DNA from: an uncultured Verrucomicrobiae bacterium
GTDB taxonomy: Bacteria > Verrucomicrobiota > Verrucomicrobiia > Chthoniobacterales > UBA10450
Assembly (NCBI GenBank): GCA_963821915.1
Contig: CAWGFS010000017.1
Coordinates: forward strand, 8,178-72,177
Direction of reading: 5' to 3'
Length of the DNA: 64,000 bases
The notes beneath the pieces are model-generated. The model was not told where the DNA came from, searched no databases, and worked only from the letters and a program-made list of their open reading frames with translations. Position 1 is the stretch's first letter; each line of letters opens with the position of its first letter. Made by a program: the position numbers and the translations under genes. This document shows positions 1 through 64,000 of this stretch, one piece after another.

Positions 1-2
1 AT

Positions 3-275
3 GTTTCCTGCGATGGCAGCGACATCGCCGTTAGCCTGACCGACATCGACGACGATCAGGGGAATAATTTATCCACGGCATCCGCTTCGATGACCTTGCT
101 ATTCGGCGATGTAACAGGCGACGGCGCCGTCGATGATGTCGACCTCCAGGAAGTGCGGATGCATAAAGGCGAAACAACCAACGAAACGAACTTCCGAGAC
201 GATGTGAATGCCGATGGTGTGATCGATTCGATTGATGGGCGCCTGGTGAAATCGGCTGCCACGATGCTGCCTTAG
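3..275 (+). CDS. C-terminal fragment of a secreted protein ending in a dockerin/EF-hand-like calcium-binding repeat pair (gene starts upstream of the window)
   Basis: Frame 3 is open from base 3 to the stop at 273-275. The translation carries two D-x-D-x-DG-x-(V/I)-D loops (GDVTGDGAVDDVD and DVNADGVIDSID), as in dockerin type I repeats. Confidence 0.5.
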   Translation, partial: VSCDGSDIAVSLTDIDDDQGNNLSTASASMTLLFGDVTGDGAVDDVDLQEVRMHKGETTNETNFRDDVNADGVIDSIDGRLVKSAATMLP

Positions 276-496
276 GAAAAGCAAGCCGACAGTCGATCTG
301 CGTGATGCCAAAAAGCCCTGTTGGCGTAGGTGAATATCGGCTTCTGTCTCCGAAGTTGAAAGCCGAACTACCCGAAGCTAGCGAACTCAAAAAACTTGTC
401 GCCAATACGGGGAGATTTCGCGTCAAGACGAAAAATTTGAAACGAACCAGTGCCGGTAAGCAGTGGTCGAGCGCCTTCCGTCCTCCGTCATCCGAT

Positions 497-565
497 CTCC
501 GATTTGAAAGCCCGGCCGTTGCTTGCATTTGAAAGCCCGGCCTCGCCTTCGGCTACGTTACGGGT
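497..565. repeat. REP-like intergenic element with two direct GAAAGCCCGGCC cores
   Basis: TTTGAAAGCCCGGCCGTTGCTTGC...GAAAGCCCGGCCTCGCCTTCGGCT recurs in inverted orientation at 11538-11602. Confidence 0.55.
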
Positions 566-596
566 TACGGGTCCTCTGATTCTTCCTTCTTCCTTC

Positions 597-2417
597 TTAC
601 TTCCTTCCCGATTTCCCTTGAATATAGTCATTGACCTGTTCCTCGAGAATCTCCAAGGGCAACGCGCCATTCTTTAGCACTACATCGTGAAACTCACGCT
701 GATCGAACTTCGCTCCCAGCTCCTGCTCCGCACGCGCACGCAATTCTTGCAGCTTTAACATCCCGACCTTGTAGGCACACGCCTGGCCCGGCGCCACGAT
801 ATAGCGCTCGATCTCTGCGGTCACCTCTTTCTCCCCCATGCCCGTCTTCTCGCGCATGTAAGCGATCGCCTGTTCGCGCGTCCACCTTTTCGCATGAATG
901 CCCGTGTCGACCACGAGCCGCACCGCGCGGAAAAGCTCCGCCTGCAAACGCCCGAGATCGCCAAACGGATCGCCCTCGTACCAGCCTGCCTGTTTCGCCA
1001 GCCATTCTGTGTAAAGCGCCCAGCCCTCCGAATAAGCCGTGAACGGAATGACCTTGCGGAATTGCGGCACCCCTTTCAATTCCTGCGCCGTAGCAATTTG
1101 AAAATGATGCCCCGGCACACCTTCGTGATAGGCCAGCGTCGGCATACTCCATTTCGCGACCTCATTCATGTCGCGAAGGTTCGCGTAGAAAACGCCCGGG
1201 CGAGTGCCATCCATTGCCGGCGGCTCATAGTACGCACCCGGCGAAGTGGTCTCCTTGAACACCGGGACCCGCTGCACTTCGATCTTCGCCCGCGGTAGAG
1301 TCAGGAATAATTGCTTCGAACGTTCCATCGCCTGCGCAATCAGGCGCGAATATTCGGCCAGCGCCGCCGCCCGACCCTTATCGTCGTTCGGATAAAGGAA
1401 GCGCGGATCCTTCGCCAGCTGCTCCATCGATTCGCCAATCGGCCGACCGGCATATCCGTTTGCATCCAGGATCGCGCGCATCTCCGTTTCGATCCGCGTC
1501 ACTTCCGACACCCCCAGTTGATGGACCTCGTCCGGCTTGAGCGTCGTAGTCGTGTTCTCTCGCAGCTTGTGTGCGTAATAGCCCTCGCCATCCGGCAATT
1601 TCCAGACTCCGTCGTCCGTCGTCGTCTTCGGCAGGATTTCTCGGAAATAATCGATCAGTTTTTGATAAGCGGGATAAACGTGTCCTGTTACCGCTGCTTC
1701 CACGCGCGATTGAAAATCCGCGCGCTCTTGCTCCGTCAGTCCTTTGATCTTTGCCGCTCGCGCCTTAAACGAACTCGCGAGAATGTTTTCCGGCGCCGGT
1801 GTTCCGATGAACCCAGTCATCTCGTTCAGCACTTTCTCGACGACAAAACGTGGCGGCAGAATCCCTTTCTGCTCGCGCACTCTCAGGTTCTCGAGAAGCT
1901 GATCGAACTTTTTCGGAAACGCATCGAGCCGCTGGAGATAATATTCGCAGTCCTGCTTTGCCAGTAGGCGATGAGTGTTCGCCATGAACGACGGCAACTG
2001 GTTCTGCACCCCGAAGAGCTGATTCACCGGATAGTCGTGCCACTGATACTTTTCGCCTTCCACCTGGCGTTGGAGGAACCAGTCGAGCACATGCGTGGAA
2101 AGGCGTTGCGAATCGGTTTGCCGCTTTAGCGGATACTCACGCAGCTCCGCGAGATCCTTCTTCCAGCGATCGAACTGCTGCTGTTGATGCGCCGGGGACA
2201 GGTCGCTCAGTTTGCCATTGTGACCGGTAATGCCGAACTGCTCTACCAGCCCGATCGCGGAAAGCGTTTCCGGCTCGTCGAACAAGAATTCGGCGAACAC
2301 CTTTTCGTAAAACAGATTCAGACTCCACGGCCTGAACCAGATGAGATTGACCAGAAAGATGGAGGTCGCCACCAGCACGACCGCGACCGCTGCGAGGAAC
2401 CATTTCAAAACACGCAC
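597..2417 (-). CDS. DUF885 family protein (metallopeptidase-like)
   Basis: 606-aa ORF with an N-terminal TM/signal segment and the family-typical LAYHEGVPGHHFQ motif. Intact frame. Confidence 0.85.
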   Translation of the reverse strand: MRVLKWFLAAVAVVLVATSIFLVNLIWFRPWSLNLFYEKVFAEFLFDEPETLSAIGLVEQFGITGHNGKLSDLSPAHQQQQFDRWKKDLAELREYPLKRQTDSQRLSTHVLDWFLQRQVEGEKYQWHDYPVNQLFGVQNQLPSFMANTHRLLAKQDCEYYLQRLDAFPKKFDQLLENLRVREQKGILPPRFVVEKVLNEMTGFIGTPAPENILASSFKARAAKIKGLTEQERADFQSRVEAAVTGHVYPAYQKLIDYFREILPKTTTDDGVWKLPDGEGYYAHKLRENTTTTLKPDEVHQLGVSEVTRIETEMRAILDANGYAGRPIGESMEQLAKDPRFLYPNDDKGRAAALAEYSRLIAQAMERSKQLFLTLPRAKIEVQRVPVFKETTSPGAYYEPPAMDGTRPGVFYANLRDMNEVAKWSMPTLAYHEGVPGHHFQIATAQELKGVPQFRKVIPFTAYSEGWALYTEWLAKQAGWYEGDPFGDLGRLQAELFRAVRLVVDTGIHAKRWTREQAIAYMREKTGMGEKEVTAEIERYIVAPGQACAYKVGMLKLQELRARAEQELGAKFDQREFHDVVLKNGALPLEILEEQVNDYIQGKSGRK

Positions 2418-2550
2418 GGGCTGAGACCAATCGGTTAGGCCGCGTCGGTCAATATTAATTTCTCTCCTCGCTCGCGAATCGCTTTGCGGGCTCTGACTAT
2501 GATTAGCGCGCGTAACCTCGTCGATGGCAGAAAATCCGGCCGCGACCGCC

Positions 2551-2642
2551 GACTTCCGTCCTCTGACTTCTATCCTCTGTCATCCGTCCTCTGACTTCTG
2601 ACCTCTGATCCCGTTCCTCTGATTCTCCTCGACTTCATTTCC
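2551..2642. repeat. Pyrimidine-rich simple-sequence array built on CTCTGAC(T/C)TC units
   Basis: TCCGTCCTCTGACTTC occurs twice 29 nt apart, followed by CTGACCTCTGATCC. The same units recur at 3396-3535, on the other side of the ORF6N gene. Confidence 0.6.
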
Positions 2643-2781
2643 AGACCCCTTAGAAATGCCGAGCAATGTCGACCCAAAAGAACCGACCCGAGAATGAGCG
2701 AAGCTGAGTGGCTGACGCGCCAGAAGCGGATCGAGGCCAGACTGGGCAGGCCCATTAGAGCAAATCTGAACGGACTGGGAT

Positions 2782-3384
2782 ATGAGGCGTAAAAAAGCCG
2801 CTGGGTCAAAGGCGCTCGTCCTCGAGCAAGTCGAGCCGCTTATTCACGAAATCCGTGGTGAAAAGGTCATCTTGGACTCGGATCTGGCGCGGCTCTACGG
2901 CGCGACGACCAAGCGGCTGAACGAGCAGGTGAAACGGAATCAGGAACGGTTTCCGAGCGATTTCATGTTTCAGCTCACCGCGAAAGAGAGCGCCGCTTTG
3001 AGGTCGCAAATTGCGACCAGTTCACCGCAAGCCGTTGATCCTCATGGTGGTGCAAGCAACCGGTCGCAAATTGCGACCGGTTCCCAGAAACATCGCGATC
3101 CACGTTTACGGGCCTACGCCTTCACGGAACACGGAGCGATCATGGCTGCGAACGTCCTGAACACCCCCGAAGCTGTCGTCATGAGCGTGTATGTGATTCG
3201 CGCCTTCATCAAACAGAGAGAGCTTCTCCGGACGCATACCGAGATACTCAAAAAGATCGCGCAGATTGACGCCAAACTCCTGAAGCACGACGACGTTCTT
3301 CGCGCCATCGTTCGCGAACTTCACCCCCTAATCAATCCGCCGCCGACCCTGCCAAAACGCCAAATCGGCTTCGGTAAACCCTGA
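2782..3384 (+). CDS. ORF6N domain protein (KilA-N-like DNA-binding, usually phage or mobile-element associated)
   Basis: N-terminus IRGEKVILDSDLARLYGATTKRLNEQVKRNQERFPSDFMFQLTAKE matches the ORF6N (PF10543) signature. Confidence 0.8.
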   Translation: MRRKKAAGSKALVLEQVEPLIHEIRGEKVILDSDLARLYGATTKRLNEQVKRNQERFPSDFMFQLTAKESAALRSQIATSSPQAVDPHGGASNRSQIATGSQKHRDPRLRAYAFTEHGAIMAANVLNTPEAVVMSVYVIRAFIKQRELLRTHTEILKKIAQIDAKLLKHDDVLRAIVRELHPLINPPPTLPKRQIGFGKP

Positions 3385-3395
3385 AAGCGGCCTTC

Positions 3396-3535
3396 TAAAT
3401 TCTTTCTTCTTCCTTTTTACTTCCCTGCTGCGTCCTCCGCCCTCCGACCTCTGACTTCTGACTTCCGACATCTGACCTCCGTCCTCCGTCCTCTGTCTCC
3501 TGCCCTTCCCTGCTACTCTTCCCTCCTCTGACTGA
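3396..3535. repeat. Pyrimidine-rich simple-sequence array (CTCTGACTTCTGAC, TCCGTCCTC units)
   Basis: Shares the exact CTCTGACTTCTGAC with the 2551-2642 array. Its 5' part TTCTTTCTTCTTCCTTTTTACTTCCC resembles 580-606. Confidence 0.6.
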
Positions 3536-3656
3536 ATTTCACCTTTCAGATTTTCCGCTTTCCATTTTTTTGAAACAAGCCCGCCATCTTGACGCCGTTC
3601 GATGGCCGGGATGACAAAAGAGAGGGGCGTGGTGAAGCCGGAGGAGTGAGATTAGA

Positions 3657-3935
3657 GTGAACGACATCAATTCCAATGAAAGACTGCGATACTTGCGAGC
3701 GCCCAACATTGGTCCGCAAATCGTCGGTCTTGAGATTGATGGAGTGCAAACGGCACTGATCTCCTACAACCGACGTTATGACGCTTCGCTGGCTGCCGGG
3801 CCCCATGTCTTGACGGTGTTCCCAGTCATAGGGCGTTGGACTGTTAGCACAAAAGGTAGGCGGCTGATCGTGGAAGCGGATAAGACATATACCTTTACCG
3901 CAACATGGAAGCACATTGGAATTTTACTCCAATAG
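3657..3935 (+). pseudogene. Truncated copy (C-terminal about 85 residues, no signal peptide) of the small secreted protein encoded at 6431-6862
   Basis: About 95% nucleotide identity to 6619-6882, including about 20 nt past the stop. The N-terminal signal region present in the full copy is missing. Confidence 0.55.
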
Positions 3936-3955
3936 GGGCGGCGAGCAGATTCCCC
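3692..3955 (+). repeat. Direct repeat A, copy 1 (about 264 bp)
   Basis: Near-identical to 6619-6882. The two copies bracket the lipoprotein and amidase genes. Confidence 0.8.
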
Positions 3956-4245
3956 GCTCTGCCCCCACAGGCCGCCTTTGACTCGAACTGCCCCAGTTCT
4001 CGGGCCACACCCATGCTTCGCATGTCTATGTCGCTAGGTTCCCACCGGCCCCATTCGCGCATCCCACATGCGCTCACCCTTGGGAGCAAAAGGGGTCAGA
4101 GCCAAGTAACGACACTCCTTGTCGAGACTTTTGTTTGGCATCCCACCACCGGCGATTTGACTCAATTCGGTCGGTTTGACGTCCGCATCTTGAATCTTGT
4201 CAACGACCAGAACCCAGCGCATCATCCTCCAAAACCAACCCGCTC

Positions 4246-4719
4246 ATGAAAAAAATACTCCGCTGGACTTTGATCAACGTGTTCACTGCTGGGGCGCTCG
4301 TGGCCTTGACGCCCGGATGCGCCACGGTCGCAGACAACAACGCCGAGATCGCGAAATCACAGAAAGAAATGCTTTTGACGCAAGCTGGCTTCAGGACCCA
4401 CACCGTCACTACTCCGGCGCAGATAAAACAAGTGAGCCAGTTGGCCGCAAACAAGGTGACGGCCATCAAGCAGAACGGAAAATTGTGGTACGTCTATCCA
4501 TCGGGGAAGAGAGATCAGATTTACGTTGGCAACCAGGCCCAATACAACGCCTACAGACAGGAGTTGCAAGGCTACTGGAAGAGCGTGCAGGCGCAGCAGA
4601 GCGCCCAAATGCTGACGGGGTCGCCCACCTGGGTCGGTGAAACCGCCGGGCCCGACCACATCGGGATCGAGACATTCAATGGGTTCGAACCATTAGACCC
4701 GATGGCAGGCTCCGACTAG
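4246..4719 (+). CDS. Lipoprotein of unknown function
   Basis: Signal peptide with lipobox LTPGC (MKKILRWTLINVFTAGALVALTPGC). Confidence 0.7.
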   Translation: MKKILRWTLINVFTAGALVALTPGCATVADNNAEIAKSQKEMLLTQAGFRTHTVTTPAQIKQVSQLAANKVTAIKQNGKLWYVYPSGKRDQIYVGNQAQYNAYRQELQGYWKSVQAQQSAQMLTGSPTWVGETAGPDHIGIETFNGFEPLDPMAGSD

Positions 4720-4829
4720 TCGGAAGCGATCGCCGCACAGAGGCGCCTCCCACGTTTTTTGGATGTAGCGAGCGTTCCCTGCGGAACCAGATTGAGGGAC
4801 TGGGAGCAAAGGGGGCAGAGCCGTCCCCG

Positions 4830-6317
4830 TTGAGCCGTCCCAGCTGCAGGACGTCCAATCTTCTTGTTTCGGTCTCGGATTTGCTCATGGATGAGTGCGT
4901 GTTGAAACATCTTCGCTTGTTCGCCGGCAGGACGCTCCCCGGGATCTTGCTGCCGGCGCTGTTGACCAGTTGCGTTCTGCCCACCCGGTTCGGCGTGAGC
5001 CGGTCGCCGGCCCACGCTTTCATCGTTTATTCGCCGCCTGCGCCGAATGGCAAATTGCGCCTGGCGGTGAAGGATCTCATCGACGTAAAAGGAATGCCGA
5101 CGACGGCCGGCTCGGAGTATGTGTCGAAGATCGCCCGGCCGGCCGAACGGGATGCAGCGTGTCTCGCCATCGCCCGCCGGCGTGGAGTGCAGATTGTCGG
5201 GAAAGCCAACCTGAGCGAGTTCGCGATCTCGCCTTCGGGGATCAACGAATACTTTGGGACGCCGAAGGACCCCTTTAGTCACTGGTGGCGGCGTTATATC
5301 CCGGGTGGATCGTCGAGTGGCTCGGCGGCGGCGATCACGGCCGGGCTGGCCGATGTCGCCCTGGGGACCGACACAGCCGGGTCGATCCGCACGCCCGCGG
5401 CTTGCTCGGGGATTGTGGGATTGAAGCCGACCTTCGGGCTCGTGTCGCTGGAAGGAGTGTTTCCAATTTCGCCGAAGCACCTGGATACGGTCGGCCCAAT
5501 GGGCAAAGACATCGCGCATGTCGTGATCGGGACGGATCTGTTGGTGGAAGGCTTTGCGCAACGTTATGAGGCAGCGAAGGCGGCCAAACCGGAGGGGCGT
5601 CAGATCAAGGTAGGACGGCTCTATCTCAATACTCCTTCCCCGAAAAATCTGGCGTTCGTCGTGACGGATCCGGGCAGCCTAATACTGGGGGTGACTGACC
5701 TGAGAAATCTCTTCTATAGCCTGACAGACCCGGGACGGCTCCTTGGCACCACGGACACAAGGATCGACCAGGCGGTGGACGCGGCGCTGGGCAGGGCCGG
5801 GTTCCAGGTGGTGCGGATGGATCCGTCGTTCAAAACCAAGTGGGCGCGGGCCCAAGAGGACGCGAATGTAATCGCGACGACCGACGCCTGGCTGCACGAT
5901 GGCAAGTATGAGGATCTGCCCGGTGTGACCATCCGATCCAAGTCTATCCTGTTACTCGGGCAATTCCTTTACAAATCGGGAGGGTATAAGGAAGCCCTGG
6001 GCCGGCGGGAAGAATGGCAGCGCACGGTGCAAGAGGCGCTCGAGAAGGTGGACTTCATTGCTTTGCCAACGTGGCAGAGTCTGCCGCCCCCGATGCCGTT
6101 GATTGGGAGCTCAGCCTCCATGGAAGCGCGTGTGGCGGCGTTACAAAACACAGCCGCGGTCAACCTGGCCGGGAACCCGGCCCTGGCGATCCCGATCCCG
6201 GTGAAAAACGCCAACGTGCCGGTGACCAGCCTGCAGTTAGTGGGGCGACGCTTTGGGGAAGCGCAGTTACTGAATGCCGGGCGGCTGGTGGAGGCGAGTA
6301 ATCCGCGGACTGAGTAG
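4830..6317 (+). CDS. Amidase (amidase-signature family)
   Basis: GGSSSGSAAAI signature with Ser-cisSer-Lys family context and a hydrophobic N-terminal leader (LLTSC). The start codon is uncertain. The gene contains an in-frame 30-bp tandem repeat insertion at about 5661-5760. Confidence 0.85.
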   Translation: MSRPSCRTSNLLVSVSDLLMDECVLKHLRLFAGRTLPGILLPALLTSCVLPTRFGVSRSPAHAFIVYSPPAPNGKLRLAVKDLIDVKGMPTTAGSEYVSKIARPAERDAACLAIARRRGVQIVGKANLSEFAISPSGINEYFGTPKDPFSHWWRRYIPGGSSSGSAAAITAGLADVALGTDTAGSIRTPAACSGIVGLKPTFGLVSLEGVFPISPKHLDTVGPMGKDIAHVVIGTDLLVEGFAQRYEAAKAAKPEGRQIKVGRLYLNTPSPKNLAFVVTDPGSLILGVTDLRNLFYSLTDPGRLLGTTDTRIDQAVDAALGRAGFQVVRMDPSFKTKWARAQEDANVIATTDAWLHDGKYEDLPGVTIRSKSILLLGQFLYKSGGYKEALGRREEWQRTVQEALEKVDFIALPTWQSLPPPMPLIGSSASMEARVAALQNTAAVNLAGNPALAIPIPVKNANVPVTSLQLVGRRFGEAQLLNAGRLVEASNPRTE

Positions 6318-6430
6318 GCGGTTGGTTTGGCCCTTCTCCGAGAGACTGGCTATGCCAGGCCCCTCTCACAGAGGGTCGGCTCCACAAAGCCTACTTGTTG
6401 AACCCAGAGGCGACGCAGGGCGATTGACTG

Positions 6431-6862
6431 GTGAGCCGCCCGAGTGAAAATGCGACATGTTTGAACCTCGTCTCCATATGGATGGCCGCAATCTGCTGGC
6501 TGACCGTCCCTGCCCTTGCCATCGCCTCGTTCGCCTTTGCCTGCGGAAATATCTCGGCTGCTAGTAAGGCTTCTCTTACGCCCGCGAAAACGACGCAGGC
6601 ACCGGGCCGCCTCATCATCTTGCGAGCGCCCAACATTGGTCCGCAAATCGTCGGTCTTGAGATTGATGGAGTGCAAACGGCGCTGATCTCCTACAACCGA
6701 CGTTACGACGCTCCACTGGCTGCCGGGCCGCATGTCTTGACGGTGTTCCCACTCATAGGGCGTTGGACTGTTGATACAAAAGATAGGCGGCTGATCGTGG
6801 AAGCGGGTAAGACATATACCTTTACCGCAATATGGAAGCACATTGGAATTTTACTCCAATAG
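6431..6862 (+). CDS. Small secreted protein of unknown function (full-length copy)
   Basis: N-terminal hydrophobic signal-like segment (MAAICWLTVPALAIASFAFA). The C-terminal 85 aa are duplicated at 3657-3935. Confidence 0.6.
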   Translation: MSRPSENATCLNLVSIWMAAICWLTVPALAIASFAFACGNISAASKASLTPAKTTQAPGRLIILRAPNIGPQIVGLEIDGVQTALISYNRRYDAPLAAGPHVLTVFPLIGRWTVDTKDRRLIVEAGKTYTFTAIWKHIGILLQ

Positions 6863-6882
6863 GAACGGCGAGCAGATTCCCC
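6619..6882 (+). repeat. Direct repeat A, copy 2
   Basis: See 3692-3955. Confidence 0.8.
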
Positions 6883-6892
6883 TGTACTCTAT

Positions 6893-8270
6893 TCAAGGAA
6901 TCGTTTCGAGGAATGCAGATTCCGACTTGATTCCTTCGCATCCCGCTGAGTCACCGCTACCTCGCGGCACTCCGCCTATGTCGGTCGTCCCACTCACTCC
7001 GTTCTGACTCACGGCCTCCGGTCTCCGCAGCTGTTCGGCTTTGTAGATAACACCGCCTTTCATCACGAAGATGACTCGTCGCACCGCCGTGATGTCTTTC
7101 AGTGGGTCGCCGTCCAGGGCAATAATGTCGGCATCGTAGCCAGGGGCGATGGAACCGGTCCGGTCGCCCATGCGCATCGCTTCGGCGCCGAGCGACTGCG
7201 CCGAGGTCAGCGCGCTCATCGGATCAATCCCGCAATCGCGCACCCGATCGATGAATTCTTCCGCGTTGCGACCGTGCGAACCGGCCAGTGCATCCGTGCC
7301 GAAAACGATTTTGAGTCCGGGAGTCTTAGCTGCCTTGACGGACGATCTCGTGGTCGAGCTCGGCAACCTTGGCCATGGCGGTAAAGCCTTCTTCGGTGTA
7401 GCCCTCCGTCCCAAGGAACTTGTCCTTGTTATCCATGTAATTCTCGATCACGAGCCCAGCCTGTGGATCGAAGTAGGTGCCGTGCTCGGATAACACTTTC
7501 AGATCGGCGCCCGTCGCCCCGGTGCCGTGCTCGACCTCAGTGCAGCCGGCCAGCGCGGCGGCGGGGACGGCATTCTTGTAGGCGTGCACAAGGGTGCGTA
7601 ACCCCAACTTGTTCGCTTCGCCGCAGGCGGCATTGAGTTGCTCCTGGGACAGGGTCATGCCGCCGCCTTTGCGGATCGATTCCGAGGCAAAGATTTTGAT
7701 GAGATCGGCGCCGGCCGCTTTTTGTTTGCGCACGAATTCACGAATCTGATCGGGCGTGCCGGTTTTCTCGCCTTCTCCTTCCAGCGGCTGAACCGCACTG
7801 AGGATGCGCGGACCGGGCAGCGCGCCTTTGGCGATCGCGTCGCGCAGCGGCACGTCCATAGTCGAACCGACGCTCTGCACGGTGGTGAACCCAGCCATGA
7901 GCGTGGCCCACGCGTTCGCGGCTGATTGATAGGCGGCGAACTGAGTTGTCGCATCGGCGCCCTCGTTTCTTCCGTTCGGTCCGAAGCTCCAGGTGATGTG
8001 GACGTGGGCGTCGATCCAGCCAGGCATGACGGTCAAGCCCTTGAGATCGTAATCGATCGGTGACGCTTTCGGGTCGAGCGCGACGATCTTTGATCCTTCG
8101 ATAACGATGCGAGTCTCGGGTAAAATGTGGCCGCGTCCGTCGAGCACTCTGCTAGTGGCGATAACGGTGCGTCGCTGTTTAGGCGGCGGGGTTTGTGGTT
8201 CGTCAGGCGTGGCGGCGCAAAACATGAGGCCTACCAGGGCAGAGAGAATAATGACGAATGCTCGATGCAT
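6893..8270 (-). pseudogene. Metal-dependent amidohydrolase (imidazolonepropionase/prolidase-like) with one frame disruption near 7335-7345
   Basis: ORFs 7326-8270 (PGWIDAHVHI metal-binding motif, signal peptide) and 6893-7414 (KIVFGTDA...GYDADIIALDGDPL) are the N- and C-terminal halves of one amidohydrolase, offset by +1. Confidence 0.8.
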
Positions 8271-8353
8271 GATCCTGCATTCTTAAGTCTCGATTCTCAT
8301 TCCTCAATGCTAGATTTGGATTGGAGCAATAGGGTCAGAGCCAAGTAACGACA

Positions 8354-8626
8354 TTGTGGGCGAACAATTGGCACGACGGCGGCGTATGGGGTCAGTGGGG
8401 TCGCGTTGACCACCCGAGCAGTCGCTTGTGGCAAGATTCCAAGTGGCTACGCTTGTTTGCGGTGTCTCGATACGTTTTGGATCACCATTTGGAAGGCGAG
8501 AAAAAGCGACTCGCGTTGATGTCGAGTTTACTTGATCCCATGCACCGGCGACTCATCGAGTTGCTTGGAATCAGCCGCGACGCCCGGGTGCTGGAAGTCG
8601 GTTGCGGCAATATTCCATTTCGTTAA
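8354..8626 (+). pseudogene. 5' fragment of a SAM-dependent methyltransferase gene (relic duplicate of 10189-10965)
   Basis: SRYVLDHHLEGEKKRLALMSSLLDP.HRRLIE.LGIS.DARVLEVGCGN is shared with the full gene. Homology stops right after the GCGN SAM-binding motif. Confidence 0.7.
8421..8610 (+). repeat. Direct repeat B, copy 1 (about 190 bp, about 90% identity)
   Basis: Matches 10148-10337. The copies bracket the TPR/aspartyl-protease gene. Confidence 0.75.
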
Positions 8627-8685
8627 CGACAAATTTCTCGAGGATGTCTACGATACACGGGGTAACGTTGATCGCAGAAATGAAT

Positions 8686-10000
8686 ATGAAATTTTCCAGG
8701 ACTTGCATCGCTCTCGCCTCGATCGTTATCGTCCCTTCTAGCTCGCCAGGACAAGCGACACCGCAGCCGACGCAATCAGGAATCGATTCGGCCGATCGAC
8801 TCTTTCAGGTTGGGAAGTTTGCCGAGGCTGGAGAAACTTTACTCGCAGAATCGTCACTCAAAAGCCCAACGACTATTCGGCAACGCTGCAGTTGGGTCGC
8901 ATCGCATTGCTTTCCAACCGGCTGGACGATGCGCAGAAATGGCTGGAAAAAGCCATCACCCTGCAGCCAAGTGACACCGACGCCAAAGGTCATGCTGGCC
9001 GAAGCGTTTTATCGCCGCGACGATTTCCAAAAGGCGGCGGCTTCGCTGAACGGCGTCGACGTAAGCAGCAACAAGCTGATTATTTCGCAGTATCCGACCT
9101 CAACGTTGCGAAGTTGGAGAGCTTCAAGGGCCAGACGCCCTATGAATTGCATGGCAACGGGACAAGTACGCGTCTGAAGTTCGTAAAAACCGATCCGCTG
9201 CCGGTGGTTACCGTGCGCGTAAACGGCGGCGACGAAGTCACCTTCTTCATCGATACCGGGGGTTCGGAGGTCGCGCTCGATACGGACTTCGCCAAGGAGC
9301 TTGGCGTCCCGCAATTCGGCACGGTACAAGGCACGTTTTCCGGCGGCCAGCACGCTGAGGTCCAGCATGGGCGGATTGAGTCACTCACCCTCGGCGACTG
9401 GACCATCAAGAACCTGCCCACGGCAATGCTTCCCTTGCGCCAGCTCTCGGAAGGGATTCGGCGTGAAACGAATCGACGGAATCATCGGGACTACTCTGTT
9501 TTACCATTTCCTGACGACGATGGATTATCCACGCGGCGAGCTTGTGCTGCGCCGGAAAGACGCCAAAAGCCTGGAACAGTTTACAACGTCATCAGGCAAA
9601 GAGAGTCGTCGTTCCTATCTGGATGGCGAGCGATCACTTCATGGTGGGCTGGGGTCGCGTCGAGACGCTCCCGCCCGCGCTCCTTTTCGTTGACACAGGA
9701 CTGACGGGTGCGGGTGTCAAATTGGCGGAGTCGGTTATCAAGGAAGCCGGGATCAAGCTGGAGGAAAACAAAGCTTCCGAAGGAGCCGGTGGAGGCGGAA
9801 CGCTGAAAATCGTTCCGTACACCGTGCATCAACTTTCCTTCGGAGATATAAAGGAAGAGAACGTCCCGGGTCTCTACGATGGACCGTTCCCGTGGGAAAA
9901 CATGTTTGGTTTTCACCTCGCAGGCATGGTCGGCCACGATTTCTTCAAGCCTTACGCGGTGACCTTTGACTTCCAGAACATGCAGATTTTTCTGCAATAG
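8686..10000 (+). pseudogene. Secreted TPR-repeat plus retropepsin-like (two DTG motifs) aspartyl protease, at least 5 frame disruptions
   Basis: The protein can be followed through ORFs 8602, 8892, 9301 and 9542. It has a signal peptide, TPR-like LGRIALLSNRLDDAQKWLEKAI, then FFIDTGGSEVALD and LLFVDTGLTGAGV. The frame path is f1-f0-f1-f0-f1-f2. Confidence 0.7.
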
Positions 10001-10147
10001 AAACGCTGACTGCAACGAAAGCTTTGGCAGGATTAAGACCGGAGTCAGCGAGCGCGACTATAAGTGCGGCTGACACGGCCTGCGGACGAGTCCTGTAACC
10101 CAATTCCGGTCGCGCCATCCAGTCACGCAACCGATTGCGCCCAGCCC

Positions 10148-10337
10148 GTCGCTTGTGGCAGCATCCCGATCGGCTACGCTTAATTGCGATGTCTCGATAC
10201 GTTTTGGATCACCATTTGGAAGGCGAGAAAAAGCGGCTCGCCTTGATGTCGAGTTTACTTGATCCCACGCACCGGCGACTCATCGAGTCGCTCGGAATCA
10301 GCCATGACGCCCGGGTGCTGGAAGTCGGTTGCGGCAA
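10148..10337 (+). repeat. Direct repeat B, copy 2
   Basis: See 8421-8610. Confidence 0.75.
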
Positions 10338-10965
10338 CGGTTCCATGTCGGCCTGGATGGCTAAGCACATTGATCCCGACGGAAAGGTCGTCGCGCTGGA
10401 TCTTGATCTTTCCCTTGTCGATAATATGCGTGCTCCGGGCGTTGAGTTCCGGCAAGGCGACATCCTCACGGGGCCGGTCGAACCTGGTGGTTTCGACTTC
10501 GTGACGGCACGCGCCGTTCTTCATCACGTGGCCGACACCAAGGCGGCAATTGGCAATCTGGTCGCCAGTCTCAGACCAGGCGGGGCAATTTTGCTCATCG
10601 AACCTGACTTCCTGCCGGTTAGTGTCGCCGAGCCCTTGGAGATACGGACATTCTGGAGTGGGTGGTTAGCCTGGTCGCGAGAGCGGAACATCGATTATCA
10701 CATAGGTCGAACCCTAGCGCCGCAGCTCGCGGCCTGTGGTCTCAAAGAAATTGCAGGCACTGCGGAGACCGCGATCTATAACGGTGGCTCCCCATGGGCC
10801 GATTACTGGCGTGAGACGATCACGGAGCTGCGGGGCGACTTAGTAAAGTCTGGCAAACTCAATGACGCGCTCATCGATGCGTTCCTCGCTCAATGCGCCG
10901 ACCCGAACTGGTGGACCCAGACAATCGCATTTACTGCCGTTCACGCGCGTGCGCGTGATAGTTGA
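10189..10965 (+). CDS. Class I SAM-dependent methyltransferase
   Basis: VLEVGCGNGSMS motif I with an acidic motif II (VVALDLD). The ORF track allows a start from 10135. The internal ATG at 10189 (MSRYVLDHH) is more plausible. Confidence 0.85.
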   Translation: MSRYVLDHHLEGEKKRLALMSSLLDPTHRRLIESLGISHDARVLEVGCGNGSMSAWMAKHIDPDGKVVALDLDLSLVDNMRAPGVEFRQGDILTGPVEPGGFDFVTARAVLHHVADTKAAIGNLVASLRPGGAILLIEPDFLPVSVAEPLEIRTFWSGWLAWSRERNIDYHIGRTLAPQLAACGLKEIAGTAETAIYNGGSPWADYWRETITELRGDLVKSGKLNDALIDAFLAQCADPNWWTQTIAFTAVHARARDS

Positions 10966-11028
10966 CGCGTTGGAGCGGGACGAAAGAAACTACTCAGAGG
11001 ATAAGAGCTTGCGGGTCCCCTGCTGGCT

Positions 11029-11292
11029 TTAGAGACCGCGATAAATCTCCCGCCGATGCCCAATTGCCAGTAGATGAATCTTATTCTTTTCCGAGTCGAA
11101 GGCGTAAATGATTCGATAGTCGCCCACGCGGGTCCGGAACCGATCCGATCCTTTCAGTCGGTGGTGCGGATAGGACCGCAGCCGCAAGCCGATTTCATCG
11201 ATCCTCGCTTCTACCCGTGCGCGGAGGGTCGCTGGCAGCTTAATAAAGACAGCGTCGAAGCTCGCGTAGTAAACCTGGGTTGCCGCGCTCAC
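11029..11292 (-). CDS. RelE/ParE family type II toxin
   Basis: 87 aa. KLPATLRARVEARIDEIG...HRLKGSDRFRTRVGDYRIIYAFDSEKNKIHLLAIGHRREIY is the canonical ParE/RelE fold signature. It overlaps the upstream antitoxin ORF by 4 nt. Confidence 0.85.
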   Translation of the reverse strand: MSAATQVYYASFDAVFIKLPATLRARVEARIDEIGLRLRSYPHHRLKGSDRFRTRVGDYRIIYAFDSEKNKIHLLAIGHRREIYRGL

Positions 11293-11510
11293 GAGCCTTC
11301 AGGCTCGCGCACCCGAGCGCTTTTCCCATCGGCCATGTCGCGTTCGGCCTGGCGGATGGACTGTTCGAACTCGGGTGTGAATTCCAACTCGTCTTCGATG
11401 AAATCGTCGAGCCATTCACGGATTTGACGAAGTTCCGTCCGCGATAGTTTGCGTAGTTCGGATTCCATTCGCTCGACTTTGCTCACACGCCGATGATCGA
11501 ATAAATTCAT
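11289..11510 (-). CDS. Putative antitoxin (addiction-module component) of the ParE toxin
   Basis: Small acidic ORF immediately upstream of and overlapping the toxin (ELRKLSRTELRQIREWLDDFIEDELEFTPEFEQSIRQAERDMADG). The start is ambiguous (11510 or 11468). Confidence 0.6.
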   Translation of the reverse strand: MNLFDHRRVSKVERMESELRKLSRTELRQIREWLDDFIEDELEFTPEFEQSIRQAERDMADGKSARVREPEGS

Positions 11511-11537
11511 TCCGACTTCAAGCGTGACCAGTAACGC

Positions 11538-11602
11538 AGCCGAAGGCGAGGCCGGGCTTTCCCGTAACGGACGCAAAGCAACGGCCGGGCTTTCAAATAC
11601 GA
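11538..11602. repeat. REP-like intergenic element, inverted copy of 497-565
   Basis: The reverse complement reads TTTGAAAGCCCGGCCGTTGCTTTGC...GAAAGCCCGGCCTCGCCTTCGGCT. Confidence 0.55.
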
Positions 11603-11668
11603 TTGATTGTCAGGCCAGAAACCAATCGGATCATACAGGCTTGCCCTCAAGCCGGAATTCGTGATCAA

Positions 11669-12160
11669 ATGCATCGCATTATGTTGAGTGGAAATGGCGA
11701 GATTGCTTTGCGACTAAGCGCCGCTCTTGTTCTCGGAGGCGCGCTCGGTCTAAACCGCGAACTGCACGGTGAACCGGCCGGCTTACGGACCCACGGTTTA
11801 GTCAGCCTTGGAGCGGCCGTGGCCACGATCGTCTCGCTCGGGTTCCCTGGCGACTCGAGACCGATCGATCCAAACGCCGTGAGCAGAGTCCTCCAAGGTA
11901 TTCTCACCGGGATTGGATTTCTCGGCGCGGGCGTAATTCTGCGCGATCCCACCGGTCATGTGACGGGACTTACCACCGCGGCGACCATCTGGATTTGTGC
12001 CGGGCTCGGGGTGGCCAGCGGCCTCGGTTATTGGTCGGTTCTTGGAATCGGGACGGGGCTCACCGCGGTCGTGCTGATCATTGGCAAACCAGTCGAGCAT
12101 CTCGTCGAACGTTTGTTCAACCGAAAAAGCCGATCAAAGCCATCAGACCCTCGGGCCTAG
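11669..12160 (+). CDS. MgtC/SapB family membrane protein
   Basis: LGLNRELHGEPAGLRTHGLVSLGAA is the MgtC N-terminal signature, with 4-5 TM segments. The ORF track starts at 11603 and the ATG at 11669 is more likely. Confidence 0.85.
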   Translation: MHRIMLSGNGEIALRLSAALVLGGALGLNRELHGEPAGLRTHGLVSLGAAVATIVSLGFPGDSRPIDPNAVSRVLQGILTGIGFLGAGVILRDPTGHVTGLTTAATIWICAGLGVASGLGYWSVLGIGTGLTAVVLIIGKPVEHLVERLFNRKSRSKPSDPRA

Positions 12161-12248
12161 GCCCGCGATTGCAGTGGGAACAAAAATGGCGTGGGACCGC
12201 GCACGAGAACATGAGCGGTTTCCGTGAAGCTAAATAGCAAAGGCCGCG

Positions 12249-12665
12249 CTAGCGGCGCGCGATCACGAAGGTCGATGCAGGCTGTTGGGCATAGCTTTCG
12301 GGATAACCCGGTTCACACCCAAAGCGAATGTCCAGAACCGCTGTTCGTGTAGGCCAGTTTGGGACAGTCCAATCGAAAAAGGTGGGCCCCTTGGGGTCCA
12401 ACCACGGGCTGATCCACGCACTGAATGTCCTACCGCCGTCCAACGACAGCCAGACTTCCGCCTCACACGCCCCCAAGTCCACGTGCGGAAGCCTCGATCT
12501 CCACTGAACCCTGAATACCTGCCCAGGGTGCAGCACCTGACCGGCGACCGGCGAAATCAGCTCGGCCGAATATCCGCCTGCCTGTGCACTTGAAGTATTA
12601 ACGAATTGCGGGGCGAAGCTAATCGCCACCGCGGCACTGATAAAAACTAACCCCCGAATGTCCAT
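12249..12665 (-). CDS. Secreted hypothetical protein
   Basis: Signal peptide MDIRGLVFISAAVAISFAPQ followed by a beta-rich domain. No family recognised. Confidence 0.5.
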   Translation of the reverse strand: MDIRGLVFISAAVAISFAPQFVNTSSAQAGGYSAELISPVAGQVLHPGQVFRVQWRSRLPHVDLGACEAEVWLSLDGGRTFSAWISPWLDPKGPTFFDWTVPNWPTRTAVLDIRFGCEPGYPESYAQQPASTFVIARR

Positions 12666-13036
12666 CTCTTTTTGTCCTCCCTTTGATCGGAAACGTGCGG
12701 ACTCAAGAGACACGCTGTCAATTGCTTTTGTCCTTACCTTTTTATCATTCGTCCCTTTACCGGCCAGCCTGCCAGCAGCCAGCGATCTGCTCGCTTTGTC
12801 AGCGTCGACATCCTAAGTGTCGGCGGTCGCAGGCCGCCGCCAGAGCGCAAAAATCTCAGTCAATGCTTAAATGCCGCGCAGCGTGCAGAATGACGCACCC
12901 TAATCGGATTCTTGTGGAGAAAGCTCGCAGCCTTCGAGTAGGGCGATCCCGGTAGTGTTATTCGCGCCGTGCGCGATCGCGGTACAGTTCCCCGGGTGCG
13001 AGAGTTTCGCCAGTATGTAAGGTCAAACTCGTTCGC

Positions 13037-14077
13037 TTAATTCGCTGGCATGCCTATGCGGACTGTTTTGTTGAAGCTATCGGCCACATAGATCGTGGCC
13101 GAAGTGTCCACGGCGATGCCAAGGGGGGAGATGAAGCTCGCGTCGGGGCCGGTGCCATCGCTGCGCCCGACCACCCCCGGCGTTCCAGCCAGTGTCGTTA
13201 CGACCGCGGCAGGAGTTATCTTGCGAATGGTGCGGTTCCCGTCGTCACCCACGTAGAGATTGTCATCCGCATCCACCGCAATCGACCGGGGCCCGGCGAA
13301 AAGGGCCGCCGAGCCAGTGCCATCGGCGCTCCCCGCCACGCCCGCGACGCCTGCGATTGTGGTCACCACGCCCGCCGGAGTAATCTGGCGGATCGTGTCA
13401 TTGAGGCTGTCCGCGACAAAGACGAAGCCCTGGCGGTCCGCGGTCAAAGCATCGGGTTCGTTGAAGCGTGCCTCGCTGCCGGTGCCGTCGGCGCTGCCGG
13501 CTACACCCGCCAGGCCGGCGAGAGTCGTGACCACGCCAGCCGGAGTAATCTTGCGGATCGTGTCGTTATTGTCGTCCGCCACGTAGACATTCCCCGCTCC
13601 GTCCACGGCGGTATCAAAAGCGGTATCGAATCGAGCCTCGCTACCGGTGCCGTCAGCACTGCCACGTTGACCGGCCAGCCCAGCCAGGGTCGTCACCACA
13701 CCTTGCGGCGTCACTTTGCGGACGGTGAAATTATCCTGATCTCCGACGTAAAGGTTTCCGGAGCGGTCGATCGCAATCCCGGCGGGAAAGGCAAATCGTG
13801 CAGCCGTCCGTTTCCCATCCGTGCTGCCTTGCTTGTTTGGGCTACCGGCCAAAACCTTTTGCACGCCATCAAGGCCGACTTTGTAGATCACCTGCCGGAC
13901 CTCATCCAGCACAAAAAGATTACCGGCACGATCGACGGCGACATCTTTGGGTTGCTTGAAATTAGAGGGAGCCAGAGTTGTAATCGTATAGGGCTCGTAA
14001 ACAGTTTGAGCGTGCGCGCCCAAGGCACCTAAGAGTGCGCCGCTAAGTAACAGACACGAAGTCGCCAGGGTTTTCAT
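13037..14077 (-). CDS. NHL-repeat six-bladed beta-propeller protein, secreted
   Basis: Signal peptide plus six repeats of the form P.GIAVD.SGNLYVGD..N.TIRKITP.GVVTTLAG. Confidence 0.85.
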   Translation of the reverse strand: MKTLATSCLLLSGALLGALGAHAQTVYEPYTITTLAPSNFKQPKDVAVDRAGNLFVLDEVRQVIYKVGLDGVQKVLAGSPNKQGSTDGKRTAARFAFPAGIAIDRSGNLYVGDQDNFTVRKVTPQGVVTTLAGLAGQRGSADGTGSEARFDTAFDTAVDGAGNVYVADDNNDTIRKITPAGVVTTLAGLAGVAGSADGTGSEARFNEPDALTADRQGFVFVADSLNDTIRQITPAGVVTTIAGVAGVAGSADGTGSAALFAGPRSIAVDADDNLYVGDDGNRTIRKITPAAVVTTLAGTPGVVGRSDGTGPDASFISPLGIAVDTSATIYVADSFNKTVRIGMPAN

Positions 14078-14234
14078 AAGTAACGTGAGGTTGATCGCTT
14101 TTGATCGAGGAGGTCAATACTTTTTCCGTAACAGTGGCGCGTAAGTCACATCCTCGTTATCTTATTCCCCTCGTTCCCGGGCGCCACTTGATGCCCTGTC
14201 CAGACAAGATTACAAATTCCTATCATTCGCATGA

Positions 14235-15014
14235 TCACGTCCTTGGAGAGGTCATTGTTAGTTTGAGCGTTAACTCACAAACGAGCGGGAAGTGATCTGA
14301 CGCCAGACGCGCGAGCGGCGTGCGATGAACGTTGAGTTGCAGGGGAGATAAAGCGGCGTTCACGAAAATGTGATCAACCGCGAAGGAAGGGAAACGGGTG
14401 GGAAATGTGCGGAATGCCCCCGGCTGCGTAACGAGCGTTCGCACGTCGCGCAGGTGCGTCCCAATGAGCCGGTAAGCGCGAGAGGTCCGGACGCTGTTAA
14501 AATCTCCGAGTAGAATTGCCGGTTCGTCCGGTGAGACAGAGCCGAGCCAAGTCGGTCCAATTAGCAGTTTCGCCTGCAAACTGCGTTCGCTGCGGCCGAG
14601 ACCAAAATGACTGTTGATAATGTGCACTGGACCGAGATCGGTTTCCGCTTGCATCCAGATCACGACCCGCTGCTCGCGGCAGTACCAGGGCGCCGCACCC
14701 GGCATTTCGGCGGCGCTTTTCAGTTCAATCGGGAAGCGACTTACGATGGCGTTGCCGTATTGCTCGTCCCCGTTGCGCATTGCTGGATGAAAGTAATATT
14801 TCCAACCGAGCCGCGTCGCGATCAGCGCCGCCTGGTCGGCGTGGGCGGAGCGCGGTCGGCCGAGATCCAGTTCCTGCAAGCCGACAATGTCGGCCGACAT
14901 GCTCGCGATCACTTCCGCGATGCGATTTTCCGAGCGCTGCCCATCCATCCCGACACAACCGTGGACGTTGTAGGTGGCGACACGTAACCGCCGCCGAATA
15001 GGTTCGCTTGTCAT
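14235..15014 (-). CDS. Endonuclease/exonuclease/phosphatase (EEP) family protein, YbhP-like
   Basis: LRVATYNVHG, LQELD and SDHFPL motifs. It lies immediately downstream of the cardiolipin synthase gene, like E. coli clsB-ybhP. Confidence 0.85.
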   Translation of the reverse strand: MTSEPIRRRLRVATYNVHGCVGMDGQRSENRIAEVIASMSADIVGLQELDLGRPRSAHADQAALIATRLGWKYYFHPAMRNGDEQYGNAIVSRFPIELKSAAEMPGAAPWYCREQRVVIWMQAETDLGPVHIINSHFGLGRSERSLQAKLLIGPTWLGSVSPDEPAILLGDFNSVRTSRAYRLIGTHLRDVRTLVTQPGAFRTFPTRFPSFAVDHIFVNAALSPLQLNVHRTPLARLASDHFPLVCELTLKLTMTSPRT

Positions 15015-15038
15015 TTCCGCCTGAGCATGGACTCGGCG

Positions 15039-16328
15039 CTACATCTGCGAGGCGAGCAGCGATCCGATCCGCCCTTTGATCTTCTCGCCCCAGGGCCTCA
15101 GACACCAATCGTGTAGCGTAACCTCGCGGGAGTGACTCTTGTCCTCTTCGAAGACGCGCGTGTGGGCGGCGACAAATTTCTCATCGAGCACGTTTAGATT
15201 CGCTTCCTCGTTCAGAGACAGGGAGCGGTTGTCCAGATTCGCCGAACCGACAGACGCCCAGCACTCATCCACCAGGAGATATTTGCAGTGAAAACGCGCA
15301 GGCTGGTATTCATAGAAGCGGGCACCCGCTTCCAGCAATCTCCGCCAACGCGTCTTGCCCACCGCACGAACCACCTGTGCGTCAATGTCGGGGCCCGGCG
15401 TGATGATTTCCACTTTCACTCCACGCCGGAGCGCATCGAGCAAGGTCTGCAGGCAGAGTTTGTCCGGAATGAAGTAAGCGTTCGCGATCCGAATGTGACG
15501 ACGGGCGGCAGCGATCGAGATCAGTAACATCAAGCGCGCGCTATCCGAGCCTTCGCCGGCGGAACTTTTGAAGACCTGGCACATATCGTCGCCGGCGGGT
15601 GCGAGTTTCGGAAAGTACTCGTCACCATGAAGCAACTCCGCGCGCGTTTCGAGCCAGTTGTCCATAAAAGCCTGCTGGATCTGCGCGACAGCCGGCCCTT
15701 CGAGACAATAGTGCGAATCACGCCAGCGGCCGTGGGTGCGCCCGTCGCCCTTCCAGTCGTCCGCGATCCCCGTGCCGCCGAGGTAACCTGTGCGTCCATC
15801 AATAACGAGAAGCTTCCGATGCGTGCGGAAATTCATTGCCACATTCATGAAGCGGAAGATTTCCAACTTCACGCCGGCCTGGCGCACCAGGTTCATGGCG
15901 CGTCCTTGAAGGCAATCGCAACCGAGAGCGTCCTGCAGAAAGTGCACCTTCACTCCGGCCCGAGCCCGTTCCGCCAGTGCTTCGGCAAATGCATCCGACA
16001 CTTCGCCTTCTTTGAAGAGGAAGTTCTCGAACGTGATCGTCCGCTGCGCCGAACGGATCGCCTCGAGCAAAGCGGGAAAAATTTGGTCGCCATTTTCGAA
16101 GACGGTCACTTTGTTGCCTTTCAGCAGGGGCGGCCCGAGCAGATTTCCCATCGTCCGCACGAAGACATCGTCTCCGACCCCATAGTCCGTGATGATTTCG
16201 TGATGAATTTTCTTTTCTGAAGGAAAGAAATTGCGAGCGAGAAAGAGCGTGGCCGCTCCGCCAAGAGCGACCCCGCTCAGCACCGTTGGCCATTGTGGTG
16301 GGCAGGAGCGATGAAAACGACTCTTCAC
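15039..16328 (-). CDS. cls: Cardiolipin synthase / phospholipase D family protein
   Basis: Two HKD motifs (HRKLLVIDG and HCKYLLVDE...GSANLDNRS) and an N-terminal TM segment. Confidence 0.85.
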   Translation of the reverse strand: MKSRFHRSCPPQWPTVLSGVALGGAATLFLARNFFPSEKKIHHEIITDYGVGDDVFVRTMGNLLGPPLLKGNKVTVFENGDQIFPALLEAIRSAQRTITFENFLFKEGEVSDAFAEALAERARAGVKVHFLQDALGCDCLQGRAMNLVRQAGVKLEIFRFMNVAMNFRTHRKLLVIDGRTGYLGGTGIADDWKGDGRTHGRWRDSHYCLEGPAVAQIQQAFMDNWLETRAELLHGDEYFPKLAPAGDDMCQVFKSSAGEGSDSARLMLLISIAAARRHIRIANAYFIPDKLCLQTLLDALRRGVKVEIITPGPDIDAQVVRAVGKTRWRRLLEAGARFYEYQPARFHCKYLLVDECWASVGSANLDNRSLSLNEEANLNVLDEKFVAAHTRVFEEDKSHSREVTLHDWCLRPWGEKIKGRIGSLLASQM

Positions 16329-16392
16329 GCAAGAGTATCGGATAGCCCACCGGCTTGGTTCCCTACCCGGCAGGAATTGGGGTCGCGTCTAA

Positions 16393-16505
16393 AAAATTGA
16401 TCCTGTTGCCCTTCGCCCCAAACGCAGCCTTACGACCGTTACCCGGCGGTGCGAAATTTCGCCGAAGAATGAGCCGTTTTCCGGCTCGTTGTTGCGTTAA
16501 GGAGT
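16393..16505 (+). promoter_or_regulatory. Conserved leader upstream of the HG-repeat gene, with the perfect palindrome GCGAAATTTCGC (16451-16462) and a hairpin (16471-16487)
   Basis: About 85-90% identical to 18211-18324, upstream of the paralog. The palindrome and hairpin are retained in both copies. Confidence 0.35.
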
Positions 16506-17675
16506 ATGAAAACATTCTTTTCAAAAAGAAAACTCCAGCTCATGCCGGTGGCAACCATCCTGATCGCCTTGGCAATAACCATCCCCCTGTCTGCGCAAAC
16601 CATCACTGCCTTTGACGCGCCGGGTGCGGGCACGGGCGCCTTTCAGGGCACCTATGCCACCAACATCAACCCGTCTGGGACAATCATAGGATTCAGCCGT
16701 GACGCGAACGATGTGCGGCACGGTTTCGTCCGGTCCCAGGATGGCAGTTACACCATCTTCGACCCGCCGGGTGCGGGCACAGCCGCCTTCCAAGGGACGC
16801 GGGCCTACTCCATCAACTCGAGTGGGACCATGACGGGATACTTCATTGACTCAGTCAATGCGGTCCACGGCTACGTTCGCTCCAGTCAAGGCGTGATTAC
16901 CGTCTTCGATGCGCCGGGCGCGGGCACGGGGCCATTTCCCGAAGGCACCTTTCCTTTCAGCCCCGAAATCATCAACCCGAACGGGGAGATCACAGGATGG
17001 TACACTGACTCGGCCCTCGTGAGTCACGGTTTCATCAGGGATAGTAAGGGCGCCTTTACCACATTCGATGTTCCGGGCGCGGAGGTCGGCCCAGGTACGT
17101 TTCCCTTCGCAATCAGCCCCGGTGGGGAGATCACAGGATTCTACGATAACGGGATCAATGCGAACCACGGCTTCCTGCGGGATAAGAAGGGCGTCATCAC
17201 CACATTCGATGTTCCGGGCGCGGGCACGGGCCTCGGCCAGGGTACTTTTGGCGGGGGCCTTACTCCGAGTGGAGCCGTCATGGGAAACTACCTTGATGCG
17301 GACAATCTGAGTCACGGCTTCGTGATGGATAAGAAGGGCGTCATCACCACGTTCGATGCGCCGGACGCCGGTAACGTCCCAGGATCCTTCCAAGGCACCA
17401 ATCCTTTTGGAATCAATACAAATGGAGCGATCACGGGATGGTATGTTGACGAGGCAAATGTGAGTCACGGGTTCCTGCGCGATAAGCACGGCGCCTTAAT
17501 TGAGTTCGACGTTCCGGGCGCGGGCACAGGCCCCTTCCAGGGTCCGAACGTCTACAGCATTGCTCCGAACGGGGCGATAACCGGATTCTTCTTCGACCCG
17601 AACAATGTGGTTCACGGCTTCGTGCGAGAAGGGGACCGGGGCGCGTTGGGGTTGCCCCAATTTTCCGGACAGTAA
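16506..17675 (+). CDS. Secreted protein made of about 8 tandem 45-residue HG(F/Y)-x-R...FD-x-PGAG repeats (probable beta-propeller), family unassigned
   Basis: Signal peptide, then repeats such as HGFVRSQDGSYTIFDPPGAGTAAFQGTRAYSINSSGTMTGYFIDSVNAV. Intact frame. Confidence 0.75.
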   Translation: MKTFFSKRKLQLMPVATILIALAITIPLSAQTITAFDAPGAGTGAFQGTYATNINPSGTIIGFSRDANDVRHGFVRSQDGSYTIFDPPGAGTAAFQGTRAYSINSSGTMTGYFIDSVNAVHGYVRSSQGVITVFDAPGAGTGPFPEGTFPFSPEIINPNGEITGWYTDSALVSHGFIRDSKGAFTTFDVPGAEVGPGTFPFAISPGGEITGFYDNGINANHGFLRDKKGVITTFDVPGAGTGLGQGTFGGGLTPSGAVMGNYLDADNLSHGFVMDKKGVITTFDAPDAGNVPGSFQGTNPFGINTNGAITGWYVDEANVSHGFLRDKHGALIEFDVPGAGTGPFQGPNVYSIAPNGAITGFFFDPNNVVHGFVREGDRGALGLPQFSGQ

Positions 17676-17836
17676 TTCCTGGCCGACGATGCTACGTAAG
17701 CACGATAGTCTTACTGAATCATCGCCAACGAGAGATTGAAGCCGGCGCTAAGCCCGGTGGACGCGTAAAACCGTCCACCCGGGCGGTTCGGTGCAAACAG
17801 CGCAGGAAGAAAGAATTTTAGTATCAATCCAGTTGT

Positions 17837-18088
17837 GTGCGAGGCGCCGTAGAGGTGCGACAATATATCAACACGGGAGGCGATGAGTTCTGGCTGGACG
17901 CCCCGGCACGGGATGCGTTAGGCTTCGCCGTTATGGCAAGGGTTCGCACCGAGAGGCCCATGCCGTCCCCCGCGGCGCCGTTGACTCCTCTTCGTGTGCG
18001 TGAGGGGAATCATGCCGGGCACAACGATGCCGTCGCGATTAGCGAGATGATGCCGGAGATTTACGAGGGTCAATCGTCGTTCAAATAA
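17837..18088 (+). pseudogene. Truncated 5' fragment of an ECF sigma factor gene (duplicate of the start of 19755-20352)
   Basis: ARVRTERPMPSPAAPLTPL...AISEMMPEIYE parallels the N-terminus of the downstream sigma gene, then diverges and stops. Confidence 0.55.
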
Positions 18089-18210
18089 TGGCGAAATCTT
18101 TGCTAATCTTAATGAGCAAAGGAGACATGGCGAATGGGGAACGGCTAACACCAGAGGTTGAGAGAGCGGAGGAAATTTTTGCCGGGAGAAGCAGACAGGG
18201 TCGCCGCTAA

Positions 18211-18324
18211 TAAATTGATCCTGTTGCCTTTCTCCCCAAACGTGACCCTTACGACCGGTACCCAGCTATGCGAAATTTCGCCGGAAAATGAGCCGGTTTC
18301 CGGCCGGTTGCTGCGTTATGAGGT
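18211..18324 (+). promoter_or_regulatory. Conserved leader, second copy (palindrome GCGAAATTTCGC at 18270-18281)
   Basis: See 16393-16505. Confidence 0.35.
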
Positions 18325-19476
18325 ATGAAACCATTCTATTTCGCAAAAAGGAAACTCCAGCTTGTGCCGGCGGCGACCATCCTGATCGCCCTGGCAATAT
18401 CCATCCCACTGTCGGCGCAAACCGTTACCACCTTTGACGCGCCAGGTGCGGGTACGGGTGTCTTTCAGGGCACCTACGCCTTCAATATCGCCCCGTCTGG
18501 GACGATCATAGGCTATACACGGGACGCAGCCAATGTGCGCCACGGTTTTATCCGGTCCCAGCATGGCAGCTTTCACCATGTTCGACGCGCCGGGCGCAGG
18601 CACGGCCGCCGGTCAGGGGACGCGGGCCTACGCAACCAACCCCAGTGGGGAAATTACGGGATTCTTCCTGGACTCCACCACGGTAGCTCACGGCTACGTT
18701 CGCTCCAACCAAGGCGTGATTACCGTTTTCGATGCGCCGGGCGCGGGCACGGGGCCTTTGCAAGGGCACGTTTCCTTTTAGCCCGCTCATCATTAATCCC
18801 AATGGGGCAATCGCAGGGTATTACGTGGACTCGTCCGGTGTAAGTCACGGTTTTCTGCGCGACAAGAATGGCGCCATCACTGACGTTTGACGCTCCCGGC
18901 GCGGGCACGGGCCCGGGCGAGGGTACGTTTAGCTACGCGATCAGCCAAACTGGGGCGATCACGGGATACTACTTTGACAGCGCCGATGTGAGCCACGGTT
19001 TCCTGCGTGATAGGAACGGCGTCATTACCACCTTCGATGTTCCAGGCTCCGGCACAGCCCCTCTTCAGGGCACCTATGGTGGGGGCTTTACTCCGAGGGG
19101 AACCATCATGGGAAATTACTTCGACGCGAACAATCTCAGTCACGGTTTCCTGATGGATAGGAATGGCGCCTTCACCACGTTCGATGCGCCGGGCGCGGGC
19201 ACCGTCCCGGGTTCGGACGACGGTACCTACCCCTTTGGAATCAACGCGAACGGCGCGATCACCGGATGGTATGTTGACAATGCAGATGTAAATCACGGCT
19301 TTGTGCGCGGTAAGCACGGCGCCATCGTCGAGTTCGACGTTCCGGGCGCGGGCGCGGGCGTCTTCGTCTTCAGCATTGCTCCAAGCGGGGCGGTGACGGG
19401 ATATTTCTTCGACGCGAACAACGTGGTTCACGGCTTCGTGCGAGAAGCGCATGGAGGCGCGGTAGGGTTGCCCTAA
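18325..19476 (+). pseudogene. HG-repeat protein paralog with three +1 frame disruptions
   Basis: The repeat pattern runs through f1 (18325), f2 (18533), f0 (about 18760-18880) and f1 (18868). Each step is a +1 shift. Confidence 0.75.
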
Positions 19477-19754
19477 TTTTCCGGACAGTAAGCCTGACCG
19501 ACCGAAGCCGCTACGTAAACGCCGTAGTCTTCCTGAATCATCGCCAACGAAATATTGAGGCCGGCACTGAGCCCGGTGAAGGTGTAAACCGGGCCTTGCA
19601 TAAGCGGTCCTGTCCAAACAGCGCACAAGGAAAGAACTCTAGTAGCAATCCGGTTGTGTTGCGAAGCGCTATAGAGATGCGACAAGGCATCGACGCGCGA
19701 GGCGATGAACTCTGGCTGGACGCCTCGGCACGAGATGCGTTAGGCTTTGTCGTT

Positions 19755-20352
19755 ATGGCAAGGGTTCGCACGGAGAGGCCCATGCCGTCCCCCGCGGCGC
19801 CGTTGACTCCTGCTCTTGTGCCTGAGGCGAATCATGCCGAGCGCAACGATGCGGCCGCGATTAGCGAGATGATGCCGGATGTTTACGAAGACTTGCGTCG
19901 TCTGGCCGAGACCTTTCTGCGGGGCGAACGGACCGCTCATACGCTTCAGCGGACGGCGCTCGTCCATGAGGCTTTTCTTCGCCTGATTGGCGAGAAGAAT
20001 CTTGTCTGGCAAAATCGTAGTCACTTTATCGGAATCTTCGCGCGGGTGATGCGACAGACGCTGACTAATTACGCGGTCGCGCGACACCGTTTGAAACGAG
20101 GCGGCTCGGATCCTCTGAGACTTACTCTCGAATTTTACGATAGCCGCAAAATTGATGTCACTGCGCTCGACGAGGCATTGCAGACGCTGGAAGCTCTGGA
20201 CGAGCGACAGGCGCGCATCGTCGAACTGCGGTTTTTCGGCGGGCTGACGGTCGAGGAAACAGCCGACGTTACTGGAAATTTCGCCGGCCACGGTGAAGCG
20301 GGACTGGACCCTGGCGAAAATTTGGCTTCGGCGAGAACTATCTGCGAATTAG
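19755..20352 (+). CDS. ECF-type sigma-70 factor (TIGR02999-like), with one +1 disruption near 20271
   Basis: DLRRLAETFLRGERTAHTLQRTALVHEAFLRLIG is the region 2 signature. After ETADV the true frame reads LEISPATVKRDWTLAKIWLRRELSAN and stops at 20350-20352. The start is uncertain. Confidence 0.8.
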
Positions 20353-20367
20353 GAATTCAAATTCTCC

Positions 20368-23349
20368 GTGACCACAAAAACTACTCGATTCGGGCAAGGG
20401 AACGTCGATCCGCAACGCTGGGATCGTTTGAAAACGATTCTGGGCGAAGCGTTGGAACAAAACTCGTCAGCGGCGCGGATTGCCTTGGTGGAGAAACGCT
20501 GCGGTCAAGATACGGATTTGCTCGAAGAGGCCGAGTCGCTCCTGGCCGAAGCGGAGACGCTTCTTAAGGAGCGTACCGACAGCTTCGAAGATTGCGCCCA
20601 GAACGCAGCCTCCACTTTCTGGCAGGAGGGACCGCCGCGCGGCGGAGAGCGCGTGGGCGCGTATGTCATCGTCCGTGAACTTGGCCGTGGCGGGATGGGC
20701 ACAGTTTTCCTGGCAGAGCGCGCTGATGGTCAATTTGAGAAACAAGTCGCGATCAAGATACTGAATCGAGGCGCCGACACGGCTGAGATCCTGCGCCGTT
20801 TCCGAGCGGAACGCCAGATCCTGGCCAGGCTCGATCACCCAAATATCGCGCGGCTGCTCGATGCAGGCACGACCGACGATGGTCTGCCCTACTTCATCAT
20901 GGACTACATTGTCGGCGCACCGGTGACTCGATTTGCAGTCGCGCAAAGGCTGTCGACGCGTCAACGACTGGAGTTTTTTTTGAAGATCTGCGCCGCGGTG
21001 GAGTTTGCGCATCGGAATCTGGTTGTTCATCGCGACATCAAGCCGAGCAACATTCTGGCGAACGCAGAAGGGGAACCGAAGCTGCTCGATTTCGGGATCG
21101 CCAAGCTCCTGGCGAAAGACGAAGACGCGGCGCAATTGACTACCGAGGCACAGCAGCATCTGACACCTATCTGCGCGTCGCCCGAACAGGCGAAAGGAGA
21201 TCCGATAACAGTCGCGACTGATATTTACTCGTTAGGTGCGCTGCTCTATGAAATGTTGAGCGACCAAAAGCCGCACCGGTTTTCCACTGCCCGTCCCACG
21301 CGTGAGGAACTGGCCTTGGTGGTAGGTGAGCAAATTCCGCCGCCGCCCAGTGCGGTTGCTTCTGATGCGCAAACCGCACGGCTGTTGCGCGGTGATCTCG
21401 ACGCGATCGTCCTGTTCGCGATGCGCAAGGAACCCGAGATGCGTTATGCCACAGTAGCAGATCTCGCGGCTGATATTCGCCGCCATCTCGCGCGAGAGCC
21501 GGTTGTCGCGCGTCACCCTACTCTTGGTTATCGCGCGAAGTGTCTGGTCAAGCGAAATGGATCACGTCTCGTGGCGAGCGCGGCTGTCGTGATTGTGCTG
21601 GCCGGAGTTCTGTTCGCGTTTTGGGCTCGGTCTCAACAAAATGCCCGTGAGGCGGCGGGCATGGGGCGCGGGCAGTCAGTGCACCAGCCTCGGATATCCG
21701 GAAAAGTATTGCAGTCCTGCCCTTCGAAAACCTGGGTGACAACAACTCTCCGTCATATTTTGCCGATGGTGTTCAGGACAATATTCTGACCGATCTCGGC
21801 AAAGTGGGAGATCTGAAGGTCATCAGCCGCAGTGGTGTCGCAGCCTACCGGGGCAAGAATAGAAACATGAAGCAGATCGGGCGCGACCTGAGCGTTGCGA
21901 ACGTGCTGGAGGGAAGCGTGCAGATTTCGGGCGATCGCGTGCGGATTAACGCCCAACTCATCGACACCCAGACAGACAGCCAGATTTGGGCGGAGCAATA
22001 CGATCGCAAATTGGAGGACATCTTCGCGCTCCAGAGTGAGCTCGCGCAGACGATCGCAGCCCAACTCAAAGCAACCCTCTCCACCGGCGAAAAGGCCGAG
22101 ATTTCGAGGCAACCCACGCAGGATTTGCAAGCCTACGATCTTTATCTCCGCGCCCGCGCCGCCTTCCGCGGTGAAGGTGGAGCTATGTCGCGCGAGAATT
22201 GGAACGTAGCGGTCACTCTTCTCAACAGGGCGATCGCTCGCGACCCAAAGTTCACTCTCGCCTATTGCCTGCTCAATGAGGTTTACGTCTTACAGTACCG
22301 TTTTGGAGAGGATCATTCGCCGCAGCATCTCGCTGCCGCGAAAGATGCAGCGGAGACAGCGCTGCGGCTCGAGCCAAATCGCGAAGAAGCACGCCTTGCT
22401 CTTGCTCGATACTATTATCATGGGTTGAGCGACTACCGCCGGACGGAGCAGGAATTATCAAGTATCCCTTCTTCCGCGCCTCATGAAGTTGAGTTCTTTA
22501 CCCTGGCTTCATTGGTCGAACGCCGTTTGGGGCAATTTGCGGCATCGATTCGCGATGGCGAAAAAGCGGTTGAGCTTGATCCTCAGAATGCGTCGCTCAC
22601 TACTAGCCTCGTGCAGACGTATTCGGGGTTGAGACGATTCGGCGATTCGGAGCGCGTGGCGAACGCAGCCCTTGCGCGCCTGCGTGGAGCAAAGCCGAGA
22701 GGACTTCTGCTGGTGAAGAACGAAGCGGCACTCGCGCTGGAAAATGTAGAAGAAGCGCGTGCCGCGCTCGATTCAATCCAGGATAAGGACGACATGGATT
22801 ACCAAGCCGCGCGACTCTGGCTCTACTTGATAGAAAGAGATTACGCTGGAGCCGAAGCCTTCGCCGCAAAGGCGACTGACGAAACAAAGAGAGTGCCGGA
22901 TTTCTGGCTCACCCTGGCAGCAGTTGCTCATGCGTCGGGCAAGGTAAACGAGGAGCGTCAGGCCAATGAGGAGGCGAAGCGCTCGGCACTACTTGCGCTC
23001 GGGCCGCGGCCAGATGACCCCGGACTCCTTGGTGCACTATCGGTCGCCGAGGCTGGGCTCGGCCAAAACGAAGAGGCACTCCGTCATGCGCGTCAAGGCG
23101 CCGAGATACTTCCGCCGAGCGTGGATGCAGTGTCTCGGTCCCAGCTGTGAAATGCGCCTCGCGCAAGTGTTGGCTATGACGGGAGACCGTGATGGCGCTT
23201 TCGACAAATTAGGCAAACTGGTGAAGCTGCCGTTTGGTCTGAACCACGGCGATTTGAAATTGAATCCCATGTGGGATGACCTTCGAGACGATCCCCGCTT
23301 CGATCGTATCCTGGCGGAGTCTGCTTTGCCTCCGGCGAGCGACGGCTAG
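20368..23349 (+). CDS. Ser/Thr protein kinase with TM segment, periplasmic TolB-N-like/TPR sensor region and conserved C-terminal tail; at least 2 frame disruptions (about 21640-21700 and about 23130)
   Basis: Kinase motifs VAIK, HRDIKPSNIL, DFGIAKLL and SPEQ. Then a TM segment, then IAVLPFENLGDNNSPSYFADGVQDNILTDLGK, then TPR repeats (ORF 21804). The C-terminus GLNHGDLKLNPMWDDLRDDPRFDRIL is in ORF 22966. Confidence 0.85.
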
Positions 23350-23471
23350 CGCCCCGTTCGGTGTCCATTGGCATTCCTTAAGGTGGAACCTAGAATTAGC
23401 TACTTCACGAGGATAGAGCGATTCTCCCGACCATAAAAGGCGAGAGCAGGCCCTATCGTGCGCGCGACACC

Positions 23472-23828
23472 ATGATCATTTACAAAGTTGAGATAACCAT
23501 TGAGGCCGCCATCGAGTTGGAGTGGTCCGACTGGATGAAGCGGGTCCATGTTCCTGATGTGGTCCGCACTGGGTGCTTCTCCGAGTGTCGTATCTATAAG
23601 GTCATCGACTCCGCTGCAGCCGATCCGACCTATGTGATGCAGTATCATTGCCAATCGATCGAGGAGTATTACCGCTACCGGGACAGTTTTGCCCCGGCCC
23701 TCCAGAAGGAGCACTCCGACCGGTTTGCCGGGCGCTTTCGAGGTGCCCGCCAGCTCCTCGAGGAGGTCGCCCAGGCGATGGCCGCGAACGCTGAACCGGG
23801 ACGGATTCGGGTCGGGGACGTGAACTGA
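23472..23828 (+). CDS. DUF4286 family protein
   Basis: MIIYKVEITIEAAIELEWSDWMKRVHVPDVVRTGCF...PTYVMQYHCQSIEEYYRY matches the DUF4286 pattern. Confidence 0.75.
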   Translation: MIIYKVEITIEAAIELEWSDWMKRVHVPDVVRTGCFSECRIYKVIDSAAADPTYVMQYHCQSIEEYYRYRDSFAPALQKEHSDRFAGRFRGARQLLEEVAQAMAANAEPGRIRVGDVN

Positions 23829-23901
23829 CTTCGCCGCGTGGGGCACTCTCAAATGTCGCCCACGTAGAGTTTCCCGATCTCGCTCGCGCTACGGACCAAA
23901 G

Positions 23902-23934
23902 GCCGCAGGCCTCACAAGACCTGCGGCGTTTATT
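23902..23934 (+). terminator. Rho-independent terminator candidate
   Basis: GCCGCAGG-10 nt loop-CCTGCGGC followed by GTTTATT, in the spacer between convergent genes. Confidence 0.55.
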
Positions 23935-23958
23935 GGCCGTAGTGCAGACTATGCAGCC

Positions 23959-24300
23959 TCAGTCCACCACAACGTGATCAACTGTCTTCACACCCGCGTT
24001 GTTAGCAAAGTAGACATGCACATGGGTGCCGGGCCTGAGTGCGGTTTGGACTACTTCACCTTTGCTGTTGAACACATGTCCGGGACCGTCGAGAACGTAT
24101 TGGCCCCCACCCTCGTTGCGAATAACGAGAGTTTTGGGAGGCTGATAGCTTGCAGCCTCGCCTCCTTCAACCGTTGTGGTTGGGCTTGTTCCCGTCACTG
24201 TGACTCCCTTTTCTATAACAGCTACTCGAACCTTGTCCGAAGGCCAGCGGCGCAATCAATGCGCAGCAGGCAATACTGATGATTACTGTCTTCGTTATCA
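23959..24300 (-). CDS. Small secreted protein of unknown function (one frame disruption near 24235)
   Basis: GGAGG RBS, then signal peptide MITKTVIISIACCALIAPLA (ORF 24167-24355), continued in ORF 23959-24255 (DKVRVAVIEKGVTVTG...). Confidence 0.5.
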
Positions 24301-24882
24301 TAATTCCTCCATGAGTTGATTGTTGCATCTTATCGGTCGTCGGATGCAATCGCATAACACGTGCCGCGGGGTGTATTTCAACGCAACAACCTACATTCGA
24401 AGAACTTAGCGGGAGGTAGACCTTTCTTCGCGTAAGCCCACTTTCCCGAAGACGGGATTATCTTGCATCATCTTCGGGAAAAACTGAACCCTTCACGTCC
24501 TAGGCCCATCGGTTACCTGGATGCTACAACGGTTGTAGTAGCTCTCCTATGGAGTCTCTGTGCGCCTTTTACAGATAGACGGCTACGGTCGCCACGACCT
24601 CGACGATTTCGTGAAATGTTATCTCGAAGGGACGAGCTTCCGCTCCTAGGACCTGCAAAAGCGGCTCCCTCCGGAGAATCGGCACGCCGTAATGCGGATT
24701 TAGCCCTCTGGATCGGTGTCGGTCCCGGCTGCAGTCGAGTCTTGGAAACGACAGCGCCCCGTTTCGCTCCAGGCTGCTTCCTGAGTTTTTCCGGGCGCCT
24801 GACTTTCCGGTTTCCTGGTCTGATGTTCCGCACCGGTGCCCACGCGGCTTTTCTGCCTGTCAGATAATAGAGAGCGGTGACG

Positions 24883-25473
24883 CTATTTCTTATCCAGGAG
24901 CGGGAGGTACTTTTCGTAGCCCTTATCTTTCATCTCCTCTTTCGGGATGAAATGGAGGGCGGCGGATGGAATGCTGTAGCGCCGGCCGGTGGGCGATTTC
25001 GGGTCGCCGAAAAGATGGCCCAGGTGGGCGTCGCTCCGTTTCGCACGCACCTCGATCCGCTGCATCCCCTCGGAGTTGTCGGGTTTCTCGACGACGATGT
25101 CGTACGAGATCGGTTTGCTGAAGGACGGGACGCCGAGGCCGCTATCGTATTTGTCGAGCGAAGTGAAGAGCGGCTGGCCGTCGATGACATCGACGTAGAT
25201 CCCCACGCGCTCATTGTTCCAATACGCGTTCTGGAATGGCGTCTCGCTGCCGCCGCGTCGCACGACATTGTATTCCTCGGCTTTCAGGCGGGCTTTTATG
25301 ACGGCCTCGCTCGGGACGGGCCGGTTCGGATCGAAGCCTGTGGTCTCGCTTTTCTCCTTCTGGATGAGGACGAAGAAGTAGATTGCCAGGGCAGTGAGCA
25401 CGACCGCAATGCCGACACCGATGTAAATGCTGAGGGTCGACTTTTCCTCGATGGTAATTCGGCCGCCCTTCAT
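24883..25473 (-). CDS. Membrane-anchored MsrB (SelR)-fold protein lacking every cysteine of the MsrB active and zinc sites
   Basis: Clear MsrB similarity (GSETPF, KYDSG.G.PSF, GMQRIEVR, DAHLGHLF, PTGRRY). The catalytic RYC is RYS and both CxxC pairs are replaced. The N-terminus has a TM helix. Confidence 0.8.
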   Translation of the reverse strand: MKGGRITIEEKSTLSIYIGVGIAVVLTALAIYFFVLIQKEKSETTGFDPNRPVPSEAVIKARLKAEEYNVVRRGGSETPFQNAYWNNERVGIYVDVIDGQPLFTSLDKYDSGLGVPSFSKPISYDIVVEKPDNSEGMQRIEVRAKRSDAHLGHLFGDPKSPTGRRYSIPSAALHFIPKEEMKDKGYEKYLPLLDKK

Positions 25474-25861
25474 CAGATCGTGCTCAGGTTATTGCAATGA
25501 ATTTGCCACGTTGCTCAGTCATTTTTCTTGATCGGGGGAGGATCTGATTTCGGTTCACTCTCAATTAGTTGAAATGACGCCCCGAGGTCAAATCTAAAAC
25601 TGCGGAATTTCAGTCCCGCCTGGCCGGCGATCGATCGCGATCGGTCCTTGGGAGCGAAGGCAGCAGCGAAGGCAAGCGGAAGCGGTTGGCCTACAATCCT
25701 GCGGCGTTTCTGATTGAAACTCGGTCAGAGGTCCAAAAGTCCTATTTTGTCGGAATTTTGTCCTAGTATTTACTGATTTTCCGGGGTTTGCCGGTTGACC
25801 CAAGGATTCTCAGGTCAACGGTAAAGGAGATTCAAACTAGAAAGGAATCATCATCAGCATC

Positions 25862-26873
25862 ATGAAAGCAAAAAAACTGTTTATTCACATTCTCGCGGTA
25901 TTGATTTCACTACCGCTCATCGGAAGCCGTTGCGCAGGCAGCAACGATTGAAGTGCTGGAGACGTTCGATTATCCCGGAGAGGGAAACGCAACCCTCCCC
26001 AGAAGATTAACGACCACGGAGTCATCGTCTGGCGTTGTGATCGACATCAACGGCGTTGCCAAAGGCTTTTTCCGGGCGCGCAACGGCAGGTTCAGCGACG
26101 CGTTCGTTGAGCCCAACGACACGGGCAACCTTACTCAGGGCCGGGGCATCAACAACCGCCGGACAATTTGTGGGGAATACCTGAACGGAAGCGATGGCAT
26201 CTTTCACGGCTACTTCCTTTCGCACACCGTCTTTACTGAATTCGATGTCGCCGACGCACTGGACACGGTACCTTGGGAATAAACAATGCCGGCGACTTTG
26301 TCGGTAATGTTATCCTCAGTGACGGCACCTCACCGGCCTTCGTCAGTCTAAGCGGAACCGTCACGTGAATTCGCCGTCCCGGACGCAACCACGACTCTGG
26401 CTTATCAAATCAATACTTCGGACCAGATCGCGGGTTACTACATTGACGCCGCAGCGGTCACTCACGGCTATCTCCGTGAGAGCGACGGTACCCTGACCTT
26501 TCCGGTCGATCCTTCTGATTCGACCGGAACGATTCTGTTTGGAAATAACGATTCGAATTGGGTCGTAGGCAGGTATGCTGATGGCGCGGGCGTGACCCAT
26601 GGACTCTTCTTCATGACGCCGGGCGATTTCGTGACCTTTGATTTCCCAGACTCAACCTTCACCTCGCTCAATGGGATCAATCGGCAAGGATTCATCTGCG
26701 GGCGCTACGTTGACGCGGCCGGGATTACCCACGGATTCCTGGCGAAGGTTAATCCCAACGCCACGAGTGAACCTAACCGCAACAACCTGCCTTTGGCGCC
26801 AGTCAAGCTGCCCAACCCTCGCTTGAGACCTTGCGACCAGGGGCGCCGGCCTTATAGGTCTGATCCGTCCTGA
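25862..26873 (+). pseudogene. Third HG(F/Y)-repeat secreted paralog, at least 3 frame disruptions
   Basis: Signal peptide MKAKKLFIHILAVLISLPLIG, then repeats (FHGYFL..TVFTEFDV, THGYLRESDGTLTF, THGLFFMTPGDFVTFDFP, THGFLAKV). The frame path is f2-f0-f2-f0. Confidence 0.6.
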
Positions 26874-27056
26874 CTTGGTTTCGAACCTCTAGCTCACACT
26901 AAGCAAAGCGAGTGGGTCGGTCGCGCTTACAAATCCAATATTGGATAGTGCGGCCGACCTCTGGCTGTCGCGAAACACAGCGCCGACATTGCCCTTGTTG
27001 GCTGATAGTCGCGCCAGCTTTGAACAGGTTTCTCGCCCGTCCCCGCTCAGCCTAAT

Positions 27057-28424
27057 CTACTGGGAATTAAGGTAGCGCGCCAGGGCAAAGTTGGCGAATT
27101 GATTACTGAAGGTGGCTTGAAATCCGACGGCCACGATCTTCCCATCCGACTGAAGAGCGGCCCCGTTGGCTCCGCCATTCAGATCGCCAAACGAGGTTCG
27201 CACTTTGCCGCCGACACCGAAGGTGGTGTCGAGCGAGCCGCGCGGACTCAAACGCGCCAGCAAGAAGTCGGCGTCGGAGATCTCGGTGTTCGCATAACCG
27301 ACGGCAATGATCTTGCCATCGCTTTGCAGCAGGACCTTGTTGGCACTCTGGCAGCAATTGCCGAAGTCGATTTGGGTTTTCCCGTCGCGACTAAAGGTGG
27401 TGTCGAGGACGCCGTTTGAGGTATAGCGCGCGACGGCGAAATTCTGGACTCCGCCGCCGTGGGAAATAGCGAATCCAGCAGCGACGATCTTGCCATCGGG
27501 TTGAAGCGCGGCCGAGCGCGCCCGATCAAAGTTTTGATCGCCGAAGTCTGTCCGCACTTTCCCGGCGACACCGAATGTCGTATCGATCGTGCCATTACTG
27601 AGATAACGCGCAGCGGCGAAGTCGTAGAAAGTCGCAGGGTCATTGGCGGAGCCGACTGCGACAATCTTTCCGTCGGGTTGGATCAAGACCGAAAAGGCAT
27701 CGTCTTCGAAACCGACAAAATCGGTTGAGACCTGGCCGCCATTGCCAAATGTGGCGTCCGGCGTTCCATCCGGGTTGTAACGCGCCAGCGCAAAATCGGT
27801 ATCGGAAGACTCGCCAATGATGAAATCTACGAAGACGGTCCCGGCGGCAATGATCTTGCCGTCAGCCTGCAAGGCCACGTCGGACGCGTAACTCCCTGCG
27901 GGAAAAATCGTCGTCACGATGCCGCCGTCGCCAAAGGAAGTATCGAGCGATCCGTTCGGGTTATATCGGACCACTTCGAAATTGCCGAGAAAGGTAAAGA
28001 GCGGAAAGGCGCCGCCCGCGACTACAATCTTGCCGTCAGGCTGGATAACCACTGATGACGGCACCGCGGCCAGGCCCGGGAAATCTGTGTCGTACTTTGC
28101 CCCGGTTGCCAAAGGTGGTGTCGAGCGTGCCGTCGGTATTGTAGCGGGTGACGACAAAGTCTTCGTCCGAGAAATCATTGTTTTTATAGGTTGTCCCGAC
28201 GACGACCAATTTGCCATCAGCCTGGATCGCCACCGCCTTGGCAATGTCGGTGCTTTGACTAAGATCGGTCATGACCATGCCGCCGATCCCGAAGGCGGGT
28301 CGAGGTCTCCGTCGGCCGCCTGCGCCATCTGGACACTTGCGAAGAAGGTTAAGATGATTGCGGCCGCGCCGAGCTCGCGGAAGCGAGCGACGAATCGGTA
28401 AAGTTTTGAGTTGGTGATTTGCAT
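27057..28424 (-). CDS. Delta-60 repeat protein (TIGR02608-like), secreted; 2 frame disruptions near 28240-28290
   Basis: Repeated NGSLDTSFGDGG / DGTLDTTFGNRGKV / NGTIDTTFGVAGKV motifs every 50-60 aa, with the signal peptide in ORF 28269-28463. Confidence 0.75.
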
Positions 28425-28596
28425 GGATGTCCTTTTGTTTTCTACTAATTCATATAGACCCAAAACGCGCCGTTTTGCGCGAAGTGTTTCGTAACAACTC
28501 TGTTACAAGTCGCGCGGGAGCTGGAAGACGTCTGCGGCAGCGAGGTTCTGTTTGCCGCGAGGCCAGCGGTTGAGTATCCGTTATCAGCGCACCCGG

Positions 28597-29091
28597 ATGT
28601 CGATCGTTACAACATATCTTGAGATGCGTTCGCCGGATCAGCTTCGCGCAGCGCGCTGCGCAGATGAGCGCTTTCAAATCCGGCAGAAGAAAGAAGCCGA
28701 CTGGCGGTTCAATCGCGATCTCTATTTTGCCGTCGGTGAGCGCTGGTCATGGATTGATAAACGACCGTGGACCGATGAGCAGTGGAAGGAATACGGGCTC
28801 GCCCCGGAGTTGCGGACATTCGGCGCCTACCATGGCGACTCTCTCGCGGGTTATTACGAATTGCGTCGGGACAACGAAGGCGGGGTCGAGATCGCATACT
28901 TCGGACTGTTGCCGGACTTTCTCGGACGCGGACTCGGCGGGGCGTTGCTCACGAGTGCGATCGAGGAAGCGTGGCGGATGTCGCCTTCAGTCACCCGCGT
29001 TTGGTTGCACACCTGCACCCGCGATCATCCGCGGGCACTGGCCAACTACCAGGCCAGAGGAATGGCGATCTACAAGGTGGAAGACGAGTAG
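28597..29091 (+). CDS. GNAT family N-acetyltransferase
   Basis: Acetyl-CoA binding motif LLPDFLGRGLGGALLTSAIEEA. The ORF track start is 28552 and the ATG at 28597 is more plausible. Confidence 0.8.
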   Translation: MSIVTTYLEMRSPDQLRAARCADERFQIRQKKEADWRFNRDLYFAVGERWSWIDKRPWTDEQWKEYGLAPELRTFGAYHGDSLAGYYELRRDNEGGVEIAYFGLLPDFLGRGLGGALLTSAIEEAWRMSPSVTRVWLHTCTRDHPRALANYQARGMAIYKVEDE

Positions 29092-29246
29092 AGCTGATGC
29101 GTTGATTCGAAAGGGCGAGCTCCCGCTCGTCCGCGGACGCGCAGAAGCGCGTCCCTCCGCCGCCCAGGCTTCGAGGCGACCCGGGAATTTCGGTAATGGG
29201 CTTTATTGGATTGACGCCTACCAACGAACCTGCTCGGAATCGCGCC

Positions 29247-29718
29247 ATGAAAATAAATCGTTTTCTTCTTGTTGCTGCGGCGCTCTGGTTCGCAGCGACC
29301 GCCGCGACTTTCGCTGCCAATCCTCATTTGGGTACCTGGAAGCTTAACGAGAGTAAATCGACAGTTCGCGCCCAATGGTACCAAGAATCACACCGTCACC
29401 TACGCCGAGGTCGAGGGTGGTATGATAATGCTAACGGTGGATGGGACGGATAAGGATGGAAAGCCAATCCATTGGACTTGGACGGGGAAATTCGATGGCA
29501 AGCCGTACAAGGTGGAAGGAAGCTCGGTGGTCGATTCAATCGCCACCGAACCGGTGAACAAGCGCACCAACAGCACAACCGGGATGAAGGACGGCAAGGT
29601 GGTATTCACCGGCACGATCAAGGTCGCCAAAGACGGGAAATCGCGTGTCGTCAAGACCACCCTGTCGGACGCGAACGGGAGCAAGTACACTGACAAGGCC
29701 TACTACGACAAGCAGTAG
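29247..29718 (+). CDS. Secreted hypothetical protein (one +1 disruption near 29355)
   Basis: Signal peptide MKINRFLLVAAALWFAATAATFA (ORF 29196) continues in ORF 29269 (NGTKNHTVTYAEVEGGMIMLTVDGTDKDGKPIHWTW...). Confidence 0.55.
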
Positions 29719-29849
29719 ATTCCTGGATGGCAATCGCATGGTGTCACCAAGTTTTGACCGGTTCTGGACTCGCCGCTGCGAGTTCCTCCGGAGGAACGCA
29801 CCTCTGCACGTCCGGGTTTACCTTTTAGGCCGCATTAGAATCGTGAATT

Positions 29850-30164
29850 ATGGCCAGACAATTTAAGCCGGTTCGTTTCTTTGTCTTGATGGCCCTGCTG
29901 GCGTTTGTCGTATGTGGCGTGACCGCCTTTTACACTCATCGGGCAGCTCATGGCCGGACGAGCGAGGAACGGGCCGCCTACGCCATCGGTGAGAAGGCGG
30001 GAGAGGAAGCACCGATGGGCGCGACGCTGCCGAACGCCGCCGAGCTCAACATGATGGCGCAGCAGTCTTTCAAGCGGCAGGGCTCGGGGGAGCAGCAGAG
30101 CTGGGATCTGGCGTTTGAAAATGGTTATGCGGATGGATTCAAGAAGACGCATCCCGCGCCGTGA
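29850..30164 (+). CDS. Hypothetical membrane-anchored protein
   Basis: One N-terminal TM helix. The stop overlaps the start of the next ORF. Confidence 0.45.
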   Translation: MARQFKPVRFFVLMALLAFVVCGVTAFYTHRAAHGRTSEERAAYAIGEKAGEEAPMGATLPNAAELNMMAQQSFKRQGSGEQQSWDLAFENGYADGFKKTHPAP

Positions 30165-30517
30165 ACCCGCCGCCGTTGCCAGTTCAGAAGCGGTTTGCCT
30201 GGATTCCTTATTGGATCGTGTTGGCGCTTATTGTTCTCGTCGCGCTCGCGCCGATCGGGTCGGTGATAACGTGCGGCTGGATCGCCAACGCGCACGGTTG
30301 CAAGGTGGATGAGGGCTCGGTCCATCCTTGCATGATCAACGGGAAAGACTACGGGCAGCTGCTTTATACTCTCGGCGTCCTCGGCTGGCTGATGCTTGTC
30401 ACTCTCCCCGTTGGGGCGCTTGCTTTCGCGATTTGGTTGATCGTTCTCATTCTTCATCGCGCAAGCTGGCGGAGGCGCGCTGGACCAGGTATCGCAAATC
30501 CCGGCGGCCTTGCGTAA
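30161..30517 (+). CDS. Hypothetical integral membrane protein
   Basis: Three predicted TM helices, translationally coupled to 29850-30164. Confidence 0.5.
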   Translation: MNPPPLPVQKRFAWIPYWIVLALIVLVALAPIGSVITCGWIANAHGCKVDEGSVHPCMINGKDYGQLLYTLGVLGWLMLVTLPVGALAFAIWLIVLILHRASWRRRAGPGIANPGGLA

Positions 30518-30616
30518 AGGATCTCGTCAGTAGAATCGAGTGAGCCGCTTAGAACCGTGAGATTATTGGAAGCGCGGACAGAAGCGGAATAAGATGGGGA
30601 TTCCCGGTTAACGAGC

Positions 30617-31410
30617 ATGACAGAATGGAATGCTGCTGATTACTCCCGCCATTCGTCGCTTCAGGAAGCGATGGCCCAGGAGGTCCTCGCACTCCTCGAT
30701 CTAAAGGGCTCGAAGCGTATCCTTGATGTCGGATGCGGCGATGGAAAAATCACTGCGGAAATCGCCGCTCGCTCTCCGCAAGGTTCGGTCGTCGGGGTCG
30801 ATCCATCACGAGACATGATTGCTTTCGCTCAGAGCACTTCGGTCCGGCGACGCGACCGAACCTTCGATTTGAGGTCGCAGACGCTCGTTCCCTGCCCTTC
30901 AAACACGAGTTTGATCTCGTCGTTTCTTTTAACGCGCTGCACTGGATTCCAGAACAGGATGCGGCCCTTGCTTCGATTCACTCCGCCTTGATTTCCGATG
31001 GCAGAGCACAGCTGCGTTTGGTCGTGGCCGGTGCGCGCAAGAGCTTGGAGTATGTCGTCGAAGAGACACGTCAAACATCGAAATGGAGTGCTTACTTCCA
31101 CGATTTTCACGATCCCTATTTGCGCCTGACATCAGATGAATACGCAGCCATGGCAAAGCGCAATGGCTTCCGAGTGCTGGATGTAGAGACAAGGGATCAT
31201 GCCTGGGATTTTGGGTCGCGCGCGGCTTTCGCAGCTTTCTCCGCAGTCGGCTGCGTCGAATGGACGCGCCGTTTGCCCGAAGCCAAACGGCCGGAGTTCA
31301 TCAATGATGTCCTGAACCGCTACCGAGCCGTAGCCGCCGATGGCTGCGGGGAAGAAAACACCTTCAAGTTTTATCAGATGGATATCAGCCTGCTCGCAAC
31401 TGCTATTTGA
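30617..31410 (+). CDS. Class I SAM-dependent methyltransferase (trans-aconitate methyltransferase-like), one +1 disruption near 30845
   Basis: ILDVGCGDGKIT motif I in ORF 30617. The protein continues in ORF 30733 (FDLVVSFNALHWIPEQ...). Confidence 0.8.
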
Positions 31411-31513
31411 GACTTGGGCACGCTCAGCGGGCGCGCCAGATCAGCAACAAAAGGCGAATTCCGAAGCACAGGTGCCGCACCTTTTCGCCGCGGGCAGCGC
31501 GTCAATCAGCTCA

Positions 31514-31969
31514 CTATCCGATACTGGTTTGAGTAGTTTCCGGCGCCGGCGCTGCGAGGAATTCGCGCAACTGCTCCATCGCTGGGAAATAACGCGCGGC
31601 CAAAGCGTCGGTGACTTCTACAAGGACGACGCCGTCGTAGTTGTGGGCGAGGAGATTGCGGTGGTCGAGCATGTCGATCCAAACCTGACCATCGGCCAGG
31701 ATGCCGGCCGCGGCCCCTTGCCTGATTACTTCGCGCGGCGTTACCGGCGCGATACGCAGTCCTGAGTGTTCGAGGAATTCTTTGGCGGCTTTCCAGGCCA
31801 GATCAAGGCAGTATTCGAAACGGCGGATGGCGCCCTCCCTTTCGAGCGAGTTGAGGGCTTCCGGTCCCCGTGCCAAGGCGTGGCGGAGCAGCACAAGACC
31901 GCTCTCAAAACTCTGAAACCGTTCCTTCCTGCGGGTGTCCGCGTGCATCGGCGCGTCCTTCTGAAGCAA
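31514..31969 (-). CDS. HI0074-family nucleotidyltransferase substrate-binding (HEPN-like) protein
   Basis: GAIRRFEYCLDLAWKAAKEFL and MLDHRNLLAHNYD (R-x4-H HEPN motif). Confidence 0.8.
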   Translation of the reverse strand: MLQKDAPMHADTRRKERFQSFESGLVLLRHALARGPEALNSLEREGAIRRFEYCLDLAWKAAKEFLEHSGLRIAPVTPREVIRQGAAAGILADGQVWIDMLDHRNLLAHNYDGVVLVEVTDALAARYFPAMEQLREFLAAPAPETTQTSIG

Positions 31970-32104
31970 GAAGAATGCGCCGAGATTGGAAATTCAATGC
32001 TCTCCAGCATCGTGGGTCTCGCCGCGGCAAAAATGCGCGAGGATAAATTCCCCGTCTTTGACAGGTGATCCCGTTGTCGGGCGTTCTCCAATCGCCGCCG
32101 GCGC

Positions 32105-32452
32105 TTGAAAGCGGTTTGCGAGCCGCGAAAGTGCGCGGTGAAAAAGAAAAAGGTAGCGGCAAGGAAGAAGACCCCTGCGGATGTGGTTTCTCCTTTTCGG
32201 AATAAGCTGTGGGATCTGTTCAAAGAAACGGCCAGCGGGATGGATGGCGCCGACGTGGTTGTGGCGCTTAAGCAGGCGGGCGAGGAAATCTGGGCAGTCG
32301 GAATCGACGAGACCTACACGCGCATGAGCCCTCTGGCGCAGGACACGGAACCGCTCGGTAATGCTTTCGATATCACGTGGCTGACGGTAGTTTGCATCAA
32401 GCTCAGAGAGATCAAGCAAGGCAAGAAGCCGACGACGCGCATCCACGCGTGA
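32105..32452 (+). CDS. Hypothetical protein with a Lys-rich N-terminus
   Basis: The ORF has protein-like composition (VVALKQAGEEIWAVGIDETYTRMSPL). The start is uncertain and no family was recognised. Confidence 0.35.
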   Translation: MKAVCEPRKCAVKKKKVAARKKTPADVVSPFRNKLWDLFKETASGMDGADVVVALKQAGEEIWAVGIDETYTRMSPLAQDTEPLGNAFDITWLTVVCIKLREIKQGKKPTTRIHA

Positions 32453-32522
32453 TCGCAGATTTTTCGCCGAGTCGGTGCGGCGAGACGCTTCACAGAAGCG
32501 CGAGGCACGTGTGTTCCACTGA

Positions 32523-33107
32523 TCAATGGGAATCCGGATCGGCTGCGGGCGAGGCACTGGTCGGCTTTTGCGGTGCGATGCCATCGGCCTTGGCATGGGG
32601 AACGGTCGGTTCGCCCACAGCTCCAGTGCCTTGGGGGGGCGTTGATTGTTCCTGCAGACGTTGCGCCTGCGACGTTGTACCTGTTGTCTCTTTGCCCCCT
32701 GATTTTGCTGATTGTTCGCGCGCCTTTTGAGCCGCAATTTCCTCTTCGCTGAATCCCATTCGGCTCATCAGATCAGAATTCGCGCGAGGTATTTGCTTCC
32801 TTGTCTCGACGCGCGCTTCAGCTGCTACCTGGCGTTGGGCTTGCGCCCGGGCCCGGTCGGCCGCTTTGGCTTGGGCCTGAGCGGCGGCAGCAGAACTGCG
32901 ATTGGCCTGGGCCTGCGCTTTCGCCTGGGCAGCTCCCGCTCGCGCGTCTGACTCGTGCCTTCGCTCAATGTAGTTCAACCGCCGCACTGGCCCGGAACGC
33001 GGAGCGTTGTGACGGAAGATCGGAGTGGGGCTTGGGCTGGGTTCCTCAGCTGCCAGCAGGCCAGGGCTGAAGCAGGCGAGCGAGATGACAATGACTGTAA
33101 TTTTCAT
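32523..33107 (-). CDS. Secreted Ala/Gln-rich low-complexity (coiled-coil-like) protein
   Basis: Signal peptide MKITVIVISLACFSPGLLAA at the internal ATG, then AQAKAQAQ-type repeats. Confidence 0.55.
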   Translation of the reverse strand: MKITVIVISLACFSPGLLAAEEPSPSPTPIFRHNAPRSGPVRRLNYIERRHESDARAGAAQAKAQAQANRSSAAAAQAQAKAADRARAQAQRQVAAEARVETRKQIPRANSDLMSRMGFSEEEIAAQKAREQSAKSGGKETTGTTSQAQRLQEQSTPPQGTGAVGEPTVPHAKADGIAPQKPTSASPAADPDSH

Positions 33108-33364
33108 GCTTTGTCTTGTTGGTAAGTTATGGACATTCGAATCGATCCTTCGGATCTTATCAGTCGCCGAGTAGTCCCAACCTTCGGCAAACCGTTTTAG
33201 CAGCATCGCACGTGCCGTAGCCGCTGCAGCGATGGACCTACCCACGAGTTCACGACTTTGGAGGGTTGCCCAGGTCGCGACCTTATCGTATCCGGGGCGT
33301 CGCGCCACGGCATAGAGCGCGGAGACCCGCGCAGATCACGAAGCGATCGATTCTAAGCTGATTA

Positions 33365-34312
33365 TTAAACGAAGCCCAGCGACTGCAGTGTTTCCGGATC
33401 TATGAGGCCCGTAACGGGGAGCCCATTGTCCTGCTGGTAACTTTCCAGCGCGGCACGCATTGTCGGACCGAGAACGCCATCAATCTCATCGAGATAATAT
33501 CCGAGGTCTTGCAATGCGCCCTGCACATTCGCGACCACCTGATCTGGCGGCAGGTCCTGGTAACCATAAACAGGATCGTCAAAAGCATAGGTCGAGTAGA
33601 GCGGATTATAGCCCAAGGCGGGATACCACCAGCCGGCATCCCAACCCCAATAACCCCAGCCAACCAGAACGATTACGTTGCAGTGATGCCGCCACCAATC
33701 ACGGTTGTGATGGTGCTGCTGGTGATCGTTGTGTTTCGTACAGGCCGCGACAACAGAGTCCCCTTTCCCGCGCCAATCACGCAATCGTGCGGCGCTCTGC
33801 CGGTCGAGGCTGCTCCGCCCGCTCCGGTTGCTGTGCGACCAACTGCCGGAACGCTCACCCCTTTTCTGGACCTCGGTTGCGGCTGGTCGGTCAAGGGTTA
33901 CGTCTTGCGACCCAGATTCCCGTTCGTCCACAGATGCAGGTGGCTGATCGCGCGCAACGTCTCGCGGCATTAATTTCGCTTCGGTCGTAGAGGCGGACGG
34001 TTGATGCTCGGTTACCGGCTTGCCCGGGAAAGTGCGTGGACCTGGGTTTGCCTGCCCGGCCGGATGAGGTAGAGCAGATTTGGATGGGTAGCGAGGGGGA
34101 GCTGCCTTATAGAAAGTCGCCTTGCCTCGGGCCGAGGGTGCCGCGGGCGCTGCTGCCGGCGCGGCAGAACTTGGGCGCGGGGCAGAATCCGCGCGGGGAG
34201 CGGGCCGAGAGTGGGATGCGCCGTTATTATCCTCCGCAAGGGCAACCGCGCCACTTAGGGCAACACAGAAAGTCGCAATGACAATGACTCCTCTGTTGAT
34301 CGATGTTCTCAT
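33365..34312 (-). CDS. Secreted protein with Pro/Ala-rich linker, His/Trp/Tyr-rich segment and C-terminal peptidoglycan-binding domain (PG_binding_1)
   Basis: C-terminus VQGALQDLGYYLDEIDGVLGPTMRAALESYQQDNGLPVTGLIDPETL. The signal peptide is at the internal ATG (MRTSINRGVIVIATFCVALSGAVALA). Confidence 0.7.
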   Translation of the reverse strand: MRTSINRGVIVIATFCVALSGAVALAEDNNGASHSRPAPRADSAPRPSSAAPAAAPAAPSARGKATFYKAAPPRYPSKSALPHPAGQANPGPRTFPGKPVTEHQPSASTTEAKLMPRDVARDQPPASVDERESGSQDVTLDRPAATEVQKRGERSGSWSHSNRSGRSSLDRQSAARLRDWRGKGDSVVAACTKHNDHQQHHHNRDWWRHHCNVIVLVGWGYWGWDAGWWYPALGYNPLYSTYAFDDPVYGYQDLPPDQVVANVQGALQDLGYYLDEIDGVLGPTMRAALESYQQDNGLPVTGLIDPETLQSLGFV

Positions 34313-34778
34313 GTTAATCTCCTTCCGCATTCCATTTCGCAGCATTAATCTACCCTGATAATGATACGGTAAAGCGAATGCGCGAAAGCTTTTCATATGC
34401 TAAAGGTCGGACTCTAAACGATTGGCTGGCAACGTGCTTTCCGTAACGGCTTCGTTACGCAACCAGCCGCTACTTCCTCGTCGACTTGCAGTCAATCTTG
34501 CCCGAACACACTCAACCCGCGGTAAAATCGAGCCGATCGCAATCGACAAGTTCAACGAAACACATGAGCGCACGCTCAGAAGCGATATGAAATACCGTTT
34601 CGTGATCGACACGACGTCCCTGCAATAGCAGGTTGTGCCATGTCTCTCGCTTGCCAGGCTCAGAACCATGCCGGGGAGTTGCCGCACCGAGCAACGCCCG
34701 GTAGGCATGGCAAAGCCACGCTCAGAATCGTACTGAAGCGATTAAATTTTTTCGCCTAACGGACCTGAATTAGCCGAA

Positions 34779-35288
34779 ATGAATTGGGACGCAATCAGCG
34801 CGGTTTCGCAATTCGTTAGCTCAATCGCTGTCGTCTTGTCGGTGCTTTACCTCGCCAAAGAAGTGCACCGCAGCACGCGCGTCGCCAAGGTAGCGGCCCA
34901 GGATGCTGCGGCGGCGGCGGTCCGGGAGGTGACAAACACGTTCATGGAAAATGCGGATATGTCGCGCATTTGGGGAGCGGGTTTGGAGGACCTCAAAGCG
35001 CTCTCCCCGGAGGATCAGGCCCGTTTCTTTCACGCCACCCATCAATTTCTCAAGGCGCTCGAGACGATTCACTTTCATCAGCTCAATGGGCTGATGGATG
35101 AACAGCTCTGGCGTGGCTGGCAGGAACTTCTCCGGCATTATATCGCCGCGCCAGGTATTGCTCGCTACTGGGAGGTTCGGAGTCAGCTTTTCTCGGCGCG
35201 CTTTCGCGAATTCGTCAGTCATCTCGAACCGGCACGCGATCGTCGAACTGTCGGCACCCTGTTGGGACAGGAGGACCATCCGGAGTAA
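34779..35288 (+). CDS. Hypothetical membrane-anchored protein
   Basis: Single N-terminal TM helix followed by a helical domain. Intact ORF. Confidence 0.5.
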   Translation: MNWDAISAVSQFVSSIAVVLSVLYLAKEVHRSTRVAKVAAQDAAAAAVREVTNTFMENADMSRIWGAGLEDLKALSPEDQARFFHATHQFLKALETIHFHQLNGLMDEQLWRGWQELLRHYIAAPGIARYWEVRSQLFSARFREFVSHLEPARDRRTVGTLLGQEDHPE

Positions 35289-35412
35289 AGACGAGAACCG
35301 CGCAGCCCAATGGCAGTCGGCACATTTGAGAGCACCGCGCTGTCGACTTGAATGAGTTTCAGCTTGACAAAAACAAGTTGCGTCGGGCCGCTACAATGCT
35401 GAGTTAGCCGTC

Positions 35413-36603
35413 ATGAATAAGGCCGCAACGCGCGAACTCCGTCTCGCGAAACGCATGGCGCGTCTCGGCACCGAGACCGCCTTCGAAGTGCTGGTGAAAG
35501 CGCGCGCGCTGGAGGCCAAGGGCCGCGACATCGTCCATCTCGAGATCGGGGAGCCCGATTTCGATACCCCGGGCAACATCATCGAGGCGGCTTGCGATGC
35601 CTTGCACAAGGGATTCACGCACTACGGACCTTCCGCGGGGATGCCACCGCTGCGCGAGACCATCGCTCAGTATGTAAGTGAGACGCGCCGCATAACAGCA
35701 ACCCCCGAAGAAGTGGTCGTTGTCCCGGGCGGCAAGCCCATCATCTTCTTCACCATCCTCGCGCTGGTGGAAGAAGGGGACGAGGTCATCTACCCCAATC
35801 CCGGATTTCCCATTTACGAGTCAATGATCGACTTCCTCGGCGCAAAAGCGGTGCCGATCCAGTTGCGCGAGGAGATGGATTTCCGTCTCGACGTCGGCGA
35901 ACTCCCCGGGTTGATTACCGACCGCACGAAGCTCATCATCCTGAACTCGCCGCAGAACCCGACCGGTGGCGTGCTGGAGAAGAAGGACTTGGAGGGCATC
36001 GCGCGCGCGATCGGCGACCGCAATATCATGGTGCTGACCGACGAGATCTACAGCCGCCTCATTTTCGAGGGTGAGCACCATTCCATCATGTCGTTCGACG
36101 GCATGCAGGAGCGTTGCATCCTGCTCGATGGCTTCTCCAAGACCTACGCCATGACCGGCTGGCGGATGGGTTACGGCGTTATGCGCGCCGACCTCGCGAC
36201 GCACGTCGCCCGCCTCATGACTAACTCTAACTCGTGCACCGCCAGCTTCACGCAGGTCGCCGGCATCGAAGCGTTGCGCGGACCGCAGGGCTCGGTCGAG
36301 GCGATGTGCGCCGAGTTCAAGAAACGACGCGACGTGATGGTCGCCGGGCTTAACGGGATCAAAGGTTTCTCCTGCCGCTTGCCCAAGGGCGCGTTCTACG
36401 TTTTTCCGAACGTCAAGGAGACCGGGTGGCCATCGAAGAAACTGGCCGACGCGTTGCTTGATGATGCCGGCGTCGCCGCGCTCTCTGGGACCGCTTTCGG
36501 CGATTTCGGCGAGGGCTATTTGCGCTTCAGCGTGGCCAACTCGATCGAGAACATCGAGAAGGCGCTCGATCGCGTCGGCGCCTGGACGACGAAGAATTTG
36601 TAG
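35413..36603 (+). CDS. Pyridoxal-phosphate-dependent aminotransferase class I/II (aspartate aminotransferase-like)
   Basis: 396 aa with the SFSKTYAMTGWRMGY PLP-lysine motif and NPQNPTGG. Confidence 0.9.
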   Translation: MNKAATRELRLAKRMARLGTETAFEVLVKARALEAKGRDIVHLEIGEPDFDTPGNIIEAACDALHKGFTHYGPSAGMPPLRETIAQYVSETRRITATPEEVVVVPGGKPIIFFTILALVEEGDEVIYPNPGFPIYESMIDFLGAKAVPIQLREEMDFRLDVGELPGLITDRTKLIILNSPQNPTGGVLEKKDLEGIARAIGDRNIMVLTDEIYSRLIFEGEHHSIMSFDGMQERCILLDGFSKTYAMTGWRMGYGVMRADLATHVARLMTNSNSCTASFTQVAGIEALRGPQGSVEAMCAEFKKRRDVMVAGLNGIKGFSCRLPKGAFYVFPNVKETGWPSKKLADALLDDAGVAALSGTAFGDFGEGYLRFSVANSIENIEKALDRVGAWTTKNL

Positions 36604-36749
36604 GGCGGTTTTTGCCATTGCGCTCCATGCTTGTCATTCTGAATCCGGCGAAGAGCGGAAGCTGGTCCCTCCGGAGATTTACCCCGGCGAGTTAAGGATT
36701 GGAAATCTAGATGACCAGAACCGAAAGTTAATAACCGTCTTTTCCCATT

Positions 36750-37872
36750 ATGACTGAGAAGAAGAAGTTTCGCGTCTTTGCCACTTCGCGGATCGGCGAT
36801 CCGGCCGAGAACCGTCTGCGCGAGCGCGGCTACGAACTCGAGGTCTTCCAGGGACCCGAGGCACCGCCGAAGAAACTGATTATCGAGAAAGTGAAAAGCG
36901 GGATCGACGCTCTTCATCACCACGCTACGCGATCCGATCGACGCCGAGATCTTCGAAGCCGGGAAAGGCTCGCTCAAGGTCGTGGCGCAGATCGCGGTCG
37001 GTTTCGACAACATCAACCGGGCCGACGCCAACAAATACAAGATTCCTTTCACCAACACCGCCGACGTGCTCACCGAGGCGACCGCCGAGTTCGCTTTTCT
37101 CATGCTCGGCATGCTGGCGCGCAAGATGTATGCAAGTGAGCGTCTGGTGCGCGAACAGAAGTGGCCGTCGTGGCACCCATTCCTGCCCTTTCTTGGCGAC
37201 GAGGTCACGGGCAAGACCATCGCCGTCATCGGCACCGGACGCATCGGCCTGGCGATGATCAAGAAGTGCTCGGGTTTCGACATGAACATGCTCTGCTACG
37301 ACCCGGCGTATCACAATGACAGCTACATCGCCGCCATCCAGGAGCTGATGGACCTGCGTCACGCCCTCGGGATCCAGAAGGAGAAGACCTGGATCAAGTA
37401 CGTGGAGCTCGAAGAGGCGCTGCGCGGCGCCGACTACGTGAGCATCCATGTGCCGCTGTTGCGCGAGGGCGAAACCGACAGGCCGACCTACCACCTGATC
37501 AATGAAACGACGCTCAGGCTGATGAAGCCGACGGCTTACCTGGTGAACAGCTCACGCGGCCCGGTCGTAGACGAGACGGCTCTTGCTCAGGCGCTAAAAG
37601 ATAAGGTTATCGCCGGAGCCGCGCTCGACGTCTTTGAGAAGGAGCCTTTGCCGGCGGATTCGCCGCTTCTCGATCCCGAGATTGCCGACCGCACTCGGCT
37701 GTTCCATCACTTCGCCAGTGGCGCGCAGATCACGCGCCTCTCGGTCGATCCCGACAAAGGCATGGCTGGGCGCACGGCCCAGGCAGTGATCGACGTCTTA
37801 GAGGGCAACTACGGCGGCGACCCGACCAAGATGCCATACGTGGTGAATAAGGAAGCATTTGAAAAAAACTAG
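36750..37872 (+). CDS. D-isomer-specific 2-hydroxyacid dehydrogenase (glyoxylate/hydroxypyruvate reductase-like), one +1 disruption near 36913
   Basis: ORF 36750 N-terminus joins ORF 36982 (VGFDNI, GTGRIGLAMIKK, VNSSRGPVVDE). Removing one base in GCTCTTCATC restores ALITTLRDPIDAEI. Confidence 0.85.
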
Positions 37873-37996
37873 CTGGAAGCTAACGAAATGCTGACAACCT
37901 GGAGTTAGTCGGATCGCTCATTCAATCTCGCGCCCTCCAGTCTGATTCATCCAACTTCCACGGACGCGGCTCGCGCCTGGCCTAACTCTCGACTGA

Positions 37997-39667
37997 TTAC
38001 TTCGATGTAGTGGTGCCAGCCCCTTGCGTCCGTGGCAGGACTCGGATGATCGCCATCATCCCGCCATCTTCGTGATCGAGGATATGGCAGTGATAGACGA
38101 AGTCGCCGATGTCGGGCCCGCGGAAATCCATTCGCACCTTTATGCTCGGATAGGGACCAGTGCCTGACCAATAGGGGAGATCTACGGTATCGAGGATCTG
38201 CGCTTGTTTGGGACCAACAGGCTTCCCATTTCGCTCCATGAGGAGGAAATGGATTTGATGAATGTGAAACTCGTGGTTCTCATTCGAGCGATTCTCGATC
38301 ACCCAGTCTTCCGTCGAACCCTGGGTAGTGGTGATGGCGGGCGGGGCGTCCATGCTGTAAGGCCGGGGCGTCTGGCCGTCGACCGTAATGTAGAAGTACT
38401 GGTCGTCCTCAGAGAAGTAGAGCTTGCGATTGGCTGTCGGGATCGCCTTATCCAAATCGTGGAAGCGTTGTGGAGGTGGCGGACCGGAGCTGGCCGGGAT
38501 AGTCGTGACGTTGCGTAAGGAGGAGCCGCTTTCGGTTTGCACGATGTTGAAGAGCGGGCGAGCGGGGTCGGGATCGCCACCGGGGCCGGTATCGACTTTG
38601 GCGGTGGCGAAACCGGCGACCTTCACGCCCGAGTCGGGACCGTTAACAACGATCTCGGCCCGACCAGCTGGCGGTATGAGGAGATGCGGCGGAGTGAGAG
38701 TTCTGGGTTCGCCCGAGCCGTTTTGCGAGCCGAGAGGGACGCCATCGAGCGCAACAATCTTCAGGGGTTGATCAACACCGTCATAGGTCAGGTGCAAATC
38801 CAGAATCGAGACAGCGGCGGAGTTAACGATGCGCCAAAATTGCTTCTCGCCCGGCTTCATCTCGAAGAGGGCAGGGATGAAGGCCGGGCCACCGGTTGGA
38901 ATGTAATTCACCGAGAGATCGGCAGCGGCGTCGTCATCGGAGGGCTTGGAGCCTCGAGGCTGATGGAGCGGACGTGGCGGAGGATTCACAGGCTGGTTGT
39001 CCCGCACGACGATGACGCGTTGCGGCAGTCCGGCAACGATCGGATTGACGTTCTCGATACCATCGACAATGAGCACGCCCGTGGCGCCGCCCTGGACGGC
39101 AGCGGTCGAGATGCCATGAATATGCGGATGATACCAGTAAAGGCCGGGTGGCTCGTTCTTCGGGAAATGGACTTCGTAGCGAAAGCTTTGATCAGAGTTA
39201 ATGATGGTCCGAATCACTTCATCCTGATGGCAAACCGGCGGAGTGTTAGTGCCGTGATAGTGCAGGTTAACAGAGGCATCTGTCATATTCATGGCGCCGC
39301 AGCCCCCCTCGCCGGCGCGGGACATATCCATCCCGGGCATCTCAGGCATTTTGCCCGTTCCTTCGGGAACAAGATTGGTGAGAGTAAGAACGAGAGTGTC
39401 GCCTGGACGAACATGCAGGGTCGGTGATTGCGCGCCGTCGGAATTGACGAAGCAATACAAGGTCTTGCCGAAATCGTCCTGACTGGTCTGATAGGTAAAA
39501 TCGACCTTGAGGACGCCGTCCTTGCTGTAGAGGTTTTCCGGTTCCTGGACAACGCTGCCCTGTGGAAAACGTTCACAGGGGCTTTGGGCGAGCGCGCCGA
39601 CTGGTAGGAGGGCCAGCAGGACTAAACCCTGAAGAGCCAGTTTCACTGTAGTGGTTGTTGTCATCAT
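37997..39667 (-). CDS. Multicopper oxidase, secreted
   Basis: HYHG, WYHPH and C-terminal HCHILDHEDGGMM copper-binding motifs, with a signal peptide. Confidence 0.9.
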   Translation of the reverse strand: MMTTTTTVKLALQGLVLLALLPVGALAQSPCERFPQGSVVQEPENLYSKDGVLKVDFTYQTSQDDFGKTLYCFVNSDGAQSPTLHVRPGDTLVLTLTNLVPEGTGKMPEMPGMDMSRAGEGGCGAMNMTDASVNLHYHGTNTPPVCHQDEVIRTIINSDQSFRYEVHFPKNEPPGLYWYHPHIHGISTAAVQGGATGVLIVDGIENVNPIVAGLPQRVIVVRDNQPVNPPPRPLHQPRGSKPSDDDAAADLSVNYIPTGGPAFIPALFEMKPGEKQFWRIVNSAAVSILDLHLTYDGVDQPLKIVALDGVPLGSQNGSGEPRTLTPPHLLIPPAGRAEIVVNGPDSGVKVAGFATAKVDTGPGGDPDPARPLFNIVQTESGSSLRNVTTIPASSGPPPPQRFHDLDKAIPTANRKLYFSEDDQYFYITVDGQTPRPYSMDAPPAITTTQGSTEDWVIENRSNENHEFHIHQIHFLLMERNGKPVGPKQAQILDTVDLPYWSGTGPYPSIKVRMDFRGPDIGDFVYHCHILDHEDGGMMAIIRVLPRTQGAGTTTSK

Positions 39668-39684
39668 TTTCTCAATTGTTGTTT

Positions 39685-39730
39685 TCGAAAAACGCGTCGA
39701 CTCCGGCCAGCGAGTGACCGCTGGCCGGAG
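39685..39730 (-). terminator. Candidate terminator hairpin after the Kelch-like gene
   Basis: Perfect 12-bp stem CTCCGGCCAGCG/CGCTGGCCGGAG (39701-39730). On the minus strand a T5 run follows 9 nt later. Confidence 0.45.
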
Positions 39731-39781
39731 TGAAGGCTAGTAAGTTACGCAGACGATTCGCGATCGCGATAAACCGGGTGG

Positions 39782-41302
39782 TTACTGGATGGTGACCGCC
39801 AAAGGTCTGGATGCGATTCCGTTGGCAACCACTTCGATTGTGCTGGCCCCGGTCTCGGCTGTGGCGGGCACATCGAACATGGTGGAAACCTTGGCCTTAG
39901 CGGTCGCCACCGCCATCGTGCTGTGGTCGTGTGTACGGGCATAGAAGACATGGCCAGTCGCGTTGTTCGTGATTCTGACCAAAGGATAGTTAGTCGCGCT
40001 CAGGGCGTCGTCGCCGTAATCGGAGCCACCGGAAAGTCCATTGAACTGCGTCCCAGAGATGCGAGAAGTCGAGCCCCGGTTGAGAGGAGCAGAAACCTTC
40101 TTAATCTTCGGCCGCCACGCATTATTCACGCTCCCCGTGGTAGTGTAGACTTCCACGTCCTTCGTTTTGCCGTCAGCCACCAGGTAGAGCACCTGTCCCG
40201 TCGGCAGGAGCAAGGTGCGCGTTTGCCACGATTGCAGGCTGGGCGAACTCTGTGTCGCCGGAGCCTGGGTGAAGGTGATGCCATCAAAGATAAAGAAAGT
40301 GATGTTGCCCTGGAAAACGCCGGGGCTGGCCGCCAGCAGAATGTTGCCATCTGGAAGTAAACTGGCTGGACCGTCGGCGGAGTCGTTCCTGTTTGGGTAG
40401 TCAGGTCCAGGCGTCCACGTCCCGGTCGAGGGATTATAAATCGAAGTATGAGGAGTTCCTCCAAAAGCCACCATGTTCCCGTCCGGGCGCAGGATTTGCG
40501 GTCCGATCTCGAAACTGCCCGCGTCGGGCAGAGCCACAATTGTGCTCCCCGCGCTGGTCCATTTGAGCGTGGCCGGATCGTATATCTCAGAGTTGGGAAT
40601 GTTGTCGGTATCAATTGTGAGGATTTTACCATTGGGCAGAAGGCCGAATCCCTCTTCGGAATAAGTGTCTACTTTCCCCGTATTGGTGATCGCGGTCCAA
40701 GTCAGGTTACTGGCATTGAAGGTCACCTGTTTTGTCGACGAGATTCCACCCTGACCCATCATAAAGACTCCGTCAGGCTGAACGATGCCCGGCGAGTCGC
40801 CGATGTTGTTCCAGCCTGCCGGCGGGTTAACTTGCGTCCAGACATTGGCCACCGGGTCATAGATCGCCCCCTGGTTTGTAAAGACCTGCGAGAGATTATT
40901 ATACTCTCCACCTTCTACGAGTAACCGGCCATCTGGCAGCACGGCGTTGGCAAAATAGAGCGGAGCGTAGCCGGCCTGCATTGCGGCCATCTGAGCCCAG
41001 GTACCGTTGACGTAGCTGCCATTAATATCCGGCGTCAGCTTCCACCAGATATTGCTGTTGTATTGGTGCACCAGAACCGTGCCATCCGTCAGGAGATTGG
41101 CGGAGTCGGTATTGAAGGTGGGCTGATTGATCAGCTTCGTCCAGCTTCCTGTCGCGACCTCGTCGAGGCCAGACGGTCCCAAACGCTGCGCGGAGGCGGT
41201 TTGCGTGATAGTCCAGACTGCCAGAGCAGCTGTGACGCCCAACGTAAAAGAGCAGAGGCGCCGCTGGAATGCAGCCCGATGATGTGCGGAATGAGTTGTC
41301 AT
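39782..41302 (-). CDS. Kelch/galactose-oxidase-like beta-propeller protein with C-terminal Ig-like (E-set) domain, secreted
   Basis: Signal peptide and seven-blade-like repeats (DG....GG pattern). The C-terminus NYPLVRITNNATGHVFYARTHDHSTM... resembles the glyoxal/galactose oxidase DUF1929 region. Confidence 0.7.
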   Translation of the reverse strand: MTTHSAHHRAAFQRRLCSFTLGVTAALAVWTITQTASAQRLGPSGLDEVATGSWTKLINQPTFNTDSANLLTDGTVLVHQYNSNIWWKLTPDINGSYVNGTWAQMAAMQAGYAPLYFANAVLPDGRLLVEGGEYNNLSQVFTNQGAIYDPVANVWTQVNPPAGWNNIGDSPGIVQPDGVFMMGQGGISSTKQVTFNASNLTWTAITNTGKVDTYSEEGFGLLPNGKILTIDTDNIPNSEIYDPATLKWTSAGSTIVALPDAGSFEIGPQILRPDGNMVAFGGTPHTSIYNPSTGTWTPGPDYPNRNDSADGPASLLPDGNILLAASPGVFQGNITFFIFDGITFTQAPATQSSPSLQSWQTRTLLLPTGQVLYLVADGKTKDVEVYTTTGSVNNAWRPKIKKVSAPLNRGSTSRISGTQFNGLSGGSDYGDDALSATNYPLVRITNNATGHVFYARTHDHSTMAVATAKAKVSTMFDVPATAETGASTIEVVANGIASRPLAVTIQ

Positions 41303-41859
41303 TTGGCCGAATCGTGATCAATCGCGGACGTCTCGACAAGCCAAATCTGACGATTTCGTAATCTTTTTTGCAGTCGACCGGTGCCGTCATTTCTGGGGTG
41401 CGGGTAAGGGAGGACCGAGGAGCAACGCAAGGGATCCCGGGGCTGGTCAGAGGTCCGATCCTGCGCTCGAGTCACCGCGGGTGAGCAGGCTATGACAGGC
41501 CAAGTCGGCCATCTAGCCCATTTTTTGGGGTGCAACAGCTTCGAATTGTATATTGCGTGCCGTTCCGGGACTCCATTCGCGAAAAATGGCAGAGCTCCAA
41601 GGCACAGCTGTCGCAGTGTTCGCCGGATGGCAACATGAAAACGGAGCGCAGCCCTAGAAACGGGGACCGGGTTCGGGCCACCTGGTGGCTTGGCCGGATT
41701 TTCGCAAAGCGTGTTATACGTCCTTCGACTGCTTTCCCCGGACGGGAAACGGCGCCTGCGGCTCTAAGGGCCCATCGCTCTTTCAGGGAACCATGAATAT
41801 GCCTTATCGCGGTCAGGAACCTAAATATCTTGCGGCAGTGATGCGTTCTAAGGTAAGCT

Positions 41860-42240
41860 TTGTTTTCCCCAAGAGAAAAAATTGTGAAACAAGCATTCCG
41901 AATCCAGGCGGCGCTCGCCTTTGCCATCCTATTCACGGTTTGGCTCAGTGGTTGCGGCAAGGAGAGTACGGCTGAAGCCATCGCCTCCGGCAGCGCTGCC
42001 CCAATCAACGAAGTCGACCTGATGATCAATGACTACGAAAAGGTTACGAATCAGTACGTCCGCATGGCGAGGAAACTAAAGGGGGGCGACATGAGCGTCA
42101 CAGTTCCGTACATTGAGCTGGGCAAAGAGATCCGGATATCCTCAGCGAAGCTTCAGCAGATAGCAGCGAAGATGACATCGGAGCAAGCGCAACGCGTTGC
42201 AACCATTTCGGCCAGGGCGGCGCCTTACTTGCAAAATTAA
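41860..42240 (+). CDS. Lipoprotein of unknown function
   Basis: Lipobox LSGC after a hydrophobic leader. The start is uncertain. Confidence 0.6.
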   Translation: MFSPREKIVKQAFRIQAALAFAILFTVWLSGCGKESTAEAIASGSAAPINEVDLMINDYEKVTNQYVRMARKLKGGDMSVTVPYIELGKEIRISSAKLQQIAAKMTSEQAQRVATISARAAPYLQN

Positions 42241-43166
42241 TTTAGGCCATCGCTAAACACAGTAGCTGGTGTGCCGGTCGAGCGTGGCGCCTGCGGTCGG
42301 CTTTTAAGGCCATCATCACTTCCGCTGAGGACAGAAAGTTAGAGCGAAAAGATGGCCGCTCAACCGCGGTGGGGACAGAAGGCTGAGCCGCCTGTCCCCT
42401 TGGCATGGTCAACGTTCCTTGCCAAACCAAAGTGGCTATATAGTCAATGTGATTACGATGTTGTAACTAAGTAGATTTGACCTTGAGGCGCACTCTAATC
42501 GACCGATTCTTTCCTCGTGGTGATGGATGAGATTCACTGACCTGGTGAGATGAGCGATAAAACCAGCGGCGAGCGAAGGAGCAACGTCGTCGTTCATGCC
42601 GTAGCCGCTCAGCCAATACCGCGCCATTCGATCTGGAGCGTGGCTTTGACGTCTTCCCAGGTACCTTCAATCCGGGTGCGAATGGAGACGCAACGACGAT
42701 GCAGAAGGATCAAGGCTAGGATGTAAACGAAAGTTTTCATGGACCACAGTGAGAGACACAAGGCATCATTTTATTTCGCAATAGAGTAGAATGGAGGCAA
42801 GGTCGCCATCGATTCGATTTCAAGCAATACCGACGCGACAGTTTAAGCGGGCCATTCTTAGCGGTGCGATTGGATCCGTATAGCTCTTAAGCACGATGAA
42901 GTCGTAGCTCAGCGTGATACCGGGCAAACTTGACTGGACGACGGCCGGGTTGGAGTGAGTGCCACGGTCTTCAGCATCGGTCCGGGATCACCAGCGTCGT
43001 TCGCCGCATAGTCCCATCGCCAAATCGGACGGCGATTGTGACACTATTGCTGTTTCAGGGAGATATTGCCAGAAAAACCCGGACTTTTCAAACCCGGTCG
43101 GCGATCCCGGCTATGGCCGGCGGCGATTTCGCTTTTAGTTACTGAGTGTTTAGCTGAAAGTTCCAC

Positions 43167-43769
43167 ATGGGTAAGAACCGGCTCGAAGCCTTTAGCGACG
43201 GCGTCTTCGCAATCATCATCACCATCATGGTTCTGGAACTGAAAGTGCCGCATAGCGCCAGCCTCGCCGCGCTGCTCCAGCTCTGGCCGGTTTTTCTCAG
43301 CTACGTCCTGAGTTTTGTTTTTCTCGGGATTTATTGGAACAATCATCACCATATGCTCAACGCGGTGAAGCGTATCACCGGTCGCAATCTCTGGGCAAAT
43401 TTGCATCTGCTTTTCTGGCTCTCGCTCATTCCTTTCGCCACCGGATGGATGGGCGAGAACCACTTCACCACGGGGCCCGTGGCGCTTTATGGCGGGGTAC
43501 TGTTGTGTGCGGCCGGCGCTTACCTGCTGCTCCAGCGCTCGTTGATCAAGGCGGAAGGGCCGGATTGCCTGCTCGCCCGAGCGGTCGGTGGCGACTGGAA
43601 GGGGAATCTCTCGCCCTTGACTTATGCCGCTGCGATTGCGCTGGCTTTTGTCGACCCTTGGATCTCTTGCGCGCTCTACATCGTGGCGGCGGCAATTTGG
43701 CTCCTCCCCGACCCGCGGATCGAGCGAAAGATCGTGCCGGCGGAGGGGCGGTCGGCCGCCGATCATTAA
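43167..43769 (+). CDS. TMEM175/DUF1211 family potassium channel-like membrane protein
   Basis: RLEAFSDGVFAIIITIMVLEL signature and six TM helices. Confidence 0.85.
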   Translation: MGKNRLEAFSDGVFAIIITIMVLELKVPHSASLAALLQLWPVFLSYVLSFVFLGIYWNNHHHMLNAVKRITGRNLWANLHLLFWLSLIPFATGWMGENHFTTGPVALYGGVLLCAAGAYLLLQRSLIKAEGPDCLLARAVGGDWKGNLSPLTYAAAIALAFVDPWISCALYIVAAAIWLLPDPRIERKIVPAEGRSAADH

Positions 43770-43811
43770 CAAATATCTCGCGCAGGCACGGAATTTTCTG
43801 CAATTTGGCTT

Positions 43812-44222
43812 GTGCGCGTCCTGATCGCTGATGACGAGAAGAGCTTTTCGACGGTCCTGGCCGCTCTGGTGCACTCTTGTGGACACGAAGTGGTGAGCGT
43901 AGTGCACTCGGGGCTCGACGCGATCCGCTCCTATCGCCTGCACAAGCCAGATGTGGTGCTGATGGATTTCGCGATGGCGCGGCTGAACGGCCTGACCGCC
44001 TGTCGCAACATCCTGAGCGATGATCCGGACGGTTGCGTTCTTTTCCTCTCGGGCCTGAGTGAGCGGACGGAATTGACCCCGGAATCCTCCGGCGCTCTGG
44101 CCGTGTTGCAGAAACCGATCACGCGCACGCGGCTGGAGCAAGTGTTGAATGATGCGGCCACGCGGCGGCAATCCGGCAAGAGTAAGGGCACGTCCTGCGT
44201 GCCGGTCGATTCGGGATTGTGA
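43812..44222 (+). CDS. Single-domain response regulator (receiver domain)
   Basis: VLIADDE, phospho-acceptor context DVVLMDFAM, and LQKP. Confidence 0.8.
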   Translation: MRVLIADDEKSFSTVLAALVHSCGHEVVSVVHSGLDAIRSYRLHKPDVVLMDFAMARLNGLTACRNILSDDPDGCVLFLSGLSERTELTPESSGALAVLQKPITRTRLEQVLNDAATRRQSGKSKGTSCVPVDSGL

Positions 44223-44237
44223 CGCTCGCTGGGAACG

Positions 44238-44303
44238 TCGTTAGGCGGGAGGGTTCGGTGGCCGCAGGTCGGCCCGGACGTGAAAGAAGGCTTGCCGTTA
44301 GGC
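44238..44303 (+). repeat. Pair of TCGTTAGGC / CGTTAGGC words in a convergent-gene spacer
   Basis: TCGTTAGGC is at 44238-44246 and CGTTAGGC at 44296-44303, in the same orientation. Confidence 0.7.
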
Positions 44304-44313
44304 TGGCCAACCG

Positions 44314-44703
44314 CTACTTCGCGTAGCCGGTCGAGGCCTGGCCGGCGGCATGCAATCTGTTGAGCGAACTGTGCACTTCGTAGCGCACAACGGTCCCGCC
44401 GGGGCTGAGAACAACGGTAAGCTGCTGCGCTTCGACGTTAAGGCCGCCGAGGCAGGGCCCGATGAGCGGGATGTAGGATTTGGCCGGAGCCGGCACGGAT
44501 CGAAACCAATCAATCGCGGTATAATGTGCCAGATCAACGAACCGCGTCGTCGGGATGCCGAAGAGATTCACCAAGTCCGCCTCAGTCGTCTGCCCGGGCC
44601 GGATCTGGTTGACGTTCTCCTGCGTGATCGTGCTCGGGTACGAGGCCAGAATCGTTAGGCAAGAGGAGAGCAGGAGGGCGGCGACAAGGGATTTGGTTTT
44701 CAT
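44314..44703 (-). CDS. Lipoprotein with SmpA/OmlA (BamE-like) domain
   Basis: Lipobox LLSSC and IRPGQTTEADLVNLFGIPT. Confidence 0.6.
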   Translation of the reverse strand: MKTKSLVAALLLSSCLTILASYPSTITQENVNQIRPGQTTEADLVNLFGIPTTRFVDLAHYTAIDWFRSVPAPAKSYIPLIGPCLGGLNVEAQQLTVVLSPGGTVVRYEVHSSLNRLHAAGQASTGYAK

Positions 44704-45066
44704 TGGGCTAGTCTCTACATTCTGCACAAATTGCGCCGGGATGCAGCAAAATCGTTCGCTAGCAGCGAAATTGTTCGCGGTTGCGATTGTGCTGGTGGTG
44801 GCTGGCGTTTGTCCGATCGTGACCTACCAACCCAAGCCCCGCAGAGAAGAGGAACTTGCTCCGACTGGTCCGCGCCCGTGTGCGAACGCTGCGCCGGAAG
44901 GGAGCGGGCGAACGAGCGCGTGCCGGTGATCAACGTGCAAAAGACGGGACAACCATCGAGGTCACGGAATGGGATCGAGCGAAGCAATCGACGCCGCGCA
45001 TCGCAATCCGGATGGGCCCTTTCCCGATTCGCGCTTTTGCCCGCCTAACGACCGAGTAAACGCGGG

Positions 45067-45873
45067 TCAGTTTTGCACCGCTTTGCGGTATTCCTCGAGC
45101 GCCTGTGGCATCCAACTTTGCAACTGCTCGATGCGATGGCCATGCGAGGGATGACTGGAGAGAAACTCCGGCGGCTGGGCCCCGCCGCCTTGTTCCATCC
45201 TTTGCCAGAACCGTATGCTCTCGCGCGGATCGTACCCAGCCCGGGCCATGTAGATCAAGCCAATGTGGTCGGCCTCTGATTCATGTTCGCGACCGAAGGG
45301 CATGAGGACGCCGAACTGCGCTCCCGCACCCAGGGCACCCATCACGGCGCGCTGATTGTTGTAGTCCATATCGGAAAGGGAAACCGCGATCCCGGTTAGC
45401 GCGGTTTGGGTGAGGTTTTGTTGCAGGACGCGTTGTGCGCCATGGCGGGAGGTGGCATGCGCCATCTCGTGCCCAAGCACGGTCGCGAGAGCCGCTTCGT
45501 TTTCCGCGACCGGCAAAATGCCAGTATAAACGACGATTTTCCCACCCGGCAGGCAGAAGGCGTTCACCTGGTTGTCGCGAATCAGCGATTCCTGCCAGTC
45601 GAACCCGCTCCCAGCCGGCCCGGTTGCCTTGGCGAGCCGGCTGGCTACCCGCCGCACCATCTCGAACTCCGGCCCCGAGTTGATCGTCTGCGATTGGTCG
45701 AGCACCTCGCGGTAGCCCTGCAAGCCGAGCGCGGACTCCTGTTCGACCGATAAGCCGACATGACTCTTGCGCCCGGTCTCCGGGTTAACAAACTTCTCCG
45801 AGCTAAAGTATTGGTAGGCGAAAAAAATCGCTGCGAGAAGGATCGGAATCCATTTGATGTGAGTCCGTCTCAT
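45067..45873 (-). CDS. M48 family zinc metallopeptidase
   Basis: HEMAHATSRH (HExxH) with a downstream E..AD, and an N-terminal TM segment. Confidence 0.85.
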   Translation of the reverse strand: MRRTHIKWIPILLAAIFFAYQYFSSEKFVNPETGRKSHVGLSVEQESALGLQGYREVLDQSQTINSGPEFEMVRRVASRLAKATGPAGSGFDWQESLIRDNQVNAFCLPGGKIVVYTGILPVAENEAALATVLGHEMAHATSRHGAQRVLQQNLTQTALTGIAVSLSDMDYNNQRAVMGALGAGAQFGVLMPFGREHESEADHIGLIYMARAGYDPRESIRFWQRMEQGGGAQPPEFLSSHPSHGHRIEQLQSWMPQALEEYRKAVQN

Positions 45874-45950
45874 GTTCTGTAGCCGCAGCTCTTAACCTGG
45901 CCAGGTTTAGATTGCTTTCGCCTGATGCAACACTTCGCCGGGGCATGCCC

Positions 45951-46325
45951 TTATTCAGGGCTGACTAACGGCAGAAATTCCTCCCGCACCACCTTACCGT
46001 CTTTGACCTTGTAGATTCCGACCTCAGACCCTTGGAAACGCTGGCCGGAATTCTTATCCGTCACATCGATATCGAAACGTACGACAAAAGTATCGCGGGC
46101 GACAAACGGCCCCGTGGCCTTTGCGCTGTGCACCTCGTGATTATCCACCCACCACTTGGTTTTGGCAGAAACCGCATCGAACCCTTTCGCCTCCGCCGGC
46201 ATGTCGCCCATAGGCCGCGGTTCCACGCTGACAACATCCTTGTCGTAAAGCGTCTTTATCGCCTCCTCGAAGGCACCCTTCCTGCAGAGCTCCACCAATT
46301 TTTTTGCCACCTCTTCTGTCGCCAT
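45951..46325 (-). CDS. SnoaL-like / NTF2-fold protein
   Basis: 124 aa, with the family-typical alpha+beta cone pattern (LYDKDVVSVEP...WWVDNHEVH). Confidence 0.65.
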   Translation of the reverse strand: MATEEVAKKLVELCRKGAFEEAIKTLYDKDVVSVEPRPMGDMPAEAKGFDAVSAKTKWWVDNHEVHSAKATGPFVARDTFVVRFDIDVTDKNSGQRFQGSEVGIYKVKDGKVVREEFLPLVSPE

Positions 46326-46433
46326 ATTATCCTCCTGATTTTATCTTTTTGTTGAAAAGTCCGCTGCAAATTTGTCGAACCCGCATGTCACTTTCGGATT
46401 CATGACGCTGCACCTGCCCTGAGCGGCTCTACA

Positions 46434-47675
46434 TCAGAACGCCCATATGCCCTGTGCAAACCGGCCCGTGTAGAGCGCAAGATATAAAAGAGACCAGATT
46501 GACAGCATGGCAAACGAAAAACGACGTCCGGTGCAGGCCCTGGCGAAAAGCAGAAAGACGGGAAAGAGTGTGAGAGTGTAGCGCGGCACGCTGAGGACAT
46601 AGGCTGTGCTAGTGATGAGCAGCCAATTCAGGGTTATCCAGACCGAGTAGGATGGCCGCAACCGCACCCAGGACCAAACGGTGCAGACCGAGACCAGCAC
46701 CACGCCGATGAGTTCGTTCAACCCTTCGTTCACGTTCATTCCGAGAGCCCGCAGATAGACGTCGCGGATGCCCACCCAGGGCGGAGCGAACTTCTTGTAC
46801 CAGTGTTCGTGCATGATCTTCGTAAACGCGAAAAAATCACCCGTCACTTCATGATTTAGCCAGAGATAGCCGAGAAACCCAAAGGGCACCAAACAGAGCC
46901 AAAGCCAGCGAAGATTGATACGACGCGTCTGCCAGTATTGGAGACCGACTTCCGTGGCAAGCGCCGGAAGCAGGATCAAGCCATTCACCCGGGTAAGACA
47001 GGCACCGGCACCGAGCAATCCGGCGAACGCCCAGCGCTCCTTCCGCGCGGCAAGAAAGCAACCGAGAGTCAAAGCAAGGAAGAGGCTTTCGGTGTAACCG
47101 ATATGCAGAAAGAAGCTCGTCGGAAAGATAAAGAGAAACCAGACAGCATTGCGCGATACCTCTTCGGACTCGTCGCAACGCGCCAAGCGCCGGAACAACA
47201 GAGCCGCGGCCACGGAGGCAAAACCCGAGACGATCAAAGCCGCCGCCATGTAGTCACGAACGAAGAAAGCCGTCAGTCTAATCAGCCAGGGATAGAGCGG
47301 GAAAAAGACGAGCGATACGCGACTGTCGCCCGCAGCGACGTAGCCGTGTTCTGCGAGTCCGAGGTAATGCAACGTGTCCCAGTTGTTCCATATTTCGAGC
47401 CAGCTCCGGTGGGCTGGGTCAAATGAGGCGACGGCCTGCACACCAAAGGTCAGGAGTAGCGCCTTGATGCCAAGAACCAGCCCAATCGTTTCCCAATCCC
47501 AGCCCCGGACGCGCGCAAGCCAATCATTGCGCCCGCCTTGGGACCCACCACGCTCTGCCTGCGTAGAAGAAGAATTCACCCGGCAGCGTAGTAGCGAAGG
47601 AAATCGGAATCGTCGAGCGCCAACTTTACAACAGGCCGTAATCCGGGAACTCCCCCACCCCTCGCCGAGATTCAC
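46434..47675 (-). CDS. Polytopic membrane glycosyltransferase (PIG-V/mannosyltransferase-like)
   Basis: WDTLHYLGLAEHGY...LVFFPLYPWLIRL motif and about 9 TM helices. The start is uncertain. Confidence 0.7.
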   Translation of the reverse strand: MNLGEGWGSSRITACCKVGARRFRFPSLLRCRVNSSSTQAERGGSQGGRNDWLARVRGWDWETIGLVLGIKALLLTFGVQAVASFDPAHRSWLEIWNNWDTLHYLGLAEHGYVAAGDSRVSLVFFPLYPWLIRLTAFFVRDYMAAALIVSGFASVAAALLFRRLARCDESEEVSRNAVWFLFIFPTSFFLHIGYTESLFLALTLGCFLAARKERWAFAGLLGAGACLTRVNGLILLPALATEVGLQYWQTRRINLRWLWLCLVPFGFLGYLWLNHEVTGDFFAFTKIMHEHWYKKFAPPWVGIRDVYLRALGMNVNEGLNELIGVVLVSVCTVWSWVRLRPSYSVWITLNWLLITSTAYVLSVPRYTLTLFPVFLLFARACTGRRFSFAMLSIWSLLYLALYTGRFAQGIWAF

Positions 47676-47840
47676 CGGGTCTCGCCTTGGTCGCCTTATG
47701 CGCAGCCTTCGAGATGGCCGCGGAAACTGATCCCACGAAACCGAGAATACAGTTCGTCCTAGAGCGTCCGTCGTCAGAAGGTCAATAGCCTACCAGCCGA
47801 TTGACCTTGCCTCTTGAGAATGCCGGCGCCCCGGAGGATG

Positions 47841-48521
47841 TTAAATATCGATTGTCTCTCCTATTTGCGGTAACAACAGTTCTTTCCCGGCGGCGTTCGC
47901 GGCTTTTATCGCGGCGTCGCGGTCGAGCTTGATCGGCGGGAAGGTATCGTAGTGCACACCGACAATTTTCGTGACCCTGACAAAGTCCGCGGCCCGGAGC
48001 GCGTCGTCGATTCCCATGGTGAAGAAGTCTCCGATCGGGAGGACTGCAAAACGCAGTTCTGTCTGTTCGCTTATGAGTTTCATGTCTAAGGTGAGCGCGG
48101 TATCGCCTGAGTAATAGAAATTTCCATCGCTCGTCTCGATAACGAAGCCCGCGGGATTCCCGCCGTAGCTTCCGTCGGGCATCGAGCTGCTGTGGATGGC
48201 GGCGGTCAGCTTGACTCGCCCGAAAGGTGTTCGGGCGGCGCCACCGTGGTTCATCGATTGCACATTCTCGAGGCCCTTCTTTTCGAACCAGGAGCCGACT
48301 TCGAAAGGCGCGATGACCGTCGCGCCGGTCCGCTGCGCGATTGCCACCACATCCGCCACGTGATCGCCGTGGCCATGCGAAATGAGAATAAAATCGGCCG
48401 CGATTTTTTTCGTGTCGATCTTCTCAGCGAGTGGATTTGGGGTGATGAATGGATCGAAGAGAAGCGTCTTTCCGCCGGCCTCGACCGCAAAACAGGCGTG
48501 CCCATAGTAAGTAAACTTCAT
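47841..48521 (-). CDS. UPF0173 metallo-beta-lactamase-fold hydrolase
   Basis: MKFTYYGHACF and ILISHGHGDH motifs. Confidence 0.85.
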   Translation of the reverse strand: MKFTYYGHACFAVEAGGKTLLFDPFITPNPLAEKIDTKKIAADFILISHGHGDHVADVVAIAQRTGATVIAPFEVGSWFEKKGLENVQSMNHGGAARTPFGRVKLTAAIHSSSMPDGSYGGNPAGFVIETSDGNFYYSGDTALTLDMKLISEQTELRFAVLPIGDFFTMGIDDALRAADFVRVTKIVGVHYDTFPPIKLDRDAAIKAANAAGKELLLPQIGETIDI

Positions 48522-48672
48522 AGGACCATTTAATTATCGATTGCCGAGGACGCAATAGGTTCGCCTCGGAACAAGACCGCTGTCGGAGAGTCGTGCACCG
48601 CACCGGTGGCGTCGGACTGCTCCCAGTCGTTCTCAATTCATCCGCTACACCGCACTAGCCTGCCAGGTCCGC

Positions 48673-49110
48673 CTAGGCGCCGTAGGATTTGCTGAATTTT
48701 TTCTTCGATTCCGGTTCCGGCGTAGCCGTTGAAGGGGCGTCGCCCGACGCGGCGGGCTGCTTGTCGGTTGCGGCCGACGTGGCCTCGGACGCGGCTTCAG
48801 GAGGACGCGAGGTTGCTCCGGAAGAAGGAGTGGATTGCGAGGCCTCGACAAAAGCCATTTGCAAACTGGAGAGCGCATTCCGCAGCACGGTCGATTCTTC
48901 GCTGGTCAGGTTGCCGCGAGTCTTTTCCTGGATCATCGCGAGTTGGTCAATGAACATCCGGGCAACTTCCAGGTTCACTTCCGCCTGACCGGTCTGCGGA
49001 TTGGGGATTTGCCCGAGAAAAAGCGCGGCATTCTGCGCCTGCATCATGACGAACTCGATAAAACGCTGGGTCAATTCTCCGGACTGAGTAGTAGTTTGGA
49101 CTTCGGCCAT
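48673..49110 (-). CDS. DUF1844 domain protein
   Basis: FIEFVMMQAQNAALFLGQIPNPQTGQAEVNLEVARMFIDQLAMIQEKTRGNL pattern. Confidence 0.7.
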   Translation of the reverse strand: MAEVQTTTQSGELTQRFIEFVMMQAQNAALFLGQIPNPQTGQAEVNLEVARMFIDQLAMIQEKTRGNLTSEESTVLRNALSSLQMAFVEASQSTPSSGATSRPPEAASEATSAATDKQPAASGDAPSTATPEPESKKKFSKSYGA

Positions 49111-49149
49111 AGGATGTGGGCAGGTTGAGTGAGTTCGATTAAGCGGTGG

Positions 49150-51730
49150 TTAAATCTTACGCGCGGGACGGACGGTGGCGAGGACATAAGGTTGCCGGAA
49201 ATATTTTGCCGCCACTCGCCGGATGTCCTCGGGGGTGATCTTTTCGATCTCGGCTTCCAATTTTTTGAAATGATCGAAGCCAAGGCCATAAAGTTCATCG
49301 AGCGCCGCCATGTAACCAAAGGAATCGTTGCTTTGGTTGGCGATCCGTTGCTGGCCGATCAGCTTTTTCTTCGCCCGCGTCAGCTCATCGTTCGTTAGGC
49401 CAGAGGCGGCCAGTTTTCCGATTTCATCAAGCAACGCGGCCTTGACCAGGTCGAGCTTCCCGGGATCCGTCCCGAGATAAAAAGCGAAGAGCCCCGGCAC
49501 CAGTCCCTGCATCTGGCTGGCGCCGACATAATAGGCCAGCCCCATCTCCTCTCGGATGCGAACAAAAAAGCGCGAGCCCAGATCGCTGCTCGCCTCGTCG
49601 ATCAATTCCAGCGCGTAACGATCCGGACTAAACATATCCGCGCCGCGATAACCGACCATCAGGACGCCCTGGGCCTTTTCCTTCAATTCCTCGACCGCAA
49701 TCGTCTTCGCGAGCAGTGGGGAGGGCGAAGCGTGCGTCAGAGCGAGCTCGCCCTGATTCATCCCGGCGAGCATCTGCTCCAAGAGTTCTCGCACTTCTGC
49801 GGCCCTGACGTTGCCGAAGACGGAGATGACGCCGTTCTTCGCCACCACGTAACGATCGCGAAAGGCAAGCAGATCCTCTTGCCGTAAGCTGGCTGACGGC
49901 TTCCGGCGTTCCTTTGGCTCGCAGGGCGTAGGGATGCTCGCCGAAGAGCGCGCCGCGCAGGATGTTGCGCGCGACGGTGGTGAGCTGTTCATCGTCGTCG
50001 CGAATGCCCGCCAGCTGCACTTCTCTTTCCCGGGCAACGGCTTTTTGCGGCATCGTCGCATTGAGCAAAATGTCGCTGAGCAATTCCGCCCCGAGTCGCA
50101 AATCGGGCTTCGTGACGTCGAGCGAAATGCTGAAGCTGTTATTGCCCGCGTCGCTTCCCAGGTTGCCGCCGACCGCTTCGATCGTGTCCGCAATCTGCTC
50201 GGCGGTGCGTGTCGTTGTCCCCTTCACCATCACCTTGGCCATCAAACGCGTGAGGCCATTCGTCGCTCGCGTTTCCGCGAGCAATCCACCGCGAAAAACC
50301 GCGACCATCGAGACGAGCGGAAGGCGCGGATCCTCTCGCACGAGCAGGCGCAGTCCGTTGGAGAGCTCGAACTTCTCCACCTCGCCGGCCGAGACGGCGA
50401 CGGCTTCGGTTGTCTTGGCGGCGAGCGTGCCGCGCGGGTTTAGCGAAACGACGGTCAGATTATCCTCCACCAGATATCGCCGGGCGACGCGCTGGATGTC
50501 CTCGAGCGACACCTTTTGCATCGCCTCGAGATAGTCGCGCGTGAAGTTGAGGTTGCGCGTGACGAACCAGTTCGAGCCTAGATCGGATGCCTGGCCGCGC
50601 ATGGTGGTGAGCGAGCCTAACGAATGGCCGAGCGAAATCTTTTTCGCTTTGGCCAGCTCTTCGGCCGTCACGCCGGTCTGCTGCAGCTCGGCGATGATCT
50701 CGAGGATCAACCGCTCCGCCTCCACCCGATGCTCCGGCTCGAGCGTCGCGTCGATCCCGAGCAGCCCGGGATCGCCCGGAGTGTAGGAAAAGGCCGAGAC
50801 CCCAAAAACCAGACCCGCTTCCTCGCGCACCCGCCGATAGAGTCGCGAGCTGCGGCCATCGCCGAGAATGGTCGAAAGCAGATCGAGCGCCGGCACGTCG
50901 GGATGGGTGATCTCCGGGATGTGCCAGGCCAGCGCGAGACGCGTCAGTTCCGTGGAAAACTCTTCATTCACCTCCCGCCGCCCCTGCTGCGGCGGCTCCT
51001 GCGGGATGTAGCCCGGCGGGAGCGATCGCGCTGGATAGCCGGCAAAGTATTTTTCGAGCTGCGCGTAAACCTCGCCCGCATCGACATCGCCGACGATGAC
51101 GAACGTGAGATTGTTAGGCACGTAGCGCGCCCGGTAGTACTCCAGCACGTCTTGCTGTGTGAGTTGGTCGAAGATTTGAATCTCGCCGATCACCGGGATG
51201 CGATAGGGATGCCGCTGATAGGCGGTTTTGAACATGAGTTGCCCCATCATCCGATCGGGATCGTCGTAGAGCATGGCGAACTCTCGCCGGATGACTTCCT
51301 GTTCCTTGCTGTACTCCTCTGGCGGGAGGGTGGAGTTCATCATCGCGTCGGCCAGAATATCGAGCGCGCTCGCGACCCCTTCCCGCGGCACGTCGATCCA
51401 AAAGACGGTCCGATCGAAGGAAGTATAGGCGTTGATGTAGCCGCCCTGGTCCTGGACGCTTTGCGCGATCGCATTGGTCGAGCGCGTCCTGGTGCCCTTG
51501 AAGAGCATGTGCTCGAGAATATGCGAGAGGCCGGCGCCGAGATGGCGGCCTTCGTTGATGCTGCCCGTGCCGCACCAGGCCTGCACGCTTGCGACCGGCG
51601 CGCTCCGATCGGTCTGCACGATTATCGTTAGGCCGTCAGGCAGAGTCCATTGCTGCGCGGTGACCGGCGGAAACGTGATCGCCGTCGAGTTGCCCGGCGG
51701 CGCGGTCTTGAGTCGAGCGGTAGTCAACAT
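49150..51730 (-). CDS. Two-module M16 (pitrilysin/insulinase) family peptidase of about 860 aa, one +1 disruption near 49882
   Basis: The HILEHMLFKGT zinc motif is in the N-terminal module. The second M16-like module continues without a stop. ORF 49628-51730 joins ORF 49150-50193 at AVSQLT/QEDLLAFRDRYV. Confidence 0.85.
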
Positions 51731-51767
51731 GGCGACAAGTGCGGACGACAGGCCCGAGCCGGGCGGC

Positions 51768-52307
51768 TCATGAAACTTTTGGCGCGGGCAGGGCGCGCGG
51801 CAACCTGGCCGGGGCGGACGCGGTCTCGGGCAGGAACGGCTTCACAAAGGCGTCGTGAAACGTGTAGACTGATTTGAAGTCCTCGAGCGAATCCTGCTCC
51901 GTCTTTCCGAAAATGCCGGCCCCGATCAGGTTGAAAACCATCTGCCCGATGTCCTCGCAGCGCTCGACACCCCAATAGGAAAAGACGGTCAACGCCATCG
52001 GTCCAAACTCCTTCAAGGCATAGAGCCGCACACCTTCGAGCAATTCCGGGCCCGCCACGTGACGGACGGTGGCGCCCTTCGATTTTTTCTGCTGCTTGGT
52101 CGTGTAGTCGAGCGCATCGCGCAGGAACACGTAGGCGTCCCGATGATAACGCTGGTCGGTCGCGACGATGGAATCGAGTGCTTCGGCAAATCCAATTTTC
52201 TGCATGGCAAGGGAGCTGGTCGGGAGGGAAACGAGCGCTATGATAATCAGCAACCCCCACCTGAGCAACTGGTGCAAGGTGAATATGCGCCCGATTCTCC
52301 TCTGCAT
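51768..52307 (-). CDS. Conserved hypothetical protein
   Basis: Protein-like composition (RYHRDAYVFLRDALDYT...). The start is uncertain (52307 or 52205). Confidence 0.5.
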   Translation of the reverse strand: MQRRIGRIFTLHQLLRWGLLIIIALVSLPTSSLAMQKIGFAEALDSIVATDQRYHRDAYVFLRDALDYTTKQQKKSKGATVRHVAGPELLEGVRLYALKEFGPMALTVFSYWGVERCEDIGQMVFNLIGAGIFGKTEQDSLEDFKSVYTFHDAFVKPFLPETASAPARLPRALPAPKVS

Positions 52308-52432
52308 CTTGGTGGCCACCTCGTGACTGCTTCCCGTGGAGCGAGCGTCAGCTCGGCACACGCGATCGCCGCGAACAAATCCGGCACGAGAAATGCCTTC
52401 GGAGGCATCCCGGGTCCGCCTTCCGTGGAAGT

Positions 52433-53744
52433 TCAATTCGTCTGCATCTCGAGCGAATCGAGATAGACCGAGATCGGATCGCGCCGGCGCGGCAGCGCTT
52501 CATCGGCGGTTTCGAGGATCTCCGAGAAGGCTCCGCTCGTCGTTTTGCTATGCGTCGCCTCGTACCAATTGAGGTAGTCATCGACCGCGGGGCGCTGCCG
52601 CTCGATCACGGCGCGATAGTTCGCGACCCGCTCGAGCCTCTCCGGCACCCAGTGTGTCTTGCCTCGCGCAAGCATCTCGGCGAGCTCGTAGTCTTCCTGC
52701 ACGATGGCCCGGTAGGACGGATGTGCCCGCACTCCGAGGAGCAGCAATTGCTGGCCGACCTGCCGGAGCACCGCGCGGGACGCAGGCAGTTTGGGAAACG
52801 TTTTGTAGTCGCCTAACGAGTAATCACGCACCCGCCCGTCAGGCGCGGGAATGGAAAAGCGCAGAACGCGATCGAGCTGGGCGACGGTGTCCGCCGCGCT
52901 CAATGTCTCATAGCGGTCCATGGCAGAGAGTTGAGCCACACTCAGGGCCCACCACTTGCGCCGGCGCACGCCCGAGCGTCTCCGGAAAATGCGCCTGCAG
53001 ATCGGCCACGGCGTCGTTAGGCGCATCAGGAAGGTCGGTGATAAACTGCGCGACCTTGAACCGGCCACCGGGAACGTCGAGCAACAATTGAACGAGCGCC
53101 CGGGCATAGGCCTCGTGGAGCTGCCGCGAGGGCGCGTCGAGCTGCGCCCGCCGTTGCCTGACGATATCTTCGAGCGGGCTGATTCTTTTCGAAGCGACAA
53201 TCGATCGCAGAAGTTCGGCATCGTTATCCGAAGCGCGTCCCGGCTGCAATGCCAGCATGCCCTCCACCAGCCAATCCGGCGGCGTGACGTAGGGCATGCC
53301 AGCCGCGAGGTTGCCCCGATCGCGATACATCAGTTCGACCAGGATGGCTCGCAACAACTCGCGCTGCACGCCGACGCCCTTCATTTCCCGGGTCAGGAGC
53401 AAATTGAGTTGCAGCTTCAAGCCGTATCCCAGCTGGCTGACGTCGAGTTGCACCAAGGGCGCATCGGGAACGTTTGCCCGGGGATAGTCGAGGTTGACGA
53501 TGAGAGGCGTTTGCCAACTATCGCGCAGACCGAGGAGCCGCAGGAGGTCAGACTTGGTGCGCTCCGCCAGGTCGCAGATCATCCCGCGCACTCGGACCTC
53601 GGCGCCATAGACGAGAAACTGCCGTGAAGTGCTGGTGCTGCGCTCCTTGCCCGCGGACCAGGCCACGCCCGCGGTCAGACAGAGAAGAAAGGCAAACGGG
53701 TGGAAGATTTTTCGCGGGGAGAACATCGACGACCGAGGACGCAC
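52433..53744 (-). CDS. Secreted hypothetical protein of about 437 aa, one +1 disruption near 52965
   Basis: ORF 52908-53744 (signal peptide) continues in ORF 52433-53221 at HFPETLGR/...WWALSVAQLSAMDRYETL. Confidence 0.55.
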
Positions 53745-53835
53745 AATACGATATTTTCAGTGGCAAAAAACGTGAAAATGCGGCTCTTTATGCTATGCTT
53801 TTGTCATCCAAACAAAGGGAAAGAAAGGTAAAAAC

Positions 53836-54393
53836 ATGAAACTGACGCGAATCTTAATGATGGCTGTTGCGGCGGCGGCATTGTCGGTGTTCGCCATCCC
53901 GGCTGACGCGCAAATGCGGGGACACAACGGCGGCAACTGGCATGGCGGTGGCAATTGGCACGGCGGCAACTGGCATGGCGGAAACTGGCACGGGGGCAAT
54001 CGGGTGAACTTTTTCTTCGGCGGGTTTGGATATCCTTATTTTGGGTATCCGTACTGGGGCGCTCCTTATTATTACGGTGGCTATCCCTACGGTTACCGGT
54101 GGCTACCCTACGGTTACCCGGTGGGCGCATATTACAGCTACGATCCGCGCGGAATATATCAGGGAAGGGTTGTAAACCCGGGACAGCCAACAAATGAAGG
54201 CGGTGGAAAGGATTTTTCCATGGCCGCGCGCGTCCAGCGAGAGTTGGCGACCGCCGGTTACTACCGCGGCGCGATTGACGGGATCGTCGGGGATGGCACA
54301 CGCCGCGCGATCCGGAATTACGAGCGCGACAACGGTCTGCCGGTGGATGGCGAGATTGACAACCAGTTGCTGGCCACGATGGGCCACGGGTAA
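53836..54393 (+). CDS. Secreted protein with GNWHG pentapeptide repeats, a Tyr/Gly/Pro-rich segment and a C-terminal peptidoglycan-binding domain
   Basis: Signal peptide, four GNWHG repeats, GYPYFGYPYWGAPYYYGGYPYGY, then VQRELATAGYYRGAIDGIVGDGTRRAIRNYERDNGLPVDGEID. Confidence 0.7.
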   Translation: MKLTRILMMAVAAAALSVFAIPADAQMRGHNGGNWHGGGNWHGGNWHGGNWHGGNRVNFFFGGFGYPYFGYPYWGAPYYYGGYPYGYRWLPYGYPVGAYYSYDPRGIYQGRVVNPGQPTNEGGGKDFSMAARVQRELATAGYYRGAIDGIVGDGTRRAIRNYERDNGLPVDGEIDNQLLATMGHG

Positions 54394-54407
54394 AGCGTCG
54401 ATTGCTC

Positions 54408-54469
54408 TCGGTTAGGCCGACGCCTCGCCAGCAAGTGCCGGGCGCTGCCGCGAGGCGGGTTCGTTAGGC
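54408..54469 (+). repeat. Pair of TCGGTTAGGCC / TCGTTAGGC words in a convergent-gene spacer
   Basis: TCGGTTAGGCC is at 54408-54418 and TCGTTAGGC at 54461-54469, in the same orientation. Confidence 0.7.
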
Positions 54470-54480
54470 GGAAAGGGCTC

Positions 54481-55224
54481 TCAGCGCGCGACGATCAGCG
54501 TCACGGACTGGGGGTGAAATTCGATGCCGGCCATTCGCGCAACCGATTTACGCTCCCGGGCCAGGCACTCCCAGGCTTTTCCCAAGAGGAGATCCGCATA
54601 TTTCATGAGCACGGGATGGATCGGCATCCGGCCGATGTAACCACCCATGTTCGCCGTCGTAATCTTGCCGTTATTGATCGTCACACGATAAGCGCTGCCG
54701 CAAAAAATCGAGAGTTGCAATATCCGGCGTTCGACGTGGACCCAGCATTGACCTTCCTGGAACTGGACGAAGACGCGCCGGAGCGGGAAGTAACCCTGGT
54801 GGGCCGGACTGTCCTTGCGCCGCACGGTGGCTGCGAGGTAGCTGTTCGCCTGCTCTTCGTTGTAAACAAGAGAGGCTGCGTGATGACTGGAGACCGCTGA
54901 CATCATATCCATGCCGATCAAGGGCGCGAAGCTGTAGTTTTTCGGCGCCGGCGGCAGATCGGGCGGTAGAAGCATCACGATCACCACCGCGAGACAAAGC
55001 GCGCCCAGAAACGTCTTGCCAAGCTTGGTCGCGATGCGTTTGCCGCGTCCGCGATTTGGCCGGAACATCTTTTTGAGATGCTGGCGTGTCCGCTCCTCGG
55101 CGACGGCTTCGTCGACCTTTTCCTTGATCAGTCCAGTGCGATCGAGACGCGCGCCGCAGTTGTGACAATAGATTCGCTCCGGCTCGTTTTCGTGCTGACA
55201 ATCCGGACAAATGAGCTTGGTCAT
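54481..55224 (-). CDS. Zinc-ribbon membrane protein of unknown function
   Basis: Starts MTKLICPDCQHENEPERIYCHNCGARL and has one TM helix. Its ATG overlaps the restored stop of the upstream FmdB-like gene (ATGA). Confidence 0.6.
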   Translation of the reverse strand: MTKLICPDCQHENEPERIYCHNCGARLDRTGLIKEKVDEAVAEERTRQHLKKMFRPNRGRGKRIATKLGKTFLGALCLAVVIVMLLPPDLPPAPKNYSFAPLIGMDMMSAVSSHHAASLVYNEEQANSYLAATVRRKDSPAHQGYFPLRRVFVQFQEGQCWVHVERRILQLSIFCGSAYRVTINNGKITTANMGGYIGRMPIHPVLMKYADLLLGKAWECLARERKSVARMAGIEFHPQSVTLIVAR

Positions 55225-55581
55225 GAACCGGAGTCCTTTTTCGCTTTGGTTTCCGGCGTTTTCGCGGGCGCCGTTGCGGGCCCGGGCTTCCCGTCCGCTT
55301 TGCCGCCCGCGTTTTCGCTGCTGCTTTTTTCGCCTCTGCGAAGGCGATTCTTTTTTGGCGCCTTCCTTATAGGAATCACTGCGGTAGTCCGTGATGTAGA
55401 AACCGGAGCCTTTGAAAATCAGCCCCGCTCCCGTCCCTAGAAGCCGCTTCACGTTCCCTTTGCCCCATCTCGCCTGCCGGCAGAGTGCCTTTGGACAAAC
55501 CTTGAAAGGTTCATCTCGCATCGATTGGTAAGCGTCGAAATTTTGCCCGCATTTCTGGCAGGCGTATTCGTAGGTCGGCAT
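55221..55581 (-). CDS. FmdB family zinc-ribbon regulatory protein, one +1 disruption in a poly-A run
   Basis: MPTYEYACQKCGQNFD...CPKALC is the CxxC_CxxC_SSSS signature. After the A-runs (about 55325-55356) the alternative frame gives EKSSSENAGGKADGKPGPATAPAKTPETKAKKDSGS, then a stop. Confidence 0.75.
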
Positions 55582-55723
55582 GGATTGAGCTTGTTAGTGC
55601 AAGATGGTCGCCAGTGTCAGCAAATTTAAGCAGAATTCAAGCCGCACCATGAGGTATGCTTGCGCGTCGGGTCGTCTTGACTTTCCAAAGCCGCCCGCGT
55701 TATTTGCGCTTCCCGCCGTGAAA

Positions 55724-56347
55724 ATGCCTGTCTCTCGCTCTTCTCCGTGTCTTTTTTCGGCGGTCGCCGTATTCGCATTGGTCGCTTTGGGCGGCTGCGG
55801 CGAAGACGATCCGCGGCTGGCTTATGGACAGACGCAGTATCTCGGCGGTGTCTACGGGGATTCGCCGGTCGCCTCAACCGCGCCGGTCGACAACGTCTCT
55901 TATTGGGATGGCGAGGGGGTGCCCGGGAAACCCTCGGTCAAGATCAGCCTCGGCGAGCAGCGCGCGTATTTTTACAAGAGCGGACAGCTGGTCGGGATCT
56001 CGCAACTCTCGACCGGGCGCGAGGGACTCGGCACGCCGGCGGGTCAATACAAGATCACGCAAAAGGATGTTGAGCATGCCTCCAGCCGTTACGGCGATTA
56101 CGTTGATGCGAGCGACAATGTCGTGGTCCCCAACATTGACAATGAGAAGGATCCGAAACCGCCCGGGACCCACTACAAAGGCGCGCCGATGCCGTATTTC
56201 ATGCGCATCGTCGGGGGCGTCGGCATGCATGCCGGCTACCTGCCAGGTTACCCCGCCTCGCATGGTTGCATTCGGATGCCGGAATTCATGGCGGAGGATT
56301 TTTTCAATAACGTCGAAATCGGCACGCCGGTTACGATTGGGCCGTAG
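55724..56347 (+). CDS. L,D-transpeptidase (YkuD domain) lipoprotein
   Basis: Lipobox LGGC and catalytic HAGYLPGYPASHGCIRM. Confidence 0.85.
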   Translation: MPVSRSSPCLFSAVAVFALVALGGCGEDDPRLAYGQTQYLGGVYGDSPVASTAPVDNVSYWDGEGVPGKPSVKISLGEQRAYFYKSGQLVGISQLSTGREGLGTPAGQYKITQKDVEHASSRYGDYVDASDNVVVPNIDNEKDPKPPGTHYKGAPMPYFMRIVGGVGMHAGYLPGYPASHGCIRMPEFMAEDFFNNVEIGTPVTIGP

Positions 56348-56419
56348 AGCCCGCCCTTTCGCCCAGCAGCGCAGGGTTGCCCGCCGTCGCGCAGAGGTTA
56401 AACTCCTGCGCCTCGCGAC

Positions 56420-57439
56420 ATGATCATCATCACTCAACCGACTGTGACCGATGCGCAGATCGACCATATCGTCGCGCGGATCGAGGAGTTCGGTCTCCGC
56501 TCCCAAGTGATGCGCGGCGAAACGCGCGTCGTCATTGGTGTGATCGGCCCTGACGAATTGATCCGTGAGAAACCGCTTGCCGCGATTCCGGGAGTGGAGT
56601 CCGTCGTCCCGGTGATGAAACCCTACAAGCTGGTCGCACAGGAGAATGGCTCCTTGCCGCCGCCTGTCTCGATCGGCGACGTAAAAATCGGCAGCGGACA
56701 GCGTGTCGTGCTGATCTCCGGTCCCTGCTCGGTCGAGAGCAAGGAACAGACTGCTCTCGATCGCGAACGCGGTGAAAAAAGCCGGCGCGCGGGTCCTGCG
56801 CGGCGGAGCGTTCAAACCGCGCACCTCGCCCTACAGTTTCCAGGGTTTAGGCGAAGACGGGCTCCGTTATTCTGGCCGAAGCGCGGGCCGATACCGGGCT
56901 GCCGATCATTACTGAAATCATGGACACGCGCGATCTGGAACGGGTCGAAAAATACGCCGATTGCCTCCAGATCGGCTCGCGCAACATGCAGAACTTTGCC
57001 CTGCTTAAGGAAGTCGGCCGAAGTCGTCTGCCGGTCCTGCTCAAGCGCGGCTTCAGCGCGACGATCAACGACCTGCTCATGAGCGCGGAATACATCCTGA
57101 GCGAAGGCAACCCGCAACGTCCTCCTCTGCGAACGCGGCATCCGCACCTTCGAAACGATGACGCGCAACACCCTCGATCTCAATGCGGTCCCGATCTTGA
57201 AAGCGAAGACGCGCTTGCCGGTCGTGGTCGATCCGACCCACGGCATTGGCCTGCGCGATTACGTGCCGCAAATGTCGCTCGCCGCGGTCGCGGCCGGGGC
57301 GGACGCGTTGATGATCGAAGTGCACGACGATCCCGAGCGCGCCCGGAGCGATGGCGAACAGGCGCTGCGGCCGGAAGCTTTTGCCGATCTCGTTAGGCGG
57401 ATTCGAGCCGTCGCCGAAGCAGTCGGGCGCGAGGTATAG
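56420..57439 (+). CDS. aroF: 3-deoxy-7-phosphoheptulonate (DAHP) synthase, type I-beta with N-terminal regulatory domain; three +1 disruptions (about 56760, 56867, 57116)
   Basis: [40 protein letters not shown] and VVDPTHG can be followed through frames f2-f0-f1-f2. Confidence 0.85.
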
Positions 57440-57528
57440 GCGAGCAGCGGATTGCCGCGTCTGGAATTGCCGCAGGAGTTCGGAAGCGGCGAAATTGAAC
57501 TTCGCTCGCCTTTCGGCGAGAGCATGGC

Positions 57529-60500
57529 GTGGAAAAATCGTCGGGCGCCGACCTTCTAAAAATCGTCGCCGACGCGGAGCCGATCGCGCGCCAATTGCAG
57601 GCGCTGCGCGAAGGCGTGCGTCCGGTGACCTTTTCGCATGTCATCGAATCGGCGCGCGCCTTTCTGGTCGCGGTTCTCGCCCGTGAAATTCCGCAAACGC
57701 TTTGGGTCATCTGTCCGAGTGTGCGCACCCAGGAACTGCTCCATGAAAGCCTGACGAACTGGTTGCCGGAGGCGCTCTTCCTGCCCGAGGCCGAGTTTTT
57801 CGGCGGTCGAAAACATTCTGCCCGACCAGGAGATCGCCGCCGAACGGCTCGCCCTGCTCAGCCGGGTTGAGGAAAGCCGGCAGCGCCACGTCGTCGTCGC
57901 GACGCGCGCCAGCCTCGATCAGCCGGCGCCGAAGCGCGGCACGCTCCGGGAGGCCGCGCTGAAGCTGCGCCGTGGCAGCGTCGAAACCGCTCGAGCGTGT
58001 CATCAATTCGTTAGGCGAAGCCGGTTACGAGCGCGTCGCACAGGTGACGACGCGCGGGCAATTCGCGGTCCGCGGCGGAATTCTCGATGTCTATTCGTGG
58101 CAGGCGCCTGCGCCGATTCGGGCCGAGTTCTTCGGCGACGAGATCGAGTCGCTCCGCGAATTCGATCTCGATACGCAGACTTCGCTCCGCAATCTGAATG
58201 AGGTCGAGCTCTTGCTCGGCGCGGCCGACGATCAGAGCGGGAAGGTGCGCGATTACATCGGGAAGGAGCATCTACGAGTGGCGATCGAGGACGCGGACGA
58301 GAACGCGGACGTTTTCATTAGCGAGGGCTGGCTGGCCGGCACTTCAGAGCAGCATTCAGGAGAGCAAATTGAAGTGGGAAGGTACCCTGCGCAATCGAAG
58401 AGGCCGGGCGTTTCATCACGTGATGAAACCATGGATGACATCGAAGATTTCAGCGGCGCCTTTGTCGATTGCGAGATCGGCGAATTCGACACCGGCGAGT
58501 TCATCATCGCCGAGGCGAAACGACAGCAGTTCTTCGCCCGCCTGACAACCTGGCGCGAAGACGGAGCCCGAATCGCGATTTACTTCCAGACCGAAGGCGA
58601 GATCGAACGCTTTCGCGAGATCATGGCGGAGGCCAGGATTTCGTTAGGCGAAATCGATTTACTCGAAGGGCACGCTCGCCCGCGGCTTCTGTTTTCCCGC
58701 GGCCAACCTCGTCGTGCTTGCCGCGGCGGAACTTTTCGGCCGCGCCCCGACGCACGGGCGGCGCCGTCTGCAGCGCGCCGCGAAGTTCGGCACGCACCGC
58801 GCGCAGATCGATTTCAGCGAACTGAACGAAGGCGAACTCGTCGTTCATCTCGAGCACGGCATCGGCCGTTTTCTCGGACTGCAACGCATGGGCGGCCCGG
58901 AGACGGGCGAAGTGCTGGCAATCGAATTTGCCGAAGAGGCGAAACTCTACGTCCCGCTCGAGCAGGCCTTCATGGTCTCGCGCTACGTCGGCGTCGGGAA
59001 AAAATCACCGCCGCTCAGTTCGCTGGCCGACGCGAAATGGACGCGAGCGAAAAAGAACGCCGTCGCCTCGATTTTCGATTACGCGGGCAAAATGCTCGCG
59101 CTGCAGGCCGAGCGCGAGACCCAGCGCGGCCACGCCTTCGGCCCCGACACCAAATGGCAGCTCGAGTTCGAGCATTCGTTTCCGTTCCGCGAGACGCCCG
59201 ATCAGCTGGAAGGCGATCGCCGAAACGAAGCGCGACATGGAGGAACCGCGCTCGATGGATCGCCTGATCTGCGGCGACGTCGGCTTCGGCAAAACCGAGG
59301 TCGCGATTCGCGCCGCCTTCAAGGCGGTGATGGAAGGCAAACAGGTCGCCGTCCTCACCCCGACGACCGTGCTCGCGCAGCAGCATTTCGAAACGTTTCG
59401 CCAGCGAATGCTCGATTATCCGGTGCGAATCGAAATGCTGAGCCGGTTCCGCTCGCCGGCGGAACAGCGCAAGGTGCTCGAAGCAATTGCGCGAGGGCGG
59501 CGTCGATGTCGTCGTCGGCACGCATCGGCTGATTTCCGGCGACGTGGTTTTCAAGGATCTCGGTCTGGTCGTGATCGACGAGGAGCAGCGCTTCGGCGTG
59601 CTGCACAAGGAAAAATTCAAGGAACTCTTCAAGCTCGTCGACGTGCTCACGCTCTCGGCGACGCCGATTCCGCGCACGCTTTACCTGTCGTTAGTCGGAG
59701 TGAAAGACATGTCGACGATCGAGACCCCGCCGCTCAATCGGCTCCCGGTCGAGACGGTGATTTGCGGTTACGACGAGCGCATCATTCGCGATGCGATCAA
59801 TCGCGAGCTCGAGCGCCAGGGTCAGGTTTACTTCCTGCACAATCGCGTCATGTCGATCCAGAAAGTGCGCGACCGCATCGCGGAGCTTTGTCCGGGCGCG
59901 CGGGTCGAATTCGGCCACGGCCAGATGGACGCGGACGAACTGGAAGACGTCATGCAGCGCTTCGTCGCGGGGAAAATCGATGTCCTCATTTGCACCACGA
60001 TCATCGAGAGCGGACTCGATATTCCGAACGCGAACACGATCATCATCGATCGGGCCGATCGTTTCGGGTTGGCCGATCTTTATCAACTGCGGGGCCGCGT
60101 CGGCCGCGCCGAACACAAGGCCTATGCCTACCTCCTTCTCCCGCGCGAGATGATGACGGTCGGCGCGGCGCGCAAGCGGATCAACGCCATCCAGCAATAC
60201 AGTTCGTTAGGCGCCGGCTTCCGCATCGCGATGCGCGATCTGGAGATTCGCGGCGCCGGCAGCATTCTCGGCACTGCGCAAAGCGGTCACATCGTCGCGG
60301 TCGGGTTCGATCTTTACTGCCAGCTGTTGAAGCAGGCGGTCGCGCAACTGAAAGGCGAAAAGCTCCGGCCACGGCTCGAGGTGGAGGTGCGGCTCGATTT
60401 CGTCGCCACGAACGAAGGCGAATATCTTGCCGCCGGCCCCGAAAAGCTCGTGCCCGCGTTCATTCCCACAGCCTACATCAGCGATGCCGCGCTCCGGATT

Positions 60501-60797
60501 CAGGCCTACCGGAACCTGGCCGAAATCACGACCCCCGAACAGCTCCAGCGGCTCCGGCGCGACTGGCGCGATCGCTTCGGAAAGTGGCCGGAGCCGGTTG
60601 ACAATTTGTTCTTACTCAGCGAAATCAAGCTTTCTGCCGCCCGGGCTCGCGTCAGCCGGGTCGAGGTGCGCGAGGGCAAATTGATGCTCAGCCGTCGGGG
60701 CGACTTTATCCTTGTCGGTGGCAAATTTCCTCGCTTAACTTCCGGTAAAATCGATCTCAATCTCCCTGAGGTGTGGCAATGGTTAAAGCAACTCTAA
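57529..60797 (+). CDS. mfd: Transcription-repair coupling factor; five +1 disruptions (about 57802, 57985, 58670, 59208, 59497)
   Basis: [47 protein letters not shown] (Walker A), DEEQRFGV, helicase C motifs and the TRG region [18 protein letters not shown], followed through frames f1-f2-f0-f1-f2-f0. Confidence 0.9.
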
Positions 60798-61776
60798 ACT
60801 TCATCTGGCGTTATCCGACCGTCGCGCTTCTCGCATTCTCCTGCTTCGGAGTGGCGGCGACCGCTTCGCCCACGCGCGGCGCGGAATCGGTCAATGGCAT
60901 CGCAGCGATCGTGAATGACAAAGTCATCACCTATTCCGAGGTGCGAGAAGTCGTCGAACCTCGCGAGCGCCTGCTCCGCTCGCAGTATTCCGGCGAGGAG
61001 TTGGTGAACAAAATCACCGAGCTGCGGAAAGCGGCGCTCCAGGACCTGATCGATCGCCAGCTCATCGTCCAGGCTTTCGACAAGGAGAAGCTCGCGATTC
61101 CGCCGCACTTCATCGACGAGCGGGTGGACGAGGTGATCAAAAACAACTTCGGTGGCGACCGTCACGCCTTCATCAAGACGATGGAGGCGCAAAAATATAC
61201 GATGTCGAAATTCCGCGATCTGGAGCGGCAAAAGATCATCGTGCAGGCGATGCGGGCCAAGAACGTGACATCCAACCTCATCATCCCGCCGGCCAAGGTG
61301 GAGGAATATTACCGCAAGCACAGGGACCAGTTCGCGAACAAGGCGCAGGTCAAACTCCGGATGATCATGATCCCGGGCCACGCCGATTCGGGCGGCGGCG
61401 CGGCGCAAGCTCGATGGCGGAGGAGATTCGCGCCAAGCTCATCACCGGCGCCGACTTCGACAAGATGGCGCAGATGTATTCCGAAGACAGCACTCGCGAT
61501 CTGGGTGGCGACTGGGGCTGGATCGATGACAAGACGCTGTCAGCGCCGCTCTCCGAGGTCGCCTTCAGTCTCCAGCCCGGCGCGATCAGTAAAGTCATCA
61601 ATTTGGGCGGCAATTATTACATCTTGAAAGTGGAAGCGCGCCAGGGCGGCGAAGTGAAACCACTCAAGGATGTGCGGGCCGATATCGAGGGGCGGCTGCG
61701 GCAGGATCAGGCGCAAGAGCTGCAGGAACACTGGCTCGCCAGTCTGCGCTCGAAGGCTTACATCAAGACCTTCTAG
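60773..61776 (+). CDS. SurA-like periplasmic chaperone / PpiC-type peptidyl-prolyl isomerase, two +1 disruptions near 61395-61412
   Basis: Signal peptide and a SurA_N-like region (IAAIVNDKVITYSEV), then the rotamase domain (GADFDKMAQMYSEDSTRDLGGDWGWI) in ORF 61414. Confidence 0.8.
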
Positions 61777-61804
61777 CTTTCTGGCAACGCTTCGCTGATG
61801 ACTA

Positions 61805-62695
61805 TTGCGCAACATGCGCAAACGCATCGGCATCACGTTGGGCGATCCGGCCGGCATCGGCCCGGAAATCATCCGGGCGGCGCTGGCGTCGGGGAAATTG
61901 CCCGACGCAGATTATCGCCTGCTGGGCGAATCCGAAGGGCACTCGTTAGGCCAACCCACTCCCGAGAGTGCGCGCGCGGCCCAGGCCGCGCTCGAGGAAT
62001 CCGCCCGACTGGCGATCGCGCATGAGATCGATGCGGTCGTGACCGGACCGATTCACAAGGCTAGCATGTATGAAATCGGATTCGAGTTTCCCGGCCAAAC
62101 CGAATTCTTCGCCGCACGCTGCGGCGTGGAGAACTTCGCCATGCTCCTCACCGGAGCGGGTCTCACTGTCGCTCTCGTAACCACACACATCCCCCTCGCG
62201 CAGCGTGACCGAAAACCTGCGGACGGCCGAGATTGTGCGAGTCGGGTCGCTTCTCGCAGAATTTTCTCGTCCGGCGTGGCGGTTCCCGGCGCATCGCCGT
62301 CGCGGGATTGAATCCACACGCGGGCGAGTCCGGAGCGCTCGGCCGCGAAGAAATCGAGATCATCGCGCCGGCCGTCGCCGAACTGCAACGGATCCATGCG
62401 ACCGCGCAGATTCGCGGTCCGTTCTCACCCGACACCATTTTTCACCGTTCGGTCGAGGGAGAATTCGACGGCGGTCCTTTGCATGTATCACGATCAGGGA
62501 TTGATCCCGCTGAAACTGCACGCATTCCATGAAGGCGTGAACGTCACTCTTGGACTCCCGTTCCCGCGCACCAGCCCGGATCATGGCACCGCTTTTGCGA
62601 TCGCCGGCCAGGGCATTGCCCGGCCCGACAGCATGATCGCCGCCATCCGGCTCGCAGTGGAACTGGCCGAATCGAACGCTTGCTCCGGAGAATGA
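61805..62695 (+). CDS. pdxA: 4-hydroxythreonine-4-phosphate dehydrogenase; three +1 disruptions (about 62201, 62262, 62470)
   Basis: [33 protein letters not shown] and [13 protein letters not shown] can be followed through f2-f0-f1-f2. Confidence 0.85.
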
Positions 62696-63315
62696 GCCCA
62701 CGCATCTCGCCTCTTCATCTCACGCTGCTGTTGGCGACTGGCCTGGTCTTCGCCTGGTCGGCCTGGCATCCCTACGATCGCCTGACGTGGTGGCTCGAAG
62801 TCGCTCCCGGAATCCTCGGCGCGGCAATTCTCATCGCCACCTACTCCAGTTTTCGCTTCACCACGCTCTGCTACACGTTGATCGCTCTACACATCATGCT
62901 GCTCTGCGTCGGTGGGCATTACACCTACGCTCGCGTGCCGTTCTTCAACTGGATCGAACCGTTTTTCGGATGGCACCGAAATCATTTCGATCGGCTCGGG
63001 CATTTCATGCAGGGCTTTGTCCCGGCGTTGATCGCGCGCGAGCTCTTCATCCGACTGCGCGTGGTCACGTCCGGCGGCTGGCGCTTTGCCATCGTGCTTC
63101 TCATCTGCATGGGAATCAGCGCACTCTACGAGCTCCTGGAATGGGCCACTGCGCTCGGCGCGGGCGCGGCCTCCACCGCTTTCCTCGGCACCCAAGGCGA
63201 CGTCTGGGACACGCAGAAAGACATGTTCATGGCCCTGATCGGCGCGATCTGCGCCTTGATCCTGTTGAGCCGCTGGCAGAACCGGCAGATGCGACATCTG
63301 CCGAGCCAATGGTGA
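62692..63315 (+). CDS. DUF2238 (YjdF-like) inner membrane protein
   Basis: Polytopic membrane ORF. Its ATG overlaps the pdxA stop (ATGA). The ORF track start is 62680. Confidence 0.75.
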
Positions 63316-63431
63316 AGGAGAAATTTCAACCGCGGATTACGCAGATGACACGGATTGGAAGGCGAAAGCAGACCAAAGGCCTACTTTTCCTACCGGTGAA
63401 ACCCGCTGTAATCCGCGGTCTAAATTCCTCG

Positions 63432-64000
63432 ATGCAGCCGCAAAAGTATCTCACCGTCTTCAATCTCGGGATCCAGAACACCTTTGTCTATCGCTGGAAC
63501 TATTTGTTGCGCGCGATCTTCGGGATCATTCCGCTGGTCGGCACGATCTTCCTTTGGCGGGCGATTTTCCGCGAGAGCGGCGGCGGTATGCGCGGCTACG
63601 ACTACGGCTCGATGATTTACTACTACCTGCTCACGATTTTGGTGAGCAACCTCGTCACCCCGACCGAGGACGAATGGCAAATCGCCGCCGACATTCGCGA
63701 GGGTCAGATCAATTCCTTCCTGACCAAGCCGATGAGTTATCTCGGCTACCGCTTCAGCATTTTCCTGAGCGGCCGGCTGGTTTACACCGCGGTCACGATC
63801 CTCCCGATCGCCGCCATCTTCTTCTATTTCCGCCGTTTCATCATTCTGCCTAACGACGCCGTGACCTGGCTCGCGGCGATCGTTTCGCTCCTCATGTCGG
63901 CTTTGATCCAGTTTTTTCTGACCTACTCGCTTTCGATGATGGCTTTCTGGATTCTGGAGATCTCAACCATCGTTTTCATCGTTTACAGCTTCGAATATTT
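63432..64000 (+). CDS. ABC-2 family transporter permease (uncharacterised ABC-type system), 5' partial: runs off the window end
   Basis: The frame is open from the ATG at 63432 to the window end. The translation MQPQKYLTVFNLGIQNTFVYRWNYLLRAIFGIIPLVGTIFLWRAIF... has multiple TM helices. It is absent from the ORF track because no stop codon lies within the window. Confidence 0.7.
   Translation, partial: MQPQKYLTVFNLGIQNTFVYRWNYLLRAIFGIIPLVGTIFLWRAIFRESGGGMRGYDYGSMIYYYLLTILVSNLVTPTEDEWQIAADIREGQINSFLTKPMSYLGYRFSIFLSGRLVYTAVTILPIAAIFFYFRRFIILPNDAVTWLAAIVSLLMSALIQFFLTYSLSMMAFWILEISTIVFIVYSFEY

Follow-up and report, generated by a model that had tools for sequence, protein, structure and literature searches.

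The window analysed here, a stretch of 64,000 nucleotides from an uncultured Verrucomicrobiae bacterium of the Chthoniobacterales, is made up of a left part of flexible gene content and a conserved syntenic block on its right. The left part encodes DUF885, amidase, methyltransferase, NHL, Kelch and beta-propeller repeat proteins, as well as a PLD-like protein, a Ser/Thr kinase and a multicopper oxidase (all from Pfam), and a conserved pair of aspartate aminotransferase and 2-hydroxyacid dehydrogenase genes is found at 35.4-37.9 kb. Its codon usage is native-looking, and no tRNA genes or long inverted repeats were found in positions 1 to 44237. Synteny of the window with the relative L081 begins at 43768, and Pfam confirmed the gene names Mfd, PdxA, DAHP synthase, M16 and M48 peptidase and SurA-like. 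All 15 exact copies of the 9-mer TCGTTAGGC lie between 44238 and 63856, 11 on the plus and 4 on the minus strand, each at the coordinate and on the strand originally predicted. They are given below with their occurrence at the corresponding positions of relatives; the high-density clade is the single monophyletic group formed by the genomes of high word density in a tree of Mfd.

1..44237, no strand: word-free stretch with flexible gene content (Pfam and word scan)
44238..44246, + strand: exact word in the convergent spacer between a response-regulator gene (43812-44222, +) and a small gene (44314-44727, -); the leftmost copy, at the left margin of the syntenic, conserved block, missing in L081
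44652..44660, + strand: exact word, antisense within the small minus-strand gene 44314-44727; exact counterpart in L081 (17075), and in L255 (16039) by relative position
45043..45051, - strand: exact word, intergenic, 24 nt start-to-start from the end of the M48 peptidase gene (45067-45873, -); offset to this gene identical in L081 (17898) and L255 (16860)
49392..49400, + strand: exact word on the antisense strand of the M16 peptidase gene, which lies on the - strand; L039, L048 and L051 have an exact copy at the orthologous site
50615..50623, - strand: exact word on the sense strand of the M16 peptidase gene, reading TCG-TTA-GGC; exact in 14 of 15 relatives of the high-density clade and 0 of 9 others
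51625..51633, + strand: exact word, running antisense to the M16 peptidase gene; present unchanged in 5 of 15 relatives of the high-density clade
52811..52819, - strand: exact word, sense in the minus-strand gene 52433-53744, encoding Ser-Leu-Gly (DYSLGDYK); exact in 11 of 15 relatives
53014..53022, + strand: exact word, antisense in the minus-strand gene 52433-53744; exact in 10 of 15 relatives
54461..54469, + strand: exact word in the convergent spacer between gene 53836-54393 (+) and a zinc-ribbon gene (54481-55581, -); exact in 5 of 12 relatives
57390..57398, + strand: exact word in the DAHP synthase gene, close to its 3' end; the frame xTC-GTT-AGG-C encodes Leu-Val-Arg and uses the rare codon AGG; 9 of 26 relatives have an exact copy
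58008..58016, + strand: exact word in mfd, Ser-Leu-Gly; exact in 24 of 27 relatives of the high-density clade and 2 of 44 others, the site in other lineages being mostly GCGCTCGTC (Ala-Leu-Val)
58641..58649, + strand: exact word in mfd, Ser-Leu-Gly; exact in 18 of 27 relatives of the high-density clade and 0 of 45 others
60204..60212, + strand: exact word in mfd, within the conserved motif YSSLGAG, where the rare TTA codon spells a pre-existing Ser-Leu-Gly; exact in 24 of 28 relatives of the high-density clade and, among other lineages, in 34 of 52, TCGCTCGGC being the chief alternative there
61943..61951, + strand: exact word in pdxA, Ser-Leu-Gly; exact in 20 of 25 relatives of the high-density clade and 19 of 47 others
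63848..63856, - strand: exact word, antisense in a conserved plus-strand gene that runs from 63432 to past 63998; exact in 14 of 21 relatives of the high-density clade and 0 of 41 others

Against these 15 copies, dinucleotide shuffles of the window contain 0.35 on average and never more than 3, and an order-3 Markov model gives an expectation of 0.36, in line with the value below 1 that had been estimated; TCGTTAGGC is the most enriched 9-mer of the window. The 5' extension of TTAGGC had been called non-random, and the nested counts match this (TTAGGC 30, GTTAGGC 23, CGTTAGGC 19, TCGTTAGGC 15). Near variants exist as listed originally, save that the positions 21228 and 59686 are off by one to two bases. 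The word is non-palindromic, its reverse complement GCCTAACGA being another word, and the 25-base flanks of the 15 copies bear no relation to one another; thus, TCGTTAGGC is a bare word rather than a piece of a longer dispersed repeat. Many single-base indels are present in the assembly of the window. The possibility that TCGGTTAGGCC at 54408 is a damaged copy of the word was ruled out, because L001 likewise reads TCGGTTAGGC there.

The enrichment survives the codon-aware null that had been proposed as a check. Shuffling of synonymous codons within genes leaves 0.2-0.3 copies per 20 kb, as against 6-15 observed, an excess of 30-70 fold. Across independent loci, each of the four frames free of stops contains the word (38, 20, 35 and 36 copies); it is found on either strand of genes, sense or antisense, and between genes; the majority of copies lie within genes. 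There, TCGTTAGGC is placed at the expense of rare codons and altered amino acids. The codons TTA, AGG and CTA each account for 2-3.5% of their own codon family, 68% of Ser-Leu-Gly tripeptides are spelled TCGTTAGGC compared with ~0.6% expected from codon frequencies, and the peptides encoded by the word exceed their frequency in word-poor relatives 2-13 fold. In the window the word reads Ser-Leu-Gly three times in mfd and once in pdxA, and is shifted in frame in the DAHP synthase gene, as first described. The proposed check of whether orthologous positions keep the word despite its synonymous cost also came out positive: between species that are 76-81% identical in DNA it is retained exactly in 68% of comparisons, versus 14.8% for control 9-mers. 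Orthologous alignments at the word show substitutions and no insertions.

TCGTTAGGC is the top-enriched 9-mer in 28 related species, at 0.4-1.1 copies per kb. When the high-density relatives are pooled with the right-hand 20 kb of the window, 360 copies stand against 5.1 expected; in the pooled set most one-mismatch variants are near chance level, and the flanks show weak preferences only, with almost no information. In the conserved genes of one Chthoniobacterales clade there is about one word per 1.4 kb, and ~0.7 words per kb corresponds arithmetically to ~0.6% of the DNA, all counts being taken from loci of 21 kb or less. Among neighbouring lineages the density is patchy, intermediate or near zero, and some of them have positions in common with the clade. 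The 9-mer is the same in all lineages, with a hint, from small numbers, of another preferred -1 base in those outside. The hosts are known from MAGs. Since TCGTTAGGC dominates in Illumina and long-read MAGs alike, from many studies and dozens of independent assemblies, an assembly artefact is excluded; with the unrelated flanks, this leaves neither of the pitfalls anticipated in the original prediction, a longer repeat and assembly redundancy, as an account of the word.

Scarcity of the word in the accessory part had likewise been noted, and the left 44.2 kb of the window contain no exact copy, together with 12 one-mismatch copies versus ~9 by chance (scaled from the whole-window expectation). 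Gene content around the aminotransferase differs among relatives. The proposed comparison of core with accessory DNA gave 0.65-0.83 words per kb in conserved segments versus 0.36 per kb in poorly shared ones, and one MAG has 0.70 words per kb in the mfd region versus 0.24 per kb in the flexible aminotransferase region.

TCGTTAGGC thus combines enrichment, independence of strand and frame, a cost in codons and amino acids, conservation of position, depletion from flexible DNA and concentration in one clade. It bears the genomic signature of DUS/USS-type words, seen elsewhere chiefly in the uptake sequences of Neisseria and Haemophilus, in a phylum without a described case, and this signature suggests self-specific DNA uptake in the Chthoniobacterales clade. 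Our preferred reading, held with slightly less than even confidence, is that TCGTTAGGC may be a lineage-specific word of the DUS/USS type, by which self is recognised at the level of DNA. A little more tentatively, a major uncultured clade of soil Verrucomicrobia might practise sequence-specific uptake via this word, independently of the two proteobacterial cases and with a putative receptor. Cells of the clade would preferentially bind and import DNA fragments bearing TCGTTAGGC, probably through a surface or pilus-associated receptor, and the imported fragments would replace the homologous chromosomal segment by recombination. Alleles gaining the word by point mutation would be transmitted more often, and the word would therefore build up by molecular drive at sites where the protein tolerates it. 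Related species would keep it fixed at shared positions, and it would be lacking in DNA recently arrived from lineages without it. Uptake bias, receptor and competence are the parts of this mechanism that we infer. A literature search found nothing that connects competence or a DNA uptake sequence with Verrucomicrobia or the lineages studied, nor, as had been supposed, any described word of this kind.

Sequence-specific uptake words have been described in the literature for only two proteobacterial families. The DUS of Neisseriaceae (GCCGTCTGAA and its dialects) resembles TCGTTAGGC in being short and non-palindromic, with roughly one copy in each kb and copies on both strands, in accumulating in the core genome, in its conserved positions and in its distribution by clade, which for TCGTTAGGC has patchy exceptions (PMC3630211). 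It is present in thousands of copies per genome. DUS and USS account for “up to 1%” of the chromosomes that carry them (PMC3630211), and the enrichment of TCGTTAGGC is of comparable size. The two words are unrelated in sequence and phylum, and where DUS has dialects, TCGTTAGGC has none that are clearly distinct, beyond the hint concerning position -1. Roughly half of the DUS/USS known are located in terminators, often as inverted pairs (bioRxiv 10.1101/2025.10.24.684340). Such terminator pairs are very frequent for neisserial DUS, whereas TCGTTAGGC is mostly intragenic and its pairs are few, with only one tight inverted pair in 28 syntenic loci and further pairs in other loci. The USS of Pasteurellaceae (AAGTGCGGT core) shares with TCGTTAGGC a 9-base core and weak flanks, in a different sequence and phylum. 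DUS is bound by the minor pilin ComP and uptake of USS has been shown experimentally, whereas the data on TCGTTAGGC are genomic. Most copies of USS lie inside genes, with a visible effect on the encoded peptides, and they are missing from recently acquired DNA. USS also have AT-rich flanking segments, which are not seen around TCGTTAGGC. Their use of reading frames is biased according to the literature.

Every proposed genomic test that was run supports an uptake-like word, but the intergenic pairs 44238/44296 and 54408/54461, which had been adduced for it, are weak evidence because each contains just one exact copy. The uptake reading is weakened by the small number of inverted terminator pairs and the location of most copies inside genes, and by one word-dense Mu-like transposable prophage, which has 17 words in 18 kb, the density of the chromosome, in both orientations. 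It is also weakened by the copies at 60204 and 61943, whose exact persistence in otherwise word-poor lineages is not predicted by simple loss of an uptake system.

This persistence suggests that a few copies may serve alone, as they could if TCGTTAGGC were a genome-wide word like HIP1 with a function unrelated to uptake. It would then be an abundant binding or modification site of a lineage-specific DNA-binding protein, acting in nucleoid organisation, repair targeting or methylation, and would be kept by selection or biased gene conversion. Cyanobacterial HIP1 (GCGATCGC) is an abundant exact word of unresolved function that occurs in all coding frames and is conserved at orthologous positions, features that the density, all-frame occurrence and positional conservation of TCGTTAGGC recall, and the rarity of inverted terminator pairs is also compatible with such a role. 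However, HIP1 is a palindrome linked to methyltransferase sites, whereas the asymmetric TCGTTAGGC would be unfit for a symmetric methylase or repair site. Depletion of the word from flexible DNA within the same genome fits a history-dependent drive better than a requirement for evenly spread sites, and we know of no protein that requires thousands of exact 9-mers. We consider a HIP1-like word unlikely, if worth keeping in mind.

Somewhat less probable again is a Chi-like or other nuclease-modulating self-marker, in which a RecBCD/AddAB-like helicase-nuclease or a defence nuclease would stop degrading DNA that bears the word, so that the chromosome and adapted phages would be selected to carry it. 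The over-representation and lineage specificity of the word, and its 11:4 strand split in the window, would agree with this, and the Mu-like prophage makes better sense if carrying the word benefits phages, which would be selected to resemble self; yet four additional viral scans, together with a search for phages related to this prophage, brought up no other word-dense phage. Chi (GCTGGTGG, E. coli) and KOPS (GGGNAGGG) are, like TCGTTAGGC, over-represented, species-specific short words read on the DNA. Known Chi words are 5-8 nt long, enriched a few fold and largely compatible with codon usage, and both Chi and KOPS are polar relative to replication and modestly enriched. TCGTTAGGC differs in its excess over codon-aware nulls, its rare codons and changed protein sequence, and its lack of polarity. 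Across 22 independent loci with 185 words no local strand polarity was detected (sum d^2 215 versus 185 expected, P = 0.29), the estimate being p ~0.56, with p = 0.75 and p = 0.9 both rejected, and word orientation showed no relation to GC skew. The Chi/KOPS alternative of the original prediction is not upheld by these data, which reject KOPS-like and E. coli Chi-like behaviour, and the 11:4 bias, while true of the window, is no general property.

A chromosome-orienting polar word (KOPS, SRS or AIMS), read by FtsK/SpoIIIE and pointing to dif, would likewise be a short over-represented oligomer and could show an 11:4 split, but it is effectively refuted, and hence highly improbable, by the rejected polarity of 0.9, the mixture of both orientations in every 10-21 kb locus and the split of 187:142 in 28 syntenic relatives. 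A trivial origin in a peptide motif, codon usage, the footprint of a dispersed repeat or mobile element, or assembly redundancy or error, to which four window copies encoding Ser-Leu-Gly and the indels of the window assembly might point, has a negligible probability, being refuted by the four frames, both strands and intergenic copies, the failure of codon-aware nulls, the unrelated flanks, the substitutions in alignments and the dozens of independent assemblies; a REP/MITE-type repeat in particular is ruled out, the flanks being near-informationless and most copies lying within genes.

If the uptake reading is true, TCGTTAGGC would be a third, unrelated case of an uptake word, in another phylum, and kin-biased gene exchange would have evolved repeatedly. 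Natural transformation would then operate in dominant uncultured soil bacteria, with core genes exchanged preferentially among kin. Should TCGTTAGGC prove not to serve uptake, some different mechanism would have to account for a 9-mer that takes precedence over codon choice and remodels proteins roughly once every 1.4 kb. As a marker, TCGTTAGGC separates long-resident core DNA from recent acquisitions and flags contigs of the Chthoniobacterales clade in metagenomes, and it tells attempts at genetics which 9 bases donor DNA needs.

Two minor observations concern individual relatives. One gene of L082 gives a weak match to prepilin N_methyl, the sole trace of competence machinery in the loci covered. 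The two inverted pairs of L257 are located in a divergent promoter region and not 3' of genes.

The 9-mer TCGTTAGGC (the word) occurs in 15 exact copies in the window, 11 on the plus and 4 on the minus strand, spanning 44238-63856. Dinucleotide shuffles of the window contain a mean of 0.35 copies (maximum 3), an order-3 Markov model predicts 0.36, and the word is the top enriched 9-mer there. The analysis confirms the over-representation put forward in the original prediction and shows it to be far stronger than could be known at that stage; the nested counts given there agree with a recount (TTAGGC 30, GTTAGGC 23, CGTTAGGC 19). The exact copies are placed as follows:

Within genes: 12 copies (7 sense, 5 antisense)
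Intergenic: 3 copies

Flanks were aligned and inspected visually, and their information content was assessed. The 15 window copies have unrelated 25-base flanks, and among 392 copies from relatives the flanks are only weakly informative (preferences for T at -1, G at +1 and A/G at +2 and +3). The word is thus bare and not a fragment of a longer dispersed repeat, as nothing extends past approximately 1-3 weak flank positions. The left 44.2 kb holds no exact copy and 12 one-mismatch copies, against about 9 by chance (scaled from the whole-window expectation). Two near-variants in this part, GCGTTAGGC at 17915 and 19737, both sit in a duplicated 1.82-kb module and thus count as one event. TCGGTTAGGCC at 54408 was considered as a damaged copy of the word and rejected.

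Using the intact C-terminal part of Mfd as query, 80 loci of at most 21 kb were collected, one genome per species. All are from Chthoniobacterales/Spartobacteria (Verrucomicrobiota) MAGs, mostly from soil, with 83-95% protein identity. DNA identity to the window is 76-81% for relatives L001-L028, which are also syntenic with it across 49.9-64 kb, and 71-74% for the remaining loci. The window groups with L001-L028 as a single clade of the Mfd tree, and members of this clade have the word at 0.4-1.1 per kb. A ranking of 9-mers, limited to the L001-L028 loci of 14 kb or more, places the word first or second in every one, with 9-20 copies per 21 kb against approximately 0.2 expected. Pooling L001-L028, L082 (a relative's aspartate aminotransferase locus) and the right-hand 20 kb of the window gives 360 copies where 5.1 are expected; in this pool one-mismatch variants mostly occur at close to chance frequency, with a few moderately enriched. 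The assemblies stem from many studies and from short as well as long reads, which excludes an assembly artefact. Outside the clade the density is patchy (per kb, L039 0.82, L051 0.56, L065 0.50, L054 0.38), and many lineages have 0-0.1. Per-locus k-mer ranking revealed no comparable alternative "dialect" word in the word-poor relatives. At position -1, T is commoner in L001-L028 and C (AC, GC or TC before the word) in L051, L065, L039, L047 and L054, which may be a dialect-like difference, albeit in small numbers.

Maintaining the word is costly for coding sequence. TTA accounts for 3.5% and CTA for 2.2% of Leu codons in these genomes, and AGG for 3.3% of Arg codons; all three are rare, and any stop-free reading of the word therefore contains a rare codon. 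Among the 224 Ser-Leu-Gly tripeptides in confidently coding ORFs of the high-density clade, 152 (68%) are encoded by the word, whereas about 0.6% would follow from codon usage. The peptide contexts of its four stop-free frames are 2-13 times commoner than in a comparable quantity of coding sequence from word-poor relatives. When synonymous codons are shuffled inside each gene, 0.2-0.3 copies per locus remain, compared with 6-15 observed inside genes. Together, these results indicate that the word has been imposed on proteins and is not a product of them; frame usage and the shuffles rule out a peptide motif or codon artefact.

The copies are also conserved in position. Window copies are kept exactly at orthologous positions in 68% of comparisons within the high-density clade (e.g. 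58008 in 24/27, 60204 in 24/28 and 50615 in 14/15). Control 9-mers from the same aligned region are retained in 14.8% on average (median 6.7%), and 68% is attained by only 2.2% of them. The corresponding positions in word-poor lineages are mostly occupied by unrelated sequence of the same length, such as GCGCTCGTC (Ala-Leu-Val) at the 58008 site; the word thus originates by substitution, sometimes with a change of amino acid. Two copies are exceptions, being present in genomes outside the clade (L029-L080):

60204-60212: mfd, motif YSSLGAG; exact word in 34/52 outside genomes
61943-61951: pdxA; exact word in 19/47 outside genomes

Both persist in nearly word-free lineages despite the rare TTA codon and approximately 72% DNA identity. 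This persistence suggests that some individual copies may be useful in themselves.

Within the high-density clade, the word is present at 0.65-0.83 per kb in segments common to many relatives and at 0.36 in those common to at most two. A codon-aware null, conservation at orthologous positions and core versus accessory density had been named as checks in the original prediction, and assembly redundancy as a possible flaw; the enrichment withstood all of these. The word-rich zone of the window starts where conserved synteny starts, at 43.77 kb. The left 44 kb encodes ordinary accessory functions with native-looking codon usage and contains no tRNA genes, long inverted repeats or phage genes, which argues against a mobile-element origin of this word-free part. 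Its one clearly conserved pair comprises an aspartate aminotransferase and a 2-hydroxyacid dehydrogenase, with homologues up to 94% identical and different flanking genes in every relative fetched. L081 and L255, two relatives' loci around this aminotransferase, share with the window the junction to a response-regulator/M48 block, including two orthologous words, and are word-poor to its left. As these independent assemblies also join the aminotransferase to the block, a chimeric window contig is unlikely. L255 is from the same MAG as L005; this genome has 0.70 copies per kb near mfd and 0.24 in the flexible aminotransferase region. Where the aminotransferase lies among housekeeping genes (L082, L257), there are 0.75-0.94 words per kb.

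Thus far, the pattern is that of an exact, asymmetric 9-mer, enriched 30-70-fold in loci of up to 21 kb and making up approximately 0.6% of the DNA, on both strands and in all frames, with codon and protein cost, conserved positions, a lower density in flexible DNA and a distribution centred on one clade. Published descriptions of two kinds of uptake word, the DNA uptake sequences of Neisseriaceae and the uptake signal sequences of Pasteurellaceae, give the same pattern (PMC3630211; bioRxiv 10.1101/2025.10.24.684340). A similar uptake word, as originally predicted, is tentatively the best explanation, with a chance that we put a little short of even. The best-supported mechanism, drawn entirely from this pattern, is biased uptake with homologous replacement: DNA bearing the word would be taken up preferentially and would then replace the homologous chromosomal segment, and the outcome would be molecular drive. 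In the papers searched we found nothing on this word, nor on uptake sequences or competence in Verrucomicrobia. The sequence and the phylum, and presumably the receptor too, have no relation to the known cases, and part of the organisation is different. Pairing in terminators is very frequent among known uptake words (bioRxiv 10.1101/2025.10.24.684340), whereas tight inverted pairs are uncommon here, and two of them, in L257, lie in a divergent promoter region. The uptake reading is weakened by this scarcity, by a word-dense Mu-like prophage, and by the persistence of 60204 and 61943 in word-poor lineages.

That the word is instead HIP1-like, with some other function, seems unlikely. A Chi-like word or protective marker is less probable still. 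Five pattern scans of viral contigs gave one word-dense contig, L205/L258 (IMGVR_UViG_3300037261_000237), a Mu-like transposable prophage with genes for a large terminase, Mu-type portal, TniB/MuB-like ATPase and HTH regulator. It carries 17 copies in 18 kb (0.94 per kb, both strands), and a protective self-marker explains a phage at full chromosomal density at least as well as uptake drive does. A distant relative of the prophage (L259, 38% terminase identity) has none. The other contigs proved to be tandem repeats or chance pairs; in six unrelated viral contigs the word recurs at a strict 17-nt or 72-nt period (L208, L220; L210, L218, L219, L223), and these copies thus belong to tandem DNA or protein repeats and not to the dispersed signal.

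Chi of the E. coli type is expected to show polarity. Independent regions were obtained as metagenome contigs by a scan for inverted word pairs, in which approximately 20 contigs (GC 0.54-0.62) were word-dense beyond the seed pair. Across these contigs, L082 and the window, copies occur in each of the four stop-free frames (38, 20, 35 and 36), and neither sense nor antisense predominates (58:71). Over 22 independent loci with 185 words, the difference between plus and minus counts scatters as the binomial predicts (215 vs 185, P = 0.29); local polarities of 0.75 and 0.9 are rejected and 0.65 is marginal. The 11:4 strand bias reported initially is not a general trait, as the 28 syntenic loci give 187:142. 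Orientation showed no association with GC skew, which is too weak to help in loci of 5-21 kb. These results reject Chi-like polarity of the E. coli type. A KOPS-like word, also proposed originally, is effectively excluded, as is a trivial origin of the signal.

Most inverted-pair matches in the metagenomes are from unrelated organisms, with both arms within a longer palindrome. Several contigs of GC 0.67-0.72 (L098, L102, L103, L109, L110, L115, L126, L128, L135 and others) have in common a conserved hairpin of approximately 50 nt, ...GATGATGGG TCGTTAGGC ACACCAGAGTGT GCCTAACGA CCCATCATC..., of which the 9-mer is a segment; they contain no other copies, and a search with L109 gave no Rfam match for the hairpin. 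L257 has two consecutive perfect hairpins of the word at 9841-9909 (TTCGTTAGGC-6 nt-GCCTAACGAA, then GTCGTTAGGC-6 nt-GCCTAACGAAC), located in a spacer between divergent genes, upstream of the one for the aspartate aminotransferase; L082 has two copies at the same site.

The duplicated module (16380-19890) consists of two units of approximately 1.82 kb with 80-89% identity, each with one gene (16506-17675; 18325-19476) of internal repeats of about 147-153 nt in which the motif GTGCCCGCGCCC recurs. Pfam gave no match for gene 16506-17675 or for ORF 18868-19476, the sole ORF scanned in the second module. Direct repeats of 264 nt (3692-3955/6619-6882, 95% identity) lie on either side of an amidase gene, and others of 190 nt (8421-8610/10148-10337, 92% identity) adjoin a methyltransferase gene; both pairs may reflect past gene flux in this flexible part of the window.

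Five single-base insertions in the window's mfd (57802, 57977, 58668, 59208, 59481), scored against all eight aligned high-clade relatives, divide the gene among three reading frames. None of the five falls within a word, and a link between the word and the many frameshifts was rejected. The genes for an M16 peptidase, DAHP synthase, a SurA-like protein and pdxA look similarly broken, with further positions at 52956, 57113 and 61408. Several mfd insertions lengthen a short run of the same base, and the broken genes suggest that long-read indel errors were left uncorrected, with a pseudogene-rich genome as the less likely alternative.
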